The notes under the pieces are model-generated. The model ran no database searches and was not told the origin of the DNA. It saw only the letters and a list, made by a program, of their open reading frames with translations. The position numbers and the translations under genes were made by a program. Shown here one piece after another: positions 1 through 64,000 of a stretch of DNA of 64,000 nucleotides; the first letter of the stretch is position 1, and each line of letters opens with the position of its first letter. The DNA lies in the NCBI GenBank assembly GCA_964387885.1, contig CAYLYZ010000012.1, forward strand, positions 6,576 through 70,575, in the 5' to 3' direction. This DNA comes from an uncultured bacterium (GTDB lineage Bacteria; Electryoneota; AABM5-125-24; Hatepunaeales; Hatepunaeaceae).

Positions 1-146
1 GCGGTCAGCTCTACCCGCTTTCTTTTTCCAGTCTATTTCAAACCAGTCTCCGACACGATGTTTGATTCTGTAGCGGGAAATTATCCTGTTGTATAAGTAG
101 TGAAGTTTCTTTTTAAGTCCCATGAAGCTCATCATAATATTCACAA

Positions 147-1163
147 TCAGGGTTCAAGGTTTTTCTGATATGTCTGCCGTAAGAAATGATGGGCATTGAA
201 ATTTTCTTTGAACCGGAGTAATCCCCAGGTGGGATCACTATCAATCGATGAAATGCCAAAATCAAAATACCGGTATCCCTTACTTCTCGCCCATAAGATC
301 GAATGGTAGGTCAGGAAAGGGACAGGTCGCAATTTTTGAAACGGTTCCTGATGAGCCATGTAAAACTCAAGAACAGTGTGACGATTACAGCCGAAATTCC
401 AGATAAGAGAAATTATCTTCCCCTCGTATTCGACAACCGCCATCATAAGATGTTCAGGGATGAGGTTGTGTAATAATTCAATTTCATCGCGATTATGCGC
501 CGGTGTTACTCCAAGCCCGGTTCTATTTTCAACGAGGATTTCCCAAAATCTGTCAAACTCCTCTTGAGTCGGGTTTTCTATCTCTCGAAATTTTAAGCCG
601 ATTTTTTCAGCTCTTCGAAATGCATTTCTGGTTTTGTTTACGAATGAATTGAGCAATTCACTTTCCGGGACATCGAGTCGAACTCCCTGTGTGAGTTCAC
701 TGCGAATGACCTTAAATCCTTTTCTTTGAAGGGCAAAATCGAGCTGCTGCTCGGGAAATTCATTATATATAACCGGTGGAGGAGTTAACCGGATTTGATT
801 TACTCCAATAGATCTGGCGTATTCTACCATTGCATCCAGCAGCGATTCAAGATGATGATATCTCAATTTGGATGACCAAACCGGGCCTCCATAGGAAGCT
901 CCGGGATGGGAAATCCATGTCTTTTTACCTTTTTCATCTTCCGAAATCACCGCAGGTAGTATTCCAACTAAGTTACCATTCCTGCGGAACGTCACATGAT
1001 GTGTTTTGAATCTGTCCTGAGGGTGATAGGAGAGAAAACGGAGTGAATTGAATACTGTTCCGTTGATTGCATCATGCCAGAAATCTTCCCATTCTTCAGG
1101 AATAATAACGGGATCTGCAATAACGGGATGCTGTATTGTAAATGAGTTTGATTTTCCGGTCAA
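147..1163 (-). CDS. FemAB-like / GNAT-fold acyltransferase (peptidoglycan-bridge FemAB family-like)
   Basis: 338-aa ORF whose 4-bp overlap (ATGA) with the upstream ADH gene implies an operon. Sequence character is that of FemAB/BioF2-like acetyltransferases. Family assignment is from memory only. Confidence 0.45.
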   Translation of the reverse strand: MTGKSNSFTIQHPVIADPVIIPEEWEDFWHDAINGTVFNSLRFLSYHPQDRFKTHHVTFRRNGNLVGILPAVISEDEKGKKTWISHPGASYGGPVWSSKLRYHHLESLLDAMVEYARSIGVNQIRLTPPPVIYNEFPEQQLDFALQRKGFKVIRSELTQGVRLDVPESELLNSFVNKTRNAFRRAEKIGLKFREIENPTQEEFDRFWEILVENRTGLGVTPAHNRDEIELLHNLIPEHLMMAVVEYEGKIISLIWNFGCNRHTVLEFYMAHQEPFQKLRPVPFLTYHSILWARSKGYRYFDFGISSIDSDPTWGLLRFKENFNAHHFLRQTYQKNLEP

Positions 1164-2119
1164 GATTTGGGTAACCTGAATAATACTTTAATCACATCCG
1201 GATCTTGAGCTTTTTCAAATGCTGCTTCCCAGTCACTAAGATCGAATTCTTCATCAACCATATCATCAACCTTTAATCCTGTTTTCAGCGCGGTGATTGC
1301 CGGTTTGAACGGTCCGCAGCGTGAGCCAATTAGGGTTATTTCATAAATCACAAATGGAGCGGGATTGAACTTTATTTTTGATGCATAGGTGCTCTTCAGG
1401 ACTATTGTTCCACGAGGTTCAATGGCTTTTAATGCGGTTCGCAGCCCTAGCGGAGATCCGGATGCTTCGATGATTAGCGGATATTTCTGACCGGGAGGTG
1501 AAGTATTTAGATACCCCTTTGAAATGTATCCTTTCATTCTCCGCACTTTGCTCTCAGTGCGGCCCACAACCTCAACAAGGCAGAAGTTCTGAGTCATTAC
1601 CCTGGCGATCAGGTGAGCCAGTTTCCCATCACCTATAAGCAGTATTGGAGTGGAGGGTTTGAGATGAACCTGCTCAAATATCTCACAAGCTGCTGCCAGG
1701 GGTTCAGTCAAAACAGCAGTAGAATTATTGATTTCGTCAGGAACAGTGTGCAGATTCCACGAGGGTAGTGTTAAATATTCAGCAAAAGCTCCATCTCGCC
1801 CGGAGATTCCCAGCACATCCCGGTTCGGGCAGTGTCGAGGTAAACCATTCCGACATGTATCACAATGACCGCATGCGGAATTAATCTCGCCGACCACACG
1901 TCTCCCAATGAGTCCCGGTATTGCGTCACACTCTTCAACGACTCCTACAAATTCATGCCCGAGAGTTCCCTGAAATTTCATATAACCCTTGATAATCTCA
2001 ATGTCTGTTGCACAGATTCCAGCAGTTTCTACACGAATCAGGGCTTCGTTTTCATTGCATTCAGGTTTTGGGACATCGGCCAATTCTAACTGGCTGTTTT
2101 TAACTCTTAGTGCTTGCAT
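1160..2119 (-). CDS. Zn-dependent alcohol dehydrogenase, MDR superfamily (threonine/sorbitol dehydrogenase-like)
   Basis: Carries the catalytic zinc motif GHEFVGVV and the structural zinc Cys cluster C-G-H-C-D-T-C, followed by a Rossmann GxGxxA-like segment. Length is 319 aa. Confidence 0.85.
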   Translation of the reverse strand: MQALRVKNSQLELADVPKPECNENEALIRVETAGICATDIEIIKGYMKFQGTLGHEFVGVVEECDAIPGLIGRRVVGEINSACGHCDTCRNGLPRHCPNRDVLGISGRDGAFAEYLTLPSWNLHTVPDEINNSTAVLTEPLAAACEIFEQVHLKPSTPILLIGDGKLAHLIARVMTQNFCLVEVVGRTESKVRRMKGYISKGYLNTSPPGQKYPLIIEASGSPLGLRTALKAIEPRGTIVLKSTYASKIKFNPAPFVIYEITLIGSRCGPFKPAITALKTGLKVDDMVDEEFDLSDWEAAFEKAQDPDVIKVLFRLPKS

Positions 2120-2327
2120 TCTTAGTCAGACTCTCCTTTCAAATCGAGTAGCACATGCCTCCTTGCTTGTGAAAGGTACACTTATTAACGCAGACTTGCA
2201 TGTGAAATGTACTGCGTATTAAGGCAGGCGGGGATGCCTATGCTACTGAACAAAATACAAAATACAACCCAGACATCGATGTCTGGGTTGTATTGTATTT
2301 ATTCTACTAACTCTAATTCAAAGTGGA

Positions 2328-3476
2328 TCAGAATCTCACAGTAGCAGTAAGTTCCACCCTGGTTTTTGACTTTTGCACTGCTTTTTCCCCAAGTGCTTCC
2401 CGTTCTATTTCGGTTTCAAACCATATTACTCGGGGTTGAATATCAAGCCCCCAAATAGTCTTGTTGAGCATCAGGTGCCAGGCTGTTCGCAGGGCTTTTG
2501 AATCTTTAAATGCCAAGATCTTTTGTTCGTGAACTCCACTCTGGTATTTACCAGTCAGTCGGAATCCGTAATATTCTGCCGCAGCCATAACATCCATGTA
2601 TGTTGCCTCATGAATACCGCTACGTTCAGTAAACCCATAACTGACTTGAAGGACACTATTGCAATATTCGGAGAAACTTATCTTGTTCGTCACACCCCAT
2701 AAAGATTCATCGGTGTACAAAGAGTCAGGATCTGGTTTCTTCTCCTTGTCCCCATATCGATAGGGCAATCCAAAATCTCCGTCCAATTCATACTCAATTC
2801 CTTCCCAGTTAAACCTGGCGTTGAGACCAAAAAGGTATGAATAATGATCAATCGCGTGTGGTTCAGGCTGATACGATTCATTGAACTCGAGCTTATAACC
2901 ATCTACATCGTCTGTATGGAATGTTGCTCGAGGAGTCACCAGCAGCATTTCATTAAATAGTTGAACAGGAACCTGCAATTTGGCACCGTTTAGAGCCGAT
3001 ACTCTGTCATTGAAGACTCCGTCTCTTGGATCATAAATTCTGAAATCAATCACCTCCAACGCGGTATACAGGTCCCACATTGCATTGCCTGCCTGGGGAA
3101 TCTTTCCGAGTATAACCTGCGCATATGGCGTGTTCCAGTTAATGTATGCCTCCTGCAAACCGGGTTTCAAACCTTCAGAGCTGTTTATGTCCTGGTGCAT
3201 AACCGATTTAATCCCGGAGCGTAGAGTTATTCCACCTGTGATCATATCAGAGTCGGTAAGTTTAAATTTCAGCCCGATCTTATAGCCCAATCGTGTCAGG
3301 TTGTCAGTTTGAGTTTTTTTCCATGTGCCAGGTTCACCTGTTATTGTAAAATCGGTGAATTCTTTATTCACTTCATTACGCTGGCGAAATGAAACCAAAC
3401 CGAACCAATCTGTGATCTCAGCATGCAAGCTGCCGACATAGATCAGAAGCAGCACAATTGTGAGTAAGCCCTTCAT
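2328..3476 (-). CDS. outer-membrane beta-barrel protein, hypothetical
   Basis: Start moved to the internal Met (MKGLLTIVLLLIYVGSLHA signal peptide). The C-terminus ends ...VRF with a terminal Phe, typical of OMP barrels. Confidence 0.55.
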   Translation of the reverse strand: MKGLLTIVLLLIYVGSLHAEITDWFGLVSFRQRNEVNKEFTDFTITGEPGTWKKTQTDNLTRLGYKIGLKFKLTDSDMITGGITLRSGIKSVMHQDINSSEGLKPGLQEAYINWNTPYAQVILGKIPQAGNAMWDLYTALEVIDFRIYDPRDGVFNDRVSALNGAKLQVPVQLFNEMLLVTPRATFHTDDVDGYKLEFNESYQPEPHAIDHYSYLFGLNARFNWEGIEYELDGDFGLPYRYGDKEKKPDPDSLYTDESLWGVTNKISFSEYCNSVLQVSYGFTERSGIHEATYMDVMAAAEYYGFRLTGKYQSGVHEQKILAFKDSKALRTAWHLMLNKTIWGLDIQPRVIWFETEIEREALGEKAVQKSKTRVELTATVRF

Positions 3477-3528
3477 AGTGTCCTCAAAAGTTTTGTTACT
3501 TATTTGCTCAAGTCTCATGCCCCCCAAA

Positions 3529-3606
3529 TCGGGGAGGACGGACATTCCCGTCCGTCATTCAGTTTCGCATAAGCGGACAAGGGTGTCCGCGCTCCCTTGC
3601 ATCGAT
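3529..3606. repeat. REP family 1 composite: GGGGAGGACGGAC-ATTCCC-GTCCGTC hairpin plus an inverted degenerate partner (GCGGACAAGGGTGTCCGCGCTCCC)
   Basis: Perfect 7-bp stem GACGGAC/GTCCGTC. The same core recurs at 6 other sites in the window. Confidence 0.8.
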
Positions 3607-3757
3607 AGACCGTACTACCTTGCGTTAAAAGATTGTAACAGCGAAACATGAGTTATTAAAAAGGTAAATTTCTTATATCTCTATTTCAGTTTCTGTCCAT
3701 CAAACTGATGAAGAAACTGGAATATATAACATCCCGAATCAATCCTCCGGATGAATA

Positions 3758-5020
3758 TTAAGCTTTTCTTGTATTTTTGTAAAGATCATTTTCACCTTCG
3801 CTTTTTGCGATGATGGCAGTTCCTATGCTGTCACTGGTTACATTTGTCATCGTTCTGAACATATCTAAAGGTCTGTCTACAGCGAGCATAGTCCCAATAA
3901 TCAGTGCAACGTCAGTATCCTTGAATCCTACCGCCTGGGTTACAATAAATATCATCACAAGGCCAGCGCTTGGAATTCCCGCTGCACCAATTGAAGCCAG
4001 GAGTGCGGTCAACACGACAATAAACTGCTGGGACAGAGTTAGTTCAATACCGAGAACCTGACTGATGAAGATTACTCCGGCGCATTCATACAAGGCAGTA
4101 CCATCCATGTTAATGGTTGCACCCATTGGCAGCACGAAGCTGGATATCTTATTTGAAACACCCACGTTTTCCTCAACACATCTCATCGTAACCGGCAGCG
4201 TTGCATTGGATGAACTTGTCGAAAATGCTGTTGCCATTGCCGAAGCCATTGCCCGATAATGATGGATGGGATTAATTCGGGTAACAAGAAAGAAGATTAT
4301 CGGTAGAACAATAATTATATGGATAGACAATCCCGTTGCAATTGTCGCCATGTATATACCAACTGCTGCGAAGAGATCAAATCCTGAGGTTGCGACTGCC
4401 TTGGTAATTAATCCCAATACACCGAGTGGTGCCAGTTTGATGACCATTTCGGTGATTTTCATTATTGCAGAAAAAAAAGCACCGATTACATTTCGCAAGG
4501 TATCTCTATGTTCCGGTTTGATCTTGGTTATTACCGCTCCGAGGAAAATCGCGAAAAATATAAGTCCAAGCATATCACCCGTAGATGCTGCAGTGATCGG
4601 ATTCAAAGGGATCATTCGGATCAGAATTCCGGCGGGAGATCCCGGAGTTTGAATTGCTGAGGGATCGAAAGTGCTGTTTTCTGGTGCTGGAACACCGACT
4701 CCGGGTCGGATGATATTTGTCAGCATTAAACCAATAATAATTGCGAACAAACTTGTTGTCAGGTAATATAAAAATGTCTTTCCACCCAATCGACCGAGGC
4801 TTTTCCCATCGCCGATTCCTGAAACTCCCATCACGATTGATGAGAAGATCAATGGAACAATAACCATTTTCAGGAGACGGACAAATATTGTCCCCAGCGA
4901 AGTAATCATAGTAAAAAACCAGCCAGTAGGTGTGCCATCGTATACATTCTGGAAAATCACTCCAAAAATAACACCTATACCCATTGCAATAAGAATCTGC
5001 CAGTGAAGTTTTAGTTTCAT
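3758..5020 (-). CDS. dicarboxylate/amino acid:cation symporter (DAACS/GltP family)
   Basis: About 420 aa and polytopic, with GltP-like N-terminus MKLKLHWQILIAMGIGVIFGV and DAACS-type conserved segments. The start is ambiguous between 5047 and 5020. Confidence 0.8.
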   Translation of the reverse strand: MKLKLHWQILIAMGIGVIFGVIFQNVYDGTPTGWFFTMITSLGTIFVRLLKMVIVPLIFSSIVMGVSGIGDGKSLGRLGGKTFLYYLTTSLFAIIIGLMLTNIIRPGVGVPAPENSTFDPSAIQTPGSPAGILIRMIPLNPITAASTGDMLGLIFFAIFLGAVITKIKPEHRDTLRNVIGAFFSAIMKITEMVIKLAPLGVLGLITKAVATSGFDLFAAVGIYMATIATGLSIHIIIVLPIIFFLVTRINPIHHYRAMASAMATAFSTSSSNATLPVTMRCVEENVGVSNKISSFVLPMGATINMDGTALYECAGVIFISQVLGIELTLSQQFIVVLTALLASIGAAGIPSAGLVMIFIVTQAVGFKDTDVALIIGTMLAVDRPLDMFRTMTNVTSDSIGTAIIAKSEGENDLYKNTRKA

Positions 5021-5126
5021 GATCCTTCCAAAGTTGTCGATTTTCATCCTCGTTTAGAGCGGGGATTTTTTCAGATTAAAAATCTGTTGATTATCAAACC
5101 GGTCTTTTAAAAATACCAAGACAGAT

Positions 5127-5190
5127 AAAGATAAACAATGCTGAGTCGATAATCAAGTGTAACTGAAGATGTGGAGGATGAGCTTTATAT
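5127..5190 (+). repeat. 60-nt conserved element, copy 1 (AACAATGCTGAGTCGATAATCAAGTGTAACTGAAGATGTGGAGGATGAGCTTTATA)
   Basis: Near-identical copy at 7790-7850 in the same orientation. Confidence 0.7.
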
Positions 5191-5312
5191 CTTAACACGC
5201 AAACTTGGGATTAATGACTGATTTCGCAAGCAGCTCTGATCCTTGTGGTCAGGGCTGCTTGCGTTCCAGAATGTTTTGACGACGTACGTTCCTATACTCT
5301 TTCAACATCGTA

Positions 5313-7166
5313 CTATTTTATAAGCATCACCTTCTGTATAAGCATCTGCTCAGATGCTCTCATCTGAACGAAGTATAATCCTGTCGGTAGACCGCTGGCG
5401 TTTAAGGGTGTAGTGTGTATACCGGGTTGCTGATGACCTTCGAATAAAGTGGTTATTTGTTGTCCGGAAAGATTGTAAACCTGCATCGATATCTGATCCG
5501 GATAAGGTAGACCGTATCTGATTGTGGTTGTTGAGTTGAAAGGATTTGGAGTTGGGTTGAAAAGGATGAATTTATCCGGGATATCCCCGGTGAGTTTATC
5601 AAATACAGAATCACCTTCTACACCGGTTCCGATCAGCACAACTTTTTTCTCACCAATATAAATATTATCGGTAGTGATAGTTAGAGTGTCACAGTATTCT
5701 CCAACATATTCAGGTGAAAATGTTATCTGAACATTTACAGAATCACCAGAACCGAAGGTTATCTCGTTCTCAAAATTGGTGGTAAAGTAATCACTGTGGG
5801 TTGACATATCCGTAATTGTAATTTCACTTTCAACCCCTAGTTTGATGTATTTAATATACAAATCAATGTCATTTTGCTCGCCAGGTCTAAACTCTCCAAA
5901 ATTGACGGTACCATTACCCCACCCATTTATTAAATCCAATTCCACAAAAATATAAGTATAGGCTGAGCCAGACATTTCTCCGTTTTCATTATCACCGAAA
6001 GCTCCCACAATCACAAAATCATCGGTTATGGAAACTGAAATTCCGAAACGGTCACGCGCCACTCCATCACTGGCGATCACCTTTCCCTTTGGAACCCAAT
6101 TTTCGTTTTCACGGTCAAAGATATATGCAGAACCCGAATCTTCTCCATTATCATCGTCAAAATAAGATCCTACAATCGCCCAATCATCGGTTAAGGAAAC
6201 TGAATACCCGAAATAGTCCTCTGCCGCGCCATCACCAGCGGTTACCTTTTCCTGTTGAATCCAATCCTGTTCCTCTCGTAAAAAGAAATAAGCAGAACCG
6301 GAATTTTCTCCGCGATCATCGTCGTGTAGAGCTCCAACCACCGCATTAACACCACACAGGGACACTGAACCTCCGAAACGGTCATCTGCTTCACCATCAT
6401 CGGGGGTTATCTTATTTTGTTGAATCCAATTTGGGCCATCTTGGACAAAGATATATGCAGAGCCGGAATTTTCTCCGTTGTCATCATCACTTGAAGCTCC
6501 AACAATCACAGAAACACCGTTTATGCAAACTGAAACCCCGAAATAGTCTTCTGCTTCACCATCATTAGCGGTTATCTTTGCCTGTTGAACCCAATCCTCA
6601 CCATCTGGTTCACGGGAAAAGATATAAGCTGAACCGGAGAGTTCTCCACTATCATCATCTTGTGGGGTCCCGACAATCGCATAATTACCGTTTATGGAAA
6701 CTGAAACTCCGAATCTGTCCCATTGAGCAGCATCATCAGCGGTTATCTTATCCTGTTGAATCCAATCTTCCCCATCACGTACAAAAATATATGCAGAACC
6801 TGAATCTTCTCCGTCATCACTATCATCCATTGGAGCCCCAACAATCGCATAATTACCATTTATGGAAACTGAATTCCCGAAAAGATCTGCTGCCTCACCA
6901 TCATTAGCGGTTAGTTTTTCCTGCTGAATCCAATCCGCACCCTCACGATGAAAGATGTAAGCAGAACCTGATCCATCACCGTTATCATCATCATAGGGGG
7001 AGCCCACCAGAGCATAATCACCGCTAATGGAAACTCTAAGACCGAAATAGTCTCCTTCAGCACCATCATCGGGGATTAACTTTACTTCATGCTCTCGGAT
7101 AGCATAAGCAGTTTGAAAAAGTGAAAAGAAAAGGATGAAGACAATAATTAGATAATTTTGTTTCAT
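5313..7166 (-). CDS. secreted FG-GAP-like repeat protein with T9SS C-terminal sorting domain
   Basis: Signal peptide MKQNYLIIVFILFFSLFQTAYA and an AGGAGG RBS. Eight tandem ~45-aa repeats of the form FGxSVSINGNYAIVGAPxDDDNGExSGSAYIF. The C-terminus carries NPTPNPFNSTTTIRYGLP (T9SS CTD). Confidence 0.8.
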   Translation of the reverse strand: MKQNYLIIVFILFFSLFQTAYAIREHEVKLIPDDGAEGDYFGLRVSISGDYALVGSPYDDDNGDGSGSAYIFHREGADWIQQEKLTANDGEAADLFGNSVSINGNYAIVGAPMDDSDDGEDSGSAYIFVRDGEDWIQQDKITADDAAQWDRFGVSVSINGNYAIVGTPQDDDSGELSGSAYIFSREPDGEDWVQQAKITANDGEAEDYFGVSVCINGVSVIVGASSDDDNGENSGSAYIFVQDGPNWIQQNKITPDDGEADDRFGGSVSLCGVNAVVGALHDDDRGENSGSAYFFLREEQDWIQQEKVTAGDGAAEDYFGYSVSLTDDWAIVGSYFDDDNGEDSGSAYIFDRENENWVPKGKVIASDGVARDRFGISVSITDDFVIVGAFGDNENGEMSGSAYTYIFVELDLINGWGNGTVNFGEFRPGEQNDIDLYIKYIKLGVESEITITDMSTHSDYFTTNFENEITFGSGDSVNVQITFSPEYVGEYCDTLTITTDNIYIGEKKVVLIGTGVEGDSVFDKLTGDIPDKFILFNPTPNPFNSTTTIRYGLPYPDQISMQVYNLSGQQITTLFEGHQQPGIHTTPLNASGLPTGLYFVQMRASEQMLIQKVMLIK

Positions 7167-7789
7167 GATACTTCCTCCTGTTTAAAGTGTAAGTTTACCA
7201 AAAGGAATTGATCATAGACTATTGTTTGGAATCTGTATATCACGGGGGAAAGTCTAAGTCACCCCAATTTTAAAGGAAATATAGATTATCATTTTGGGAA
7301 TTCCAAACTTAATTACATGATTTTCTTGTTTTCGTACAACAATATATTTCTCTAATCCTGTCAAATTCCTGGTAAAGTGAAAATTAAGTCAGGTTCTGAA
7401 ATAAGTGTATTTTCTGAATTTTTTGCATTATTTGAATTCAGGGCGCACTTCAAAGTATTAAGGAATAAGAACCGGTACAGTCTGGTTAACTTTTTGTTCA
7501 TTTCTTTATCTACTCGTATTGCCTAAAGTGAATCAATTTGTTGTGTTTTTTAGGTTTGATTTTGCTATCTTTATTCATTCGCTAATTCAAAACAAATGAG
7601 GATAATAACCGCCGTCCGAATCCTCGTATTCCGAGGCTTTTAAGACCGACCATTTTTGTAAACCTATTCGGCTTCACTTTGGCAATTACATTCAATCACG
7701 TTCGCATCTTTGGCGGCTCTCTGACCTTAAGTGTACCGGGAGCTTGCTGAATATCAAGATGGTTTTTCAATAGGATTGGACAGGTTGAT

Positions 7790-7850
7790 AAAAACAATGC
7801 TGCGTCGATTATCAAGCGTAACAGAAGTTGTGGAGGATGAGCTTTATACT
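7790..7850 (+). repeat. 60-nt conserved element, copy 2
   Basis: Differs from 5127-5190 at only ~6 positions. It lies about 220 nt upstream of tRNA-Arg. Confidence 0.7.
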
Positions 7851-8070
7851 CAATCGTGATAACTTATCTAAAAGAGTACGATTTTCGGGAACAAGTTCTC
7901 TTTGGGATCGTTTATTGAATTCACAGAGTTTATCCATATTCTCAATATCAGAATGTGCATTTTTAAAACTGATATTAAGCTGTCACTAAAGTCACTAACT
8001 AAGTTTTCAGCTGTAAATGAACTTGTTTTATTTGTCTTTTTAGCTTATCTTTATATGGTTAGACTATTTT

Positions 8071-8144
8071 GCGCCCGTAGCTCAATTGGATAGAGCAGCG
8101 GCCTTCTAAGCCGCAGGTTTCGCGTTCGAGCCGCGACGGGCGTA
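8071..8144 (+). tRNA. tRNA-Arg (anticodon TCT)
   Basis: Cloverleaf read by eye: acceptor GCGCCCG/CGGGCGT, anticodon stem GCGGC/GCCGC with loop CTTCTAA, T-arm TCGCG-TTCGAGC-CGCGA, followed by a T-run. Confidence 0.8.
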
Positions 8145-8187
8145 CGATTTTTTTTGTAGTAATTTAGAAAAACTAAACAAAGTTGTA

Positions 8188-10605
8188 ATGTCGATAAAGA
8201 AAACTGAAATACATGAAGCTGAGATAAAAGCTCCGGATAAACTCCCTGTGTTACCGCTACGTGATTTGGTCGTATTCCCGCATATGGTTGTGCCTCTTGT
8301 TATTGGTCGTGAAGGGACGTTGGCAGCGGTTGATGATGGAATGCTCAATGGTCGGATGATCCTGCTTGTTGCTCAGAAAGAACCAGGTGATGAGGAGCCT
8401 ACAGCTTCCGGTATGTACCGGGTAGGCGTACTTGGTCGGATTGTCCAAATGGTGAAATTACCGAATGGTCTGGCGAAAGTCCTTGTTGAAGGTTTGATCC
8501 GAGCGAAGGTTGTGAGGTACCAGAAGCGTAGTAATTATTTACAAGCAAAGTACACGATTTATACAAAGAGTGACGAGGTCTCACCTCGAATTGAAGCTGC
8601 TCACCGTCATCTCAGCACGCTTTTTAAAGAATACATAACTTTGAGTCGTCAGATTCCTGATGAGATCACAATGACAATTGATCAGATTTCAAATTCAAGA
8701 CATCTGGCAGATTTTGTTGCGATTCATCTGGGTCATGATCTTAGGAAGAAACAGAAGGTTCTTGAATCATCTGATATTTATAAACTCCTTGTACAATTGT
8801 CATCGGAACTTCAGCATGAAATTGAAATTCTGACAATTGAACAGAATATTGAAGGTCAGGTTAAGGAGAAGATCACAAAGTCTCAGCGAGCCTATTATCT
8901 GCAGGAACAAATCCGAACGATAAAAAAAGAACTCGGTGAAGATCCCGATGAAGATATTTCTGATGTAATAGAATACAGGCGGAAGATAAAAAAAGCGAAG
9001 ATGTCAAAGGAAGCCAATAAAAAGGCTGATGAAGAGCTTAAGCGCCTCATGAATACTCCGATGATGTCCCCTGAAGCAACTGTAATTCGCACTTATCTCG
9101 ATTGGTTAATAGACGTCCCCTGGTACAAAACCACAAAAGATAACACTGACATTGGGAAAGCCTCGACGATTCTCGATGAGGATCATTATGGTTTGGAAAA
9201 ACCTAAAGAGAGAATACTTGAACATCTTGCAGTTCTTGCTCTTGCTGGAAAAATGCGTGGTCCCATCCTTTGTCTTGTAGGACCTCCCGGAGTAGGCAAG
9301 ACTTCGCTCGGAAAATCAGTAGCACGTGCCCTTAATCGGGAATTTGTACGGGTTTCTTTAGGTGGTGTAAGAGATGAGGCTGAAATTCGAGGTCATCGCA
9401 GAACTTATATTGGTGCATTGCCGGGTCGTATTGTTCAATCGATGAAAAAGGCGGGATCCGTCAATCCGGTTTTCCTGCTCGATGAAATTGACAAGATGAG
9501 TACCGACTTCAGAGGTGATCCTTCTTCTGCAATGCTTGAAGTTCTCGATTCTGACCAAAATCACACGTTTTCGGATCATTATCTCGAAGTAGATTATGAC
9601 CTTTCACAAGTTCTATTCATAACAACCGCCAATTATCAGGAAGCGATTCCATGGGCTTTACAGGACAGGATGGAAATAATCCGACTGCCCGGATATCTTC
9701 ACCAGGAAAAATTTGAGATTGCCCGTAGATTTCTCATCCCGAAACAAATGGAATTTAACGGTCTTAAAGAAAAAGATGTTGATATATCCGACGATTCCGT
9801 AAATGCGATAATTGAGCGTTACACTCGCGAGGCAGGAGTGAGAGATCTTGAACGGCAGATTGCAAAGGTGCTGCGTAAGTCTGCTCGTGAGATAATGGAA
9901 AAACCTAAACGCAAGAAGCCCTTGAAGATTGGCGTGAAGAAAGTTTCAAAGATGCTGGGAGTAGAACCTCACGACCGGCAGATCGCCGATGGTAAGGACA
10001 GGATAGGCGCAGCTGTTGGGTTGGCATGGACGGCAACGGGTGGTGAATTGCTTATGATAGAATCCGAATCGATGACCGGCAAAGGAACTTTAACCCTTAC
10101 CGGATCACTCGGTGATGTAATGCAGGAATCTGCTCGTGCAGCCCTTACATCGGTACGCAGCAGGGCAGATCAAATTGGATTTAAGGATGAGGAATTTCTA
10201 AAAAAGGAAGTCCATGTTCACTTCCCGGAAGGTGCAGTATCAAAGGATGGACCTTCCGCAGGGATAACAATAGCAGTTGCACTTGCCTCTAATTTTTCGA
10301 GACGACCCGTTCGTGGTGATGTCGCAATGACCGGTGAAATTACACTGCGAGGTGAAGTTCTACCCATTGGTGGACTCAGGGAAAAATTGATGGCAGCAGT
10401 TCGAGCAGATGTTAAAACGGTCATTATTCCTGAACGAAATCAAAGGGAATTAAGTGAAGTACCTGACGACGTTCTCAAACCGCTCGAAATTATTCCCGTA
10501 AAAACTATAGACAACGTTTTTGACGTTATGTTGCTGCCGGTTGATTCGAAGATAAAATCTGCGGCTACAAAAAGAAAGACTCGAAAGACATCAGCCAGAA
10601 AATAG
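8188..10605 (+). CDS. lon: ATP-dependent Lon protease
   Basis: 805 aa with a Lon N-domain, AAA+ Walker [10 protein letters not shown], and a C-terminal Ser-Lys protease domain (PSAGIT...K). Confidence 0.95.
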
Positions 10606-10645
10606 TTAGCTTATCATAATCCCTGAATTATATTTTCAGGCTGAC

Positions 10646-10712
10646 GGATATTAAGAGTCCGGGATCAAGGAATTAGATTTTTCCCTGATCCCGGGTTCTT
10701 TCCCCCCTTTTA
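10646..10712 (+). terminator. hairpin terminator after lon
   Basis: CCGGGATCAAGG ... CCTGATCCCGG 11-bp stem followed by a TTTCCCCCCTTTT tract. Confidence 0.6.
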
Positions 10713-10741
10713 GGATAACTGCGAGGTGCCCTTTGCGAAAA

Positions 10742-13700
10742 ATGTTTGTTCACATCAACCCCATTCTCGCACTGCTAACCCTGACGATATTTGTTCAAAT
10801 CTCAAACCTCTATGCGTCCAGCATGGTGGAGGTAGCACTGAGAGATCCGGGTGATCTCGAAATATTGCTGCGAGGTGGATTCGATGTGACATACGTTTCT
10901 CATGGGCGGATGGCTGATGTTGTTATCCATGATGAAGATGAGCTTGAACGCCTTGGAGGGACAGGTCTCCGTTACCTGATCTCACAGCCAAATCTTGAGC
11001 AATATTTTATCGATAGAAACAGACCCGGCAGGGATCCGATGGGTGGATATCGGACACTTGCCGAGATAGAAGCGGAATTGGAGGATATGCATGCTGATTT
11101 TCCCGAAATAATATCCGAACCGATTTCGATAGGCGAGACGATTGAAGGCAGAAATATCTGGGCTGTAAAGATATCCGACTTTCCGGAAGAAGATCAGGAT
11201 GAGCCTGAAGTACTTTTTGTATCTCTTCTCCATGCTCGCGAAGCAATTACCCAGGCTGCATTGATGGAGGTAATGCACATCTTGCTGGAAGGTTATAATC
11301 AGGATGAGAGATTGACCAGATTGGTCGATGAAAGGGAGATTTGGTTCATACCGTGTTTTAACCCTGATGGCTACGCTTATAATGAGGAAATTAATCCTGA
11401 TGGTGGTGGGATGTGGCGTAAGAACAGGCGTGAGAATGAAGATGGATCAATGGGTGTTGATCTTAACAGGAATTGGGGTTTTGAGTGGGGCAGGGATAAC
11501 CTCGGTTCAGATCCTGACCCGGACTCCAATACCTATCGAGGAACAGAACCTTTTTCTGAGCCTGAGACCCAGGCTGGTCGGGAGTTTATGAATGAGCGAA
11601 ACTTCACCGTTTCTGTCTTCTTTCATGCGTATGGCAATCTGTGCCTTATCCCACCTGCCTATGATTATGTGCACGTTCCGCATCGAGGTGTTTGCATGGC
11701 TCTTGGTGAGAAAATGACGGTCGAGAGTACTTATCTTGTAGGAACCGGGTGGGAGATCATTTATCTGACGAATGGTGATTCCGACGATTGGATATATGGT
11801 TCTGATGAACACGAACTGATATTGCCATTCACTATCGAGATTGGCAGCAGACGGGATCACTTCTGGCCACCTCAGGATCGAGTGCAACCCTTGATAGATG
11901 AGAACATTGAATCAATTCTGACTGCAATCGAATTCTGCGATAATCCTAACCGGGCATTGCCACCGATACCACCGGATAACGTCGGAGTTGACATTGAAAA
12001 TGACAGGGAAATCTCAGTATTCTGGGATATACCTGAGGATGAGGATAATCCTCCTGTAAGTTTTGATATTATGGCTCGAATTCCCGGTGATCCCTATTTT
12101 GATGACATTTCAGATAACGAGGGAGATTGGGAGCTTTTTGAAGCCTCAAGATCACGATTCAATCCACATAGCGCTCCCGATTGTTTCAGAATGGAAGTAA
12201 GACCTGATTTCTCGCTAATAACAACAAGTTCCGAATTCATTGCCCCAGAAAGGATTGAAGCCTGGATGAGACTCGATCTCTCCTTTGATAACAATCTTGC
12301 AGTTGAGGTTTCTGAAAACGGATATGACTGGTTTGCACTGTCGGGTAGAGAGACTCAGGATATTATCAGGGATGAGTATAATCATGGTCCGGGATTGAAG
12401 AGAATTGATACAGATGATGGTTGGGAGCGATTCTGGTGGGATCTTGGAGACTGGGAGGGTCTGCAGGTTAAGCTCAGGTTCCGGCATTATCATTTCCGGA
12501 GTGCCGGACGCAATGACAAAATCTATATCGATGACATCGGTCCGCTTCCAGGTGTCGAATGGGAAGAGGTCATTGCGGAAAACATTGAAGATGATTCATG
12601 GATGGGTGAAATCGGACAAAGAGCCCGATTCGTTGATTTCTACGTCCGCGGCCACGATGCTGAAGGCGATGTCTCTTTCTGGAGCTTGCCTGAGCAGGTT
12701 GAATTTGATATGCCTTCATTTGATCTCCTCATAAACCAGGGCTGGTCGATGATCAGTGCTCCGATATTGCCGGTGGATTTGAATGTTAGTAACATTTTCA
12801 GTGAATTAGTTGAAAGAGAATTACTCATCATAATGAAAGATGGAAATGGACGTTTTTATGCTCCACAATTTGGATTCAATCAACTTGGTGATTGGGAACC
12901 TACACAAGGATACTGGATAAATCTCACCGAACAATTCGAGTTGGAATTGATTGGAGAGAGGATTGCAGTAGATACACCAATCCAACTTCACCAGAACTGG
13001 AATATGGTGGGATATTTACCTGATCAGGAATTACCAGCTCCGGAGGCGCTTGTTTCTCTTGAGGAAACGCTTCTCTTTGCCAAGGATGATAATGGCAGAT
13101 TCTGGTCGATTGAATTTGGATTTAATAATATGCCCGAATTTAGACCTGGTGAAGGTTATCTGATAAAATTAAGCGAAGCAGATGAATTGATCTACCCAGG
13201 GGAGAATGTAGCCATGACTCCTCGTGATCCCTTTGAAAATTATCAGGAGTCAGGGTTCCGTCCGCCAAGTCCGGATAACCACAGTCTAATATTGTTGATA
13301 AGAGGTCAAATCCCAGACGGGGAGATAATTGCAAGAGATACAGAATCTCAAATTGCCGGTGTCGCAGATGTCGAAAATGATCAGGTGAGAGTGGGAATAG
13401 CGGTATGGGGGGAGGTAGAACCTGATACTGAAGGATATGTGATCGGTGAAGAGTTTGATTTGTACTGGAGACCGAATGCGGGTTCTACAGAATTTCCCTT
13501 AGTATTAAGCTTGAATAAGGGTGACGAAACATGGCGACTTAACGGCTTTTCAATATTTGAGGCAGAGTATGAAATCAGTGATATTCAACCTCAAGGATTC
13601 AAACTTCACTCGGCATACCCAAATCCATTCAATAGTATAATTACCTTCTCTTACAGTGTATTTGAGCAAACAGATGTAGTATTAGAAATATTTAATTCAG

Positions 13701-13873
13701 GTGGTAGACTTGTCGATAAGATTCAAAATGGTTCTTTAATTCCGGGTTCTTACCAAATTGATTGGAGTGGAGAGGCATTTCCTTCCGGTGTCTATATTGC
13801 GCGAATGGATACAAAAGGATATATTACCAGCCAGAGAACAAATAATCAGATAAAAATGTTGCTAATTCGATAA
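10742..13873 (+). CDS. secreted M14 zinc carboxypeptidase fused to tandem Trp-rich modules and a T9SS CTD
   Basis: Signal peptide present. M14 motifs include HAREAIT, NPDGY, NRNW and EPET. Then two ~80-aa repeats (GWSMIS...MKDGNGRFYAPQFGF...) shared with the 17315 and 55292 genes, and a C-terminal YPNPFNS T9SS domain. Confidence 0.85.
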   Translation: MFVHINPILALLTLTIFVQISNLYASSMVEVALRDPGDLEILLRGGFDVTYVSHGRMADVVIHDEDELERLGGTGLRYLISQPNLEQYFIDRNRPGRDPMGGYRTLAEIEAELEDMHADFPEIISEPISIGETIEGRNIWAVKISDFPEEDQDEPEVLFVSLLHAREAITQAALMEVMHILLEGYNQDERLTRLVDEREIWFIPCFNPDGYAYNEEINPDGGGMWRKNRRENEDGSMGVDLNRNWGFEWGRDNLGSDPDPDSNTYRGTEPFSEPETQAGREFMNERNFTVSVFFHAYGNLCLIPPAYDYVHVPHRGVCMALGEKMTVESTYLVGTGWEIIYLTNGDSDDWIYGSDEHELILPFTIEIGSRRDHFWPPQDRVQPLIDENIESILTAIEFCDNPNRALPPIPPDNVGVDIENDREISVFWDIPEDEDNPPVSFDIMARIPGDPYFDDISDNEGDWELFEASRSRFNPHSAPDCFRMEVRPDFSLITTSSEFIAPERIEAWMRLDLSFDNNLAVEVSENGYDWFALSGRETQDIIRDEYNHGPGLKRIDTDDGWERFWWDLGDWEGLQVKLRFRHYHFRSAGRNDKIYIDDIGPLPGVEWEEVIAENIEDDSWMGEIGQRARFVDFYVRGHDAEGDVSFWSLPEQVEFDMPSFDLLINQGWSMISAPILPVDLNVSNIFSELVERELLIIMKDGNGRFYAPQFGFNQLGDWEPTQGYWINLTEQFELELIGERIAVDTPIQLHQNWNMVGYLPDQELPAPEALVSLEETLLFAKDDNGRFWSIEFGFNNMPEFRPGEGYLIKLSEADELIYPGENVAMTPRDPFENYQESGFRPPSPDNHSLILLIRGQIPDGEIIARDTESQIAGVADVENDQVRVGIAVWGEVEPDTEGYVIGEEFDLYWRPNAGSTEFPLVLSLNKGDETWRLNGFSIFEAEYEISDIQPQGFKLHSAYPNPFNSIITFSYSVFEQTDVVLEIFNSGGRLVDKIQNGSLIPGSYQIDWSGEAFPSGVYIARMDTKGYITSQRTNNQIKMLLIR

Positions 13874-13883
13874 CAAGAAACGC

Positions 13884-16577
13884 GTGTGTAAATTTACTTC
13901 AGCCATTGCATTCTACCTGTTGTACTGTTGTATTTGTACTCCCATCAGTGCGGAATCGCGAGAAATTCGAATACCGGTTAAGAAAGTAGATACCTTCCCC
14001 ATCCTTCAACCACCGGATTTGGATACATCCCTGAAAAGTAATCCTAACGGACTTGTCAGAGTTAAGCCCGTTACTCCTCAGTTCACACTTGTACTCTCCG
14101 GAGGGGGATTAAAAGGTCTGGCGCATATCGGAGTTTTGCAGTCTCTAACCGAAGCTGGCTTAGTACCCTATGGAATAGCTGCTGTATCATCCGGATCTTT
14201 GATTGGTGGACTATATGCAGGTGGTTTTACAACTGATGAAATTCTTCATCGACTGCGACTGTTAGAACCTGCCAGCCTGATGCTTGACAAACCGGAGCGT
14301 CGAAGTATGTTACTCGCACGTAAACAGGACCTGTCGAGGCACATTATTGAGCTCAGGTTATCAGATGATTTAACTCCAATCCTGCCTGGTGCAATATCCC
14401 CCGGACAAAGACTTTATCAACGACTTTTAGAACTGACATCTGATCTCCCATACAGGTTTGTCAGCGATTGGAGTGAATTGCCGACGAAAATACTCATTCA
14501 GGCTACTGATCTTTGTACTGGAACCGGAGTTGTATTTAAAAATGGCGACATGACGCCGGCTATCCGTAGTTCGATGACAGTTCCTCTTCTTTTCGATCCG
14601 TTTGTCATAGATACTCTGAAACTGATTGATGGTGGAATTACATCAAATATTCCGGTTGATCTTGCACGCGAAATGTTAGATGGAGTAGTTGTAGCGGTAG
14701 ATGTATCAGCAGAATTAAATAGATTCAAAACTCCACCTCAACCCTGGCAAATTGTTGATCAGGTCACAACGATACTTGAGCGGGAGACAAACCGGAAATC
14801 ACGTGCTGAAGCAGATATCTTAGTTATCCCCAATATAATAAACTCTCCCGAAGCCTCAGAGGATTATTTCCAGGTGATTCAAGCGGGACGAGACGCAATG
14901 GATGACTTATTGCAAGATCTAAGAGAACTTCTCGAGTCTCAGGAGGATGAAAAGGATCAAACATCATTCTACATTAAGCATGTTTTAGTTCAGGATGTAC
15001 CGGGTTATGAATATACTGTTCCTGAGTCGTGGACTAATGTAGATGTGGAAATTTTAGAGATAAAGCGTTTTCTGGTTGAGTTGCTGAACTCTGGTGAAGT
15101 AGAGCACTGCTGGGCAGAGTATATTGAAGAAAGTCAATCGCTTCTGTTGAAGATTGAACAAACTCCGATTCTCAATGAGGTGGTTTTTAAAGGCAATTTA
15201 TCAATTGTAGACTCGCTGTTACATTTAAGTTTTTCAGATCAGATCGGGAACAGACTTAATTATGATCAAATAAAAGTTGGTGTTGATAATATTCTTCGAA
15301 TCTATCGGTCGTCCGGATATGCCGTTGCTGGAATCAAGAGCGCGAATCTGAATAGAAATTCCGGAATTTTAACTTTAGCAATTGATGAGGGTAATCTCTG
15401 TTGTGTTGAGTTCAAGGGTTTGAAAAAGGTTCCACTTGGAGCGATTACACGTGAAGTTCCGTTAAAGGAATCCGAACCGGTTAACAGTTACGCTATCCAG
15501 AAAGCGACATCCGCACTCTATAATACCGGGCTATTCAGGAACATAAATCCTGAATTGGTCTATGATCCGGAGGGTAGCGGGAAATGGCATGTTGTTTTTC
15601 ACGTTCAGGAACATATTTCACCACCGATACGGCTCGGGCTGGCTTATCAATCCCAACATCGAACAAGGGGTTTCGGAGAATTAACCTGGCCAGGACCGTT
15701 TAACTACGCGGGGCGCCTCATATTCTACACATCGGTAGGTGAGATCGACACGGAGCATCGAATTGCATATAAAATGGAAATGGGAAATGAACTCTCGGTG
15801 CTGCATAATTTTATTTTTGGATATTCAAGACAATACCGATATCCCTATGATCAGGATCATGAACGGCTTCGCGGTGAAAGATTTGAGGAATCCCGGTGGG
15901 GTGGACTGATTGAGGTCGGAGCACAGGCTGAAAGCTGGGGATTGCTGGCGTTTACTGCACGGATGGAGAGTCATGATAATTATTACGAGACAGAGACAGA
16001 ACATTATCAGCTTTCGGCAATCGGCCTAAAACTCGGGCTCGATAACCTTGATCGTTTTCCATATCCGAACGAGGGAATACAGTTAAAATCGAAATTTGAG
16101 ACTTCAGGCAAATTTATTGGTTCGGATGTAGATTTCTATAAGTTCACAAGCTCAATTGAGACGTATTATCAACTTATCCCCAGATACACTGTTGGAATGA
16201 GATTTATCGGGCGGACGGCGGACAGGACAACACCCCGCGATGAGCGGTTCAGGTTAGGCGGTATACATGAGTTCCCGGGTCTAAATCTGGATGAGAAAGA
16301 GGGCATTATTCAGATGACTGGGGGTATCGATCTTCGCTTTGATCTCCTCAGCCGCGCATTATCTGACACCTATATCGGAATCAGGTCTGATATTGGCGGT
16401 AGTTGGAGCGATCCAGCCGCCCAGATTGTTAAAGATGATTGGATGCGCTCAGTAGCAGTATATATTGCTTTAGACACAGTATTAGGTCCGATTCACCTGC
16501 AGTGGGGGCACCTGTTCCCGAGCGCGACGGTAAGAAAGCAGGACATTATTTTTATTCAAGCGGGAAGTACTTTTTAG
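13884..16577 (+). CDS. patatin-like phospholipase fused to POTRA plus Omp85-family beta-barrel (PlpD-like, type Vd secretion)
   Basis: GTG start with a signal peptide. Patatin oxyanion hole GGGLKG and nucleophile elbow AVSSG, then a DGG segment. The C-terminal barrel ends ...IQAGSTF. Confidence 0.7.
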   Translation: MCKFTSAIAFYLLYCCICTPISAESREIRIPVKKVDTFPILQPPDLDTSLKSNPNGLVRVKPVTPQFTLVLSGGGLKGLAHIGVLQSLTEAGLVPYGIAAVSSGSLIGGLYAGGFTTDEILHRLRLLEPASLMLDKPERRSMLLARKQDLSRHIIELRLSDDLTPILPGAISPGQRLYQRLLELTSDLPYRFVSDWSELPTKILIQATDLCTGTGVVFKNGDMTPAIRSSMTVPLLFDPFVIDTLKLIDGGITSNIPVDLAREMLDGVVVAVDVSAELNRFKTPPQPWQIVDQVTTILERETNRKSRAEADILVIPNIINSPEASEDYFQVIQAGRDAMDDLLQDLRELLESQEDEKDQTSFYIKHVLVQDVPGYEYTVPESWTNVDVEILEIKRFLVELLNSGEVEHCWAEYIEESQSLLLKIEQTPILNEVVFKGNLSIVDSLLHLSFSDQIGNRLNYDQIKVGVDNILRIYRSSGYAVAGIKSANLNRNSGILTLAIDEGNLCCVEFKGLKKVPLGAITREVPLKESEPVNSYAIQKATSALYNTGLFRNINPELVYDPEGSGKWHVVFHVQEHISPPIRLGLAYQSQHRTRGFGELTWPGPFNYAGRLIFYTSVGEIDTEHRIAYKMEMGNELSVLHNFIFGYSRQYRYPYDQDHERLRGERFEESRWGGLIEVGAQAESWGLLAFTARMESHDNYYETETEHYQLSAIGLKLGLDNLDRFPYPNEGIQLKSKFETSGKFIGSDVDFYKFTSSIETYYQLIPRYTVGMRFIGRTADRTTPRDERFRLGGIHEFPGLNLDEKEGIIQMTGGIDLRFDLLSRALSDTYIGIRSDIGGSWSDPAAQIVKDDWMRSVAVYIALDTVLGPIHLQWGHLFPSATVRKQDIIFIQAGSTF

Positions 16578-16591
16578 GAGTAGTAGAGCAA

Positions 16592-16864
16592 ATGTACAAA
16601 TGTCCCCACTGCGAAGAGGAATCGATATCTCTGTGGTCAAAAATTGGAACCGGACCTCTTTCTTCAGTTACATGTCTCAAGTGTGGCAAGAGGTCATCCA
16701 CCACAGGTTCCGCGCAATTATTTGCCCTTATCCCGGTCATCATCGCCGTTTTCCTCCCGAATTTTATTCCGGCTCTTGTTCCGTTTAAGGTTCAATTAAT
16801 AGCTATTGTGGTTGTGGTTTCGATGTTGATTTATGGGATGGCGGCGCCGCTTGTAAAAAGGTAG
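16592..16864 (+). CDS. small zinc-ribbon membrane protein (CPHC...CLKC plus 2 TM helices)
   Basis: AGGAG RBS 8 nt upstream of the ATG. Coding length is 90 aa. No family recognised. Confidence 0.45.
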   Translation: MYKCPHCEEESISLWSKIGTGPLSSVTCLKCGKRSSTTGSAQLFALIPVIIAVFLPNFIPALVPFKVQLIAIVVVVSMLIYGMAAPLVKR

Positions 16865-16914
16865 AATTTGTAGATGTTCACAGCCAGATTCAGCCTTTGG
16901 CTGAACGCGGATAG

Positions 16915-17100
16915 ATATATCCGCGCTCCCCAATCTGGAATCCGTATTCCCAATCTGGGGAGGACGAGTATATTTACTCGTCTAAAAGACATACGACGGA
17001 TTACATTGTCTGACTGACAGTTTGGTTCGGACACATAGGTAACACATCTTGATTGCCCTTCGGGCAAAGACGGACAGGAATGTCCGTCCTCCCCGGTTTT
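16915..17100. repeat. REP family 1 composite element (GCGCTCCCC ... GGGGAGGACGAGTA-TATT-TACTCGTC ... GACGGACAGGAATGTCCGTCCTCCCC)
   Basis: Several nested hairpins. The terminal unit is identical to the cores at 27950, 29440 and 38730. Confidence 0.75.
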
Positions 17101-17254
17101 GTCAGGAATTCCATACTCCCCGATTAAGATACCGTTGCCTCGATCCAAGAGGTCGGGGAACACACAGAAATAAACCTTGCAATAAAATGTAGAATTGCTT
17201 ATTTAATGAGTAGTTATGCAGGTCGGCTTCTTAAGCCGACGTAAATTCTTTTTG

Positions 17255-17280
17255 TTGGGATAAGATCCCGACCTACACAA
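17255..17280. repeat. REP family 2 unit (GTTGGGATAAGATCCCGACCTAC)
   Basis: Palindrome GGGAT-AAG-ATCCC. It is related to the 46056, 46467 and 50275 copies. Confidence 0.7.
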
Positions 17281-17314
17281 CCGAGATCTATACCAATCAC
17301 TAACGGAGAATCCC

Positions 17315-20300
17315 ATGCAAAGAACCTCACTATATAACCTAATCTGCATCTTAGCGATAATCCTTACCTCCTTCCCAATTTGTGCTTCAGGAGAGATTTC
17401 CATAAATCCGGCAGGAATAGCCGTTCAAGCGGCTAATGAAGAGGTTACGGAAACTGTTTTCTCCGTTCACAACAACTCTGAAACCGATTATAATTACAAC
17501 GTTTCCTTTAACATCGTTAATTTCCAACCTGTTGAGGATGAAGAAGAACGTCGAGGTCCGGTTCGAGATGATCCCGGTGAGATAATCAGGGAATATGATG
17601 TGCCCTACCGCAACACTGTTGGTATGGCATGGGATGATGAGAATGGCTGGATGTGGGGACTCGCCTGGTCAGATACGCGACTATATGCACTTGATCCTGA
17701 AAACGGAGACATTTTATTTAACGGAGCATGTCCCAGATCGACACTGAGTATGTTTTACAATGATGGTTTGCTCTATATCGGTGGTTACAATAATAATCCC
17801 AGCGTTATTTACCGCTATGACACTCAGGGCAGACAAGTTAATAATTTCAGGGTTCCGCGAAACTTAACCTGGTCTCACATTGGGGGAGATGACCGGTATA
17901 TTTATGTCGTGCAGTATCCTAACGCAGGTGGGCAGGGTGAGGTCTATGTTTTAGACAGTGAAAATAATTATCAGGAGATCGCTGCTATTGACTGCAGTGA
18001 GTGGATTGAGGATCAGACCTATGGAGTTGAGGCTATACATTCACATCGTGAAAACTGGCTCTGGCTGAGTGACAGGGAATCTTTGTATCAGTTCAGAGTC
18101 GATGAAGAGTGGAATGCGGAACTTGTAAGACAGTTTGAGACTGTTGAAAGTGGTCATACCGGACTCGCACACGACGGAGAAAATTTATGGCGAGGAACAT
18201 ACGACGGTGAAACACGGATCTGGTATGTAATTGATGATGGTGTTCCGGAGAGATTAAACGTCGGGATTGAACCTGATGCCGGTGTCGTCGAAGCAAATGG
18301 TGTCCGGGATATTGCGGTAACTATCGCACCGGAGAATAGCGAATCCGGAGTTTATAATGGATCTGTTTCGATTGAATTATGGGAGGATGTGGAGAATCCG
18401 GAAATTACAGAAATCGATTTTTCGATGGTCGTCTCGCTTGAAACTCCGGTCGCAAATATCGTAGGGACAATAACGGATGCTGCAACAGGAGAGGTCTTAG
18501 AAGGAGCAAGAATTGGTCTTGGTGAGTATGCTTATTACCGGTTATCGGATGATGAGGGTGTTTATGCAATGAATGATCTGCCTCGGGGAGTTTATAACCT
18601 GACATTGCTCGCACCGGATTACCTGACCTATACCGAAGAGGTTGATATCTCAGATGTCGAAGAGGTCGAAATTGACCATGCATTTCTTCACTCCAGATGT
18701 ACACCTGATCCGGATGAGATTTTTACCGAACTTGCCCTGGATTCTGAAACGGAGCTTTCATTAGATATTACAAATGGGGGTAACGGACCACTCACATATT
18801 CAGTAAGTAAACACCTTCTCGGTGAGGCCGATGCTGCGCCCTGGACATTAAGGCAATCATTTCAAGTGGGAGAATTATTAGAAGACAGCAATATTTATGC
18901 AACCGCATTTATTAATGATCGGTATTATATCGCAGGTGGTAACGATAATGATCCGGTGATCTATATACTCAACCGAGATGGAGAATTGACCGGAACATTC
19001 GCTCAGCCAGGTGAATCCAGGCGGGGGATTAAGGACATGACTTATGATGGTGAATTGATCTGGGCGCCAGTTGAGAATACAGTTTATGGGATCAGTCCAG
19101 ATGGAGAAGTTCAGGCTTCCTTTGACGCTCCAAATAATCCAACAACTGTTATAGCCTGGGATGCCGACCGGGAATGCCTGTGGCTGGGAAGTACAACGCG
19201 AAATCCTGTCGGGTATGACCGAGAGGGGAACCGTCTCGAAAACCTCGAGGTTGATCGATCAGACCTCAGAATATACGGGATGTCTTACTGGCAGGAGGAT
19301 CCGGATAACTCACCGCTATACCTCTATAATCGAGAACGGGAGACAAACCGGCAAATCGTTTATAAGGTTAACATCGAGGAGGATGACACAACGTTCGTCG
19401 CCTATCTTGATCCTGAGGGAGGAGGGAGTACTCAGGGGTGTTACATAACCAATCAGGTCGATAATTTGAGCTGGGTGATGCTGACAATTGCCAGCGTATC
19501 ACCGAACGACGGCGGCGACAGGCTTAATATATGGCAGGTTGCGAACAATACGAGCTGGTTCAACATCGAACCTGCCCAGGGGATAATCGAAGCTGAAAAC
19601 ACTCAGGAATTCCGCGTTACCCTCAACTCTACAGGATTGATCCCGGACGAATACTCCGGAGAATTCGCTTTTAACCATGATGGAATAGGTGGATTAACAA
19701 GCATCCCGGTGACTCTCACTGTTGGTGATGGACCTCGTCAGGCAGATCAGCGGATTCCGCTGAGAAGAGGCTGGAATATGATATCGGCTCACCTTGAACC
19801 GGACGATCCCGATGTGCGAGTAATTGTTCGCACACTCGTCGAGAACGAATCATTCATAATGATGAAAAACGGTTCCGGGCAGTTCTACAGCCTCCAGTTC
19901 AACTTTAATAACATCCCGGGGTGGAATGTCGAAGAGGGTTACTGGATGAAAATGGCTGAGGCGGATGAACTTGTTATGAGTGGTATGACAGTCGAATGGA
20001 ATCAACCGATACCACTCTCGCAGGGCTGGCAGATGATCAGCTACTATCCGACACAACCGGTGGATGCAGTAATTGCACTGTCAGGCTTAGGTGACCTTCT
20101 ATTAATCGCAAAAGATCAACAGGGCAGGTTTTACGCTCCCCCATTTGGCTTCAGCAATATGGGAGATATGGAACCGGGTCGGGGATATCAGGTGAAACTC
20201 TCCGAGGATGCGGAATTGGTCTATCGATTGCAGGAAGAGGAAGAACTGGCGGATTTTTCCGATAATTCAAATCCTGTTCATTTTCCAACTCCGCCTGTGA

Positions 20301-20878
20301 CGAGTCAGAATATGAGCTTGCTGGTGTTTGCAGATCAGCAATCAGGTGAGATAGGTATTTTCAGTGGGGATCAATTGTTCGGCTCAGGAATGATTCGGGA
20401 TGGGAAATGTGGAATCGCTGTTTGGGGAGATGATCCATCAACCGAGATTCCGGATGGTTTAATGGATGGTGAGTCATTCCGTTTTGTTATGTGGAATGAG
20501 GATAGAAAAGAAACGGTTGAAATCCAGAATCCTGAAATTATTCAGGGTGATGGAATGGAATATCACACGGACGAATTTCTGGTTGCAAAAATCAATGATC
20601 CCTCCGATGTCCCAACCGAATTTTACCTGTCAAACGCCTACCCCAACCCGTTCAATAGTACAACCCTTCTCCATTTTGGAGTACCAGAGCAAGCCAGGGT
20701 AAATATAAGCGTGTATGATGTAAATGGCAGGATAATCCAGACACTGAAAAATGAAGAAATGAAAGCAGGGCGTCATACGGTTGTTTGGGAGGCTCAGGGG
20801 ATAAGTGCGGGGGTTTATTTTGTTCGGATGGATTTTGGGCGGGGTGTGTTTGTTGGGAAGGTGGTTTTGGTTAGGTGA
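17315..20878 (+). CDS. giant secreted protein: predicted beta-propeller N-region, carboxypeptidase-regulatory-like domain, tandem Trp-rich modules, T9SS CTD (paralog of 55292..58831)
   Basis: Signal peptide present. CarbopepD_reg-like segment TITDAATGEVLEGARIG...YNLTLLAPDYLTY. Modules GWNMISAHLEP...MKNGSGQFYS and GWQMISYYP...AKDQQGRFYAPPFGFSNMGDMEPGRGYQVKL. C-terminal YPNPFNSTTLLHFGVP. Confidence 0.8.
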   Translation: MQRTSLYNLICILAIILTSFPICASGEISINPAGIAVQAANEEVTETVFSVHNNSETDYNYNVSFNIVNFQPVEDEEERRGPVRDDPGEIIREYDVPYRNTVGMAWDDENGWMWGLAWSDTRLYALDPENGDILFNGACPRSTLSMFYNDGLLYIGGYNNNPSVIYRYDTQGRQVNNFRVPRNLTWSHIGGDDRYIYVVQYPNAGGQGEVYVLDSENNYQEIAAIDCSEWIEDQTYGVEAIHSHRENWLWLSDRESLYQFRVDEEWNAELVRQFETVESGHTGLAHDGENLWRGTYDGETRIWYVIDDGVPERLNVGIEPDAGVVEANGVRDIAVTIAPENSESGVYNGSVSIELWEDVENPEITEIDFSMVVSLETPVANIVGTITDAATGEVLEGARIGLGEYAYYRLSDDEGVYAMNDLPRGVYNLTLLAPDYLTYTEEVDISDVEEVEIDHAFLHSRCTPDPDEIFTELALDSETELSLDITNGGNGPLTYSVSKHLLGEADAAPWTLRQSFQVGELLEDSNIYATAFINDRYYIAGGNDNDPVIYILNRDGELTGTFAQPGESRRGIKDMTYDGELIWAPVENTVYGISPDGEVQASFDAPNNPTTVIAWDADRECLWLGSTTRNPVGYDREGNRLENLEVDRSDLRIYGMSYWQEDPDNSPLYLYNRERETNRQIVYKVNIEEDDTTFVAYLDPEGGGSTQGCYITNQVDNLSWVMLTIASVSPNDGGDRLNIWQVANNTSWFNIEPAQGIIEAENTQEFRVTLNSTGLIPDEYSGEFAFNHDGIGGLTSIPVTLTVGDGPRQADQRIPLRRGWNMISAHLEPDDPDVRVIVRTLVENESFIMMKNGSGQFYSLQFNFNNIPGWNVEEGYWMKMAEADELVMSGMTVEWNQPIPLSQGWQMISYYPTQPVDAVIALSGLGDLLLIAKDQQGRFYAPPFGFSNMGDMEPGRGYQVKLSEDAELVYRLQEEEELADFSDNSNPVHFPTPPVTSQNMSLLVFADQQSGEIGIFSGDQLFGSGMIRDGKCGIAVWGDDPSTEIPDGLMDGESFRFVMWNEDRKETVEIQNPEIIQGDGMEYHTDEFLVAKINDPSDVPTEFYLSNAYPNPFNSTTLLHFGVPEQARVNISVYDVNGRIIQTLKNEEMKAGRHTVVWEAQGISAGVYFVRMDFGRGVFVGKVVLVR

Positions 20879-20892
20879 TCAGTATCATATCT

Positions 20893-20994
20893 GGAGTGCT
20901 CAAGCCATGCTTGAGCTTTCCAAATGTGTGTTCGACTCGTCGCTCAATTTCAATTTGACTGGACTGGTACGCTCAAGCCATGCTTGAGCACTCC
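20893..20994. repeat. REP family 3: inverted pair of palindromes GGAGTGCTCAAGCCATGCTTGAGC ... GCTCAAGCCATGCTTGAGCACTCC
   Basis: Each half is a palindrome around CATG, and the pair forms a long hairpin. A second copy lies at 54992-55070. Confidence 0.8.
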
Positions 20995-21119
20995 ATAAAA
21001 TAGCTATTCACGAATCGCCCCAAATCGTAGCCTCGACCCTTGTGGTCGAGGGAAAATACTTGCAAACAAATGTTTAATTGCTTATTTAATGAGATAACAA
21101 TCTTCAAACAGAGGTTACA

Positions 21120-21545
21120 GTGAGTACCCCTGACATACGCTGGATACAACGCTTTAATAACTTCAAAAAGGCGTTTTCACAACTAAAGAAAGCCGTTGAG
21201 TTGGCTCAGACTCGTGACCTGACTGAACTTGAGCAACAAGGATTAATAAAATCCTTTGAGTACACCCACGAACTCGCCTGGAAAACGCTGAAAGACTTTC
21301 TCGAAAATCGTGCTGTTAAGGATTTGTTCGGTTCAAAAGACACAACCCGTGAGGCTTTCAAGACCGGGCTGATTAAGGACGGAGAATCATGGATGGAGAT
21401 GATCAAGAGCCGTAACCTGACCTCGCATACCTATGACGAATCCACCGCGGCTGAAATAGCGAGTGATATCCTTAATTCCTATTTCAACAATTTTCTGTCT
21501 CTTCAAAAAGAACTTGATAAACGCACTATCGAGGAAACTTCATGA
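21120..21545 (+). CDS. HEPN-domain nucleotidyltransferase substrate-binding protein (HI0074/HepT-like toxin)
   Basis: 141 aa. N-terminus D-IRWIQRFNNFKKAF matches the HI0074 family. The Rx4-6H HEPN motif is plausible at RNLTSH. Confidence 0.7.
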   Translation: MSTPDIRWIQRFNNFKKAFSQLKKAVELAQTRDLTELEQQGLIKSFEYTHELAWKTLKDFLENRAVKDLFGSKDTTREAFKTGLIKDGESWMEMIKSRNLTSHTYDESTAAEIASDILNSYFNNFLSLQKELDKRTIEETS

Positions 21546-21898
21546 GGTTTGGTCTCAAGGAAAAAACTATACAACAAATATGCAGCGTTTTCGCCAATTT
21601 TCCTGAAGTAGAGAAAGCCGTCCTATACGGTTCCCGTGCTAAAGGGAATTACAAAAACGGCTCAGATATTGACCTGACTCTTTACGGAGGTGAGGATTTG
21701 ACGCTTAAGGTGTTGTATAGGATCATGAATCAGCTTGATGATTTGCTGTTGCCGTATACTATTGATTTATCTATATTTGGGAGTATTAGCGATGGTGATG
21801 TTGTTGGGCATATTCAAAGGGTGGGGGTTTTGTTTTATAAGAGGGAGAACATTGAAACGAGATTGGGACGTAATCAAGAAAATCCTGGAAATTGCTGA
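21542..21898 (+). CDS. minimal nucleotidyltransferase (MntA/HI0073-like antitoxin)
   Basis: GSRAKGNYKNGSDIDL is a pol-beta-type NTase GS...DxD motif. It overlaps the HEPN gene by 4 bp. Confidence 0.75.
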   Translation: MRFGLKEKTIQQICSVFANFPEVEKAVLYGSRAKGNYKNGSDIDLTLYGGEDLTLKVLYRIMNQLDDLLLPYTIDLSIFGSISDGDVVGHIQRVGVLFYKRENIETRLGRNQENPGNC

Positions 21899-22226
21899 AG
21901 AGAGGCCATATGCAGCATGCAATCTAAAGACTTTCGAATCTAAACTCAAGGAAAAACTAGATTCAACAATTTTGGAGGGGCATCTTCGAATGATGATGAG
22001 TGGTGGGCTATTTGAATCCATCAACCCTAATCCAACGAGAGATTTGTTGAAGTGGTCGTTTTGCCTTACTTGGAAAGGCTATGACTTCTTGGATTCAATC
22101 CGAAATGAGTCTATATGGTCTAAGGTAAAAACGACATTGAATGAAAAAGCTTTGACTGTACCATTTGATGTGCTAAGTGCAATGCTTAAGTCACAGATTA
22201 CTAAGAGTCTTGGGTTGAATGGTTAA
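21852..22226 (+). CDS. DUF2513-like protein (phage-associated family)
   Basis: TTG start preceded by GAGGGAG. N-terminus (M)KRDWDVIKKILEIAEE resembles the DUF2513 N-terminus. Overlaps the MNT 3' end by 47 nt. Family recall is from memory. Confidence 0.45.
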   Translation: MKRDWDVIKKILEIAEERPYAACNLKTFESKLKEKLDSTILEGHLRMMMSGGLFESINPNPTRDLLKWSFCLTWKGYDFLDSIRNESIWSKVKTTLNEKALTVPFDVLSAMLKSQITKSLGLNG

Positions 22227-22390
22227 GAAAACTTATGCGGATCGATGGTCTAGCCTTTGTCTTCATTAAAGTACTACCTATGTTTTCTGTCTGTATGAAA
22301 AGACAAACATGCCACGCATAGGTCTTTCAGAAAACGATTTAAAATACTTCTGGTAGTAAACTTTAATCGCAATATTCAAGGATCACTGAC

Positions 22391-22723
22391 ATGACTTTAA
22401 CTGCAATACTATTCTTCATCTTTGAGCTGTTTCAAAATATACAGATTAAGTGTATGCTTGCTGCTCGCAATGCACAGAGTTGGAATCTTGCACCCATTGA
22501 CCGAAAGATGTGGCTAGATGGTCCATGGGCACTATACACAACTTGTATACTCGCGGTTGCGCGATTTGCAGGTATTGCGTTCCTTTTATACTTTGGATAT
22601 AGAACAAGATGGTTCTATCCAATAATACTATGGTGTGTATCCATGCCTGTTTCGGTTATTTTCGTATCGATATTTCAAGTGAAATTCAATATAAGGTATC
22701 TTGCATTCTTGGGTTACTTGTAA
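22391..22723 (+). CDS. hypothetical small membrane protein (3 predicted TM helices)
   Basis: 110-aa ORF, hydrophobic, no recognisable family. Confidence 0.35.
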   Translation: MTLTAILFFIFELFQNIQIKCMLAARNAQSWNLAPIDRKMWLDGPWALYTTCILAVARFAGIAFLLYFGYRTRWFYPIILWCVSMPVSVIFVSIFQVKFNIRYLAFLGYL

Positions 22724-22813
22724 TTCCGATTGTTGGGATTTGGATGTGGTTTACAGTTTGAATGGATCTAATGCAGATGCATTGTCTGGTTCGGTCTTAC
22801 ATGTATCTCCGAA

Positions 22814-23870
22814 TTTAGGGCTGAAGATATTCAGCCCCTACGGGAATATACCCGAATGGAGAGGTGGATTCGCTTATACCGGAAATTTTATCATGTCAGG
22901 GGCAGGAAATGAAAAGCAAGAATTAAATAAATATGAAATACATAAAACGAGCTTCCAATGACTTACAATCCCGAAAAACACCATCGCAGATCCATTCGAT
23001 TGAAGGAATATGATTACTCGAGCGGAGGTGGGTATTATCTGACGATTGATTCGAATAACCGGGAATGTCTGTTTGGTGAGGTGACAAATAAAGAAATGAT
23101 TCCGAATGAGGCCGGTCTGGTTGTTCGTAAATGCTGGTTGGAAATTCCCAGTCATTATCCCAATGTTGTTCTGGATGAATTCATCGTTATGCCGAATCAT
23201 GTTCATGGGATCGTTTTTATTGTTGATGAATCTTCTATGTCAAAACGTAGTAAACGTTCCGTAGGGGCTGAATATCTTCAGCCCTGTTCGAAGAAAAACA
23301 CAGTATCAGGTTTGTCAGGAAATAGGGTTGAAAATATTCAACCCCTACATGGATCGTGTTCGAATACCAATGCGGATTCTGTTTTGCCGGGGAAAAGGGT
23401 TGAAGGTGTTCAACCCAAACTGAATAGGTTTCAGAAGGTTATCCCTGGTTCAATTGGATCTATTGTACGAGGATTGAAAATTGGCGTCACCAAATGGTTT
23501 CGTCAGAACACGGATGTTTATACGGTTTGGCAACGGAATTATTACGAACATGTCATTCGTAACGAACAGGAATTGAACAGCATACGTGAATATATATTGA
23601 ATAATCCGTTGCGATGGGAATTAGACCGGGAACATCCGGATGAATGGGTGATGGGGTGAAAATGGTCAATCCCTGGGTGTAGGGGCTGAAGATATTCAGC
23701 CCTGTTCGAATGGCAATGTAGATTCTCGTTTTTAGGGATTTAGGGCTGAAAATATTCAGCCCCTACGGAATGGTGACGCGGATTCCTGTTTTGTCGGGGA
23801 ATGGGTTGAAGATATTCAACCCCTACGGAATGGCAACACAGATTCCGGTTTGTCAGGATATAGGATTGGG
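22814..23870 (+). mobile_element. REPtron: RAYT gene with cognate REP units upstream (22814-22859), inside the ORF (23262-23420) and as a 3-unit tandem array downstream (23677-23870)
   Basis: 62-nt unit containing a GGGCTGAAGATATTCAGCCC or GGGTTGAAGATATTCAACCC hairpin followed by CTACGGAATGG. Confidence 0.75.
22958..23659 (+). CDS. REP-associated tyrosine transposase (RAYT, IS200/IS605-like Y1 HuH transposase)
   Basis: HuH motif MPNHVHGIVFI. C-terminal WQRNYYEHVIRNEQELNSIREYILNNPLRW matches the RAYT catalytic-Tyr motif. At 233 aa it is ~55 aa longer than typical RAYTs, owing to REP-derived sequence between the two motifs. Confidence 0.8.
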   Translation: MTYNPEKHHRRSIRLKEYDYSSGGGYYLTIDSNNRECLFGEVTNKEMIPNEAGLVVRKCWLEIPSHYPNVVLDEFIVMPNHVHGIVFIVDESSMSKRSKRSVGAEYLQPCSKKNTVSGLSGNRVENIQPLHGSCSNTNADSVLPGKRVEGVQPKLNRFQKVIPGSIGSIVRGLKIGVTKWFRQNTDVYTVWQRNYYEHVIRNEQELNSIREYILNNPLRWELDREHPDEWVMG

Positions 23871-23961
23871 TACCCACCCGGGAAAATAAAACACATCTGT
23901 TGTAATCCTGTTATATTCTTTGTATCGTTTCTTGTATAAACAAAATTATGAAGGAGCACTC

Positions 23962-25248
23962 ATGGATACATTCGACCGCCTCTTGCAGTACATCAATTCT
24001 CTCAATATTATCGACACTCACGAGCATCTTGGATTCGAATCTGACCGGGTTAAGGATGAGGATGTGTTCGAGGAATGGTTGGAGCATTATTTCTCTTGTG
24101 ACCTGCATTCCGCGGGATTATCAGAAAAGGAATTAGGCTTTGTCAGAGATAGCTCAAAAGATATTCACGAACGCTGGAAAAAAGTTGAACCTTACTGGCA
24201 TGCTGCGGAATCTACCGGATATGGGAGAGCACTCTCGATTGCAGCTCGGGATATTTATGGGATCGAATCGATAAACTCAAATACAATAGGTGAGTTGAAC
24301 GATAGATTCAGGGACGCTAAAGAAAAGGGTGGTCATTACGACAATGTGCTAAAAGGAAAATCGAAAATTGATCTCTCTATTGTCGATTCTATGCCGATTC
24401 CTTACCGTGAACCACCACATCCATTTGTGTTTACGCTACATACAAACATCTTTTTACTGACGAATCATATCAATCAATTGAGGGAAACGGGTGCAGTGGT
24501 TGATATGAGTGTACATACTCTTTCGGATTGGATGGATGTTACCCGCAAGTATATTGAAAAATTCATAAATGGGAAATCAAGAGTCGTCTGCCTGAAGAGC
24601 TCAATTGCCTACGAGAGAAGTCTTCGATTTGATAAGGTAACCTATGCGGAAGCTGAAAAGGCTTTTAATGAACTCTTCGAGGACAGGAACTTAGCAAAGT
24701 ACCGTCCGACTGTGAAACTTTCCAAGGTTTTTTCTGACTACATGATGCATTTCATATGCAAAGTAGCGGATGACAACCGCATACCGTTTCAGATTCACAC
24801 TGGAATTCAGGAGGGAACAGGTAATATTATTTACGACTCAAATCCGACACTCCTAAGCAATCTTTTCCTTGAATATCAGAATGTGAAATTTGATATTTTC
24901 CACATGGGTTATCCTTATGTAATGGAAATGGGAACTCTTGCCAAAAATTTCCAAAACGTCTTCCTCGATATGTGCTGGGGGCATATTATCAGCCCGGAAG
25001 CCGCTCGACGCGCCTTGATTGAATGGCTGGATGTTGTTCCCGCAAATAAGATTCATGCATTCGGCGGGGATTACTGCTTTGTAGATGGTGTTTACGGGCA
25101 TCAATACCTCGCCCGCAGGAATGTAGCGTTTTCTCTGGCATATAAGGTTAACGACGGTTCGATAAGTATTTCGCGAGCGGAAGAGATCGCAAAATGGATG
25201 TTTCGTGATAATCCGATTGAACTGTTCAAGCTGGAGAGGTTTTTGTAA
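23962..25248 (+). CDS. amidohydrolase-family (TIM-barrel metal-dependent hydrolase) protein
   Basis: AAGGAG RBS. IDTHEHL metal-binding motif near the N-terminus, plus C-terminal H/D residues. Substrate unknown. Confidence 0.6.
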   Translation: MDTFDRLLQYINSLNIIDTHEHLGFESDRVKDEDVFEEWLEHYFSCDLHSAGLSEKELGFVRDSSKDIHERWKKVEPYWHAAESTGYGRALSIAARDIYGIESINSNTIGELNDRFRDAKEKGGHYDNVLKGKSKIDLSIVDSMPIPYREPPHPFVFTLHTNIFLLTNHINQLRETGAVVDMSVHTLSDWMDVTRKYIEKFINGKSRVVCLKSSIAYERSLRFDKVTYAEAEKAFNELFEDRNLAKYRPTVKLSKVFSDYMMHFICKVADDNRIPFQIHTGIQEGTGNIIYDSNPTLLSNLFLEYQNVKFDIFHMGYPYVMEMGTLAKNFQNVFLDMCWGHIISPEAARRALIEWLDVVPANKIHAFGGDYCFVDGVYGHQYLARRNVAFSLAYKVNDGSISISRAEEIAKWMFRDNPIELFKLERFL

Positions 25249-25274
25249 GTGGTAATTCCACTTTTTCAAAAGGT

Positions 25275-25375
25275 AACATACTTTCCGTAGGGGCTGAAAA
25301 TCTTCAGCCCTGTTCGAATGGGAACACGGATTCAATTTTGTCGGGAATTAGGGTTGAATATTTTCAACCCCTACA
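25275..25375. repeat. REP (RAYT-cognate family), 1.5 units
   Basis: CCGTAGGGGCTGAAAATCTTCAGCCCTGTTCGAATGG ... GGGTTGAATATTTTCAACCCCTACAG. Confidence 0.8.
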
Positions 25376-25670
25376 GAACAAGTACGATGGGAGGCGATTG
25401 AAGGTATAGTGTCACCATTCCCGGTTTCGTGAAGTTTCCCTCCCCTTCCTCTTACACTCACCACAATTTTCCCTAATAACTCTGCAAAATTCAAACTCCT
25501 TTACAAAAAACCTCACAATTCTTCTTGACTTTTTGTATTTATTGTATATATTGAGCATGTACAAAGAGTACAAAAGTCCATTTCGGATATTGGCGTGTTA
25601 GGAGATTGCTTCACTTCGTTCGCAATGACGTACTTTTGAGAAATTCTAAATTATAAAGAGGATTGGGAAA

Positions 25671-27872
25671 ATGCTGAAGTTCTTTACAATCATTTTATCT
25701 TTGCTATTACTATCAGGGTGTTGCTCTCAGGTTTGTGGTCAGGATCGTGAGAATATTGTGTTTTTGGAAAGGTATTATAATATTTGGGATTCTGCATATC
25801 AACTGGAACTGGTAGATAATGTTGCATATGTAGCAACTGGAATATCCGGTATGCAGTTGGTCAATGTAGAGGATCCGGAAAATTTGGAAAAATCCTCTTA
25901 TTTTGATGATCATTTAAAAAGTGCAAATGCAATTTGTGTGGGTGAAAATATAGTGTTTATGACTCTATCAGATACTGCAACCGGACTTATAGCTATTGAT
26001 ATCTCTGGCCACGATAATTACAGAATAGTCGGTGAAATCCAAACTCCGGGTTTACCTTTAGCAATGCAATTACGTGATGATTACGCTTATATCGCTGATT
26101 CCGGCAGTGGATTAGTAGTTATAGATGTCAGCGATCCGGAGAACATGGAAATTGTTGAAGAGATACATGACTACTCGAATATAAGAGATGTAATTGTAAG
26201 AGGTGATATTGTGTATATCGCTGATTTTGAAATCGGTTTTGTAATCCTGAGTAAAGATCCTGACCATAATGTTGATGTATTAGCGGCATTCCCTTATCCT
26301 CAGGCGCATTTGATCAGAGTTTGTGATTCACTGGTTTACCTGGGACATGGCCAGGGGGAACTTTCAATTTTCGACATTTCCAATCTGAATGAACCGGATT
26401 CTCTGACGACGATTAATCTTCATGAAACAATTCGGGAAATCGAAGTTGTAAATGATGTCGGATTTGCAGCTATTGGTAGTGGTGGTATTGTTTCGTTAAA
26501 TCTTGCTGATCTATCTAATCCGGCTGTTATCTCAGATTTTATTTTAGAAAATGGAAGCGCTAACGATTTGGTTATTAGCGGAGATATCTGTTATGTTGCT
26601 GACGGTCAGGGATTGTTATGGGCGTTAGATGTATCAGATCCTTCCGAAATTGATAGCACCGGAAGTACAATTGAAACCAGGCAGGGATATCCGTTAATAG
26701 GCGATGTTCAATCGATCACAATTAATGACAATGTTGTTACTACGGTACTCCTTGGTTCCATAGAACTCAACCAGATAATTGATGATTTTGGTATCTTTGA
26801 CAGAATCGTGGGGATGGGATTGAACTCCCCTGCACGGTTTGTTGCTTCGATTGAAGATCATTTTCTCGGATTACTTGAAAATAACAGTATGTTTTGTATG
26901 AATATATCTGAACCAGATAGGTGTTTTATTACTGATTGTCATGCACTTCCGGGAAGACCTGATAATTTTGTTTGTAACGAAACATATGGATTTCTACCTT
27001 CGGGAAACAGCATATTCCGGATGGACTATTCTAATCCAAATGAATTACTACTTTTGAGTGATATTGAGCTTGAAGAAATGGATGCAAGAAATGCTGCTGC
27101 TACTGATGATTTTGTATATGTCGTAGGAGAAGGTGGTTTATGGATATTTGATATTCAGGATGAAGATTCGTTTCGATTCATCAGTAACTTAGATTACCCA
27201 GGTGTGATTGTGGGAGTAGATATTTATGAGGCTAACCTCTTTGTCAGCTATTTTGACAATGAGGAAGGTCGATCCTATTTTCTAATAATCGATGTTGAGC
27301 ATACTGAAAATCCATCTGAAATATCTCGTGTTGAACTTGAGGGGTATCCGGGAAGAACCGTCAGAATTCAATCAAATCAGAATAACTGTCTGGCTTATGT
27401 TTGCGGAGGGGTAGATGGTGGTTTAAAGATCATTGATGTTTCAGATATTAATGAACCTGATATTGTGGGAAGTTATGATACTCCGGGTGAAGCGCTTGAT
27501 CTGGTTGTTTATGATAATTTTATTTATGTGGCTGACCGGACAAATATCGGAGTTTATATGCATCAAATTCAAAACAGTGTCAGTGATGAAGATGAAAGTC
27601 TAATAAGCGATAGCTTTCACTTGAATTCCATATATCCGAATCCATTCAATCCTAAAGTAACTATTAATTATAAACTTCAAATTAATGATGAAATTAATAT
27701 TTCAATTCATGATATTAAGGGCAGATTGATCGAAACACTATTTAATGGTGTTCAACCTGGTGGAGATCATTCAATTACATTTCACGCAGATGATTATCCG
27801 AGTGGATTGTACTTAGCAAAAATAAAGACAAGTACTGCGTTAGAAATTCATAAATTAACATTGCTCAGGTAA
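25671..27872 (+). CDS. lipoprotein with LVIVD-type beta-propeller repeats and T9SS CTD
   Basis: Lipobox LLSGCCS. Repeats of the form GLVVIDVSDPENMEIV and GGLKIIDVSDINEPDIV. C-terminal YPNPFNPKVTINYKL. Confidence 0.75.
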   Translation: MLKFFTIILSLLLLSGCCSQVCGQDRENIVFLERYYNIWDSAYQLELVDNVAYVATGISGMQLVNVEDPENLEKSSYFDDHLKSANAICVGENIVFMTLSDTATGLIAIDISGHDNYRIVGEIQTPGLPLAMQLRDDYAYIADSGSGLVVIDVSDPENMEIVEEIHDYSNIRDVIVRGDIVYIADFEIGFVILSKDPDHNVDVLAAFPYPQAHLIRVCDSLVYLGHGQGELSIFDISNLNEPDSLTTINLHETIREIEVVNDVGFAAIGSGGIVSLNLADLSNPAVISDFILENGSANDLVISGDICYVADGQGLLWALDVSDPSEIDSTGSTIETRQGYPLIGDVQSITINDNVVTTVLLGSIELNQIIDDFGIFDRIVGMGLNSPARFVASIEDHFLGLLENNSMFCMNISEPDRCFITDCHALPGRPDNFVCNETYGFLPSGNSIFRMDYSNPNELLLLSDIELEEMDARNAAATDDFVYVVGEGGLWIFDIQDEDSFRFISNLDYPGVIVGVDIYEANLFVSYFDNEEGRSYFLIIDVEHTENPSEISRVELEGYPGRTVRIQSNQNNCLAYVCGGVDGGLKIIDVSDINEPDIVGSYDTPGEALDLVVYDNFIYVADRTNIGVYMHQIQNSVSDEDESLISDSFHLNSIYPNPFNPKVTINYKLQINDEINISIHDIKGRLIETLFNGVQPGGDHSITFHADDYPSGLYLAKIKTSTALEIHKLTLLR

Positions 27873-27936
27873 GAGGTTAACAAGATTTTTGAGTGAAGCG
27901 TGATGAGTTAAGGCTCTGGATTTGGAACTGCTTCAA

Positions 27937-27980
27937 ATTGCCCTTTGAGCAAAGACTGACAGGAATGTCCGTCCTCCCCA
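27937..27980. repeat. REP family 1 unit (ATTGCCCTTTGAGCAAAGACTGACAGGAATGTCCGTCCTCCCC)
   Basis: Near-identical to 17050-17095. Confidence 0.8.
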
Positions 27981-28196
27981 TTGTTTTGTTTTCTTCAGAC
28001 ATCCTTCAGATGATAACAATGACCTAAGTGTCAGTTGAGGGCACGTAGCACTACGTATAAATTCATATAACGAATCTGTGAAATAAGTAAATTTGCTTGC
28101 CATTCAATTGAAATAATCGGTAAGTTGGATGTGAAAAACCACAGAAATCACATTTGTGTTCAGGAGTATCATTTGGACATCAGCAAGATATAAGAG

Positions 28197-28775
28197 GTGG
28201 CTCATGCTGAGATGGGTTTGCGTCAGGATCTACCCTTCAGGGAGCCAGGATGGAGTCTCTACCACGGGAAACGTACGGGTAGAATTGCCTGCCATTTGAG
28301 GGAGTTACTCAAAGTGGGTGTTGATCCTGGAGAATTATACGTTGCAGGTTTGTTTCACGATATTGGTAAGGATCAGGATCATCATGCTCAGGTTGGAGCT
28401 CAATGTACCAAAAATTTACTCAGTAATCTCATCTCTCCTGAGACACTGGAAACTATTTGCGAAGCAATCCACTTACACAACAAACGCAAGAATTCAGACT
28501 CCTTCAATGACTTTACAAAACTTTTACAGGACGCTGATATAATAGATCATGTTGGATTTATTGACATTTGGATGGCTTTCTACTGGAGTGGTCATCATAA
28601 TGAATCAATTAAGGAACATCTCCAATATTACAAAGGTGAAGACCGCGAGCAGTTTCATGAGTATATGAAAACCCACTTGAACTTCGATGTGTCGCGTCAG
28701 ATGTTTGAAGATAGGATTGAGAAGTCGGAGCAGTTCTTCACGGATTTTCACAGGATATATTTCGAAGGGATATAG
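28197..28775 (+). CDS. HD-domain phosphohydrolase
   Basis: GTG start. H...HDIGK...D motif. Length 192 aa. Confidence 0.65.
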   Translation: MAHAEMGLRQDLPFREPGWSLYHGKRTGRIACHLRELLKVGVDPGELYVAGLFHDIGKDQDHHAQVGAQCTKNLLSNLISPETLETICEAIHLHNKRKNSDSFNDFTKLLQDADIIDHVGFIDIWMAFYWSGHHNESIKEHLQYYKGEDREQFHEYMKTHLNFDVSRQMFEDRIEKSEQFFTDFHRIYFEGI

Positions 28776-28897
28776 ATAAATCCATGAGAGTTGTAGCCCG
28801 GTGCTCTCCGAACCCGGGGAATAGATAGAAGAAACATGTTTGGACAAGTCAAACATGCCACCCGTACACAGGAGTAAAAATTATAAATTATACAGAA

Positions 28898-29371
28898 ATG
28901 GTTCTGATGGGAGTTCTTGCAACCCTTGTAATGGATTTGCTGGCGATTCTTCTTGTTGAATCGAAAATCATACGGCAACTTATCAAACCAGAAGCCGTCG
29001 GACGCTGGACGCTTTATATGTTAAGGGGAAAATTCACGCACAGGGATATCAACAAAACTCCCGTATTGAATTATGAAAAATCAGCTACATTATGGTCTCA
29101 TTACCTGATCGGAATTGCCCTCGCTGGGATCTACCTCCTCCTGGAGTTAATAATGCCGACAATTCGTAACCAGGTGTGGATGCCTCTGATATTCGGAGTA
29201 GCAACGGTTCTTCTGCCCTGGTTATGGCTGTACCCGAGTATGGGTCTTGGTTTTCTGGCTTCGAAAGCATCAAAAAGATCGCCATACATTGTTACCAGCC
29301 TCGTTAATCATACGAATTTCGGGTTGGGAATGGTGATCTGGGTTGTGTTTTTTCGTCGTTTCTTGATGTAG
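28898..29371 (+). CDS. integral membrane protein (DUF2938-like)
   Basis: 157 aa with 4 TM helices. Family assignment is from memory. Confidence 0.4.
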   Translation: MVLMGVLATLVMDLLAILLVESKIIRQLIKPEAVGRWTLYMLRGKFTHRDINKTPVLNYEKSATLWSHYLIGIALAGIYLLLELIMPTIRNQVWMPLIFGVATVLLPWLWLYPSMGLGFLASKASKRSPYIVTSLVNHTNFGLGMVIWVVFFRRFLM

Positions 29372-29437
29372 GGAAGGAACCGAATTCTTGATTCAGGTTT
29401 ACATGATAAATTGTTAACTTCGATTTCCATTCCGGTA

Positions 29438-29467
29438 TATACGGACAGGAATGTCCGCCCTCCCCTG
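29438..29467. repeat. REP family 1 unit (ATACGGACAGGAATGTCCGCCCTCCCC)
   Basis: Core palindrome GGACAGGAATGTCC. Confidence 0.75.
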
Positions 29468-29647
29468 TATAGGGTGACTCATTAATAGTAAAGTTCTTTC
29501 AGCAGATCTTATTATGTTATTATTAGCCAGAATAATACTAATATCCTGAAAAAACGGAATTTTATTTCAAATATGTTCTTGTACAATTACATTAATAAGA
29601 ACAGTTCGTTTCACACCTAGGAAAATTGAACATCATACGAGGTTGTA

Positions 29648-32098
29648 ATGAAATTTCTATTAATCCTCTCGATTCTCTTTTTGTATGTAGGTAACTCTTT
29701 TTGTGCTATCATCAATGTACCTGATGATGTTGAAACAATTCAGGCGGGGCTGGATCGTGCAGGGGAAGGTGATACGGTAATTGTCGCAAGGGGCTCCTGG
29801 TTCGAGAATCTAACTATCCGTCGAGACTTAGTGTTAGCCGGGAATTTCATTCTATCAAACCAGAAATCTATAATCCGTGACACTGAAATCATCGGTGGAC
29901 TCAACTTTGTTGAAGAACTAACCAACGACACCGAGATTGTTGGGCTCCATTTTACAGGTGGGGATCGTGACCGAGGCGGTGCGATGGAAATTTCGAATTC
30001 ATATCCAAGAATCTCACATTGTTTGTTCACGAACAATACTGCTCCAAGAGGAGGTGCCGTCTACTGCGGATCACACTCCAATGATACACTACAAACTGTC
30101 CAATTTTTCGACTGTCACTTCGAAGGGAATATCGGTTCCTGGGGTGGTTGCATTGGTATTAACGGAAGTAATGTCGACATCGAAAGTTGTACATTTGTCA
30201 ATAATACCGGTTCTTGGGGTGGAGCTATTCACGTAGGGAGTAATCGCGGTCACAGACTCAACGTCATCAATTGTTCTTTCGAGCGGCACGTTGCCGGATG
30301 GGGTAATTCAGCGAGGATCAATGAAGGGAGAAGTTTTTTTATTAACTGTATTTTTGCACAAGAAACTGGAGACGAAGCACTCATGGTCGGCAGTCGCGGA
30401 GATCACTTCATTGACCGTTGCACTTTCACAGAGATAACCGGAACGCCGATTTTTTTCAGTGGACATCAAGGTGGAACAGGAATTATCAGACGATGCTATA
30501 TCCATGACAACACCGGTTTAGTATTATTTCTCGATTATTGTGACAGCTTGCAGCTTGAAGACTGCGATATAAGTTCTAATTGGAACGATGGGGGAGGGAT
30601 TATTAGAATCCATGTCGGAGTTCCAGTACTAACAAATTGCAGAATATACAATAACGTAAATGCAAGACGACACTCTCTTCACGGTATCTTGAGCCTTGAA
30701 TGGCATGATCACGGCGCGATTATAGATGGATGTTTGTTTTTCGGAAATGAAGCAGCGGAGGGAGGAATTATTGATGTAGAAGATCGCGCCAATGTTGTGA
30801 TTAACAAAACGACTATTGCCAACAATGTCTGCGAGAACTCGATTATTCTAACCGGAAGCAGCCATCTCGACATTTCAAATTCCATCCTTAATGCGGTTGA
30901 TAATCAGAATGATTTATCAATTGCCTCTGATACTGTTCATGTCTCCTATTCCAGGATAGAAGCGGAAAGGATCAATGTCAGGGGCAATGCGGGGTTTGTT
31001 AATCTGGACGATGGGATATTCGAAGATAATCCGGGATTTGTTGACCCGGAAAACTCTGATTTCCACTTGACGTCAGAAAGTCCCTGCATTGATAACGGTG
31101 ATCCGGAATCTCCTTTCGATCCTGATTGGAGCAGAGTTGATGTTGGAGCTTTTTATTGCGATGAAGAAGCCAATATTGAAGTCGCCCCAAAAATATTGAC
31201 ATTCATCGATATTGAAGCGACCACGATTGACAGTCAACAGGTCTTAATCAGCAACTATGGTATGGAAACGCTGCATATCGAGGAATTTGAGATTGATGGA
31301 AGTGAGTGCTTCACGTTACAGCCTGATCAAGAGGTGTTTGATCTGGAACCGTTTGCTTCGGAAGCAATTTGGGTACGCTATAATCCTGACTTTCGGGGCG
31401 AGTTCCGCGCAGAGCTGATAATCCACTCAGACGAACGAGACCAGCCGGATTTCAATCTTCTTTTGATGGGCAACAGTCGGATAACACCGGTGTTGACTAT
31501 TGCGCCTGAAGACTCCTTAGAATTTGTTGATATACTTATTGGTGTCGAAGATAGTATTGAAGTTGTGTTTTCTAATCCCGGTCTTGAGTCAATAAAGATT
31601 CAAGATGTCTGGATTCGGCCCAATCGCTCTCCTTTTACTTTAAGTGGCCCAGAGCCTCCATTTAAAGTATATCCCGATTCTATTGTGATATGCCGGGTAT
31701 ACTTCAGTTCGAGGAGATTTGATGAATTTGTGGCCTTTCTTGTCATTGACTATAATGATAATCCCACCGAGCGGATCACAATTCCAATTCACGCAAACAC
31801 TTCCAATTCAGTTGATGAAACGGGCGACCTTCCGCTCAAATTCTCGCTTGAGGAGGTTTACCCCCAACCGCTTAATGGTATTGGTAGTATAAACTTCACA
31901 CTTCCCATTATCTCGGACATAAGCTTGAAGTTATATGATAATCGAGGTAGACATATCAAGACATTGGAAGAGGGTACATTTGAGCATGGTGAACACTCCG
32001 TACTGTTTAATGCCACAATTTTCCCGGCCGGAGTTTATTTTGCACGATTGGAAGAGACTGGAAAAACATGCAGTAGAAAGATAGTTATCGTTAAATAA
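29648..32098 (+). CDS. secreted right-handed parallel beta-helix (pectin-lyase-fold) protein with T9SS CTD
   Basis: Signal peptide present. Repeated beta-helix coils such as NNTAPRGGAVYCG, NIGSWGGCIGINGSN and NNTGSWGGAIHVGSN. The C-terminal ~80 aa is CTD-like and ends ...RKIVIVK. Confidence 0.7.
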   Translation: MKFLLILSILFLYVGNSFCAIINVPDDVETIQAGLDRAGEGDTVIVARGSWFENLTIRRDLVLAGNFILSNQKSIIRDTEIIGGLNFVEELTNDTEIVGLHFTGGDRDRGGAMEISNSYPRISHCLFTNNTAPRGGAVYCGSHSNDTLQTVQFFDCHFEGNIGSWGGCIGINGSNVDIESCTFVNNTGSWGGAIHVGSNRGHRLNVINCSFERHVAGWGNSARINEGRSFFINCIFAQETGDEALMVGSRGDHFIDRCTFTEITGTPIFFSGHQGGTGIIRRCYIHDNTGLVLFLDYCDSLQLEDCDISSNWNDGGGIIRIHVGVPVLTNCRIYNNVNARRHSLHGILSLEWHDHGAIIDGCLFFGNEAAEGGIIDVEDRANVVINKTTIANNVCENSIILTGSSHLDISNSILNAVDNQNDLSIASDTVHVSYSRIEAERINVRGNAGFVNLDDGIFEDNPGFVDPENSDFHLTSESPCIDNGDPESPFDPDWSRVDVGAFYCDEEANIEVAPKILTFIDIEATTIDSQQVLISNYGMETLHIEEFEIDGSECFTLQPDQEVFDLEPFASEAIWVRYNPDFRGEFRAELIIHSDERDQPDFNLLLMGNSRITPVLTIAPEDSLEFVDILIGVEDSIEVVFSNPGLESIKIQDVWIRPNRSPFTLSGPEPPFKVYPDSIVICRVYFSSRRFDEFVAFLVIDYNDNPTERITIPIHANTSNSVDETGDLPLKFSLEEVYPQPLNGIGSINFTLPIISDISLKLYDNRGRHIKTLEEGTFEHGEHSVLFNATIFPAGVYFARLEETGKTCSRKIVIVK

Positions 32099-32207
32099 GA
32101 GATTTCGAAGAAAGAAGTCTTTGAATTCTGGGTGAAGAAGCATTAGGACATCCCCTTGATGCGGTCGCTCCCGGGCTACGCATTATAACTGCAACTCTTG
32201 CATCGAA

Positions 32208-32311
32208 TCGTACGGGCACGTTGCTACGTGCCATTTTCCCCAGCAAAACTCACCCCAACGTAAAAACCTTATACACTAACTCTCCCGTACGGGCAATTCA
32301 CGAATTGCCCC
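32208..32311. repeat. REP family 4, upstream pair: CGTACGGGCACGTTGCTACGTGCC and CCGTACGGGCAATTCACGAATTGCCCC
   Basis: Two hairpins sharing a CGTACGGGC prefix. Their inverted partners lie at 34926-35015. Confidence 0.75.
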
Positions 32312-32394
32312 ACAACTCAAGCACCTAATCTTTACAATCCCCCAATTCTTTGTTACATTTCCATTATTATAATATGTTGACAATAGGAGGAAAT

Positions 32395-34899
32395 ATGTCT
32401 GATCCTGTTACAGTCGGTTCAGTTATTGGAAAGATTCTTGTAGGAGTAGGTTCGAAATTATTACCAGATGTTCTCAAGGAAACATGGGAGAAAGCTCTTT
32501 CCAAATGGGAAGAAAAGGATTATCAAAAAGCGGCAGATAGATATGCCAAACATCTCCTCGAACTTCATGGCTACATTCACGTCATTGCGTTAAATAAAAG
32601 AATGAGGCTTTCGAGTGCTTATACCGATGTCAATGTACTATCCAGAATCACTACTGATTATCCTGCACCTAAAGAATTCGCTGAAGCAGTTTACCTGGAT
32701 AAAGCCAAATTCGGAGATATTACAGAGGGAGGTGAACGAAAGGATGGCTTGGATTTAATCCGTAAGTATAATAAACACTTCATACTTGGCAAACCAGGCG
32801 CAGGTAAAACTACTTTTCTTAGATATCTATTACAGGAAGCTATACATGGCAGGTTATTTCAAGATGAAGGCAAACAGGTAATTCCGATTTACGTCGAATT
32901 AAATAAGTTCTCGGAATCAGATTTATCTTTGATTGATTATATGGCAGAGCAATTTGATATTTGTCAGTTTCCTAATGCAAAGCCCTTTATTGAAGTCATC
33001 CTCTCCGAAAATAAGGCATTTATTTTGTTTGATGGTCTCGATGAAGTTGGGGAGCAGAATAGACACGATGTAATCACGCAAATATCCAAGCTCAGCGATA
33101 AATACACGGATTGTCATTTCGTGGTTACTTGCCGAATCGCTGCTACGGATTATGCCTTTCAGCGACACGGTTATACATACATCGAGATGGCAGATTTCAG
33201 CGGTATGCAAATTACAAAGTTCGTGAAAAACTGGTTTCGAACCTCGGGTGAAGAAATAAAATCAAACGAATTCCTCAACGAGTTTAACAAATCCGAAAAT
33301 AAGAGACTTCGCGAATTGGCAAAAACACCGCTTTTACTCGCAATGATGTGCCTCCTTTACGATGTACACCAAGCTTTTCCCGAGCGGCATGTTGAGGTAT
33401 ATGATCAGGCAATAGATGCTCTTCTTTACAAGTGGTGGGGAGAGAGGGGTATCAAACACGAAGAAATCTACCGAAACCTCGATCTGGGTCGTAAAAAACA
33501 AATGTTCGCCAAAATTGCAGCAAAGAATTTTGAAAAGGATCGGTTTCTTTTTCCTCAAGATCACCTTCAAACTGAAATTGTAGAATACCTTAGAAAAATA
33601 CCACCAGAAAATACTTACGAGAGTATTGACGGACAGACTGTTCTGAAGGCAATCGAGATGCAGCACGGGATTTACATTGAACGCGCAAATGGATTTTATT
33701 CTTATAACCATCTTTCGTTTCAAGAGTATTTTACAGCTTTTTATATTCACGAGCATGCTCTTCAAGGTTCACTAGAAGAACTTATAAAACACCACTGGCA
33801 GGAGGATCGTTGGAGGGAGGTATTTCTCAGGACAACCGAGAAGATGGCGAACGCAGACAAGTTTTTTGAGATTTTCCAGAATACATTGGATGAATATGTC
33901 ACTAATAATGAAAGAATTCAAAGATTTATAATTTTCACTAATAGTTTTAATCAACTCAATTTCCCGTCTCCTCCTCTGTTACATAAAAGCCTGCTTAACT
34001 CAATTATTGTTATTCTATCAACTTCATATGCCTATAATCTTGTCGAAGCCATTAAGTTCTTTTTCTTTCAAAGACGCCTTTTTAATCGCGAAATGAATGA
34101 ATACAAAGATGAATGTATAAGTAACTTAGAACGAACTCTCAGTTTCGATACGGACATCAACTATACTATCAAACACATACAAGAAATCGCCAGTACTTTC
34201 AGTGTTGATTTCTCCAACGATTTCAATTCCAATTACATCAATACCCAAAACAGGGATACCGACCATACCAAGATCATAGAATGTTACCTTAAATTAGGTG
34301 AAAGCATCACCCTAGTTCAGGCTCTCGACCAAGCCATCGCCTTTAAATATGATCAAGACCTTGGTTTAACATGGACATATCCTCTTGACCAAGCCCTAAA
34401 CCTAGACTTTACTCTAATCCGTACCCTTGCCCTCGTCCACACATTTATCAACACACTTTCTGAAGGTTTCGATCTAAACCTTTGTCAGCAAATATCTGTA
34501 TACATTAACCAGGTCAATCGAGTTGCGAAAGATAATGGATATAGCGAAATTCACAAAGAATTGGACGGTTTGATCAGAGATATCCCATCAGAAGAATATT
34601 TACCTCAACCAGTGTGGAGAGATGATGATGGATGGGATGACGGATACGGGGGCAGCTTAACATTAAAAAGAGATTTGAGCAAAAAATGGAAGAAGTTTGC
34701 TGATTTGTTAGAAAGCGTTTTCAGGAATCATCGACCGGTACATGAATATGAGTTCAAAAAAGGAGAAGCTGCATCTCTTGGAACATACCTGAAAGGAGTA
34801 AAACTCTTCCTCGACTGCCTCGAGGTCGCCTACGTCGAAGACCGCGAAGGAATTAAAAATCGGTTGTTCAGGGTGCCGGAGGAGGGAAAGCAGGTGTAG
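32395..34899 (+). CDS. NACHT-domain STAND NTPase (NLR-like; candidate antiphage bNACHT/Avs-type protein)
   Basis: GGAGG RBS. Walker A GKPGAGKTTFL and Walker B ILFDGLDEV. Downstream HFVVTCR sensor-1-like segment. A ~470-aa helical C-terminal region. Glycine-zipper N-terminus GSVIGKILVGVGS. Confidence 0.8.
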   Translation: MSDPVTVGSVIGKILVGVGSKLLPDVLKETWEKALSKWEEKDYQKAADRYAKHLLELHGYIHVIALNKRMRLSSAYTDVNVLSRITTDYPAPKEFAEAVYLDKAKFGDITEGGERKDGLDLIRKYNKHFILGKPGAGKTTFLRYLLQEAIHGRLFQDEGKQVIPIYVELNKFSESDLSLIDYMAEQFDICQFPNAKPFIEVILSENKAFILFDGLDEVGEQNRHDVITQISKLSDKYTDCHFVVTCRIAATDYAFQRHGYTYIEMADFSGMQITKFVKNWFRTSGEEIKSNEFLNEFNKSENKRLRELAKTPLLLAMMCLLYDVHQAFPERHVEVYDQAIDALLYKWWGERGIKHEEIYRNLDLGRKKQMFAKIAAKNFEKDRFLFPQDHLQTEIVEYLRKIPPENTYESIDGQTVLKAIEMQHGIYIERANGFYSYNHLSFQEYFTAFYIHEHALQGSLEELIKHHWQEDRWREVFLRTTEKMANADKFFEIFQNTLDEYVTNNERIQRFIIFTNSFNQLNFPSPPLLHKSLLNSIIVILSTSYAYNLVEAIKFFFFQRRLFNREMNEYKDECISNLERTLSFDTDINYTIKHIQEIASTFSVDFSNDFNSNYINTQNRDTDHTKIIECYLKLGESITLVQALDQAIAFKYDQDLGLTWTYPLDQALNLDFTLIRTLALVHTFINTLSEGFDLNLCQQISVYINQVNRVAKDNGYSEIHKELDGLIRDIPSEEYLPQPVWRDDDGWDDGYGGSLTLKRDLSKKWKKFADLLESVFRNHRPVHEYEFKKGEAASLGTYLKGVKLFLDCLEVAYVEDREGIKNRLFRVPEEGKQV

Positions 34900-34925
34900 G
34901 TTGGAAGTTTCGGATACTTGCAAAA

Positions 34926-35015
34926 GGGGCGATTCGTGAATCGCCCATACGGTTAGAGAGATCACCACCCCCCCCAAAAAAAAAAGCAAGGGCACGTGGC
35001 GACGTGCCCCTACGG
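34926..35015. repeat. REP family 4, downstream pair in inverted order (GGGGCGATTCGTGAATCGCCCATACGG ; GGGCACGTGGCGACGTGCCCCTACGG)
   Basis: Reverse complements of the upstream pair. Likely also serves as a bidirectional terminator between the NACHT and tricorn genes. Confidence 0.75.
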
Positions 35016-35039
35016 TTATATCGATATATTACAACACCT

Positions 35040-38000
35040 TTACGGCAACTTCAAACTCGGCCTGCCCTTCTTCAAATCAGGAACCTTAAACGGATTCTTC
35101 TTAATCTCCGCCAGAACTTCCTTAATTCCCCGATCCATCTGCGGGTCTTTACCGGCAGCGTAGTCCTGCGGTTTGATTTCGACTTCGATATCAGGATCAG
35201 TGCCGTAGTTTTCTACACCGTAGCCGACGTCAAAGAACCAGTTTGAGAACTCGGGTTGGGTGGTTATTGTGCCATCGACGAGAGAGTTGCGTGGCCAGAT
35301 GCCTATTACACCGCCCCACGTTCTGGTGCCGATTAACTTGCCGAGCTTCAGCATTTTGAAGCCGTGCGAGAAGATGTCGCCGTCTGATCCGGCTGCTTCG
35401 TTGGTCAGGGCTACCATCGGTCCGCGGGGAGATTCGTTTGGTTTGGGGGATTGTCCAAACCATCTTGTTTTTGAATAACCGAAACGTTTCCGGGCGAGTT
35501 TTTCGAGCAATAATGGGGAAACGTGTCCACCTCCATTTTGGCGAACATCGATTATCAAGCCTTCATAATCAAACTCCGCGAGGAAATACCTGTGGAATTC
35601 TGAGTATCCGACCGGTCCCATGTTCGGGATATGTACGTACCCAACCTTGCCTTTGGTTTTCTTGTGGACATATTCACGGTTTGCCTCAACCCAATCACGG
35701 TACCAATGTGAGGTTTCAGCAGCAACAGGCTTTACAACAACTTCTCGAGGTTTCTTGTCACCTTTACTCTTCACTTCCAGTCGGACTTCTTCTCCAACGA
35801 GATTCAACAAAGCTCTGTGAGGATGATTATCCCAGGTCAGTTTTTCACCATTAATACTTATTAAAAGAGTTCCCGGTGAAACATTCACGCCCGGCTGTCT
35901 CAGTGGAGGAGGTGATGCACTCACCCATGTATCACCATTAGCAACTCGTGTAATCTTCCAGGACTTCTTTCGTTTATCATACTCAAAATCAGCACCGAGG
36001 AAACCGATCCTGTAATTGGGGTGGGATCGATAGTCACCACCAAGTTCATAAGCATGCGAAGTTCCGAGCTCTCCCTGCATCTCCCATAATAAATCGGAAA
36101 ATTCTGCACGAGCTCCGACTCTTTCGATAAGAGGCAAGTAGCGATTATACACTCTTTTCCAATCGATCTCCGACATGTTCTCAGCCCAGAAATAATCACG
36201 CTGCAACCGCCATGCTTCAGCGTACATCTGCCGCCATTCTGCAACCGGGTCGATGGCTACTTTTAACCGAGAAAGATTTATCCAACCGCTTTTGCGGTTC
36301 GTTTTCGGATCGGCGGGAAGTTTCACTGTTGTCTCACGAGTAGCATCAACAACCCGTAATTTGTATCCCTTCTGATATACTAATGCTGCTTCATTTGAAG
36401 AGATGCTGAAGTTGGTGATTCCGGATTCAAAAACACTCTCTTCGTTTTTATTCAAATCATATACCTTCAACACTGCTTTTGCAGGTGGTGTATTGTCAAA
36501 AATATCCCTGCCAAGTGTTCCCTCAACCTGATATGCTGTGTAGAAAACTCGCTCTTTTGTCGCTTCGATCGTCCCATATAAACCTTCCGCAACCGGGAAT
36601 GGAATCACTCGATCTTTAATCCCGTCAAAATCTATTTCAACTACGACCTCTTCATCACCGTTTGATCCTTCTTTTTTATCATCACCATTCTGATTCATCC
36701 CAAAACCTTTTGGCTCTGGTATAAAAGGAGACTTCTGGTCTTTCTTAAGAGTAATCAGGTACGGCTTATCACCTCGCGGGAAGTTGTAATCAAAGTGCAT
36801 ATTATCAAAGACAGGGTTAAATATGCGTGTCGATCTAAAATAGATGAATCGACCCAGGGGATCAAAGACCGGGAATGCATCAAACAGCACCGGATCTGTC
36901 AGGTCTTCAACTTTTCCGCTCTTGAGGTTGTATATTCTGAGTATTACCTGCTGACTATTAATTGAAGTCCCATAAGCAATCCACTGCCCGTCAGGTGACC
37001 AGCTGTAACCCTGGATAGGCGCATATTTACTCTGGTCAATAACCTTAGTAGTTGACTTTTTCAAATCAACCACCAGAATTTCATGCCGATGATTCACTAC
37101 ACAGATGTGACTACCTTTAGGTGAGACTTCGAGCCAGGATGGACGACCGATATCTATTTTGTCATAGACCTTAGGTTTCTTCTCACCTTTTACATTGTGG
37201 ACTTCAAGGTGATCCTCACCATTTTCATCACTTACCAAAACAACTTCTTCGTCATTAGGCATCCATGTAATCAAACGGTACCGCACACCTTGCTTCGAGC
37301 CGTGTTGAGTTACCGGACCTTCCCAGTCTCCGAATGTGAATGCTTTGCCTCTTGATATTACACCGAGTGAACTGCCTTCTGAATTTATCGAGTAGTGTTC
37401 GAGGTATCTGGCTGTCGGAACGAATTTACGCTGTGCTTGAGCTCTTGGTGTGGAATACTCAATATCGATCTTTGAAGCTTCGTTCGTTCTCAGATCATAA
37501 TGATATAGATCGGCACCATGCTGGTAAACGATTGAATTCCCATCGGTAGAAGTGTTACGAGTGTAAAATTCTTTGTGCTGTGTAAGTTGTTTCAGGTCAG
37601 AACCGTTTGGTTTACTGGAGTAAAGATTCCCTATTCCATCATCGTCAGAGATAAAATAGATTCTATCTTCAATCCACATAGGTGAAGCAATGTTGCCTTT
37701 CAACATATCGAGCGACTTGAAATTTCCCTTTCCCGTCAAATCAACCCAGAGGCGACCATCTCTTCCACCCTTGTATCGCTTCCAGCGCGCTGAGTCACCC
37801 GTATTGCGTCCGATAAGTATTCCTTTTTCACCGAAAGCAACATGCATAGCAGGCCCAAAGGGAAGCTTCTTTATTTCATGTGTTTCCGGATTGATGGAGT
37901 AGAGCTCAAATATTCCAAGAAATGCCTGTCCTGCGACGCTCGCGAAAATAATGTTCTTTTTATCCCAACCCACTACGTGACACATGCTACCCATGTATGT

Positions 38001-38252
38001 CAGCCGTTCTGCCTCTCCACCTTCTGAGGGCATACGATAGATTTCGGGAGCTCCTTCATCGGTGCTGAGGAATGCTATCCACTTTCCATCCGGTGAAAAT
38101 TGAGGAAATCCGATGCCACCCACCTGGGATGTTATTCGAACTGCACGTCCACCTTGTACCGGCACCTCCCAGAGATCACTTTCTGAAACAAAAACCACTC
38201 TGTCGTAATGTACTGTGGGAGTTCTGTAGTAACCTTGCTGTCTATTAGCCAT
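35040..38252 (-). CDS. tricorn protease homolog (beta-propeller, PDZ, S41 peptidase)
   Basis: 1070 aa. The N-terminus MANRQQGYYRTPTVHYDRVVFVSESDLWEV is diagnostic of tricorn. The C-terminus has an S41-like region. Confidence 0.9.
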   Translation of the reverse strand: MANRQQGYYRTPTVHYDRVVFVSESDLWEVPVQGGRAVRITSQVGGIGFPQFSPDGKWIAFLSTDEGAPEIYRMPSEGGEAERLTYMGSMCHVVGWDKKNIIFASVAGQAFLGIFELYSINPETHEIKKLPFGPAMHVAFGEKGILIGRNTGDSARWKRYKGGRDGRLWVDLTGKGNFKSLDMLKGNIASPMWIEDRIYFISDDDGIGNLYSSKPNGSDLKQLTQHKEFYTRNTSTDGNSIVYQHGADLYHYDLRTNEASKIDIEYSTPRAQAQRKFVPTARYLEHYSINSEGSSLGVISRGKAFTFGDWEGPVTQHGSKQGVRYRLITWMPNDEEVVLVSDENGEDHLEVHNVKGEKKPKVYDKIDIGRPSWLEVSPKGSHICVVNHRHEILVVDLKKSTTKVIDQSKYAPIQGYSWSPDGQWIAYGTSINSQQVILRIYNLKSGKVEDLTDPVLFDAFPVFDPLGRFIYFRSTRIFNPVFDNMHFDYNFPRGDKPYLITLKKDQKSPFIPEPKGFGMNQNGDDKKEGSNGDEEVVVEIDFDGIKDRVIPFPVAEGLYGTIEATKERVFYTAYQVEGTLGRDIFDNTPPAKAVLKVYDLNKNEESVFESGITNFSISSNEAALVYQKGYKLRVVDATRETTVKLPADPKTNRKSGWINLSRLKVAIDPVAEWRQMYAEAWRLQRDYFWAENMSEIDWKRVYNRYLPLIERVGARAEFSDLLWEMQGELGTSHAYELGGDYRSHPNYRIGFLGADFEYDKRKKSWKITRVANGDTWVSASPPPLRQPGVNVSPGTLLISINGEKLTWDNHPHRALLNLVGEEVRLEVKSKGDKKPREVVVKPVAAETSHWYRDWVEANREYVHKKTKGKVGYVHIPNMGPVGYSEFHRYFLAEFDYEGLIIDVRQNGGGHVSPLLLEKLARKRFGYSKTRWFGQSPKPNESPRGPMVALTNEAAGSDGDIFSHGFKMLKLGKLIGTRTWGGVIGIWPRNSLVDGTITTQPEFSNWFFDVGYGVENYGTDPDIEVEIKPQDYAAGKDPQMDRGIKEVLAEIKKNPFKVPDLKKGRPSLKLP

Positions 38253-38290
38253 GACTTCGTTCCATTTAACTTTTCATACGGGTTGATTGA

Positions 38291-38626
38291 TCAGAAAGGC
38301 ATACCGGGTAATCCACCCATTCCGCCTGCAACCTGTCCCATCATTTCTTCCGATTTAGTTTTTGCCTGCTGCAATGCGCTGTTGATTGCAGCCATTACGA
38401 GATCCTCGAGTGTTTCAACATCTTCCGGATCAACTGCTTCAGGATCTATCTTCAAAGCGAGTAATTCATTGGCACCGTTGACCTTAGCGACAACCATGTC
38501 CCCACCTGCAGAACCTTCGATTTCAAGTTGAGCAATTTCATCCTGTACTTTAGCCATATTAGCCTGCATTTTCTGCGCCTGCTTCAACAGCTTATTCATA
38601 TTGCCCATGTTACCTTTCATCTTCAC
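38291..38626 (-). CDS. ybaB: nucleoid-associated protein YbaB/EbfC
   Basis: ~110 aa with the ...NMNKLLKQAQKMQ... motif. It lies downstream of dnaX, the conserved arrangement. Confidence 0.9.
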   Translation of the reverse strand: MKMKGNMGNMNKLLKQAQKMQANMAKVQDEIAQLEIEGSAGGDMVVAKVNGANELLALKIDPEAVDPEDVETLEDLVMAAINSALQQAKTKSEEMMGQVAGGMGGLPGMPF

Positions 38627-38685
38627 GATATATCCTCCGGTTTTAATTTCTTTAAATTACTTCTTCGCTAAAATCCGTTCAGTCA

Positions 38686-38755
38686 AGAGGAGGACGGACA
38701 TTCCCGTCCGTCAAATCCATCTTAAACTCGCGGACAGGAATGTCCGCGCTCCCCT
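38686..38755. repeat. REP family 1 inverted pair (GAGGAGGACGGACATTCCCGTCCGTC ... GCGGACAGGAATGTCCGCGCTCCCC)
   Basis: Same architecture as 3529-3606. Confidence 0.8.
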
Positions 38756-38841
38756 CAGTATTGGAAAATGCAATTTTCACTAACTAAATGCACTTAAGTA
38801 CCCGAGGTGTCGTACTAAGTTATACTGAAATAAATCAGTAT

Positions 38842-40500
38842 TTAATTGATGACTTTCGAATCCCATCTATCAATAAGCTTTTTTACTGCAGGATCTGATT
38901 CGGGGACCTGTTGATTGTCTCCTCTCTCAGGAAGTTTTCCAATATGAAATTCAAGACTCGTTTGACCAATATGTGATTGAATTTCCTGTAGAAGTGGCAT
39001 TTGAAGCGCTCTGGCAGTCTCAAGAATTGCTTTTCCGGTAAGGTAAATTTTAAGCCTGCCATTTTTATATTCAACCGGAAATCCCTCGTGAAAAATCATC
39101 CTGCCACGCGAATTATACTTCTCAATAATCTTGTCGCATATCTGCTTCCATGCTCCCTGAACAACGTTCAGTGGATTTTCCGGAACCTCCGGGAGGTTTG
39201 AAGCATGATTAGCATGTGGGACTATCGGAGCAGGATTCGGCTGTGTCGAGGCTGAACTTGCCGAGTTAAGCATATTCTTTTGCTCAGGTATTTTTTTACC
39301 GGAACTCACCTGTTTTGCAGTTTGGGTTCTTCCCGGAACTTTATTTACATTGCCTGTGGAAGCTAAATTTCCTTTTTGTCCGGACAAGTTCTTCAGAACA
39401 TCAGTTAAAATCACACTCTGTTCAAATACCGCAAACTTCAGGAGTAATAACTGCATACGAACGCGAGGATTGAAATTTCTCCTGACATCGGCTTCGGCAG
39501 CAGTTGTTAATTGCAACAGCCTCACTACATCATTCTCTGTCAGCAAATCAATTGCAGCAGTCATGTCATCCCGTGCTTCCTGTGGGATATCGACCCTGTC
39601 AATTCCGAGCGACATTGCCTGCAGCAACTGAACCATATAGCTTTCCAGACCGAGTAAAAAGTCCTGCGGATCCGTACCGCTGCCGGCAAGAGACTCATCA
39701 AGTTTGAACGCCTCAGCAGTGGATCTGCTGCGAACAAGGTCAATAGCTTGAAAATATTCATTTAACCTGACCTCGCCGACCACTTCCATCGCGTCAGCTT
39801 TCATTACCTGCCCTCCGGCATAAGCCAGAACCTGGTCGAGTAAACTCAGGCTGTCTCTAACGGAACCATCTGCTTTTCGAGCAATTATATCGAGAGCGTC
39901 TTCTTCAAACGGAACTTTATCACTTTCACAGATATTATGCAGGTGACCTCTCAATTCGGCAACAGATACTCGTCGGAAATCGAACCTCTGGCAGCGCGAA
40001 ATTATTGTCGCGGGGATTTTTTGAGATTCAGTAGTCGCAAGGCAAAAATAGGCGTGATCGGGTGGTTCTTCGAGGGTTTTGAGCAGGGCGTTGAAGGCTC
40101 CGGAGCTGAGCATATGAACTTCGTCAACAATATATACCTTTGTCTTACCCTCTATCGGGGCATATCTTATCCCCTCACGGAGCTTTCTTATATCGTCAAC
40201 ACCGGTGTTCGATGCAGCATCAATCTCTATGACATCAATAAATCTGCCGTCCGTAATGGCCTGGCAAGGTTCGCATTTTCCACAGGGTTCACCATTATCC
40301 GGTTCGAGACAGTTCAGAGCATGAGCGACCAAACGAGCCGCACTTGTTTTTCCCACACCTCGCGGACCACTGAATAAATAGGCATGAGCCATACGTCCCT
40401 GGCGCAAACCGTTCAGGATGGTTTTCCCTACATGAGGTTGACCTACGAGGTCTTCAAACCGGCGAGGTCGCCAGCGTCGAGCCAAAACTAAATAGCTCAT
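38842..40500 (-). CDS. dnaX: DNA polymerase III subunits gamma/tau
   Basis: N-terminal RWRPRRFEDLVGQ, Walker A GPRGVGKTS and a zinc module CxxC...CxxC. Confidence 0.95.
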   Translation of the reverse strand: MSYLVLARRWRPRRFEDLVGQPHVGKTILNGLRQGRMAHAYLFSGPRGVGKTSAARLVAHALNCLEPDNGEPCGKCEPCQAITDGRFIDVIEIDAASNTGVDDIRKLREGIRYAPIEGKTKVYIVDEVHMLSSGAFNALLKTLEEPPDHAYFCLATTESQKIPATIISRCQRFDFRRVSVAELRGHLHNICESDKVPFEEDALDIIARKADGSVRDSLSLLDQVLAYAGGQVMKADAMEVVGEVRLNEYFQAIDLVRSRSTAEAFKLDESLAGSGTDPQDFLLGLESYMVQLLQAMSLGIDRVDIPQEARDDMTAAIDLLTENDVVRLLQLTTAAEADVRRNFNPRVRMQLLLLKFAVFEQSVILTDVLKNLSGQKGNLASTGNVNKVPGRTQTAKQVSSGKKIPEQKNMLNSASSASTQPNPAPIVPHANHASNLPEVPENPLNVVQGAWKQICDKIIEKYNSRGRMIFHEGFPVEYKNGRLKIYLTGKAILETARALQMPLLQEIQSHIGQTSLEFHIGKLPERGDNQQVPESDPAVKKLIDRWDSKVIN

Positions 40501-40569
40501 AATCTCCAGTATGTTCTGTGGATGTTGTTAAACAGTGCTTAGAAGTATATTCGCATTAAAGTTTTATGT

Positions 40570-40650
40570 TTCTGGCAGGTTTCAAATGAACGAAATGAAT
40601 GTAACCTGCCAGATTATGCTTCGCTTGAAATCAGGCTGTAACTATTCTAA
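40570..40650. ncRNA. candidate structured RNA / repeat element, copy 1 (CTGGCAGGTT-N22-AACCTGCCAG hairpin plus conserved 3' tail)
   Basis: Second copy at 44608-44690 carries a compensatory GGTT/AACC to GTTT/AAAC change in the stem. Strand unknown. Confidence 0.45.
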
Positions 40651-40753
40651 TTTCAAGATGTAAATATACCTTCAAGGACCTATCTTGCTTGCGAATTATC
40701 TAAAAATATTGACACGAATTCTCAAGTTCGGATTTCGTATCAGGTAAGAAATC

Positions 40754-41027
40754 GGCTGTGCCCCACCTTCGATCGTCTCCGTACTGACGTTTACATTAAC
40801 CTCCGACTGATGCCCGGCTATCCCACGGCACCCGGACAAAAACGCTTACCGCTGCTACCTTCCGGTCCTGACGGGGTTCGGCGCGAGTCCGCTGCGTGGG
40901 ACCAGACCTTTAACGCCGTCGAATTAATGCAACTTCAGGGGAGGGGAAACCTCAATGTGGGTATTCAACCCCGCTATAGCGGATTGCGGGTTAAAGGGCA
41001 CCGCTAGCTCCCCGTCTAGCACAGCCA
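40754..41027 (-). ncRNA. ffs: signal recognition particle RNA, long form with Alu domain (Bacillus scRNA type)
   Basis: Minus-strand 5' end GCUAGACGGGGAGCUAGCGGUGCCCUUUAACCCGCAAUCCGCUAUAGC matches B. subtilis scRNA. It contains the S-domain motif GUCAGGACCGGAAGGUAGCAGC. The 3' GCACAGCC pairs with the 5' GGCUGUGC. It lies upstream of dnaX, the conserved synteny. Confidence 0.8.
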
Positions 41028-41150
41028 TTTTGCAGATCATCTTAATCCATAAAGCAGGATTACTTGTAATACCAAATTCAAATATATCAAAAAAACACCT
41101 TTCGACAGCTTTCTTTTAATCAAAATTCGCTACGTCGTTTCAATATTCTG

Positions 41151-41223
41151 TGGAGCTGAGCGGGCTCGAACCGCCGACCTGTACGTTGCGAACGTACCGC
41201 TCTCCCAGCTGAGCTACAGCCCC
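41151..41223 (-). tRNA. tRNA-Ala (anticodon CGC)
   Basis: GGGGCUGUAGCUCAGCUGGGAGAGCG... with a G3:U70 pair. Anticodon loop UUCGCAA. T-arm GGTTCGAGCCCGC. Confidence 0.8.
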
Positions 41224-41582
41224 AATCAGGATGTGTATGTTAATTAACATCTTAAATGCCATATTGTAATACTGGAAAGTTCAGTAAATCAGCAATCGAT
41301 GCCAGACAAATAATATAATTCAAAACTACGTGTCGCTCAACCAATAATCAGTGATTATTCGATGACAAAAAACATTGTCACATGAACTGATGAGAATATA
41401 ATTTTTAATGCTATTCTGCGACTTCTGCCGGTTGAAAGAGTAAGGTTTTATTCGTAAATTAGTAAAAATAAAAACTTGATTGATTTTCTGAAATCCAATA
41501 GACTTAGTCTCAGATGAATCGATCAAATGGGATGTCATTTTTCTGACATTCAGGGAAATCTATGATTCTTTAAGGAATTCAA

Positions 41583-42929
41583 ATGCACACTGAAGCCGAA
41601 TTAAAAGCCTTAGCAAATAAGGCGCTTGGTTTTGTTGACGGTTTTGATGCTGAAGTATTATTGTCCTCTGGAGACAGTGCTTTAACCCGTTTCAGTGAAA
41701 ATGTGATAACACAAAATGTTGCCGGTAGTGACTTAAGTCTTACCATCCGCCTGTTAAAAGATAAGCGAATGGGAAAGGCGGGAACCGGCAACCTTTCTGA
41801 TGAAGGGATTAAGCGTTGCTATGAAACAGCAAAAGCAACGCTTAAAATAGCAGAACCGAACAATGAACTTTTGCCTCTTGTAGAACCTCAGGAATACCTC
41901 AAAAATCCACAATCCTATTTTGAGGCATCTCATCACCTTTCACCGGAAGCACGAGCAGAAGGCGTCGTCAAGGCGGTAGAAGAATGCAAGAAAAACAGCC
42001 TGCAGGCAGCTGGAATTCATTCTAACTCCGGAAGTGCAACAGCAATAGCAAACACAACTGGCCTCTGGGCATATAATCAATCTTCACAGGCAACCCTTTC
42101 TTTATCTGCAATGAGCGATGACTCATCCGGCTGGTCAGAAGACTCCGATTCTGACATCAGCAAGCTGGAAATTGACAGTGTCATCTCAAAAGCAATAAAA
42201 GGAGCCATAGACGGGAAAAAACCCGCAGAGATTGAACCAGGTGCATACACAGTAATCTTTGAGCCGGCTGCAGTGGCAGATTTCTTACTCTTTCTCGGGT
42301 GGGAAGGTTTAAATGGTCTTTCATTTGTTGAGGGAAGAAGTTGCTTTACTGAAAGAGTTGGGAATAAAATCGTAGGTGATAACATAACGTTACGTGATGA
42401 TTTTACCCATCCTCTCACCCCCGGAACACCTTTTGATTTTGAGGGTTGCGCCAAGCGACCGGTAACTCTTATTGAGAATGGAGTTTTCAAAACTACAGTA
42501 CATGACCGAAGAACTGCGATAAAAGCCGGAGTTGAGACCACCGGACACTCACTCCCGCAGCCCGATACATACGGACCAATGCCGTTGAACCTTGTAATGT
42601 CACCCGGGGAATCTTCAATCGAGGAAATGATTGCTTCAACAGAAAACGGGCTTCTGGTCACGAGGCTTCATTACTCAAATATCCTGAATCCGATGATAAT
42701 GATGTTAACCGGAATGACACGTGATGGCCTCTTTGCGATTAAAAACGGTAAGGTAACAGGCGGAGTGAAGAACATGCGCTATACGGAATCTGTCCTGCAC
42801 GTTCTTTCCAACGTTGAAGCACTGTCGAGTAAGTTATACAAGACGGAAACATTCTGGGGTGGTGGCGGCACAGTTGTACCAGCCATCAAGGTTAACGATT
42901 TCCATTTCACCAGTAAGACCGAGAATTAA
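41583..42929 (+). CDS. pmbA: TldE/PmbA-family metalloprotease modulator
   Basis: 448 aa with PmbA_TldD-fold signatures. It is paired with tldD immediately downstream. Confidence 0.8.
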   Translation: MHTEAELKALANKALGFVDGFDAEVLLSSGDSALTRFSENVITQNVAGSDLSLTIRLLKDKRMGKAGTGNLSDEGIKRCYETAKATLKIAEPNNELLPLVEPQEYLKNPQSYFEASHHLSPEARAEGVVKAVEECKKNSLQAAGIHSNSGSATAIANTTGLWAYNQSSQATLSLSAMSDDSSGWSEDSDSDISKLEIDSVISKAIKGAIDGKKPAEIEPGAYTVIFEPAAVADFLLFLGWEGLNGLSFVEGRSCFTERVGNKIVGDNITLRDDFTHPLTPGTPFDFEGCAKRPVTLIENGVFKTTVHDRRTAIKAGVETTGHSLPQPDTYGPMPLNLVMSPGESSIEEMIASTENGLLVTRLHYSNILNPMIMMLTGMTRDGLFAIKNGKVTGGVKNMRYTESVLHVLSNVEALSSKLYKTETFWGGGGTVVPAIKVNDFHFTSKTEN

Positions 42930-42939
42930 GGAGTGATAA

Positions 42940-44385
42940 ATGCGTAATTTAGCTGAGCGAGCTATTGAAACGGCAAAGACACGTGGCGCAAGCTATGCAG
43001 ATTGCCGAATTATCTTCATAAAAGAAGAAGAAATGACAGTCAAGAATGGTCGGGTTGGAAGTCTCGGAATTGGTGAAGACCTTGGATTTGGTGTGCGTGT
43101 AATTGCCGATGGAGCGTGGGGATTCGCTTACAGTCCGGATGTGACAGCTGACAATATTGATAAAGTAGCTGCTGAAGCTGTGCGGATTGCAAAAGCATCT
43201 GCGAAACTAAAGATTCAGGATGTAAAGCTTGCTCCGGAACCCGTTGTTGATGAAATCTGGCAGACTCCCATATCTGAAGATCCATTTTCAGTTCCTCTCG
43301 AAGAAAAACTGGCATTACTTTTTGAAATCGATAAACTGCTTCGTGCCGACAAGAAAATAGCCAACGCTGAGGGTACACTTGCATTCAAATCTGAACATCA
43401 GTGGATGGCAACGAGTGAGGGTTCTTTTATCGATCAATTACTCATTCGCAGTGGTGCCGGATATTCAGCCACTGCAGTGGGCAACGATGAAGTTCAGGTC
43501 AGAAGTTATCCTAATTCATTCCGAGGGCAATATATGACTCAAGGTTATGAACTGGTCCGCGGAATGGGACTTAAAGATCATGCAGAACGAGTTCGAGAAG
43601 AAGCAATTGAGCTGCTAACGGCTCCAACTCTCCCACCTGGAAAGCGTGATACAATTATCGACGGGAGCATGTTGGGTCTGCAAATTCATGAGTCTGTCGG
43701 TCACGCGACAGAATTAGACCGTGTACTCGGCATGGAAGCCAATTATGCCGGAATGAGTTTTGTAACAACAGAAAAACTGAACAATTTCCAGTATGGCTCA
43801 GAACATGTCAATCTCGTCTGCGATTCAACTGTACCCGCTGGATTGGCAACTCTTGGATGGGATGATGATGGTGTAAGAGCCCAACGCTGGCATCTGGTTA
43901 AGAATGGAAAATTTGTCGGTTACCAGTTTAACCGGGAATTAGCTCACACTATCAATGCAGAGAGATCAAGTGGTAACAGCCGGGCACAAGGGTGGAATAA
44001 CATCCCGATTGTAAGGATAACTAATCTGTCTCTCATGCCGGGAAGCTGGAAATTGGACGACTTGATGGCGGACACAGAAGGTGGTTTGTTTATGGAAACC
44101 AACCGCAGCTGGTCAATTGACCAATGGCGGCTCAACTTCCAATTTGGTGTCGAAGCATGCTGGGAGATCAAAGGTGGAAAGAAAGGACAACTTTACAAAA
44201 ACGCAAATTATCAGGGAATCACTCCACAATTCTGGGGTTCGGTTGATGCAGTAGCAAACCAGGATCACTGGACGTTATGGGGCGTTCACAATTGCGGTAA
44301 AGGACAACCCGGTCAAACTGCCGAGATGAGTCATGGTGCAGCTCCGACAAGATTCCGTGATTTGACAGTTGGGGTTGGGAATTAA
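42940..44385 (+). CDS. tldD: TldD metalloprotease
   Basis: HESVGHATELD (HExxxH) motif and a Gly-rich C-terminal region. 481 aa. Confidence 0.85.
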   Translation: MRNLAERAIETAKTRGASYADCRIIFIKEEEMTVKNGRVGSLGIGEDLGFGVRVIADGAWGFAYSPDVTADNIDKVAAEAVRIAKASAKLKIQDVKLAPEPVVDEIWQTPISEDPFSVPLEEKLALLFEIDKLLRADKKIANAEGTLAFKSEHQWMATSEGSFIDQLLIRSGAGYSATAVGNDEVQVRSYPNSFRGQYMTQGYELVRGMGLKDHAERVREEAIELLTAPTLPPGKRDTIIDGSMLGLQIHESVGHATELDRVLGMEANYAGMSFVTTEKLNNFQYGSEHVNLVCDSTVPAGLATLGWDDDGVRAQRWHLVKNGKFVGYQFNRELAHTINAERSSGNSRAQGWNNIPIVRITNLSLMPGSWKLDDLMADTEGGLFMETNRSWSIDQWRLNFQFGVEACWEIKGGKKGQLYKNANYQGITPQFWGSVDAVANQDHWTLWGVHNCGKGQPGQTAEMSHGAAPTRFRDLTVGVGN

Positions 44386-44436
44386 GCAACCAGTCATTTC
44401 CCCACTGCGGGAATCCAGCAAGTATCTCACTATTCT

Positions 44437-44510
44437 GAGGGGAACCCGGACATTCCTGTCCGGGATTCCTAATATTTTAACCCGGTCGCCTCGGCCGGGT
44501 TAACTGTTTT
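44437..44510. repeat. REP family 1 variant (GGGGAACCCGGACATTCCTGTCCGGG) followed by hairpin AACCCGGTCGCCTCGGCCGGGTT and a T-tract
   Basis: Palindromes read directly. Probably the tldD terminator region. Confidence 0.65.
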
Positions 44511-44607
44511 CAGTAGCGTAGGCGTCCCTGCCTACGAAAACGTCTGGGGCGTTTTTTCCTGCATTCTAACACTTCTCAAAAGTATTTTCGTATAGATACT
44601 TACGATG

Positions 44608-44690
44608 TCTCTGGCTGTTTTCAAATGAACGAAGTAAATGTAAACTGCCAGATTACGCTTCGCTTGAAATCAGGCAGTAACCACTTTTAA
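44608..44690. ncRNA. candidate structured RNA / repeat element, copy 2
   Basis: About 85% identical to 40570-40650, with a compensatory stem change. Confidence 0.45.
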
Positions 44691-44847
44691 TAGTCATGCG
44701 AAAGCACTCTCAGGCACTGCATTAACTAAATTCAACACTCATGGGGGCGTGTGCTACAATACTGACGCTATCAAATTCACTTCAAACACAATCCTGTTCG
44801 TGTCGTATAAAATTGTGACGACTTTCATTCATCAAATGATGAGATTA

Positions 44848-45621
44848 ATGAACAAAAGAAACACACCGTTCGGCACAACGCTAATCCTGGTGCTGACGAT
44901 AATTCTACTTTTAGGGGGTAACCTGATGGCTGACGAAGGACACGAACACGGACAATACTTATCCGATGAAGCGACAGTTGAAAAAATCTATTCCCTCCTC
45001 ACATCTGACAATTTGGATTCAGCAGTTGCCTATTTAAAAGGACTCGGAGAAGACAAGATTGTAGTCAATACCTGGATAGGTGTCCAATGCGATATCAACA
45101 ATGTTAAGAAAGATCCACGAATATCCGCCGTGATAGGTCAGGCTGGAGTGGAGTACTGCATTGATAAAGACTATAAATTACCTGCAGCGATGCTGCTGCA
45201 TAACATCTCAGCTTTTTTCATGCCGAAATTCGATGAGGGAGTTGCTCCTGCGGATATCTCAACAATACTCGAAGCTGCTAAAAGGCAGGTCATTCTCAGA
45301 CGCCAAATTAAACAGGATGGTCCACTAATGTGGGCACTATGGGATGAAGGGCTCGCAAAACTTGCTGCTGGAGATGCAGTAGGTGCAATAGTACAACTCG
45401 AAGAGGGCGTCTCTATCGCTCAGAAGAATGAAGACAAAGACGGAGAGGCGTGGTGCTGCATGTTTATCGGTAAAGCGAAGTACAAGCACACACCATCCCA
45501 AAAAGAAGAAGGAAAAAAGGAAATGCTCGCTGCTGCCAAAGTCTTGATGGAAATTGGTCAGGACTGGGAGAAGGAATCGGCGGTTGAAATTCTTGCATCG
45601 GTGGGATTGAAACTTGATTAA
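44848..45621 (+). CDS. hypothetical secreted protein
   Basis: Signal peptide MNKRNTPFGTTLILVLTIILLLGG. No family recognised. Confidence 0.4.
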   Translation: MNKRNTPFGTTLILVLTIILLLGGNLMADEGHEHGQYLSDEATVEKIYSLLTSDNLDSAVAYLKGLGEDKIVVNTWIGVQCDINNVKKDPRISAVIGQAGVEYCIDKDYKLPAAMLLHNISAFFMPKFDEGVAPADISTILEAAKRQVILRRQIKQDGPLMWALWDEGLAKLAAGDAVGAIVQLEEGVSIAQKNEDKDGEAWCCMFIGKAKYKHTPSQKEEGKKEMLAAAKVLMEIGQDWEKESAVEILASVGLKLD

Positions 45622-46055
45622 TAATCATGTGGTTTGCATGATTTTGCGTGATGGGCTGTTCAAAATTTTGGGCAGCCTTTTTTTATCCCATTCTCGATGG
45701 AACTGGGGAATCACACCATTTAGGGAGTATGGACATTTCTATCCGGAATTGCAATGAGGTAGGCCGGGAACAACTGCATCCCGGTGATTTCGGTTGCGCT
45801 AATACGCTTTCACCCAGAATTCAAAAACCTCTTTCGTTGAAACACCCAAACCCTCATACACGCTATTCGAGGGATTTGGTTCGGGTGCTGAGGAAAGGTA
45901 ACAGTGCTCTACACCCGCGTTTTTCATTCTCCCGAACTTTTCCAGAAGTAATGCCTTCACCAAATCCATTCTTCTGAAAGGTAACTGAAATAATAGAATT
46001 TGAATTTTGTCTTTTCGGAGTAAAACTCAATTAAATGTTCACATTGACTTTTACG

Positions 46056-46132
46056 GTTTCGTAGGGCGGAATCTCATTCCGCTGGAAAGTTAATCTACGG
46101 TAGGTTATTGTCGGGATGAGATCCCGACCTAC
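46056..46132. repeat. REP family 2 full unit (GTAGGGCGGAATCTCATTCCGC ... CTACGGTAGG ... GTCGGGATGAGATCCCGACCTAC)
   Basis: Two hairpins per unit. Confidence 0.8.
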
Positions 46133-46268
46133 TTCATGGAGGTAATATCAAACACCTCCAACACAATCATTATATCACTTGTTTTCTTTACATAATTATA
46201 TTACAATTTGTTAGTTTCAATTATGAAACATTAGAAATTATCTGGAAATTCAATATTAGGGAAAAACG

Positions 46269-46460
46269 ATGGCATTAAATGTTGAAAATCGAGATGACCT
46301 TTTGCCGATTTGTCCACATTGCAAAAAGGATATTGACAAAGTTTATGCACGGGATCTGAAAAATGATATTATTGGTAGTCGAAGAATCATTTATTTCTGT
46401 CCCCATTGCCGAGCCAGTCTTGGAGTCTCGCATCGAAAGGGATTTTTCCTGGGATTATAG
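46269..46460 (+). CDS. small zinc-ribbon protein (CPHC-x23-CPHC), hypothetical
   Basis: 63-aa ORF flanked on both sides by REP family 2 units. Weak RBS. Confidence 0.3.
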   Translation: MALNVENRDDLLPICPHCKKDIDKVYARDLKNDIIGSRRIIYFCPHCRASLGVSHRKGFFLGL

Positions 46461-46466
46461 GAAACA

Positions 46467-46543
46467 GTTTCGTAGGGCGGAATCTTATTCCGCCGAACAA
46501 TTATTCTACGGTAGGTTATTGTCGGGATAAGATCCCGACCTAC
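46467..46543. repeat. REP family 2 full unit
   Basis: Near-identical to 46056-46132. Confidence 0.8.
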
Positions 46544-46608
46544 GCAATTGCTACTGAGGAAAAGGGGCACGGGCATCGGGTCCCTACAATTCAAAACAAG
46601 AGTTGAAG

Positions 46609-48402
46609 TTACAGTAAAAACATCAAACACAAATAGATAACAACTGGGATTGTAATCAAACCCACAGGGTAAATACTCCTGTGAATGCTGCGTCTAATGA
46701 CTGCCCTGATTGAATCGCGGGAGTCTTTATTGAAACCGGAAACTACTAATACCGGTGTGATACTGAAATTAACAGCGTTTGCGATCCCTGCCTGAGCGAA
46801 AATGTTGACTCGACGTGTGATCCCACCGATGAAGACTCGGTCAGCTACTTTGTTAAAATTGTTGAAACCCCAGTCTGTGATCCTGTAGAACAATTTTCCA
46901 CCTTTGCGGTAGAACCAGTCGAAATCGAGATTTGTTGCTCGAATTTCTGCCGGGTGCAAACCTGAATAGGTGAAAAATACAAATGCTAATGCTGCGAACA
47001 GCAGAAGTTGTAATTGACCGACCACGTGTGCGGCAGTATATGGCACATAATCAACTACGTATGGGAGAATGTTATAGAGGAATTTCGGAAAGATTCCAAT
47101 AAAAACACAGAAGAAGGCTGCAATACCCATTGCGATTAACATGTTCAGAGGTGGCTCCTTCACACGAATTCCAGAGTCTTTCCCAAAGAAAGCGAAGAAC
47201 GGAACCTTTATCCCTGCATGATGAAGTACGCCTGCTGAAGCGAATTGGAGAATTAACCAGATTACGACGAGGTGTTCATGTCCGGAAGCACTAACTATCA
47301 TCGACTTGCTAATGAAACCGCTGAAAAGTGGGAAGGCTGAAATAGAGGCGGCTCCGATTATGCAGAATAATGCCGTCAATGGCATGGTTTTGTATATCCC
47401 ACCCAGATCAGTACACTTTACCTTGCCCGTCATCTGCAGAACACTTCCAACTGACATGAAGAGCAGAGCTTTGTAGAGGATATGGGAGAATGCATGTGAC
47501 ACTGTGCCGTTGAGGGAGAGCTCTGTCCCTATGCCAATGCCGACCATCATGAAGCCGACCTGATTCATCAAACTGTATGAAAGGACGCGCCTGAGATCGT
47601 TTTCTATTACAGCAAAGAATATCGGGAATATCGTCATAATCGCGCCGAGCCAGACCAGTAACTCTGTGCCAGGAAAAGTCCTCGCCATGAGGTAAACCGC
47701 GCTCTTGGTGGTCATTGCACTTAAAAAAACAGCACCGGTAACGGTAGCATTGGGGTAGGCATCCGGTAGCCAACCGTGTAGCGGTGGAATTGCAGCGTTA
47801 ACGGCTATCCCGAGGAAAATCAGCCAGGAGGATAAGCCATTTAGACCGATAAAAGAGAATTCGGTTGTTCCACGTTCATGGATGTACATCATTATTCCAG
47901 CGAGCAGAATCAATCCGCCAACTATGTGAACCAGCACATATCGGTATGCAGCGCGTTGTGATTCTTTTGTCCGATTGGCGAGGACCAGGAAAGTCGAACA
48001 GACTGACATAATCTCCCAGAATATGTACAGGCTGAACACATCTCCTGCAAATGTTACCCCGAGTGCTCCTCCGGCATAGCAGAGAGCTGCGATGTGCTGG
48101 ATGTCATCCTTGACCTTCAGCGCGAAAAGGACGCCAATGAACGATATCAGGGTGAAGATATAAGCAAAAACGAGACTGAGCTTATCGACACGGTTCAGAA
48201 CAATGTCGAAGTCATGAATGACAAATGCACACGATTTCCCTTCCGGCAGGCTGAGAATGACCACATAAACCAGTACTGGCAGGAGCAGCATGTAGACTTG
48301 CTTCAGCTTGCCTTTGATGAGTGGCAGAAGCAACGCACCAACAATGAAAATTGCTGCCGGTGGGAGATTACTCATCATAGTATTTCTCATCACGCTTGAC
48401 AA
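46609..48402 (-). CDS. Mrp antiporter subunit A-like / NuoL-family proton-pumping subunit (no C-terminal MrpB-like extension)
   Basis: 597 aa, polytopic, with conserved complex-I antiporter-like segments. Confidence 0.75.
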   Translation of the reverse strand: MSSVMRNTMMSNLPPAAIFIVGALLLPLIKGKLKQVYMLLLPVLVYVVILSLPEGKSCAFVIHDFDIVLNRVDKLSLVFAYIFTLISFIGVLFALKVKDDIQHIAALCYAGGALGVTFAGDVFSLYIFWEIMSVCSTFLVLANRTKESQRAAYRYVLVHIVGGLILLAGIMMYIHERGTTEFSFIGLNGLSSWLIFLGIAVNAAIPPLHGWLPDAYPNATVTGAVFLSAMTTKSAVYLMARTFPGTELLVWLGAIMTIFPIFFAVIENDLRRVLSYSLMNQVGFMMVGIGIGTELSLNGTVSHAFSHILYKALLFMSVGSVLQMTGKVKCTDLGGIYKTMPLTALFCIIGAASISAFPLFSGFISKSMIVSASGHEHLVVIWLILQFASAGVLHHAGIKVPFFAFFGKDSGIRVKEPPLNMLIAMGIAAFFCVFIGIFPKFLYNILPYVVDYVPYTAAHVVGQLQLLLFAALAFVFFTYSGLHPAEIRATNLDFDWFYRKGGKLFYRITDWGFNNFNKVADRVFIGGITRRVNIFAQAGIANAVNFSITPVLVVSGFNKDSRDSIRAVIRRSIHRSIYPVGLITIPVVIYLCLMFLL

Positions 48403-48613
48403 TAAACCGCAGTACCACCGAAACGATGATCAAAATTACATATGACACGAAGCCGTATGCTGAGTAAAAGTTGACCTTATCCTCCCACGGGAAATAGCCG
48501 TGTTTAGGGACGAAAAAGTCAATCCCAACCAGCAAGCCGAGCGCGATATACAAAGACCAAACCAGTATCTTTATGTTGCGCGGATTGTCAAATATTTTGA
48601 ACTCTTTCTTCAT
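48368..48613 (-). CDS. small 2-TM membrane protein within the mrp cluster
   Basis: 81 aa. Overlaps the start of the downstream gene by 35 nt, suggesting translational coupling. Confidence 0.4.
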   Translation of the reverse strand: MKKEFKIFDNPRNIKILVWSLYIALGLLVGIDFFVPKHGYFPWEDKVNFYSAYGFVSYVILIIVSVVLRFIVKRDEKYYDE

Positions 48614-48769
48614 TTAATGCGTTACTAAGCTTCCCTTCTTGTTAGGAAATTAAAGAATAAACGTCAGGATCAAGTATCCTACAGAAATTGCAATGGCTAC
48701 AAACAGCGCGGTTTTATAGCCGGGAACTGCTTCGTGCTCAGTATTGTTATTTTCTTCTGTCACGGTAAC

Positions 48770-50251
48770 CTATCCCCCTGTGTAAGTTTGAACAGCGAGC
48801 TTTGCCAGATTCAAAAACGGCTGTGGGTAAAAGAACAGAAAAACTGAAACCACAGCTGTGAAAACGAGAGGACCTACACACCAGAAGGGAGCCTCCTCAA
48901 TCTTGCGGTCAAACTGAGCTTCTTCATCCGTACAGAAAAAAGCCCTGTATACAATTGGCAGGAAATATGCCGCGTTCAACAGTGTACTTGACAGCAGTAT
49001 AAACAACATCAGTGGCTGATCCGCCTGGAGAGTTCCAAGCAGTATATACCACTTGCTCAGGAATCCACCGGTTGGCGGAAATCCTATCACGCTTAAGGAA
49101 CCGATAAAGAACGCTATCATTGTCACAGGCATCCGTCTACCAAGTCCGACCATCTGGCTGAGGTATTTATGTCCAGTTGCGACAAATATCGCTCCTGCAC
49201 AGAAAAACAGAGTGATCTTTCCGAATGCATGCATCAGAATGTGCAGCATCCCTCCCGTCATTCCCTGTTTTGATAGCAGAGCTGCACCAAGCACTATGTA
49301 TGACAACTGCCCAATTGTTGAGAATGCGAGACGGCGTTTCAAACTGTCCTGAGACAGAGCAACGAGAGATCCTGCTAATATTGTAAATGCTGCCACCCAA
49401 CATAGCGCTGTTCCAAGTTCAAACATTTGCAGGTTATTCACTCCAAATATACCCGTCACCACTCTGAAGATAGAAAATACACCAACCTTGACAACTGCAA
49501 CTGCGTGTAATAGTGAGCTCACCGGAGTTGGCGCAACCATCGCAGCTGGAAGCCATGGATGGAAGGGCATTACCGCTGCTTTTGCGAATCCGAAGATGAA
49601 CATAAAAAATAGAACCGACATCAAGCCCTTAGACATCCCAGCCGAGAGTATCCCGGAATTGGAAAACTCAAGGGTTCCGGTAATGTTGTATATTATCAAC
49701 ATCGCAGGAAGCACCAGTCCGATTGACGATCCGAGGATGAATGTCAGGTATTTCCTTCCGGAAGCTCGGGCTTCAGCATCCTGATGATGTGTGACTAACG
49801 GGAATGTAGCCAGCGACAATATCTCATAGAACAGATATAATGTGAACAGATTGGCAGCAAACGCAACCCCGATAGTCCCGGATAATGCAAGGGCGAAGAA
49901 ACAGTAATATCTTGTCTGGCTGTGCTCTTTTAAACCGCGCATGTAGCCGATTGAGTATCCAGTGGTGACTATCCATAATGTCGAAGATACCAGGGCAAAC
50001 AGGAGCCCCATTGCATCAACCCGGAATTTGAGCGCAACACCGGCAACAACCTCGACTAACTGGTATTCGATAACAGATCCCTTCAGGACCAACGGTACCA
50101 TTGAACCGACTATTACCAGCTTCACAATACCCGCGAGGAATGACCAGCCTTCGCGAACGTTAGGGTGTTTTCGGGAGAGTAATATCGGGACTACTACAAG
50201 CATAGAAGTCAGGACTGCCAGAAATGGTTTTATGGATGTTACTGTATCCAT
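48770..50251 (-). CDS. Mrp antiporter subunit D-like (NuoM/N family), copy 2
   Basis: 493 aa antiporter-like subunit. Confidence 0.75.
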   Translation of the reverse strand: MDTVTSIKPFLAVLTSMLVVVPILLSRKHPNVREGWSFLAGIVKLVIVGSMVPLVLKGSVIEYQLVEVVAGVALKFRVDAMGLLFALVSSTLWIVTTGYSIGYMRGLKEHSQTRYYCFFALALSGTIGVAFAANLFTLYLFYEILSLATFPLVTHHQDAEARASGRKYLTFILGSSIGLVLPAMLIIYNITGTLEFSNSGILSAGMSKGLMSVLFFMFIFGFAKAAVMPFHPWLPAAMVAPTPVSSLLHAVAVVKVGVFSIFRVVTGIFGVNNLQMFELGTALCWVAAFTILAGSLVALSQDSLKRRLAFSTIGQLSYIVLGAALLSKQGMTGGMLHILMHAFGKITLFFCAGAIFVATGHKYLSQMVGLGRRMPVTMIAFFIGSLSVIGFPPTGGFLSKWYILLGTLQADQPLMLFILLSSTLLNAAYFLPIVYRAFFCTDEEAQFDRKIEEAPFWCVGPLVFTAVVSVFLFFYPQPFLNLAKLAVQTYTGG

Positions 50252-50274
50252 TTATGTTCTGTTTTGCTTCCTTT

Positions 50275-50402
50275 AGTAGGGCGGGATCTTATCCCGCCGT
50301 AATGGCTATCATATCTTGTCGGGTTAAGAACCCGACCTACGTGACTTATCCCGCTGTTTTACCACCATGTTCATTATTTGTCGGAATAAGATTCCGACCT
50401 AC
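50275..50402. repeat. REP family 2, 1.5 units between the two mrpD-like genes
   Basis: GTAGGGCGGGATCTTATCCCGCC ... GTCGGGTTAAGAACCCGACCTAC ... GTCGGAATAAGATTCCGACCTAC. Confidence 0.8.
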
Positions 50403-51880
50403 ATTACAGGCACCGCATACTGAATAACATTCGTCACAATATTATTCGTGTACAATCCGATCATAATTAGTGCTATTGCTACTACAACCAACGGTATTAA
50501 CATAACCGCTGGAGCTTCCGAAACTTTCTCATCAGCATGCTCATGGCTTTCAGTTTCATGCCTGAAATATCCTATTTCGATTATCCGGAAGAACAGCACT
50601 GCGTTTATTAGACTGGAAAGGATCAACGCTGCCATGAACTCCCACCTGCCAGCTTCTATAGCGCCCTGAATCAGGTACCATTTACTGAAAAAACCACATG
50701 TCGGAGGAACTCCTATCATTGATAGTGCTCCAACGATAAAAGCTCCCATTGTAACCGGCATTTTGCGGAAAAGTCCATGGAAATCGGCAAGTTGGTGTCG
50801 TTGCAGTTTGAATATTACGATCCCGGCTACCAGGAATAGGCACAACGTCATTAGTGCGTCATTCAGGATGTGTAAAATCGCACCTGTGATCCCGATTGTA
50901 TTACCAAGCCAGACTCCTCCAACCATATACCCGACCTCAGAAACTATCAGGAATGTCAGCATCTTCCTGAAATCACGCTGAGCAAGCGCTTGCAGCGATC
51001 CCCCTATTATTGCAATAACTGCACACCATACAACAGCAGTTTGCCAGGCGAAATTTCCGAATGAAAACTCCGCTGAATAAACCGAGAACATAATCCGGAT
51101 CATTATGTACACGGACACCTTAGTCATCAATGGAGCGATCAGGCATATTGAAGCTGATGGAGCATGTGTATAGGCATTCGGCAGCCAGCCATGCGCCGGG
51201 AAAAATGCCATTTTGATCCAAATGCCGACAATAATTAGAATAAAACCGACCAGCACAGCACTATTGCCGGATATTGAGGGCAGAATCCTGTAAATATCTG
51301 CCATATTAAGAGAACCGGTTGTGATGTACAAATGTCCGACTCCCAGCAAATAAAGACTTGCACCGACAGTGCCGAGGATCAGGTAATTAAAAGTCGATAT
51401 AAGTGCCCGGTCTTTTCCGAGAGCGAGCAGTGCATAAGTTGCAAGAGCAGAAATCTCAAGCAGTACGTAGAGGTTGAATGCATCACCGGTTATTGTAATT
51501 CCCAGCAAACCAGTGGTCAGAAGCAAGTAAAGGATGTAAAACTGCGGGATCTTTTCTGGAAGTTCACGTTCGACAATCAGCTTTGAGTATATAACGCTGA
51601 CGAGACTTACAAACGTGATGACCACCAGCACCATTGCGTTAAGATGGTCAACAACGTACTCAATCCCGAACGGTGGCATCCATGCACCAAGCCTGTAGCT
51701 GATTTCTCCATCACTAATTACTTTCAGTAAGACAATAACGGATTGATGGAAGGAAAGTGCAATCGCAATTAACGTAATCGGGAAACTGAGTTTTCGGTGC
51801 AGCAAACCGCCCAGGCCGGCAAAGAAAGCTGCCAGCAATGGGATGATGACCAGTAGTATGGGTGCCTGAAACTCAGTCAT
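50399..51880 (-). CDS. Mrp antiporter subunit D (NuoM/N family), copy 1
   Basis: 493 aa. Overlaps the mrpC-like gene by 8 nt. Confidence 0.8.
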   Translation of the reverse strand: MTEFQAPILLVIIPLLAAFFAGLGGLLHRKLSFPITLIAIALSFHQSVIVLLKVISDGEISYRLGAWMPPFGIEYVVDHLNAMVLVVITFVSLVSVIYSKLIVERELPEKIPQFYILYLLLTTGLLGITITGDAFNLYVLLEISALATYALLALGKDRALISTFNYLILGTVGASLYLLGVGHLYITTGSLNMADIYRILPSISGNSAVLVGFILIIVGIWIKMAFFPAHGWLPNAYTHAPSASICLIAPLMTKVSVYIMIRIMFSVYSAEFSFGNFAWQTAVVWCAVIAIIGGSLQALAQRDFRKMLTFLIVSEVGYMVGGVWLGNTIGITGAILHILNDALMTLCLFLVAGIVIFKLQRHQLADFHGLFRKMPVTMGAFIVGALSMIGVPPTCGFFSKWYLIQGAIEAGRWEFMAALILSSLINAVLFFRIIEIGYFRHETESHEHADEKVSEAPAVMLIPLVVVAIALIMIGLYTNNIVTNVIQYAVPVM

Positions 51881-52253
51881 CGGTTAGCTGCTCGTTAATT
51901 TCGTCTTCCTCAATCGTTCCGTACTTTGCATATATTTTCGCAATTATTGCCAGCGCAACACCAAGCGTACTGACAGAAACGACAATAGCTGTCAGCATCA
52001 AAACATGGGGCAGCGGATTGATATATGCGGTCGGATCGATGTGGTGAGCAGCGCCGTGACCGTGCTCTATTATCGGGATGGTCGCCCCGCGTTTCGCTCC
52101 TATAGAGACATAGAAGAGGATTATTGCCGCCTGGAAAATACTGACACCGATCATCTTCTTAACGAGGTTGTTCTTTGCAATCATTGCGTAGAAACCGACC
52201 ATCATTATCAGTATATAGAACCAGTAGTTGTATTTGGCGATTATAAATTCCAT
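51873..52253 (-). CDS. Mrp antiporter subunit C (NuoK-like)
   Basis: 126 aa with 3 TM helices. Classic MnhC N-terminus ...YNYWFYILIMMVGFYAMI. Confidence 0.8.
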   Translation of the reverse strand: MEFIIAKYNYWFYILIMMVGFYAMIAKNNLVKKMIGVSIFQAAIILFYVSIGAKRGATIPIIEHGHGAAHHIDPTAYINPLPHVLMLTAIVVSVSTLGVALAIIAKIYAKYGTIEEDEINEQLTDD

Positions 52254-52256
52254 GCT

Positions 52257-53015
52257 CTAAAGTCCACGCTCGTATTTACCATCGGATGACAGGTTGACGT
52301 AAATCAGAATCAGGTTTGCCATCACCGCAATTGCTACACCAATTTCAACGCCGAGTATCCCGTGCGAGCGCGCCATAATGTTGTCCGTTGCCGGGAGGAT
52401 AGCTGATAATGCGCTGTAATCCAGGAAGTTTCCCTCGAGCATAATGCAAATTACACCGATTCCGGAGTAGATTAGAACACCAAGAATGGCTAACACAAGG
52501 GTTGTTTTCTCGCGCATTCTTTTGAGAACCATCTTAAGGTCAAATCCAATCGCCAACAGTATGAAACTCGCACCAAGAATAACTCCGCCCTGGAAGCCTC
52601 CGCCGGGGCTGTGATGACCGTGGGCAATGACATATAGGGCATACAGCTGCATGAATGGAGCGAGCAGTCTGCAGATTGTCTTTACAATCAGGGTTTGATG
52701 TGGCAGCTCTTCGATAGTGTCTTCTGGTTTCTCATGGAGGTCTTTGCGACGGGTTCGCCTGAGAAGGGTATAGACTGCAATTCCCGCAGCAAAAACAACG
52801 GCAGTCTCAAACATCGTATCAAAACCGCGATAATCGGCAAGAACGGAGGTTACCAGATTTGGAACGGATGTCTCTTCAATTGATTCTGTGATAAAGTGAG
52901 GTGACAGATGCGTACTCGCCGGAGCCTGCGGATCAGCCCAGTCCGGGAAACCATTCACTGCATAAAGGAGCAGCAAGCCAGTAGCAATCACAACGATCAG
53001 ACCGATAATCTTCAA
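52257..53015 (-). CDS. Mrp antiporter subunit B
   Basis: 252 aa, MnhB-like. Confidence 0.7.
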   Translation of the reverse strand: MKIIGLIVVIATGLLLLYAVNGFPDWADPQAPASTHLSPHFITESIEETSVPNLVTSVLADYRGFDTMFETAVVFAAGIAVYTLLRRTRRKDLHEKPEDTIEELPHQTLIVKTICRLLAPFMQLYALYVIAHGHHSPGGGFQGGVILGASFILLAIGFDLKMVLKRMREKTTLVLAILGVLIYSGIGVICIMLEGNFLDYSALSAILPATDNIMARSHGILGVEIGVAIAVMANLILIYVNLSSDGKYERGL

Positions 53016-53257
53016 TCTTTCGTCCTCCGGGTAGTCCTGAAAACAGCAGCGATGAAGAATATTGTACTGACTCCTGCACCGACGGCAGCTTCAGTGAATC
53101 CAACATCAACCGCTCCCATCTCAGCCCATAGCAAGCACATCAGGAAACTGAATGTCCCAAAAATGATCGATGCACTCATCAAGTCTTTTGCATTGATGGA
53201 TGCGATGGCAGTGATAGCAACCAAAATCAGTATTATTAGATCAAACTGCCAGATCAT
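53012..53257 (-). CDS. MrpB N-terminal-like small subunit (DUF4040-like)
   Basis: Start trimmed to the Met preceded by a GGGGAGGG RBS. The longer six-frame ORF would run into REP sequence. Confidence 0.6.
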   Translation of the reverse strand: MIWQFDLIILILVAITAIASINAKDLMSASIIFGTFSFLMCLLWAEMGAVDVGFTEAAVGAGVSTIFFIAAVFRTTRRTKD

Positions 53258-53399
53258 CTTTATTTTCCCTCCCCTTCGTCGTTCCTGCGAACGCAGGAAC
53301 CCAGAGAAGTCTGATGAGAATCCGACATACCCTCTTGTCGCATGGGAATTTGTTTTTCCGTCAGGCGGGGACACCTGACGGCACTTCCTGATTTGAAAT

Positions 53400-53575
53400 A
53401 AATCCCATAACCAGTAGGATAGGCATTCCTGCCTGTCCATCCCGCTAAGCGGGATTCAGAGAGCAGTAGTATTGGATTATTTTGAATCCGCTTTGCAGCG
53501 GATGGTCGAACAGGAATGTCCAACCTACTGGGACTTAGCGCAATGGATTGTCGGATAGGAATGTTCGACCTACTG
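53400..53575. repeat. cluster of REP-like hairpins inside the mrp operon, including family 1/family 2 hybrids (GGTCGAACAGGAATGTCCAACCTAC; GTCGGATAGGAATGTTCGACCTAC)
   Basis: ACAGGAATGT cores are combined with ...CGACCTAC tails. An additional hairpin ATCCGCTTTGCAGCGGAT is present. Confidence 0.7.
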
Positions 53576-53588
53576 AAACTATGGAGAC

Positions 53589-53954
53589 TCATTCCTTTTC
53601 CCCCCCCTCCTCATCCTGCTTATCCTCCGGATTATCTTCTGATTCCTTCGCCCAAGGTTTCACTCCCGCATCATATCCCGCTTCAATGATGTGGTGAGTA
53701 GCTGCCGGACTTGCCATAAAAATAAAGACCAGTATAAATAATATCTTAATACTGACAAGTACAGCACCCACAGAGAGGTGATGCAGATTATACAATGCCA
53801 GCCCTGAGAGCACAAGCATTGAAGACATGGTATCCCCCTTACCAGCAGCTTGCATCCTTGAGTAAAAATCGGGAAAACGTAATATGCCTATTGTTGTCGC
53901 GAAGAAGAAGAGTAGCCCAACGCAAATCAGACCTGCTGAGATTATGTCAATCAT
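53589..53954 (-). CDS. Mrp antiporter subunit G
   Basis: MnhG-like N-terminus with GLLFFFATTIGILRFPDFYSRMQA. Confidence 0.8.
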   Translation of the reverse strand: MIDIISAGLICVGLLFFFATTIGILRFPDFYSRMQAAGKGDTMSSMLVLSGLALYNLHHLSVGAVLVSIKILFILVFIFMASPAATHHIIEAGYDAGVKPWAKESEDNPEDKQDEEGGEKE

Positions 53955-54271
53955 TCACCACTCTCCACATGTTCATGATCTACTGACTTGCGCCATCCGC
54001 CGGGGATGAAATTTTTCCGAGCCTGGAAATACCTGGCAGCTGCAAGCGTGGCGATGAAGTTCAAAAGTGCGTAAGCCAGTGCAATATCGACGAACATGTC
54101 TACACGCCTGAAAATAGTGCCGATTATTATCAGTAGAACAGCTGTCTTGGTTCCGATGACATTGATCGCCATAATCCGGTCGATTGCAGTTGGCCCGACA
54201 ATCCCGCGATAGAGAGTGAGGAACATCAGAACGAGAATTCCAACTCCGATATAGATGAAGAAAGTCTCCAT
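53951..54271 (-). CDS. Mrp antiporter subunit F
   Basis: 106 aa, MnhF-like, with a 4-bp overlap onto mrpG. Confidence 0.75.
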   Translation of the reverse strand: METFFIYIGVGILVLMFLTLYRGIVGPTAIDRIMAINVIGTKTAVLLIIIGTIFRRVDMFVDIALAYALLNFIATLAAARYFQARKNFIPGGWRKSVDHEHVESGE

Positions 54272-54273
54272 GA

Positions 54274-54783
54274 TTATCCGGTTTCCTCAAAGATATGAGC
54301 GATTTTTTTCTCCATCTTGTCCTTGATCAGCTCGGTGAATTTTGGGTGCAAAGTATGCACATAGAACTCATCTTCGATGATCCTGATAGTGATTGTTCCG
54401 GGAGTCAGTGTTATCGAGTTGCCAAGTGTGACGAGTGCAATATCTTTTTTGAGAGTTGACTTAAAATAGTATATCTGTGGATCAATCTCACGAATCATTC
54501 GCGGGTGCAATGCATAATATGCAACACTCAGGTTAGAGAGGATAACCTCGTACAATAGCCAGGGGATATAGGCAATAAACCTGAATGCTTCAGGCAGTCT
54601 TCCCTTTTTAGTCTTATTCGAAAAAATGAGATCTCGAGAGAGGTGCGCGACCAGTAGGCAGGAGATTACGCCCAGTGATAAATGGAAAATATCAAACTTC
54701 CCGGACAGAAGTATCCAGAAAGCCATCATTATTATAAAGGTGTACAGAAAAGTCATCCTGCTCCGGTCTCGGTGTCCGAACAA
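54274..54783 (-). CDS. Mrp antiporter subunit E
   Basis: 169 aa, MnhE-like, and first gene of the cluster. Confidence 0.75.
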   Translation of the reverse strand: MFGHRDRSRMTFLYTFIIMMAFWILLSGKFDIFHLSLGVISCLLVAHLSRDLIFSNKTKKGRLPEAFRFIAYIPWLLYEVILSNLSVAYYALHPRMIREIDPQIYYFKSTLKKDIALVTLGNSITLTPGTITIRIIEDEFYVHTLHPKFTELIKDKMEKKIAHIFEETG

Positions 54784-54991
54784 GATCCCTTGGGAATCTT
54801 TCGTCCGGAAAATAGGTTAAGTTTAATGTTATCAGGAAATTGCTGCAATAGCAAACTCCAAAAATGCTGACTTATAAAATATAGCTTATAGCATTAAATT
54901 GCAATCATTTTGGAATTTATCGGTAAATCTGAATACAATTTTCAATTTGTACAATTCAAGTAGTCAACGTTTCGTTACGGTGGATGTGAAA

Positions 54992-55070
54992 GGAGTACTC
55001 AAGCCATGCTTGAGTTTTTTTTCCTCCTCAATTAATAGTACTACTGCTCGAGCATGGCTTGAGCACTCCT
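54992..55070. repeat. REP family 3 inverted pair (GGAGTACTCAAGCCATGCTTGAG ... GCTCGAGCATGGCTTGAGCACTCC)
   Basis: Second copy of the 20893-20994 element. It lies 220 nt upstream of the 55292 paralog. Confidence 0.8.
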
Positions 55071-55291
55071 GTTTGACGTTAAGTTTGGATTCTCTTTGCA
55101 AACTTACAAAGTGTGGAGATTACATCCCAATTTTTCATATCCATCTTACTCAGTCACATCTTGACTTAATCATCAATCAGGTCTATATTAATATTAGAAA
55201 TCCCGGGATTCATTCAGATCTGATTCCCCTGTTATATCCACACCTCACCGGCAAACCGTCCGATGTAGTATTTTTTTGAGGAGAAGTCATC

Positions 55292-58200
55292 ATGAACGTT
55301 TACAAAACTCGCCTTTTCTTAACACTTGTTTTTATCATTTTTTTGTTTGGATCAACCGTTACCGCTGAGATAAGTTTCGATCCGCACGGTTTCGGATTAA
55401 CTGTTGCTGAAAATGATCTCGCTGAAATCGAGCTTGAGGTTTCCAACAACTTTGAATTTGATGTGTCATTCGGTGTTTCCAGCAGTCTTGTCGATGAGGA
55501 CGGCATGATGGTTGGTCCTATGCGCGATGATCCGGGTGACCTGATCGATGAATTTGAACCACAGCAACTCGGTAATGTCAACCGACATGTTACCGGTATT
55601 GCGTGGGATGAGGGTAATGGCTGGATGTGGCTCTCTGAATCTGACAATGCTCGCGTTCAGGCTGTTGATCCGAATGATAACTATCGGATGGTTGGTCAGG
55701 TTAACATGCCGGAACCGGTTTCAGGACTCGGGTATTATGATGGTGTGTTTTACGGAGTTGGTTGGACGAATCACGCATGGTTGTTCAGGGTTGATGCCGA
55801 GGGCGATAATCTTGGGAATTTTAACCTTCAGGGGAGTGCAGGTGCCGTTGATTGTGGTGCAGAAGGTCTACTGTTTGCGATGGCTCAGCAGGTGATTTAC
55901 ATCTACGATATTGAAAATGACTATCAGCTACTTGGAAATTTCAGAAACTATGAAAACTTCCTGCAGGATGATGAGTTGGTGCAAAGCGTCTGCTGGGTTG
56001 ATGAGCATCCAAACGGGCAGCTCTGGTTGAACTCACGTGCCGGGAATGGTGACAACCATGCCTGGCAAGTTGCGGTTGATACGGATGAGTGGGCAGCAAC
56101 CGGACTTACACAAGAATTTATTACAGATGCACAGGATCAGCAGATGGGACATCCGCGTGACGGTATCGGTCATGACGGAGAGAATCTGTGGATAACACAC
56201 TGGCAGTCGCCGCGGATTAGAATCATTGACGATGGAGTTGCCGAAATCAGCATCCTCGAAATTGATCCGGAAGAGGGAGTCATCGCTGCTGAAGATCTCG
56301 AATTAATACTTATATCAGCCAATGCTGAAGGGGTTGAAGCCGGGGTCTATAACTTCCTTTTGTCGTTTGAGTTTGCTGAGGTTGATCAGGAAGAGTCGTT
56401 CGTAATTGAAATCTCTGCTGTTGTTTCGATTGCCAGCCCAACGTTTGATGTCTCCGGAACAGTTACTGACCCGGCAACAGGAGAAAATATTGAAGATGTT
56501 ACTGTTAACTTGGATCAGTACATCATGACCCGTCAAACAAATGGTGAAGGAGGATTCCTTTTCTCAGATCTCCCTCCTGATGAATATGAATTCAACTTTT
56601 CAGCACCAGGTTACTTACCGTTTACAACACGGGCTCTTGTTGGTGATGAGGGTGATCTCGATCTGGAAATTGAGCTGCTATTTGCCGAATGCGAAATCGA
56701 TCTTGATGAGGTTATTGAAGAACTGGGGATTGACGAGAACACTCAGGTCAACTTCAACGCTACAAATAACGGGACGGGGCCTTTGACTTATACGGTTGAT
56801 CGCAGGTTGCTCGGTGATGCAAATGCCGATCCGTGGACTTTGCGCACGTCTTTTGATGTCGGTGTGCAATTGGAGGATTCGCGCATTCAGGGTGCTGTTT
56901 ACATTAATGGAAATTACTTCGTGGCGGGTGCCCACAATTATGAACCAGCGATTTACATTCTGAACGGGGAAGGTGAGTTACTCGATCTGTTTATCCAGCC
57001 CGGTGAGAACAGATATGGCATGAAAGACATCGCCAGTGACGGTGAATTGATCTGGGGAGCGGTAAGAGATGTTATCTACGGATTAACACCGGACGGAGAA
57101 GTCGCTGTTAGTTTTGAATCTCCATACAGCCCGACGAACAATATGGCTTGGGATGGTGACCGCGAATTACTCTGGGTTGCTTCAACGACTGCCGGAATTA
57201 CCGGAGTTGACAGGGAAGGTAATGTTGTAGCGGAAGTCGATCGTCAGGGATTACGGATTTATGGACTGGCATATTACCCGGATGATCCTGATGGACATCA
57301 ACTTTATGTGTTCCATAAAGATGCTGATATTGGGAATAACATTGTCGATAAGATTGATATCGAGAACGATGAAGCTCAACATGTTGGAGTTTTAGAACCG
57401 GAAGCGGGAGGATCAGCTGCAGCAGCCTTCATTACAAATGAGTATGACGTTTATAGCTGGGTATTCATGGCAGTTGCCAATAACGGGGGAGAAGATCGGA
57501 TTGATATCTGGCAGATTGATGCCCGGAAAGACTGGATGGCAGTTGAACCGGCTGAGGGTGCTATCGAATCTGAAGGATCGCAGGAATTTGTGTTAACTCT
57601 CGATGCTACCGATTTACCGGCTGTCGTATTTGAAGGTGAGGTTGTTCTTGTGCATAATGGTCGGGGTGATGAAGTGTCTCTACCAATCACACTGACAGTT
57701 GGGGACGGAGGTGGTGAACAAGAACGAGTCATCGAGCATCATGATGGCTGGAACATGGTCTCGACGAATGTACAGCCGGATCCAAATGAAATTCCTGAAT
57801 TAACTGCAGGTCTGGTTGAAAACGATCTTCTACTTCTTATGAAAGATGGTGATGGGCGTTTTTACAGCCCTGAATTCGGATTCTGCAACATTCCGGGATG
57901 GAATGTTGCTGATGGATATCAGATCAAGATGGATGGAGCGGGTGAATTAGTTTTAACAGGTGAACCGGTTAATGCAGACGATCCGATCCAACTTGATATC
58001 GGGTGGTCAATGATCTCCTATTTCCCACGCGAGCCGGTAGATGCTGTTGTCGCGCTGTCAGGGATAGTTGAGCAGTTACTCATGGCAAAGGATGGAGATG
58101 GTCATTTCTATTCACCGGCTTTCGGATTCAGCAACATGGGTGATATGGCTGAGGGATTTGGTTATCAGGTAAAGATTACTGAGGATACTGAGCTTGTTTA

Positions 58201-58831
58201 CACAGTTCCTGAAGAAAATGAATTTGCTCGGTCACCCCATCGAGAAATCCCCGAAACTCCCTCCCATCCGAATACAGACACGAACATGAGTGTCTTGATT
58301 CTTGCTGATCAATTGGATGGACGGACAATTAAGATATTTGCGGAAGGTGAACTTGTCGGTTCCGGTGTTATCGAAAATGGAGTTTGTGGTATTGCAGTCT
58401 GGGGAGATGACTCAACAACAGATGAAACAGATGGAGTTGTTACTGGTGAAAACCTCACTCTGAAAATTGGAAAAAATCAGCCGGAATTTATTACCGTACT
58501 TGGGAAAGGGACTTATTCAACTGATGGATTCTGGGTAATACAGCTTTCCGCTGATTCAGCTATCCTGCTGGAATTTGGAATATCATCTGTTCACCCGAAT
58601 CCCTTCAACAGCGTTACCCGGTTGACATTCGGCTTGCCGGAAATGTCTGTTGTCACGGTTGCGGTTTACGACCTGACTGGTCGGATGGTTACGGAATTGG
58701 TCAGCCGGGAGATGAAAGCCGGGAATCACACCGTAGTATGGGATGCAAAGGATGCAACAACAGGCGTTTATATGGTCAGGATAAGGTCAGGAGTGCAAAG
58801 TGCGGTTGAGAAAATCGTATTGGTGAAGTGA
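55292..58831 (+). CDS. giant secreted protein, paralog of 17315..20878 (beta-propeller-like, CarbopepD_reg-like, tandem Trp-rich modules, T9SS CTD)
   Basis: GAGGAG RBS and a signal peptide. Modules GWNMVSTNVQP...MKDGDGRFYSPEFGF and GWSMISYFP...AKDGDGHFYSPAFGFSNMGDMAEGFGYQVKI. C-terminal HPNPFNSVTRLTFGLP. Confidence 0.8.
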   Translation: MNVYKTRLFLTLVFIIFLFGSTVTAEISFDPHGFGLTVAENDLAEIELEVSNNFEFDVSFGVSSSLVDEDGMMVGPMRDDPGDLIDEFEPQQLGNVNRHVTGIAWDEGNGWMWLSESDNARVQAVDPNDNYRMVGQVNMPEPVSGLGYYDGVFYGVGWTNHAWLFRVDAEGDNLGNFNLQGSAGAVDCGAEGLLFAMAQQVIYIYDIENDYQLLGNFRNYENFLQDDELVQSVCWVDEHPNGQLWLNSRAGNGDNHAWQVAVDTDEWAATGLTQEFITDAQDQQMGHPRDGIGHDGENLWITHWQSPRIRIIDDGVAEISILEIDPEEGVIAAEDLELILISANAEGVEAGVYNFLLSFEFAEVDQEESFVIEISAVVSIASPTFDVSGTVTDPATGENIEDVTVNLDQYIMTRQTNGEGGFLFSDLPPDEYEFNFSAPGYLPFTTRALVGDEGDLDLEIELLFAECEIDLDEVIEELGIDENTQVNFNATNNGTGPLTYTVDRRLLGDANADPWTLRTSFDVGVQLEDSRIQGAVYINGNYFVAGAHNYEPAIYILNGEGELLDLFIQPGENRYGMKDIASDGELIWGAVRDVIYGLTPDGEVAVSFESPYSPTNNMAWDGDRELLWVASTTAGITGVDREGNVVAEVDRQGLRIYGLAYYPDDPDGHQLYVFHKDADIGNNIVDKIDIENDEAQHVGVLEPEAGGSAAAAFITNEYDVYSWVFMAVANNGGEDRIDIWQIDARKDWMAVEPAEGAIESEGSQEFVLTLDATDLPAVVFEGEVVLVHNGRGDEVSLPITLTVGDGGGEQERVIEHHDGWNMVSTNVQPDPNEIPELTAGLVENDLLLLMKDGDGRFYSPEFGFCNIPGWNVADGYQIKMDGAGELVLTGEPVNADDPIQLDIGWSMISYFPREPVDAVVALSGIVEQLLMAKDGDGHFYSPAFGFSNMGDMAEGFGYQVKITEDTELVYTVPEENEFARSPHREIPETPSHPNTDTNMSVLILADQLDGRTIKIFAEGELVGSGVIENGVCGIAVWGDDSTTDETDGVVTGENLTLKIGKNQPEFITVLGKGTYSTDGFWVIQLSADSAILLEFGISSVHPNPFNSVTRLTFGLPEMSVVTVAVYDLTGRMVTELVSREMKAGNHTVVWDAKDATTGVYMVRIRSGVQSAVEKIVLVK

Positions 58832-59073
58832 ACACAAAATAACTTTACTAAGGGTAATGTACGTGACATTACATTACCCCTCAAAGTCCATCGATTTTGG
58901 ATAGATCCTGATCAATCGTAATCACGAATCGCCAATACGGATTGATACATTACTTGTGACACATTCAGCCGTGTTGGAACAGAAAGCGCTTATCGACCGA
59001 GATATCTCCAAACCGAAAGCAAGGCTAATTTTGGCTGACCGGGGCTAAGTTTTGGTGGTTTTATTCACGAATT

Positions 59074-59099
59074 CACACGCACTGAGGCGTGTGCTACTT
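59074..59099. repeat. 26-nt hairpin repeat CACACGCACTGAGGCGTGTGCTACT (family 5), copy 1
   Basis: Stem ACACGC/GCGTGT. Second copy at 60381-60405. Confidence 0.7.
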
Positions 59100-59133
59100 T
59101 GGTTATTTAAGTAACATAAATGGTAATTTGAAA

Positions 59134-60117
59134 ATGCAAACAAGAAAATTGGGTTTTACTGATCTTCACCTTTCTGAAATCGGGTTTGGAGCCTGGGCAC
59201 TTGGTGGAGACGGCTGGGCGTTTGGCTGGGGTCCACAGGATGATAGCGAGTCAATTGCGGCGATACGCAGGTCGCTCGAACTTGGTGTTAACTGGATTGA
59301 TACTGCCGCAATCTATGGACATGGCCACAGTGAAACCGTCGTAGCCAAAGCCGTAGAGGGTATTCGTGATGAGGTAATCATCGCTACAAAGTGTTCCATT
59401 GTCTGGGACGAAAATGGAAAAACATCATGCTGCCTGAAAGCCGACAGTATTCTCAAAGAATGTGAAGACAGCCTCCGTCGGCTTAAAACGGACAGGATCG
59501 ATCTATACCAGATCCACTGGCCAAACGATCCCGATAACATCGAAGAAGGCTGGGAAGCAATGGGTCAGTTGATTAAAGATGGTAAAATTCGCTATGGAGG
59601 CGTCTCTAACTATCGAGTTTCTCACTTGGAACAGTGCCAGCCCAAACACCCGATAGCTTCACTTCAACCACCATATTCCATGCTGAGGCGTGCTGTCGAG
59701 TTAGAGGGAGAGTTTGAATACTGCAAAAACAATGATATCGGTATTGTCCCTTACAGCCCTATGCAATGCGGTCTGCTAACGGACAGCTTCGATATGAACC
59801 GTGTTGCCGAGAACGACTGGCGACGTCAATCCGATGAGTTCAAGTCACCGAATCTCGAAATCAACCAGAATTTCGCAAAATCACTAAAAGAGATTGCAAA
59901 TAAATACGAAAAAACTGTCGCTCAGCTTGCGGTTGCCTGGACATTGCGCCTGGATGTTGTAACATCATCTATCGTTGGTGCCCGAAGACCTTCGCAGATA
60001 GAAGAAACGGTTGGTGCATCGGGTTGGGAGATTGAAAAGGAAGATTTGGATGAAATTGATGAGATGTTGGGACAACGTGTTAATGAGATTAAGAAACAGG
60101 ATGGATATCTGGTTTAA
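59134..60117 (+). CDS. aldo/keto reductase family oxidoreductase
   Basis: AKR N-terminus LGFTDLHLSEIGFGAWALGG...IDTAAIYGHG, followed by the IHWPN motif. Confidence 0.85.
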   Translation: MQTRKLGFTDLHLSEIGFGAWALGGDGWAFGWGPQDDSESIAAIRRSLELGVNWIDTAAIYGHGHSETVVAKAVEGIRDEVIIATKCSIVWDENGKTSCCLKADSILKECEDSLRRLKTDRIDLYQIHWPNDPDNIEEGWEAMGQLIKDGKIRYGGVSNYRVSHLEQCQPKHPIASLQPPYSMLRRAVELEGEFEYCKNNDIGIVPYSPMQCGLLTDSFDMNRVAENDWRRQSDEFKSPNLEINQNFAKSLKEIANKYEKTVAQLAVAWTLRLDVVTSSIVGARRPSQIEETVGASGWEIEKEDLDEIDEMLGQRVNEIKKQDGYLV

Positions 60118-60380
60118 TTATTTTAGGTCAGTAGCGTACGCCTCCGTGCCTGGGACCTCTTAACAATACCCATTTATGCCCCGGTCAGCCGTGGATTGTC
60201 AACGAAATTCGAACACAAACACAATAAATATCCCGAAACAAACGAATATAGAGCTGACCGGGTTAATCACATTGTAAATCATGGTCAACTCATTATTTGA
60301 ATGCTGAGGATTGGGAATATAACTTTTTTTTACTCCATCTGTTTTTACATGGCTGACCTTGCCATATGTGATTGAATCTC

Positions 60381-60440
60381 CACACGCACGGAGGCGTGTG
60401 CTACTGAAAAAAAAGTAGCGCAGACTAAAATCCGCGCTAC
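60381..60440. terminator. family 5 hairpin copy 2 followed by bidirectional terminator hairpin AGTAGCGC-N12-GCGCTACT flanked by A/T runs
   Basis: Lies between the convergent AKR (+) and pepF (-) genes. Confidence 0.65.
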
Positions 60441-60479
60441 TTTTGAACTATTACTTTCAGGCGGGAATGCCTGATCAAA

Positions 60480-62237
60480 TTAATGACTTTCCAGTTTGCT
60501 CACTCTTTCAATTTCAGCTTCAACCGCATCCATTAAAGGTTGAATCGTATCAGCACTAAAATCAAATTTTGTGTTCGCAGCTTCAAAGAGTTCAGGCAGT
60601 GTTTTGGTTCCACCAAAAGCGAGTGCTTCTTTGTATGCATTAACTGCAGATTCGAGGTTTTGTAGTGAATTCCTCCAGACCTGCAGAGCTCCCAGAAGTG
60701 CAATTCCGTATTCAATGTAGTAAAATGGCACTTCAAATATGTGTAGTTGAGCATGCCATCTGTATTTTAAAACTTCTTCATAACCGGAATGATCAATTCC
60801 CGGATTAAACCTCTTGTCTAATTCAAGCCAAAACTCAGCACGCTCTTCATCTGTATGGTCGGGATTGGTATAAATCCAATGCTGGAAAGCATCAACTGTT
60901 GCTACCCATGCCAGGAGGGAAATATCACCGCTGAAATGATCGTTGATTGCCCGTGCAGCATCAGCCTCATTATAAAATTCATCGAAATGAGGAAGACTCA
61001 TGTGTTCCATCGCCATTGAAGCGATTTCACAAAACTCCATTGGCGCATGACGTAGTGACATCAAAGGTTCATTACGTGCCAGCGTTGAATGGAAGGAGTG
61101 TCCACCTTCATGAAGTAGTGTAAAGAGGTCTCTATTCAAACCCACGGCATTCATGAAGATAAAAGGATGTCGAACTTCATGCAGCGATGTTTGATAACCA
61201 CCGGGGGCTTTTCCCTTTCGACTATCAAGGTCAAGTAAACCGAGATCGATTAATTCCTGGAAAAATCCACCGAGTTCAGGATCAACCCTGTTAAAAATCT
61301 TTTGACATCCATGGATCAATTCCTGAGTGTTCTTGAAAGGTATTTGAGGTGACCGACCATATTTATCGCATGACATATCATATGTGCGAATTGTATCAAT
61401 TCCCAGGGCAGCTTTTCGACTTTCGCGCTGACGTTTCATCATCGGAACGACATTATCCTCAACAGCCCTATGGTATTTCTCGCATTCTTCGGGTGTATAG
61501 TCAAATCTCTCGTATTTCCTGAACATGTAATCGCGATAGTTATCAAATCCGGCATTCCCTGCAACCTGGATGCGGAGTTTTAACATTTTGTTGAATAAGT
61601 CTTCTAATTTCTCAACATCTTCTAAACGACGGTTTGAGATGAGCTCAAACACTTCTTTGCGCAATTCACGATCTGTCTCTTCGAGAAAAACACCCATCTG
61701 CTGCATGGTTCTCTCTTCTCCTCTGAAGTTCACCGTCATTGCACCCATAATCTTCTGGTACTTCTGTGACAGCTTATCGATTTCAGTTTCGAGTTCTATA
61801 TTCTCTTCTCGAAAGAGTTCTACCTTGTTGCGGGTACTGCGCAGCATTAAACCGTAACGATCTTCGTCCAAATGCGACACATAAGGATTCTCAATCAGTT
61901 TTTTCTGTAATTGGAAATTGTATGGTTTTGATTTGGGTTGAATCTCGGAGATAAGGTGTAAATATATTTTCTCAGCTTCCTTATCTTCTGTATTGCAGGT
62001 CATTGCAATTGAGGATCGAGAACCTTCTTCAGAAAGAGCAGATTGAAACTCATTTCTGTCAAAGATCCACTTTTCAAGAGATTCAATACTATCGATTTCT
62101 CTACCCAGCAACTCTTTATATATCGGTTCTATACTTTCCCAATCCATAAGGTCAACGTTTACTGGAACATACTTACGTGGAAATTCTTCCGAAGGTCGTT
62201 TAATCTCCGCAACTCGATTCACAGTTTCACCGCTCAT
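60480..62237 (-). CDS. pepF: oligoendopeptidase F (M3 family)
   Basis: HEGGHSFH zinc-binding HExxH motif. 585 aa. Confidence 0.85.
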   Translation of the reverse strand: MSGETVNRVAEIKRPSEEFPRKYVPVNVDLMDWESIEPIYKELLGREIDSIESLEKWIFDRNEFQSALSEEGSRSSIAMTCNTEDKEAEKIYLHLISEIQPKSKPYNFQLQKKLIENPYVSHLDEDRYGLMLRSTRNKVELFREENIELETEIDKLSQKYQKIMGAMTVNFRGEERTMQQMGVFLEETDRELRKEVFELISNRRLEDVEKLEDLFNKMLKLRIQVAGNAGFDNYRDYMFRKYERFDYTPEECEKYHRAVEDNVVPMMKRQRESRKAALGIDTIRTYDMSCDKYGRSPQIPFKNTQELIHGCQKIFNRVDPELGGFFQELIDLGLLDLDSRKGKAPGGYQTSLHEVRHPFIFMNAVGLNRDLFTLLHEGGHSFHSTLARNEPLMSLRHAPMEFCEIASMAMEHMSLPHFDEFYNEADAARAINDHFSGDISLLAWVATVDAFQHWIYTNPDHTDEERAEFWLELDKRFNPGIDHSGYEEVLKYRWHAQLHIFEVPFYYIEYGIALLGALQVWRNSLQNLESAVNAYKEALAFGGTKTLPELFEAANTKFDFSADTIQPLMDAVEAEIERVSKLESH

Positions 62238-62495
62238 GGTCTTTCCTCTTTATTTTGTCGTCAGTGTTGTATACACTGATCTTGTGTTTTCTTTTAAGTT
62301 CTACGTTTAACCAGCTCGATTCCAAGTAAATGAGAGAACAATTATTGAATGATGAAAAAAAACAAATAAAAATTGCTCCGAAGGGAAAACGTGGTTTAGG
62401 GTGTTTAAAAATTGCGACAAAAGAAAGGCGATGCCATATTGACATCGCCATAATTTCTTTAATCTGCAGGGCGTTTTGCCCGGTAATGGTTTCTG

Positions 62496-62567
62496 AGCGA
62501 GAGACGGGATTCGGACCCGCGACCTTCACGTTGGCAACGTGATACTCTACCGCTGAGTTACTCTCGC
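62496..62567 (-). tRNA. tRNA-Gly (anticodon GCC)
   Basis: GCGAGAGUAACUCAGCGGUAGAGUAUCACGUUGCCAACGUGAAGGUCGCGGGUCCGAAUCCCGUCUCUCGCU. Anticodon loop UUGCCAA. Discriminator U. Confidence 0.8.
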
Positions 62568-62797
62568 TTTGAACTACATTTCCACACGCTGTCAATTGCT
62601 ATCGGATGATGATTTGTCATCATCAATTTCATCAAACTGACGATAACGGTCTATCACCTTTCGGCGGCGTTTTCGCAGATTGGTTTTCTGCCTTTGACCA
62701 ATAATATAAACAAAAATGAACGCCACCGCAAGACCAAGTATAAATAGAATTTCTATCACTTTTAGTTTCCGTTAAAAAATCCCCATGGCATTTTTTT

Positions 62798-63889
62798 TTA
62801 TTCCGTCTTTCTGAACAGCAAACCAACTCCAAGTACTGCAAAAACAATATTTCCAATCCATGCGGAAAACCACGGATCCAACACTCCTTTAATACCGAGA
62901 ATCTTCCCTGTCTGGATTAATCCGAAGTAGAGAAAGCATATAAAGAGACTTAAACCAAAACCAAGAGCGGTCCCGCCCCGTCTTCTGACAGCAGCGATGG
63001 GAGCACCAAAAACCACAATTATTATTGCTGCAACAGGATGAGCTGCTTTTGCATAAAGTTCAACCTCCCATCGTCGGGACTCCCCCCCAATCCGTTTGAA
63101 TCGAGATAAAAATTCCTGCAACTGAGAAGCGTTCATTTCTTCAGGTTTTGTCTGCACTTTCTCAAGTTCATCAGGTCGCAGATCATCACCGGGTATTTTC
63201 AACCTGATATCCTGCTGCCACAAGACCGGTCCCGTTATGGAATCGATCCCAGTAAACTGCAGTTCGTTTGCATCCTGAAGAATCCAGTTATCATTTAACC
63301 AGATCATCTTTGCGGCATCAAATCTGTCAATCACTTTACCATTTTCAACTTCGAGGAGACGTACTCCAAACGCTTCTTTAGTTTCAGCCCTGTAGTTATC
63401 AATATAGAGCTGCCTGTCAGATCCGACCTGAACATATATTCTGCCCTTGAGTGCCCTGCTTTCACGCGGAACTTTTTTAACTTCATACCGCATGATATCC
63501 ATTCTTTCACGATTGGCTTGTGGCACAATAGTTTCACCCAGAGTATATGTGATAAATGCCCAACCGCAGGTAGCCAAAACGAGCATAAATAAAGGTCTGA
63601 GAAATGGGACTCCAGCGACCTTAATTGCGGTCAATTCATTTGAAACGGTCATACCACCGATTGTGAAAAGCGTTGCCAGGAGAGCAGCTACAGGCAGTAC
63701 TAAATAGAATATATAGGGCACAAAAAGGTAATAATATCTTAAAATTACACCGCCGGAGGCATCATTATCAACAAACTCATCAAGATTCTCAGCCAGGTCC
63801 ATCACAACGAATATAACTACTGCTGCCATTACAGCCCACAACAATTTGGTCGTAAAAAAGGAGATTAAATAGCGGTCAAGGATTTTCAT
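62798..63889 (-). CDS. LPS export ABC permease, LptF/LptG (YjgP/YjgQ) family
   Basis: 363 aa with 6 TM helices and a periplasmic beta-jellyroll insert. N-terminus MKILDRYLISFF is typical. Confidence 0.8.
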   Translation of the reverse strand: MKILDRYLISFFTTKLLWAVMAAVVIFVVMDLAENLDEFVDNDASGGVILRYYYLFVPYIFYLVLPVAALLATLFTIGGMTVSNELTAIKVAGVPFLRPLFMLVLATCGWAFITYTLGETIVPQANRERMDIMRYEVKKVPRESRALKGRIYVQVGSDRQLYIDNYRAETKEAFGVRLLEVENGKVIDRFDAAKMIWLNDNWILQDANELQFTGIDSITGPVLWQQDIRLKIPGDDLRPDELEKVQTKPEEMNASQLQEFLSRFKRIGGESRRWEVELYAKAAHPVAAIIIVVFGAPIAAVRRRGGTALGFGLSLFICFLYFGLIQTGKILGIKGVLDPWFSAWIGNIVFAVLGVGLLFRKTE

Positions 63890-64000
63890 AAGTTGAGTAT
63901 TCTCTGCTTATCTCCGTGAAAATTTCTTTGAGAGAAATTGGGTGAGTGTATGAATACCGGGGAATGTTATCCTTCTCCCTACAATCCATAAAAACCACAA

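Follow-up and report, generated by a model that had tools for sequence, protein, structure and literature searches.

A paired-repeat extracellular domain preceding the T9SS CTD: a tentative assignment as a portable binding module

Three genes in the window (the whole 64-kb stretch of DNA analysed), here called A, B, and C, encode proteins that end in the same way, with two adjacent ~85-aa repeats (the pair), a conserved ~115-aa segment (seg), and a T9SS CTD (Table 1). The repeat unit is 85 aa in each protein, and the six units are 32–62% identical. As a non-circular test, we searched with leave-out HMMs. A model built from the B and C repeats only recovered both A repeats (E 3e-25 and 2e-24), a model built from A only recovered the B repeats (both 9e-23) and the C repeats (3e-23 and 7e-19; range 7e-19 to 3e-23), and a model built from first repeats only recovered the second repeats at ~1e-16. 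The common architecture named in the original prediction is therefore real (leave-out E 1e-16 to 1e-25), and the module positions given there lie within ~30 nt of those found here. The window has 461 stop-to-stop ORFs of 50 aa or more; apart from A, B, and C, none of them scored below E 0.4 with the repeat HMMs.

Table 1. Positions of genes A, B, and C and their C-terminal domains in the window. Pairs were recovered with leave-out HMMs and segs with an HMM built from 119 relatives; curated CTD cut-offs are 27 bits (PF18962) and 23 bits (TIGR04183).
Feature	Coordinates	Strand	Description
Gene A	10742..13873	+	1043 aa: putative signal peptide, predicted M14 carboxypeptidase, MAM-like region, pair, seg, T9SS CTD
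Gene B	17315..20878	+	1187 aa: putative signal peptide, variable N-terminal region, CarboxypepD_reg (aa 382-454), WD40-like propeller (~aa 524-656), Ig-like domain (aa 731-793), pair, seg, CTD
Gene C	55292..58831	+	1179 aa: full-length paralog of B
A pair	12716..13225	+	repeat 1 nt 12716-12970 (aa 659-743), repeat 2 nt 12971-13225 (aa 744-828); B+C-only HMM
B pair	19745..20254	+	repeat 1 nt 19745-19999 (aa 811-895), repeat 2 nt 20000-20254 (aa 896-980); A-only HMM; modelled sequence
C pair	57722..58231	+	repeat 1 nt 57722-57976 (aa 811-895), repeat 2 nt 57977-58231 (aa 896-980); A-only HMM
A seg (VGIAVWGEV)	13256..13606	+	seg HMM E 5e-18
B seg (CGIAVWGDD)	20267..20629	+	seg HMM E 2e-45
C seg (CGIAVWGDD)	58244..58585	+	seg HMM E 9e-41
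A T9SS type A CTD	13616..13870	+	PF18962 (Por_Secre_tail, aa 959-1028) 30.6 bits; TIGR04183 27.5 bits
B T9SS type A CTD	20639..20875	+	PF18962 38.9 bits, E 1e-9; TIGR04183 41.9 bits, E 7.5e-11
C T9SS type A CTD	58589..58828	+	PF18962 37.8 bits, E 2e-9; TIGR04183 37.9 bits, E 1e-9

Similarity among the three proteins also survives alignment statistics, as the C-terminal ~390 aa of A and B are 34% identical (E 2e-62). B and C align from end to end (41% identity, 1204 alignment columns) and are paralogs throughout, but A has only the tail in common with them, so the earlier description of all three as paralogous holds in part. Two other terms used there were too strong: 'giant' overstates proteins of 1043–1187 aa, and 'Trp-rich' is generous for repeats with one to four tryptophans each (Trp, Tyr, and Phe together make up 11–12%). 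The pair is strongly acidic (pI ~4.1), a property that is uninformative about a ligand.

The regions upstream of the pair differ. Residues 109–390 of A match Pfam Peptidase_M14 (PF00246; E 1e-63, 215.9 bits, 285 of 286 positions) and carboxypeptidase T (PDB 3qnv, E 2e-52), and an HxxE motif (LHAREA), a second histidine (FHAYGN), and a glutamate (FTIEIG) are present, the catalytic assignment being made by eye. On these sequence matches, the N-terminal domain of A is predicted to be a carboxypeptidase T-like M14 enzyme, as originally proposed. In B, the propeller is supported by matches of aa 524–656 to 2ymu, a WD40 repeat protein (E 8.5e-12), and to designed WRAP propellers (1e-5 to 1e-6), and in C the CarboxypepD_reg domain scores E 5e-13 in Pfam. 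Both domains had been placed upstream of the pair in B and C, which is correct, but their order is refined here to variable N-terminal region, CarboxypepD_reg, propeller, Ig-like domain, and pair. No domain is assigned to the first ~370 aa. The suggestion of a portable cassette on differing passengers thus stands. Among 17 B/C-type paralogs, the pair and propeller are equally conserved (60–63% identity from propeller to pair) and the N-terminal 340 aa are 29% identical. Putative Sec signal peptides, read by eye, consist of hydrophobic N-termini followed by LYA/SS (A), ICA/SG (B), and VTA/EI (C), where the slash marks the putative cleavage site.

Both CTD models score above their curated cut-offs in A, B, and C, and the CGIAVWGDD/VGIAVWGEV signature lies, as noted earlier, in the conserved segment before the CTD, which its own HMM detects at E 5e-18 to 2e-45. 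Seg has no Pfam, NCBIfam, PHROGs, or PDB sequence match; it is a second unannotated, beta-rich domain, fused in this lineage to the pair and CTD. Type A CTDs occur on six ORFs in the window, implying that a T9SS is present in the genome; its machinery (PorK/L/M/N, Sov, PorU/V) was not found within the window. Three of the CTD-bearing ORFs (5313-7166, 25671-27872, and 29648-32098) carry no pair, which is therefore not a requirement of the T9SS.

Repeats 1 and 2 make up a single obligate unit. Among 146 representative relatives, repeats are always adjacent and number two in 138 proteins, four (2+2) in seven, and ten (5×2) in one. Repeats 1 and 2, which hhalign relates with 99.8% probability (E 9e-30), are distinct, position-specific lineages: for 346 of 354 repeats, the closest counterpart in another protein holds the equivalent place within its pair. 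A structure prediction, which had been suggested for the module, gave a single compact domain for aa 806–985 of B (AlphaFold2 with a 60-sequence alignment; pLDDT 95.5, pTM 0.87). Each repeat has a Gly-Trp dipeptide close to its start, in the second strand; a long loop in both (P..F.N..W....GY) contains conserved aromatic, Gly, and Asn positions; and a few polar positions are near-invariant (K46, K128, S19, and N143).

We found no match for the pair in Pfam-A 2025, NCBIfam 20.0, or PHROGs v4, none in Pfam among 60 diverse members even at E 10, and none among PDB sequences. Foldseek returned no PDB structure at E below 0.1 for the model, and the view that the module is not a named domain is borne out across these resources. 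The only significant structural neighbour was BFVD model A0A8D9C8P8 (Foldseek E 4.6e-5, probability 1.00, query-normalised TM-score 0.55), a predicted rather than solved structure from an uncultured marine phage, 12% identical to the pair, whose name, 'putative hemin binding protein', is an unverified automatic label. Assignment to the Listeria-type GW modules (Pfam GW/SH3_8) was considered and rejected: the three whole proteins gave no GW/SH3_8 match at E up to 0.1 in Pfam, and Foldseek did not pair the model with the SH3-like GW structures in the PDB.

A single-repeat profile identified 9,542 significant proteins among 50%-identity cluster representatives, with members in Ca. Electryoneota-like, KSB1, Zixibacteria, and Flavobacteriales MAGs and on a 62% GC contig, where Thr/Pro-rich linkers occur. 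This spread over several FCB phyla, together with the many members without a CTD, does not support the idea of a module specific to the T9SS cargo of one lineage, and neither do stand-alone secreted or lipoprotein forms and a 3424-aa PKD/LamG/dockerin protein with five internal pairs. Co-occurrence with the CTD is common but not universal: seg and a CTD follow the pair in 116 of 146 representatives, but in 26 the pair lies at the extreme C-terminus with no CTD, as it does in most of the distant members. Pairs without a CTD terminate complete proteins in T9SS-bearing genomes, and the C-terminal form is genuine, since P0162 lies inside a 114-kb contig. Seg and the pair are each also found in proteins that lack a CTD, and seg can precede the pair. 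Some proteins consist of a signal peptide and pair only (P0168 and four of five genes of the L050 array) or a lipobox and pair only (P0174). Upstream passengers include M14, C25, and S8 peptidases, beta-helices, LVIVD and FG-GAP propellers, LamG, an alpha/beta hydrolase, cohesin, and fn3. Cohesin accompanies the pair in distant members P0180 and P0183 and dockerin in P0019, and a 697-aa protein of L051 has, by eye, a cohesin-like N-terminus. In one related MAG, at least 31 genes carry the pair-seg-CTD tail, and tandem arrays with this tail reach 10 genes.

Our preferred reading, held tentatively and as a whole, is that each repeat is one half of a ~165-aa extracellular domain, mainly beta in structure, that arose by ancient internal duplication, and that this domain is an autonomous, portable, non-catalytic module, likely to bind a polymer or a ligand on a surface, perhaps a glycan, and thereby to hold or target its passenger at a surface. 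A Sec signal peptide would take the protein into the periplasm and the CTD would direct passage through the T9SS; the passenger (the carboxypeptidase in A, the propeller scaffold in B and C) would then be exposed on the outside of the cell, and pair and seg would be the conserved portion nearest the membrane, with pair, seg, and type A CTD as the standard tail in this lineage. That the pair binds, what kind of ligand it takes, and that the cargo is displayed at the surface are inferences, the first of them drawn from the architectures: variable copy number and position and lipid-anchored or free stand-alone forms are the behaviour of binding modules, unlike that of anchors or export signals, and favour binding over anchoring. 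CBM, PKD, PPC, and BACON domains are likewise portable, vary in copy number and position, and sit on unrelated catalytic domains, and the pair is mixed with PKD, fn3, LamG, cohesin, and dockerin domains; it belongs, however, to none of these Pfam families, and no carbohydrate-active enzyme partners were seen. Related Ca. Electryoneota MAGs have been described as degrading protein and as having few genes for polysaccharide breakdown (PMC9324843). As the searches revealed no resemblance to a known binding module, the case for binding is an architectural one, and because the CTD already gives T9SS cargo covalent surface attachment, a second surface-binding function would be partly redundant.

Alternatively, the pair and seg would be a conserved stalk with no ligand of its own, spacing the passenger from the outer membrane or stabilising the CTD and presenting it to the T9SS. 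We consider this possible but not probable. The fixed pair-seg-CTD order in close relatives and in the MAG with at least 31 such genes is consistent with it, as is the variable distal N-terminal region of B/C-type paralogs above a conserved propeller-to-pair region. There is also a precedent in P. gingivalis RgpB, a secreted peptidase whose conserved, beta-rich, non-catalytic Ig-like domain directly precedes a type A CTD and where secretion is blocked by a point mutation disrupting contact between these two domains, so a CTD-adjacent domain can matter for export (PMC11285876). Here, however, two unannotated domains (~165 and ~115 aa) occupy that position, and both also occur without a CTD and in the opposite order. 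Pairs that end complete proteins in T9SS-bearing genomes or lie on a 62% GC contig, pairs preceded by nothing but a signal peptide or lipobox, a protein with five internal copies, and CTD cargo in the window without a pair all argue against a stalk or secretion helper.

Non-covalent anchoring to the producer's own surface polymer has parallels in known repeat modules but seems unlikely. Listeria GW modules (InlB, Ami) are tandem ~80-aa units with a Gly-Trp dipeptide that bind non-covalently at the C-terminus of surface proteins, and SLH and CWB2 repeats assemble in fixed number into one compact pseudo-symmetric unit on many secreted enzymes of one organism. The pair resembles the former in its tandem ~80-aa, Gly-Trp-marked repeats near the C-terminus and the latter, by analogy, in fixed repeat number, folding into one compact pseudo-symmetric unit, and diversity of passengers; it usually sits at the C-terminus of diverse secreted enzymes, and proteins that terminate at it have no other recognised anchor. 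Yet it has exactly two repeats per unit, compared with three in SLH and CWB2, with other secondary structure; its Gly-Trp lies in the second strand; its hosts are Gram-negative FCB-group bacteria; and it has no sequence or fold similarity to any of these families. The lipobox protein P0174 and CTD-bearing proteins are already anchored, and five internal copies are not anchor-like. Equally improbable, in our judgement, is a protein-protein assembly module, acting by homo- or hetero-oligomerisation like cohesin-dockerin or by surface-lattice contacts, that gathers cargo into a coat or multi-enzyme complex. Dozens of paralogs per genome with the same tail, the tandem arrays, the small pair-only proteins of L050, and the cohesin and dockerin partners would fit, but that co-occurrence is confined to few members, and the neighbourhoods of six members held no conserved partner gene. 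A small enzyme or an intramolecular chaperone or propeptide, like the pre-peptidase C-terminal domain, is very improbable: the pair is often attached to peptidases and has the nearly invariant polar residues noted above, but its conserved positions, for the most part Gly, Pro, or aromatic, recur symmetrically in both repeats, it is found equally often on propellers, beta-helices, and adhesin-like proteins that are not enzymes, and stand-alone copies have no passenger to fold.

If the binding-module reading holds, the pair is a large domain family, with at least 9,500 clusters at 50% identity, that has no name and no structure or function entry in the databases searched. With a confident predicted structure and nothing solved like it, the pair clearly merits a family entry of its own and crystallographic study. 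A bolder and rather doubtful extension is that the pair represents a new fold and a very common unrecognised bacterial extracellular module, with most of the T9SS surface proteome of Ca. Electryoneota-like lineages built on one fixed pair-seg-CTD tail; this shared tail would form a pedestal close to the membrane, bind an envelope component common to the cargo, and arrange the cargo as a surface coat, with diversification taking place in the hypervariable N-terminal tips. Established concepts would be unchanged, as portable accessory domains on secreted enzymes are already familiar. For T9SS biology, the conserved three-part tail would be the dominant element of the surface proteome predicted for little-known FCB phyla and may help in listing their cargo and in probing the region between passenger and CTD.

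The products of genes A, B and C share a C-terminal tail in which a pair of adjacent repeats (a domain of ~165 residues) is followed by a conserved segment of ~115 residues and by the T9SS type A C-terminal sorting domain (CTD). A hydrophobic signal sequence was read directly from the translation at the N-terminus of each protein, and each CTD exceeded the curated cut-offs of both PF18962 and TIGR04183. Upstream of the tail, A contains an M14 carboxypeptidase domain (Pfam, 1e-63), with carboxypeptidase T as its nearest solved relative (2e-52) and with zinc and catalytic motifs visible by sequence inspection, and then a weak MAM-like region. B and C are full-length paralogs (41% identity) in which an unassigned N-terminal region of ~370 residues precedes a CarboxypepD_reg domain, a WD40-like propeller (match to 2ymu, 8.5e-12), a weak Ig-like or BACON_2-like domain, and the repeats. 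Based upon these matches, the original prediction described the N-terminal parts of all three proteins broadly correctly. A has only the tail in common with B and C, and the A and B tails align with 34% identity (BLASTP, E 2e-62).

The six repeat units of A, B, and C are 32-62% identical to each other. An HMM built from the B and C repeats alone recovered both A repeats (3e-25 and 2e-24), one built from A alone recovered the B and C repeats (7e-19 to 3e-23), and one built from first repeats alone recovered second repeats at about 1e-16. These tests are not circular, the similarity is far above chance, and together with the BLASTP alignment of the tails they bear out the proposal that the three proteins end with the same tandem module. 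Among 461 stop-to-stop ORFs of at least 50 aa in the window, no further repeat-bearing ORF was found below E 0.4. The segment, in which B and C have CGIAVWGDD and A has VGIAVWGEV, had no annotation in sequence searches of Pfam and the PDB; a diverged copy of the repeat was ruled out as its origin (hhalign probability 0.1%).

Positions of the repeat-bearing genes, their neighbors in the window, and loci around relatives
Feature	Source	Position	Strand	Description
A	window	10742-13873	+	1043-aa ORF
B	window	17315-20878	+	1187-aa ORF
C	window	55292-58831	+	1179-aa ORF
Repeats in A	protein A	aa 659-828		two adjacent 85-aa units upstream of CTD
Repeats in B and C	proteins B and C	aa 811-980 in both		two adjacent 85-aa units upstream of CTD
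CTD cargo, no pair or segment	window	5313-7166	-	FG-GAP repeats
CTD cargo, no pair or segment	window	25671-27872	+	LVIVD propeller
CTD cargo, no pair or segment	window	29648-32098	+	right-handed beta-helix
Patatin-like phospholipase	window	13884-16577	+	897 aa; fused to POTRA and Omp85
NACHT/STAND NTPase	window	32350-34899	+	849 aa
Tricorn-type protease	window	35040-38252	-	1070 aa; PD40 propellers, Tricorn C1, PDZ, S41
Mrp/Mnh-type cation:proton antiporter operon	window	46609-54783	-	multisubunit; three Proton_antipo_M subunits, MnhB, MnhE
B/C-type array (L003, L005, L013)	JABGPL010000015.1	about 8.8-42.8 kb
B/C-type array (L007, L011, L012)	JABGPL010000005.1	about 56-76.8 kb
L050 array	JGI 3300000983, marine, GC 35%	653-6490		five small secreted proteins of 171-321 aa, encoded consecutively
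L051	ENA ERZ24794666, GC 62%	8001-11119		two adjacent genes ending in segment, then pair
Uncalled ORF	L055	888-1601		segment and CTD
Uncalled ORF	L056	1408-2121		segment and CTD
P0174	L061, JGI 3300010355, 6.2-kb contig	5044-5619		191 aa; lipobox and pair

The two repeats together constitute a single domain. Among 1.84 billion cluster representatives, a profile of one repeat matched 9,542 proteins at E ≤1e-3, and 5,341 at E ≤1e-10; a word-indexed homolog search with the same profile returned only three fragments. In the 146 best new representatives, repeats always occurred as adjacent pairs, with one pair in 138 proteins, two in seven, and five in one. Repeats 1 and 2 are clearly homologous by profile comparison (hhalign probability 99.8%, E 9e-30) but belong to separate lineages. 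When each of 354 repeats was matched to its nearest counterpart in another protein, that counterpart held the same position within its pair in 346 cases, and thus the duplication is old and neither half can stand in for the other. AlphaFold2, given a 60-sequence alignment, predicted the pair of B (aa 806-985) as one compact unit (pLDDT 95.5, pTM 0.87), superseding an alignment-free run on the B tail (pLDDT 39.5). In this model, the first repeat is predicted to have roughly seven strands along with two short helices, the second resembles it in its helices but has slightly fewer strands, and the conserved P..F.N..W....GY motif maps to a long irregular loop of each repeat.

The module had been proposed to be undescribed, and this holds against every resource searched. 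Over the pair, Pfam-A gave no match in the window proteins or 16 other relatives, nor in 60 diverse pair sequences even at E 10, and NCBIfam, PHROGs, and sequence-profile searches of the PDB gave none. An NCBIfam CbhB match on the relative P0188 was explained by the fn3 domain of that protein. Full-text literature searches found no paper containing the motif strings (GWNLIS and variants), and a search on T9SS domains found nothing describing the module. Foldseek comparison of the pair model with 350,542 PDB chains reached an E of 0.12 at best, with no TM-score above 0.25. The same model matched one predicted structure in the viral database BFVD (E 4.6e-5, TM-score 0.55), from an uncultured marine phage and automatically labeled 'putative hemin binding protein', showing that Foldseek can recognize this fold when it is present. 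A link to phages was not supported, as two members used as tblastn queries matched none of 50,697 phage records, PHROGs had no match, and two scans of viral contigs found no repeats. P0174, a relative with a lipobox and pair, lies on a short contig of phage- or plasmid-like appearance, with small same-strand ORFs and an HTH_36 gene; this contig and the single BFVD match hint at copies on mobile elements, the negative phage and viral searches notwithstanding.

The original prediction also held that the module is specific to T9SS cargo of this lineage, and neither restriction survived. A tail of the size of segment plus CTD was present in 116 of 146 close representatives, but 26 stopped no more than 10 residues after the second repeat, with recurrent endings such as ...LIWNVP, and distant members mostly end at the pair. 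Proteins ending at the pair are complete, since P0162 (M14 plus pair, 681 aa) is encoded in the interior of a 114-kb contig, beside two further genes of its type and near one for a CTD-bearing beta-helix protein. P0168 consists of a signal peptide and pair, as do the five proteins of the L050 array, one of which additionally has the segment ahead of the pair. The segment is also found in the absence of the pair. A 733-aa protein within this cluster has three copies of the segment and no pair, and a PorZ-like gene lies near the cluster. At L051, the order of segment and pair is the reverse of that in the window, and one protein there combines a cohesin-like N-terminus (by eye), a Thr/Pro-rich linker of about 250 residues, the segment, and a C-terminal pair. 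In a 3424-aa protein, five pairs lie internally, accompanied by PKD, LamG, and dockerin domains, and partner domains in 44 further members included CarboxypepD_reg, beta-helix, LVIVD, C25, FG-GAP, PMP repeats, M14, S8, and LamG. The uncalled ORF of L055 and L056, which directly precedes the gene encoding P0099 (a protein with an Ig-like domain and pair but no CTD), has neither start codon nor signal peptide and may be a remnant of a rearranged pair-segment-CTD gene.

A genome scan with a narrow second-repeat alignment, which favors close relatives, found 49 loci in MAGs labeled Calditrichaeota, Ca. Hatepunaea meridiana, Zixibacteria, KSB1, and Flavobacteriales. Identity to the window reached only 75%, indicating that the source genome itself was absent from the representative genomes scanned. 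Ca. Hatepunaea meridiana, a member of the phylum Ca. Electryoneota (FCB superphylum), has been described as degrading proteins and as having numerous secreted peptidases (PMC9324843). The complete tail occurred on at least 31 genes of one MAG (JABGPL01, 'Calditrichaeota bacterium co234_bin30'), in which B/C-type genes (~1170-1200 aa) stand in tandem as runs of 10 and 6 successive paralogs, a striking expansion in a poorly known phylum. In the window, 34 kb separate B from C, which are not in tandem.

The surrounding genes are ordinary chromosomal ones (Lon, a patatin-POTRA-Omp85 protein, tricorn protease, DNA polymerase III tau, TldD/PmbA, an Mrp antiporter operon, and LptF/G), and no T9SS machinery genes were found within the 64 kb. 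The patatin-like gene starts 11 nt past the stop codon of A, a spacing that suggests co-transcription, and its product resembles PlpD-like type Vd autotransporters in architecture. The NACHT/STAND NTPase gene adjoins that of the tricorn-type protease. The antiporter operon lies just upstream of C, and Mrp-like genes also occur at the locus of a distant relative, P0019 (L053), probably by coincidence.

The pair is a two-repeat extracellular domain, autonomous and portable, whose position and copy number vary and which is found with many unrelated passengers as well as alone behind a signal peptide or lipid anchor. Based upon these architectures, we tentatively favor a non-catalytic binding module. 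An enzymatic role is disfavored because symmetric, duplicated conservation of Gly, aromatic, and Pro residues is rare in enzymes. The main rival, that pair and segment serve as a pedestal or help to present the CTD to the T9SS, draws support from a published RgpB mutant, which showed that the CTD has to touch the domain before it for secretion (PMC11285876), but we consider it rather unlikely given the many pairs without a CTD and the three CTD cargo genes of the window without pair or segment, which make the tail optional for CTD cargo in the source genome. A role in protein-protein assembly is improbable; loci around ten members contained no recurrent or conserved partner gene. Equally improbable is an anchor to the envelope of the producer, which, like an export signal, is disfavored by the five internal copies in one protein and the copy behind a lipobox.

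In the lineage of the window, the pair is joined to the segment and CTD, and the three together serve as a standard tail. Pairwise identity across 17 B/C-type paralogs averaged 29% in the N-terminal ~340 residues (aa 30-370 of B and C), which had no family assignment, 60-63% from the propeller through the pair, 45% in the segment, and 42% in the CTD. This identity profile fits a surface protein with a conserved base and a diversifying distal tip, and the N-terminal region could be that surface-exposed tip. With a confident model and no solved relative found, the pair is a new family in a familiar category, the accessory domains of secreted proteins, and a suitable candidate for a family entry and structure determination rather than a conceptual surprise.

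Follow-up and report, generated by a model that had tools for sequence, protein, structure and literature searches.

In-frame REP sequences within a RAYT gene of TnpA_REP subclass 2.4 type from an uncultured bacterium

A 64-kb stretch of DNA from an uncultured bacterium that probably belongs to the FCB group was analysed as a whole and is here called the window. It contains a REPtron in which genuine REP units stand in frame inside the coding sequence of the RAYT gene, between the codons for the HuH motif and those for the catalytic tyrosine; three hairpins lie within the ORF, in agreement with the original prediction for this locus. Judged by its motifs and by homologues that share its architecture, the putative transposase belongs to TnpA_REP subclass 2.4 of Quentin, Siguier, Chandler and Fichant 2018 (BMC Genomics 19:475, PMC6006769), which is equivalent to RAYT group 4 of Bertels et al. 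2017 (PMC5581495). The presence of REPs in frame in their own RAYT is ordinary for this lineage and was published in 2018, and the window supplies a further metagenomic member. Taken as a whole, the locus is probably a REPtron with a subclass 2.4 transposase whose loop REPs are a tolerated passenger.

The RAYT gene and its product

The tnpA_REP/RAYT gene occupies positions 22958..23659 on the plus strand, where the reading frame is open throughout and its translation gives a product of 233 aa followed by a stop, with a Y1 HUH fold and motifs of the subclass 2.4 type. A 100% identical copy of the gene's DNA was recovered on contigs of at least four metagenome datasets, so the open frame is not an assembly accident. 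The source samples of this DNA include JGI 3300007511, 3300013118 and 3300009320. A homologue search with the protein returned about 8,000 matches, several of them called RayT by their sources, and the homologues align with it over the full length (95-100% coverage). Both curated profiles stayed below threshold: Pfam PF01797 (Y1_Tnp) scored 22.1 against a cut-off of 23 and matched only the C-terminal half of the RAYT, and NCBIfam NF047646 (REP_Tyr_transpos) gave 56.3 bits against a cut-off of 80, with an E-value of 3e-15. These low scores are presumably due to the insertion, which splits the domain, and with both profiles under threshold the family call was made on fold search and motifs. In the fold search of the structural model against the PDB the top match was 4er8_A, TnpA_REP bound to REP (probability 1.00), followed by the TnpA structures of IS608 and ISDra2; the sequence match to 4er8 is weak.

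The HuH motif is retained, as had been predicted, in the form of H81-V82-H83 within MPNHVHG (23198..23206, plus strand), with both histidines invariant in the homologue alignment. The catalytic tyrosine had been assigned to the string NYYEHVIRNE, an assignment that has to be revised. The segment VWQRNYYEHVIR (residues 190-201), which holds the WQ, aligns with W94-Q95...E100-H101...R104 of the E. coli TnpA_REP, and W94, Q95, E100, H101 and R104 are the residues of that enzyme that recognize the GTAG (PMC6006769). The motif WQRNYYEH (residues 191-198; 23528..23551, plus strand) is thus homologous to the E. coli residues W94, Q95, E100 and H101 that contact the GTAG foot. The catalytic tyrosine is instead Y212, the first residue of the Y motif YILNNP (residues 212-217; 23591..23608, plus strand), which stands opposite the catalytic Y115 of the E. 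coli protein. Across an alignment of 29 sequences including the window protein, H81, H83, W191, Q192, R193, Y212, I213, N216 and P217 are invariant. Only 16 residues follow YILNNP, and the protein lacks a subclass-specific C-terminal extension.

In an AF2 model built with 29 homologues in the alignment the core has a pLDDT above 90. The strand beta3 spans residues 81-88 and the helix alphaC residues 166-184, with a low-pLDDT loop in between, and pLDDT falls below 50 across most of residues 97-156; the REP-encoded loop of the RAYT is accordingly predicted to be disordered.

The window RAYT shares with the TnpA proteins of the IS200/IS605 family (IS608, ISDra2) the Y1 HUH fold and, presumably, the recognition of hairpins in single-stranded DNA. 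Unlike the REPs considered here, the subterminal hairpins of those insertion sequences bound the element outside tnpA, and the elements are multicopy and often accompanied by tnpB. An IS200/IS605 insertion sequence was ruled out by the single gene copy (a tblastn search for a second RAYT copy in the 64-kb window gave REP-derived matches only), by the lack of a tnpB among the neighbors of the gene, and by the REP arrays on its flanks.

REP units inside and around the gene

A search of the 64 kb with GGGYTGAANNTRTTCARCCC, allowing at most one mismatch, found 9 hairpin sites where 0 were expected from 100 shuffles; the pattern of these nine sites can also be written GGGYTGAAnnTrTTCARCCC. With a degenerate copy added, 10 copies share the consensus GGGYTGAAnnnnTTCARCCC, and all of them fall at 22.8-25.4 kb, no further copy being found elsewhere in the 64 kb. 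The nine hairpins start at 22818 upstream of the gene, at 23265, 23325 and 23397 within the ORF, at 23683, 23743 and 23803 downstream of it, and at 25291 and 25351 past the next gene. GTAG or CTAC feet and GGG...CCC stem bases are present at 22818, 23683, 23743 and 23803, none of them more than about 1 kb away from the gene. The units had been described as 62 nt long; the period is 60 nt by TRF, and 72 nt separate the second internal hairpin from the third.

Upstream, the hairpin GGGCTGAAGATATTCAGCCC (22818-22837) is followed by CTAC at 22838-22841, so that the feature as a whole (22818..22841, minus strand) carries its GTAG foot on the minus strand. A full unit had been predicted at this place and three tandem units downstream; the three downstream units are present, whereas the upstream copy has some 15 nt beside its hairpin and falls short of a full unit. 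A degenerate hairpin with three mismatches, GGGGTGAAAATGGTCAATCC (23653..23672, plus strand), overlaps the stop codon of the RAYT gene. It is followed by the downstream array (23679..23851, plus strand), with three REP units at a 60-nt period in the same order and orientation as in the intragenic array: the first on the plus strand (GTAG 23679-23682, hairpin 23683-23702), the second and third on the minus strand (hairpins 23743-23762 and 23803-23822, each with CTAC). A second extragenic REPIN (25233..25376, plus strand) comprises GTAG at 25287-25290, hairpins at 25291-25310 and 25351-25370 and CTAC at 25371-25374, and it adjoins and overlaps the stop codon of an amidohydrolase gene. In total the window has seven extragenic REPs, one of them degenerate, with two inverted dimers among them and all within 2.6 kb of the gene; the local REP family looks small and old.

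Within the gene, the REP-derived stretch SKRSKRSVGAEYLQPCSKKNTVSGLSGNRVENIQPLHGSCSNTNADSVLPGKRVEGVQPKLN covers 186 nt (23240..23425, plus strand; codons 95-156) and encodes the predicted disordered loop that leads from beta3 to alphaC. The interval first proposed, 23262-23420, was correct as to its REP-derived nature and slightly too narrow in extent. The stretch contains a REPIN (23261..23348, plus strand) made up of GTAG at 23261-23264, a hairpin at 23265-23284, a 40-nt spacer, a second hairpin at 23325-23344 and CTAC at 23345-23348. When oriented by the GTAG foot, the first hairpin is on the plus and the second on the minus strand, the arrangement of an inverted REP dimer, and as single-stranded DNA the two halves pair into one long hairpin with a minimum free energy of -32.7 kcal/mol (z -4.8). 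The third intragenic hairpin, GGGTTGAAGGTGTTCAACCC (23397..23416, plus strand), is devoid of a GTAG or CTAC foot and immediately precedes the conserved NRFQKVIP segment, in the position of the single 'resident' hairpin of short homologues.

The internal copies are full REP units, more than bare hairpins. Positions 23240-23349 are identical to 25266-25375 at 91/110 positions, and 23261-23425 aligns with the downstream array at 23679-23831 with 125/169 identities in a colinear manner, the three hairpins having the same order and orientation in both. The linkers TGTTCGAA and CTACGGAATGG occur among the internal units, which confirms an earlier observation. A recent self-insertion, one of two origins originally proposed, is disfavored by the divergence of the copies: the internal copy is 74-83% identical to the extragenic ones, which is about as diverged as these are from one another (80%). 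When the protein is compared with the minimal homologue P0028 (173 aa), the gaps amount to 55 aa, all of them between the HuH motif and the conserved NxFQKxIP; this bears out the estimate that the spacer is some 55 aa longer. The HuH-to-Y distance of the window RAYT is 129 aa.

Since short reads assemble repeats poorly, it might be asked whether the likeness of the loop to REPs arose by chance, from low complexity or from repeats collapsed during assembly. The nine hairpins against an expectation of none, the alignments of 110 nt and 165 nt that tie the internal stretch to the extragenic copies, and the identity of the sequence in four datasets all speak against such an origin, as does the occurrence of the same architecture in hundreds of independent genomes, which has also been published (PMC6006769). 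We regard this explanation as having next to no likelihood.

A scan of positions 22600-24000 for promoters and terminators gave counts no higher than those of shuffles, so that a role of the REPs as intrinsic terminators is unsupported. A scan of the window with Rfam gave no match in the REP/RAYT region.

The published subclass and a survey of homologues

[quoted passage not shown] These insertions are placed in the beta3/alphaC loop, differ among members in length as well as in sequence, and were modelled by the authors as a peripheral extension (PMC6006769). The motifs of the subclass are NH[IFV]H (the HuH form in their Table 1), WQ and YIxNNP, its members are further defined by their place in the subclass 2.4 clade of the authors' phylogeny or MCL clustering and by an 8-aa insertion at the end of alphaB, and the median HuH-to-Y distance is 88 aa (PMC6006769). 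Its REPs have either a GT[AG]G foot with three G-C pairs at the base of the stem or a 'double foot' (PMC6006769), and the 16-mers flanking group 4 genes occur about 14 times per replicon (PMC5581495). A literature search for later papers on REP insertions inside subclass 2.4 genes found none.

The window RAYT resembles this subclass in having NHVH, WQ and YILNNP, in its want of a C-terminal extension, and in a variable beta3-alphaC insertion that consists of in-frame REP sequence; its flanking REPs have the GT[AG]G foot, and three G-C pairs form the bases of their stems. Subclass 2.4 is scattered over many phyla and has a modest REP family, and the REP family seen in the window is likewise modest. 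We found no difference in kind: the window loop is longer (129 aa from HuH to Y against the median of 88), and in it a complete REPIN is joined by a footless hairpin, the whole being colinear with the array downstream of the gene. The REPs had originally been thought unusual for RAYT systems in their intragenic position, a view that does not hold, as such REPs have been a hallmark of subclass 2.4 since 2018 (PMC6006769) and perfect loop palindromes are present in 87-91% of relatives in the two samples described below.

Two other systems are informative by comparison. The E. coli TnpA_REP of the REP-BIME system (subclass 2.2; 4ER8, PMC3479197) is the best structural match and is like the window RAYT in its Y1 HUH fold, in the GTAG-foot residues and the catalytic Tyr on helix alphaD, both of which are kept, and in being encoded by a gene flanked by cognate REPs. 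Unlike the window gene, it has no internal REP and a HuH-to-Y distance of about 54 aa, and the protein has a C-terminal extension; the stems of the E. coli REPs are bulged and imperfect, and there are hundreds of copies. The Rickettsia palindromic elements (RPE) and the intragenic GTAG/CGTC REPs (Di Nocera et al. 2013, PMC3733652) are likewise short palindromes that are in frame, translated and tolerated in surface loops, but their hosts are unrelated genes such as uvrA and dnaE, whereas in the window the REPs are hosted by the gene of their own presumed transposase, at a site that is conserved throughout the family.

We surveyed close homologues in the best 120 of the approximately 8,000 matches (44-54% identity, 173-319 aa). 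In nearly all of these 120, V-G-[A/V]-x-N-[F/I]-x-P-[L] occurs in the loop, from once to about nine times, and 103 of the 118 in which the strict motif G[AV]xxxxP was scored have it there at least once. The segment from HuH to NYYEH ranges from 63 to 147 aa across homologues, with up to about nine repeats, and the homologue loops are hypervariable in both length and sequence. In view of this hypervariability and of the predicted disorder of the segment, the other origin first proposed, namely that the REPs were domesticated as a protein linker, is unsupported. The residue combinations in the loop are restricted to those that permit base-pairing in the DNA: V-Q..E is observed 44 times against 7 expected and A-K..S 37 times against 10, whereas V-Q..S is observed 0 times against 8.5.

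The DNA of the loops was examined in a multi-phylum set of 75 genes out of 80 genome loci, in which perfect stems of at least 7 bp were scored. Such a stem was found in 68 of the 75 genes, with a median of 11, against a median of 5 in control coding DNA of the same genes, where none reached 10; seven intact genes were without a loop hairpin. Most of the loop hairpins have a double foot and follow the pattern GTAGGGGC...GCCCCTAC. In this set GTAGGG is read 56 times in the V-G frame, 9 times in the R-G frame and never in the TAG frame. Complete genomes in which subclass 2.4 genes were encountered include those of gamma proteobacterium HdN1 (FP929140) and Planktothrix (CP136572). It had been suggested that related genomes be checked for the insertion, and this check, with a loop palindrome in 103 of the 118 close homologues and in 68 of the 75 multi-phylum genes, places the window gene among its kin. 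A lineage-typical variable loop with no significant likeness to REPs had been named as the finding that would speak against the initial reading; the loop is indeed lineage-typical, but its likeness to REPs is far from insignificant, as it is REP DNA across the lineage.

In a search for exact arms within 10 kb, the same hairpin was also found outside the gene in 21 of the 75 cases, and 47 of the 68 hairpin-bearing genes had no second exact-arm copy within that distance. BLAST comparisons at 19 loci showed the loop hairpin to be 92-100% identical to REPs that lie mostly tens to hundreds of nucleotides from the gene, and therefore the intragenic hairpin tracks the cognate REP of each genome. In four homologues (P0069, P0076, L005 and L181) extra REPs occupy a second site, just before the WQ motif. 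Identical 28-nt double-foot palindromes are found in genes whose core amino-acid identity is 46-73%, and in the same genes between 1/33 and 22/39 of the conserved four-fold codons agree at the third position, which indicates saturated synonymous sites. The passenger reading alone leaves the perfect palindromes of such genes without explanation.

A metagenome scan for GTAGGGGYTGAA....TTCARCCC, in which the matches listed came from unrelated samples and none from the source datasets, located the hairpin type on at least 120 contigs. Among the matches listed, 129 of 135 hairpin sites were on contigs without a detectable RAYT, which shows that this hairpin type is widely dispersed and mostly outside RAYT genes.

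The survey also bears on whether the window gene is decaying, that is, a RAYT inactivated by REP invasion and a pseudogene in the making. The domain-model scores under the curated cut-offs would fit such a course, as would the few and diverged (74-83%) local REPs and the degenerate REP on the stop codon. However, the gene has an open frame of 233 aa that is covered to 95-100% in alignments with homologues, it keeps every residue that is invariant in the 29-sequence alignment, and its modelled core has a pLDDT above 90. Homologues have loops that are as long or longer (up to 147 aa), and the identical sequence is found in at least four assemblies. Decay is consequently an improbable description of this gene.

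Entry and persistence of the intragenic REPs

In subclass 2.4 the loop DNA consists of the cognate REP palindrome, with a GTAG foot, a stem based on G/C pairs and often a CTAC foot, which is translated as V-G-[A/V]-x-x-x-x-P-[L/T]. By analogy with the E. coli TnpA_REP (PMC3479197), the window RAYT is expected to bind REP hairpins in single-stranded DNA, with the GTAG foot read by the WQ...EH...R motif. Cleavage and rejoining would then proceed via Y212 and a metal bound by the HuH motif, on the model of the same subclass 2.2 enzyme. REP units would tend to pile up where REPs already stand, beside the gene or inside it. One route into the gene could have been RAYT-mediated insertion with a preference for action in cis; another could have been recombination with the colinear array that lies 420 bp downstream, or conversion by it. 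Intragenic copies may survive only in the permissive loop, when they are in frame (as units of 60 or 72 nt would be) and outside the TAG-reading frame, and the extra 55-62 residues would then be a tolerated disordered passenger. It is conceivable that the third hairpin is the ancestral resident and that the first two were added later by insertion of a REPIN; the colinearity of all three hairpins with the downstream array equally allows conversion of the whole block.

An alternative to the passenger is a selected cis-element: the intragenic REP could be a site at which the RAYT, or a REP-binding host factor, acts on the gene itself or its mRNA in autoregulation or self-limitation, or it could be a heritable master copy that travels with the gene and seeds the REP family. 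In favor of this proposal, the loop hairpin is near-universal in homologues, identical 28-nt palindromes persist across phyla despite the saturation of synonymous sites, and the 47 hairpin-bearing genes mentioned above stand without a second exact-arm copy within 10 kb. On the other hand, seven of the 75 intact genes are devoid of such a hairpin, and the second-site REPs before the WQ in a few homologues show ongoing de novo insertion and not a fixed element. Conversion between the two arms can likewise keep a palindrome perfect, as can its repeated replacement by members of a REP family whose sequence the enzyme constrains. Moreover, the 129 of 135 sites without a RAYT on the contig, among the metagenome matches listed, imply a REP family that is independent of the gene copy. 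On balance a selected element appears unlikely, with a chance that is nevertheless worth keeping in view, and the tolerated passenger is the reading we prefer.

The window provides a clean and well-resolved example, with its REPIN and resident hairpin in the same linear order as the neighboring array, of a question that concerns the entire subclass, namely why a family of transposases keeps its own substrate within its coding sequence. If the intragenic REP were functional, as an autoregulatory site or as a master copy, it would show how the specificity of REP and RAYT stays linked over long evolution and horizontal transfer. The master copy would in that case be inherited both vertically and horizontally, with the extragenic REPs seeded from it, and this would be of interest to researchers of REPINs, RAYTs and HUH enzymes alike.

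In the frame that corresponds to that of the gene, the 25.3-kb REPIN translates to ...FQPLQNKY, which recalls PLQNKYQKIIP of homologues; as this extends just four residues past the REP foot, it was set aside as too short to serve as evidence. One further observation favors the selected element. The 54-nt 5' flank of the same REPIN resembles RAYT codons 84-101, which include the conserved beta3 strand, with 34/54 positions identical, a level that just 2 of 127,894 window positions equal; the first 33 nt alone match at 18/33, a level equalled by about 6 in 10,000 window positions. This resemblance of the flank to RAYT coding sequence suggests that part of the gene was copied out to the site of the 25.3-kb REPIN.

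Recurrent insertion of REPs into RAYT genes

Beyond the site that is occupied in the window RAYT gene by the in-frame REP-derived stretch (23240-23425), the homologous proteins P0069 and P0076 display a second in-frame insertion site, located between helix alphaC and the GTAG-recognizing WQ motif. Relatives with REP sequence at this alphaC-WQ site, exemplified by WFRNNTVGAENFLPLQTVWQ, are encoded at the genomic loci L005 (2037-2714) and L181 (1829-2098). The presence of these second-site REPs in some relatives shows that insertion into RAYT genes has been recurrent and independent. The final codons of the window RAYT gene, together with its stop codon, overlap a degenerate REP hairpin, GGGGTGAAAATGGTCAATCC (23653-23672), and the C-terminal end of the gene therefore continues into a decayed REP.

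Identical palindromes in divergent RAYT genes

One exact 28-nt palindrome with a double foot is found inside RAYT genes from different phyla, namely those at L011, L012, L013, L059 (two genes) and L081, and such exact sharing also extends to the genes at L017, L020, L033 and L049; an example is GTAGGGGCGAAAAATTTTTCGCCCCTAC. The palindrome is shared despite saturation at synonymous sites and protein identities of only 46-73%. The two L059 paralogues have the palindrome in common and differ in its outer arms, with stems of 18 and 19 bp.

RAYT-like sequence outside intact genes

In the window, an extragenic REPIN with its 5' flank (25233-25376) lies 3' of the amidohydrolase gene, whose stop codon (25246-25248) falls within this flank. 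Its likeness to the internal stretch of the RAYT extends beyond the REPIN itself: at 34 of 54 positions the 54-nt flank matches the sequence coding for RAYT residues 84-101, a segment that takes in the conserved beta3 strand. The RAYT-equivalent frame is open throughout the element and ends in ...FQPLQNKY, which resembles PLQNKYQKIIP of RAYT homologues. This element may have been exported as a copy from a RAYT gene, or it may be a relic of such a gene. At L081 a 173-nt piece (14880-15052), 92% identical to the RAYT gene and 4.2 kb from the intact copy, spans the hairpin and the HuH-coding part and is thus a RAYT gene fragment or pseudogene copy.

Gene neighborhood and host

Just 5' of the RAYT region two small overlapping genes (21120-21898), coding for NTase_sub_bind (141 aa) and NTP_transf_2/Polbeta (118 aa) proteins, constitute a HepT/MNT-like toxin-antitoxin pair, which is followed by a DUF2513 gene. 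A gene for a NACHT/nSTAND3 NTPase starts near 32.4 kb. The window also contains a bacterial large SRP RNA (40756-41024, minus strand; Rfam RF01854, 157.6 bits) and tRNA genes at 8071-8144 (plus strand), 41151-41223 and 62496-62567 (both minus strand). Por_Secre_tail (type IX secretion) domains in several neighboring proteins suggest an FCB-group host.

What the first reader, a model, noticed from the sequence alone, without database searches (positions are those of the whole stretch)
32208..35015. NACHT STAND NTPase gene bracketed by mirror-image pairs of REP-like hairpins
Two hairpins sharing a CCGTACGGGC prefix sit 185 and 85 nt upstream of the NACHT gene: GGGCACGTTGCTACGTGCC, then GGGCAATTCACGAATTGCCC. 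Their reverse complements occur in the opposite order 27 and 90 nt downstream: GGGCGATTCGTGAATCGCCC, then GGGCACGTGGCGACGTGCCC. The whole arrangement is A-B-[gene]-B'-A'. Bacterial NACHT proteins are established antiphage effectors, and defense genes are often mobilised. An NLR-like gene packaged between inverted repeats suggests a discrete mobilisable or regulated unit. It could be a MITE-like cassette, or paired transcription/mRNA-stability elements on both sides.
Basis: partly seen in the sequence, partly recalled or inferred. Interest (0 to 1): 0.7.

Follow-up and report, generated by a model that had tools for sequence, protein, structure and literature searches.

The report
Ordinary REP hairpins flanking NACHT gene
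The four hairpins around this NACHT gene are real, but they are ordinary GTAG-type REP repeats sitting behind the stop codons of the two neighbouring genes, so they do not mark the ends of a mobile NACHT cassette.

Summary
Four 8-bp-stem, 4-nt-loop hairpins with a CGTAn head lie at 32209-32232 (+), 32286-32310 (+), 34927-34951 (-) and 34990-35014 (-). They flank a NACHT gene at 32395-34899.

The cassette interpretation is not supported:
- **Known repeat class.** The hairpins belong to the GTAG-tagged REP class. The 75-kb contig holds about 25 such hairpins in about 10 intergenic gaps, and a RAYT-like transposase gene lies 9 kb upstream.
- **Downstream pair without NACHT.** A related genome (tricorn protease 81% identical) has no NACHT gene. 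It still carries the same A'-then-B' pair, starting 26 nt after the tricorn stop exactly as here. A' plus its T10 run is a textbook intrinsic terminator for tricorn.
- **NACHT without the downstream pair.** Another relative (tricorn 84% identical) has an orthologous NACHT at the same place. There the gap to tricorn holds a RAYT-like gene with a different kind of repeat.
- **Orientation rule.** At 10 of 11 gene ends in the window, the first REP within 150 nt has its tag next to the stop codon. The one exception is NACHT itself. The mirror image therefore follows from the opposite orientations of the two outer genes.
- **Local clustering.** REP types cluster locally, and same-type REPs bracket at least four other genes.

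The finding is ordinary and of low interest.

The parts
32209..32232 (+). Hairpin A: a REP with a degenerate tag (CGTAC), a 7-8 bp stem GGGCACGT/ACGTGCC and loop TGCT. It starts 111 nt after the stop of the T9SS beta-helix gene, with the tag nearest that stop.
32286..32310 (+). Hairpin B: a REP with tag CGTAC, a perfect 8-bp stem GGGCAATT/AATTGCCC and loop CACG. It is in tandem (head-to-tail) with A.
32331..32359 (+). Promoter-like site (TTTACA-17-TACATT, with TG before the second hexamer) followed by AGGAGG and the ATG. It lies downstream of B, so A and B probably sit outside the NACHT transcript. This is a consensus match only.
   Evidence: sequence
32395..34899 (+). NACHT STAND NTPase gene (834 aa), with the NACHT domain at aa 129-282 and a sub-threshold NCH2 match at aa 763-826. 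It is orthologous to P0002 of a Calditrichota MAG, apart from an unalignable block at about aa 500-760.
34927..34951 (-). Hairpin B': a REP with tag CGTAT, stem GGGCGATT/AATCGCCC and loop CACG. It is the second hairpin behind the tricorn stop. The hairpin is 20/20 identical in the relative that lacks NACHT.
34976..35014 (-). Hairpin A' (tag CGTAG, stem GGGCACGT/ACGTGCCC, loop CGCC) together with the T10 run at 34976-34985. This is the intrinsic terminator of the tricorn gene. It starts 26 nt after the tricorn stop, as in L006.
29648..32098 (+). T9SS-sorted beta-helix protein gene, whose 3' flank carries A then B.
35040..38252 (-). Tricorn protease gene, whose 3' flank carries A' then B'.
22958..23659 (+). 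RAYT-like Y1 HUH transposase gene with HVH and YYEH motifs. It is flanked by C-type REPs and also contains them.
22818..25374 (.). Cluster of eight C-type REPs (GTAGGGG[C/T]TGAA-nnnn-TTCA[G/A]CCC), including three 90-nt doublets with the tags outward. They bracket the RAYT gene and an amidohydrolase gene.
46061..50402 (.). D-type REP doublets at 46061+/46132-, 46472+/46543- and 50276+/50340-, plus 50402-. They bracket a 63-aa CxxC ORF (46270-46461) and two larger genes.

Best explanation
The four hairpins are GTAG-tagged repetitive extragenic palindromes (REPs). This repeat class is spread by, and co-inherited with, REP-associated tyrosine transposases (RAYTs).

They form two tandem 'stop codon, then A, then B' modules. 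One lies behind the + strand T9SS beta-helix gene. The other lies behind the - strand tricorn protease gene. NACHT simply sits between these two outer genes, which point towards each other, so the modules look like mirror images.

A' with its T-run terminates tricorn transcription. The other hairpins most likely act as 3'-end terminator, insulator or RNA-stability structures, or are inert relics.

A and B look alike on both sides because REP subtypes in this genome spread only to neighbouring intergenic gaps. The unit A-B-NACHT-B'-A' is not a transposable cassette.

Shown here: the class of the hairpins, the orientation rule, conservation of A'/B' without NACHT, an NACHT orthologue without A'/B', and the terminator anatomy. 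Inferred: the function of A, B and B', and local copying as the origin of the upstream pair.
For: 1. **REP anatomy.** Each hairpin has a GTAn tag directly 5' of an 8-bp G+C-based stem with a 4-nt loop. This matches published REP definitions (PMC3733652; PMC6006769).
2. **Abundance.** About 25 such hairpins lie in about 10 intergenic gaps of the contig, against 0.4 in shuffles. The generic pattern occurs 11 times against 0.19 expected.
3. **A RAYT-like gene is present.** The ORF at 22958-23659 gives NF047646 E=3e-15 and carries HUH and Tyr motifs.
4. **Downstream pair without NACHT.** L006-L011 (tricorn 81% identical, no NACHT) carry the A' hairpin 18/20 identical and B' 20/20 identical. Order, strand and the 26-nt offset from the tricorn stop are the same, while the spacer has diverged.
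5. **NACHT without the downstream pair.** In L004/L005 (tricorn 84% identical), a NACHT that is 55% identical overall, highly similar over aa 20-500 and the last ~70 aa, sits beside tricorn. A RAYT-like gene and a different kind of repeat replace A'/B'.
6. **Terminator.** A' has a 12-bp stem followed by T10 on the tricorn strand. The folds are stable.
7. **Orientation rule.** I tallied by hand the REP coordinates against the gene calls. At 10 of 11 gene ends with a REP within 150 nt, the first REP has its tag next to the stop. The one exception is NACHT followed by B', which becomes regular if B'/A' belong to tricorn.
8. **Local clustering.** REP types are spatially clustered: 14 of 21 neighbours are of the same type, and none of 100,000 permutations reached that. 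Same-type REPs also bracket the RAYT gene, an amidohydrolase gene, a 63-aa ORF and an aldo-keto reductase gene.
9. **Literature.** GTAG REPs lie mostly just downstream of ORFs, between unidirectional or convergent genes (PMC3733652).
Against: - A-type and B-type stems occur only at these two sites in the 75 kb available, in the same A-then-B order. The two pairs are therefore related by descent, and I could not show how the upstream pair arose.
- Tandem (head-to-tail) REP dimers are reported as rare in other genomes (PMC3733652).
- The T9SS gene has no orthologue in the databases. The ancestry of the upstream pair could therefore not be tested.
- The upstream flank of the NACHT orthologue in L004 is missing because the contig ends.
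- No whole-genome census of the source organism was possible.
Confidence: 0.8

Rival explanations
1. NACHT was inserted into a pre-existing REP cluster, or recombined into it. On this view the cluster was a nested doublet with tags outward (A B | B' A') between convergent genes, and REP clusters act as landing or recombination sites for a variable defence gene next to tricorn.
For: - Tags-outward orientation is the usual REP dimer form, and DNA inserted between dimer partners has been described (PMC3733652).
- A and B types are found only here in 75 kb.
- Synteny with L006 ends exactly after B'.
- The tricorn 3' flank differs in all three related lineages.
Against: - L006 has A' and B' but no inverted partners.
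- NACHT is old at this site, being shared with the L004 lineage at roughly tricorn-like divergence.
- The spacers show no relic of a compact doublet.
- The orientation rule already explains the symmetry.
Confidence: 0.12
2. The 2.8-kb segment is a mobilisable cassette, either MITE-like or REPtron-like. The inverted REP pairs serve as ends that a RAYT or another transposase cuts, with NACHT as cargo.
For: - The arms are inverted repeats of 27-30 nt, 83-89% complementary.
- A RAYT-like gene is present in the window.
- Two independent Logan assemblies break exactly at B'.
Against: - The hairpins occur without NACHT, and NACHT occurs without the hairpins, in relatives.
- There is no target-site duplication and no second copy.
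- The sequence is 100% identical, with a fixed arrangement, in contigs from several JGI, ENA and Logan samples.
- Three of the four tags are degenerate at position 4. Among 140 B-type copies in other genomes, only 6 have C or T there.
- The RAYT's own REPs are a different type (C).
- RAYT-mediated transposition of cargo has not been demonstrated, to my knowledge.
Confidence: 0.04
3. The hairpins are dedicated cis-regulatory elements of NACHT itself, namely a 5' leader structure and a 3' terminator or stabiliser that keep a toxic NLR at low expression.
For: - The hairpins are stable.
- B' lies 27 nt after the NACHT stop and could protect the 3' end of the mRNA.
- Upstream hairpins could block read-through from the T9SS gene.
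Against: - The promoter-like site and the RBS lie downstream of B.
- The T-run of A' is on the tricorn strand, and B' has no T-run on the + strand.
- A'/B' are conserved where NACHT is absent.
- The tag orientation relative to NACHT is the sole exception to the window's rule.
Confidence: 0.04

Closest known systems
GTAG-tagged REP superfamily (Di Nocera, De Gregorio and Rocco 2013, PMC3733652), including REP/BIME and REPIN elements with their RAYT/TnpA_REP transposases (Nunvar 2010 PMC2817692; Bertels and Rainey 2011 PMC3116915; Messing 2012 PMC3479197)
   Same: - An unpaired GTAG-like tag lies directly 5' of a short G+C-rich stem-loop.
- The location is extragenic, just behind stop codons, between unidirectional and convergent genes.
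- Several stem subtypes coexist in one genome.
- Tags-outward doublets about 90 nt long (C and D types) are present.
- A RAYT-like gene is flanked by REPs.
- Compensatory stem changes occur.
   Different: - A, B and B' have GTAC or GTAT instead of GTAG.
- Both pairs are tandem (head-to-tail) heterodimers, an arrangement reported as rare.
- The copy number of each subtype is very low and local, not hundreds dispersed across the genome.
- The host is an uncultured Calditrichota-like lineage not covered by those surveys.
- The cognate RAYT for the A and B types was not identified.
Rho-independent (intrinsic) transcription terminators
   Same: A' has a 12-bp G+C-rich stem and a 4-nt loop followed by T10. 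It starts 26 nt after the tricorn stop and is conserved in the orthologous locus.
   Different: It carries a REP-type GTAG tag and has a near-twin (A) elsewhere. A, B and B' lack a proper T-run.
MITEs and composite transposons carrying cargo
   Same: Inverted terminal similarity flanks a single gene.
   Different: There is no target-site duplication and no conserved sequence beyond the hairpins. There are no other copies. The ends and the cargo are inherited independently in relatives.
Bacterial NACHT/NLR antiphage proteins (bNACHT, EruA-type)
   Same: The protein has a NACHT P-loop NTPase core, a C-terminal helical region that weakly resembles the NCH2 domain (below Pfam's cut-off), and a hypervariable C-terminal region between orthologues.
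   Different: There was no PADLOC hit. Only the NACHT domain matches EruA (39.9 bits against a cut-off of 1000). No recognised effector domain was found, and the defence role is untested.

Membership tests
GTAG-tagged REP | A GTAG (or GTGG/GYRG-type) tetranucleotide lies 0-2 nt 5' of the hairpin. | tested here: inconclusive
   A' has GTAG. A and B have GTAC and B' has GTAT, and the L006 orthologues have GTAA and GTAT. Degeneracy at the fourth base is not among the published variants. It is rare among B-type copies elsewhere: G 122, A 12, C 4, T 2.
GTAG-tagged REP | The basal stem is fully paired over at least 6-7 bp, with a short loop of 2-5 nt. | tested here: met
   B, B' and A' have 8-bp perfect stems with 4-nt loops. 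A has 7 of 8 pairs.
GTAG-tagged REP | The location is extragenic, mainly just downstream of ORFs between unidirectional or convergent genes. | tested here: met
   Both pairs are intergenic. One gap is unidirectional and one is convergent. At 10 of 11 gene ends the first REP is tag-first (my tally).
GTAG-tagged REP | The element is repeated in the genome. | tested here: inconclusive
   At class level there are about 25 copies in 75 kb. The A and B subtypes have only two copies each in that stretch.
GTAG-tagged REP | A cognate RAYT (Y1 HUH transposase) is flanked by the same REP type. | tested here: not met
   A RAYT-like gene is present, but it is flanked by C-type REPs, not A or B. RAYT-like ORFs that carry B-type palindromes exist in other phyla. 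Whether the source genome has one is unknown.
MITE-like or composite mobile cassette | Target-site duplication at the outer ends. | tested here: not met
   The flanks are ..GCATCGAAT|CGTAC and CTACGG|TTATATCG. They share only an off-register ATCGA pentamer.
MITE-like or composite mobile cassette | The whole unit is present or absent as one piece between related genomes, or has other copies elsewhere. | tested here: not met
   A'/B' occur without NACHT (L006-L011). NACHT occurs without A'/B' (L004). There is no second copy in any fetched locus.
Intrinsic terminator (A' only) | A G+C-rich stem-loop is followed by a T-run just after a stop codon, on the strand of the gene. | tested here: met
   The scan reports a 12-pair stem with 7 G-C pairs, a 4-nt loop and T10 on the minus strand. 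It is conserved in L006. Actual termination was not measured.
Bacterial NACHT antiphage protein | A NACHT NTPase domain with Walker A. | tested here: met
   Pfam NACHT E=1.7e-16, with the motif GKPGAGKT.
Bacterial NACHT antiphage protein | A match to a validated defence-system model, or a demonstrated phage-resistance phenotype. | tested here: not met
   There were no PADLOC hits. The EruA model scores 39.9 bits against a cut-off of 1000. The phenotype cannot be tested with these tools.

The most novel reading that the evidence does not exclude
The gap at the tricorn 3' end is a REP-marked recombination hotspot. REP hairpins (A/B here, a RAYT with other repeats in the sister lineage) delimit a slot where an NLR gene and its hypervariable sensor block are exchanged. 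The nested A-B...B'-A' pattern would then be the scar of NACHT entering a tags-outward REP doublet.
Probability: 0.1. Interest if true: 0.55.

Novelty: new member of a known kind. Interest (0 to 1): 0.2.

Why it matters
The main value is as a caution. In REP-rich genomes, any gene lying between a co-directional neighbour and a convergent neighbour will appear 'bracketed by mirror-image hairpins'. That pattern alone should not be read as a mobile defence cassette.

The positive yield is modest. The work extends GTAG-type REPs and a REPtron to an uncultured Calditrichota-like lineage. It shows REP subtypes spreading only locally. It also shows REP hairpins conserved across species as gene terminators while the spacers around them decay.

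Tried and rejected
- **GTDB scan for B-type hairpins.** I intended this as a census of the source genome. It showed only that the B palindrome is pan-bacterial.
- **JGI metagenome scan for an A-then-B tandem.** It returned two contigs from an unrelated organism (L133/L134). It missed the source organism's own JGI contig (L132), so the collection is incomplete for this purpose and the result is uninformative.
- **Orthologues of the T9SS beta-helix gene.** None exists apart from the same organism. The ancestry of the upstream pair could therefore not be tested.
- **Other database searches.** PADLOC gave no hit for NACHT. Rfam found nothing in the region. A literature search for the exact palindromes found no papers.
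- **Full duplication of the A-B module.** I considered this, but the spacers are unalignable. The orthologous A'-B' spacer is equally scrambled between species, however, so an old duplication cannot be excluded.
- **Three more distant NACHT homologues.** Two loci have no REPs at all. One (L146) has unrelated GTAG REPs on both sides, including a tandem pair after its stop, but no mirror relation.
- **Assembly breaks at B' in the Logan contigs.** I considered these as a hint of structural variation, but found no supporting variant in any sample.
Full report
**Observation.** The sequence at 32208-35015 is as described.
- Upstream of an 834-aa ORF (ATG 32395, stop ending at 34899) lie A (TCGTAC|GGGCACGT-TGCT-ACGTGCC, 32209-32232) and B (CCGTAC|GGGCAATT-CACG-AATTGCCC, 32286-32310), both on the + strand.
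- Downstream, on the - strand, lie B' (CCGTAT|GGGCGATT-CACG-AATCGCCC, 34951-34927) and A' (CCGTAG|GGGCACGT-CGCC-ACGTGCCC, 35014-34990).
- The arms are 83% (A/A') and 89% (B/B') complementary. B and B' differ by a compensatory A-T to G-C stem change.
- The ORF is a NACHT NTPase: Pfam NACHT E=1.7e-16, with a sub-threshold NCH2 match (22.8 bits, cut-off 27) at the C-terminus.
- The generic pattern GTAnGGG-N14-CCC occurs 11 times in the window against 0.19 expected.

**What the hairpins are.** All four share one architecture: a CGTAn head, an 8-bp stem beginning GGGC, and a 4-nt loop. The same architecture with other stems recurs through the window.
- Eight C-type copies (GTAGGGGCTGAA..TTCAGCCC) lie at 22.8-25.4 kb, three of them as 90-nt doublets with the tags outward.
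- D-type doublets lie at 46.06, 46.47 and 50.3 kb.
- A tandem pair sits at 20967 and 21027, and a single copy at 44513.
- A further type lies at about 59.1 and 60.4 kb.

In all there are about 25 copies in the 75-kb contig, against 0.4 in shuffled sequence. This is the published definition of GTAG-tagged REPs (PMC3733652; search rule quoted in PMC6006769).

The ORF at 22958-23659 is RAYT-like. It scores NF047646 'REP-associated tyrosine transposase' at E=3e-15 (below the curated cut-off), has a weak Pfam Y1_Tnp hit, and carries the motifs MPNHVHG and RNYYEHV. It is flanked by C-type REPs, so it forms a REPtron. 'REP-like' was therefore a correct call.

**Source and relatives.** The window comes from a metagenome scaffold (SAMN10231913, 75 kb) that is 100% identical in several JGI, ENA and Logan samples. 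The nearest named relative is a Calditrichota MAG, GCA_018676415.1. Three related lineages share the block TldD/PmbA-DnaX-YbaB-tricorn, with pairwise tricorn identities of 81-84%. They differ beyond the tricorn stop:
1. In the window, the T9SS beta-helix gene (+) is followed by A and B, then NACHT (+), then B' and A', then tricorn (-).
2. In L004/L005, NACHT is followed by a repeat, a RAYT-like gene of 199 aa, another repeat, then tricorn. The repeats are a different palindromic type (GAGTACAGGCTTCAGCCTG...), and no A or B hairpin is present.
3. In L006-L011 there is no NACHT. Tricorn is followed by A' and then B', then by unrelated T9SS genes.

**The decisive comparison.**
- In lineage 3 the A' tag starts 26 nt after the tricorn stop, exactly as in the window. 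The hairpins are nearly unchanged: A' is 18/20 identical with the same loop CGCC and the same T-run, and B' is 20/20 identical. The spacer between them and everything beyond B' has diverged. A' and B' therefore belong to the tricorn 3' end and are kept by selection independently of NACHT.
- In lineage 2 the NACHT is a true orthologue, 55% identical overall. The match is high across aa 20-500 and the last ~70 aa, while about aa 500-760 cannot be aligned. Yet the gap to tricorn holds no A'/B'.

The hairpins and the gene are thus inherited independently in both directions.

**Why the arrangement mirrors.**
- A' on the minus strand is a canonical intrinsic terminator: a 12-pair stem that includes the tag, then T10 (fold).
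- I compared the REP coordinates with the gene calls. At 10 of the 11 gene ends with a REP within 150 nt downstream, the first REP has its tag next to the stop codon. At 50399-50402 the tag even supplies the TAG stop, as described in PMC3733652.
- The single exception is NACHT followed by B'. It stops being an exception if B'/A' are assigned to tricorn.
- The upstream neighbour is on the + strand and the downstream neighbour on the - strand. The rule alone therefore produces A-B...B'-A'.
- A promoter-like site (32331-32359) and the RBS lie downstream of B, so A and B are probably outside the NACHT transcript.

**Why the same types appear on both sides.**
- REP subtypes are strongly clustered along the contig. 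Fourteen of 21 neighbouring REPs are of the same type, and none of 100,000 label permutations reached that.
- Same-type REPs also bracket the RAYT gene, the amidohydrolase gene, a 63-aa CxxC ORF and an aldo-keto reductase gene. Bracketing is a general by-product of short-range REP spread, not a property of NACHT.
- How the upstream A-B pair arose is not resolved. It could be a local copy of A'-B', or the relic of a nested tags-outward doublet.
- The spacers are unalignable, but the orthologous A'-B' spacers between species are equally scrambled. An old duplication therefore cannot be excluded.
- The T9SS gene has no orthologues, and the L004 contig ends inside NACHT.

**Further points against an active mobile element.**
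- No target-site duplication is visible.
- No other A or B copy occurs in the 75 kb or in the relatives' contigs.
- Three of the four tags are degenerate at the fourth base. Among 140 B-type copies from other genomes the counts there are G 122, A 12, C 4 and T 2.
- The RAYT's own REPs are C-type.
- More distant NACHT homologues are either free of REPs or have unrelated REPs without any mirror relation.

**Wider context.** The B palindrome (CGTAnGGGCrATTnnnnAATyGCCC) is not specific to this genome.
These came from Clostridia, Cyanobacteria, Chloroflexota, Proteobacteria, Patescibacteria and others.
- Pairing at the degenerate stem position is kept in 138 of 140 copies, and the loops are almost always CAYG or CGCG.
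- In several of those genomes the palindrome lies in frame inside RAYT-like ORFs, just after the HUH motif, and encodes VGAIHESPL. The window's RAYT likewise carries C-type REPs (VGAEYLQP) at the same place.
- I did not find this described in the two papers I checked for it. I report it only as a side observation.

**Verdict.** The feature is real and the region is correctly annotated as REP-like hairpins plus NACHT. The 'packaged mobile NLR cassette' reading is not supported. The hairpins are ordinary GTAG-type REPs serving as, or left over from, 3'-end structures of the two neighbouring genes. This is a new member of a known kind, and interest is low (0.2). The least ordinary reading still open is that the tricorn 3' flank is a REP-marked hotspot where the NLR gene entered or is exchanged. 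I put that at about 10%.

Noticed in passing
window 22958-23659 (REPs at 23261+, 23348-, and a degenerate third hairpin at 23397-23416); also L099, L038, L021, L028: The RAYT-like ORF carries REP hairpins in frame between its HUH motif and its catalytic Tyr, encoding ..VGAEYLQP... RAYT-like ORFs in unrelated phyla carry the B-type palindrome at the same position, encoding VGAIHESPL or VGAIHELP. This suggests the gene harbours a copy of its own cognate REP.
   Followed up: partly
window about 33890-34680 (NACHT aa about 500-760) compared with L004: The orthologous NACHT proteins are highly similar over aa 20-500 and the last ~70 aa (55% identical overall) but cannot be aligned across about 260 aa in between. 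This looks like a swapped or hypervariable sensor block inside an otherwise vertically inherited NLR gene.
   Followed up: partly
L012-L131 (GTDB loci): The palindrome GTAGGGGC[G/A]ATTCA[C/T]GAAT[C/T]GCCC(CTAC) is near-identical across many bacterial phyla. Some loci (L041, L069, L083) hold arrays of 7-10 GTAG hairpins, each with a different stem.
   Followed up: partly
L004 2235-3036: In the sister lineage, a 199-aa RAYT-like gene flanked by long palindromic repeats (TAGAGTACAGGCTTCAGCCTG...) occupies the NACHT-tricorn gap. In the BLASTP alignment to the window's RAYT, Phe (NCFERP) lines up with the expected catalytic Tyr (NYYEHV).
   Followed up: partly
window 46056-46545: Two direct copies of an 80-nt D-type REP doublet flank a 63-aa ORF with two CxxC pairs (46270-46461), inside an otherwise gene-poor 1-kb gap.
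   Followed up: no
window 20967 and 21027; L146 5226 and 5270: Tandem pairs of tag-first GTAG hairpins with different stems also follow other stop codons: a T9SS gene here, and a NACHT homologue in another genome. This 'stop, hairpin, hairpin' module is the tandem head-to-tail arrangement that the literature calls rare.
   Followed up: no
L002 and L003 contig ends (equivalent to window 34951): Two independent Logan assemblies both end exactly at the outer edge of hairpin B'. L003 contains only the NACHT gene and starts 31 nt past hairpin B. The cause is unknown; it could be an assembly-graph branch or strain variation.
   Followed up: no
window 50399-50402: The TAG of a REP tag appears to supply the stop codon of the gene at 50399-51880 (-), as reported for GTAG REPs in other species.
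   Followed up: no
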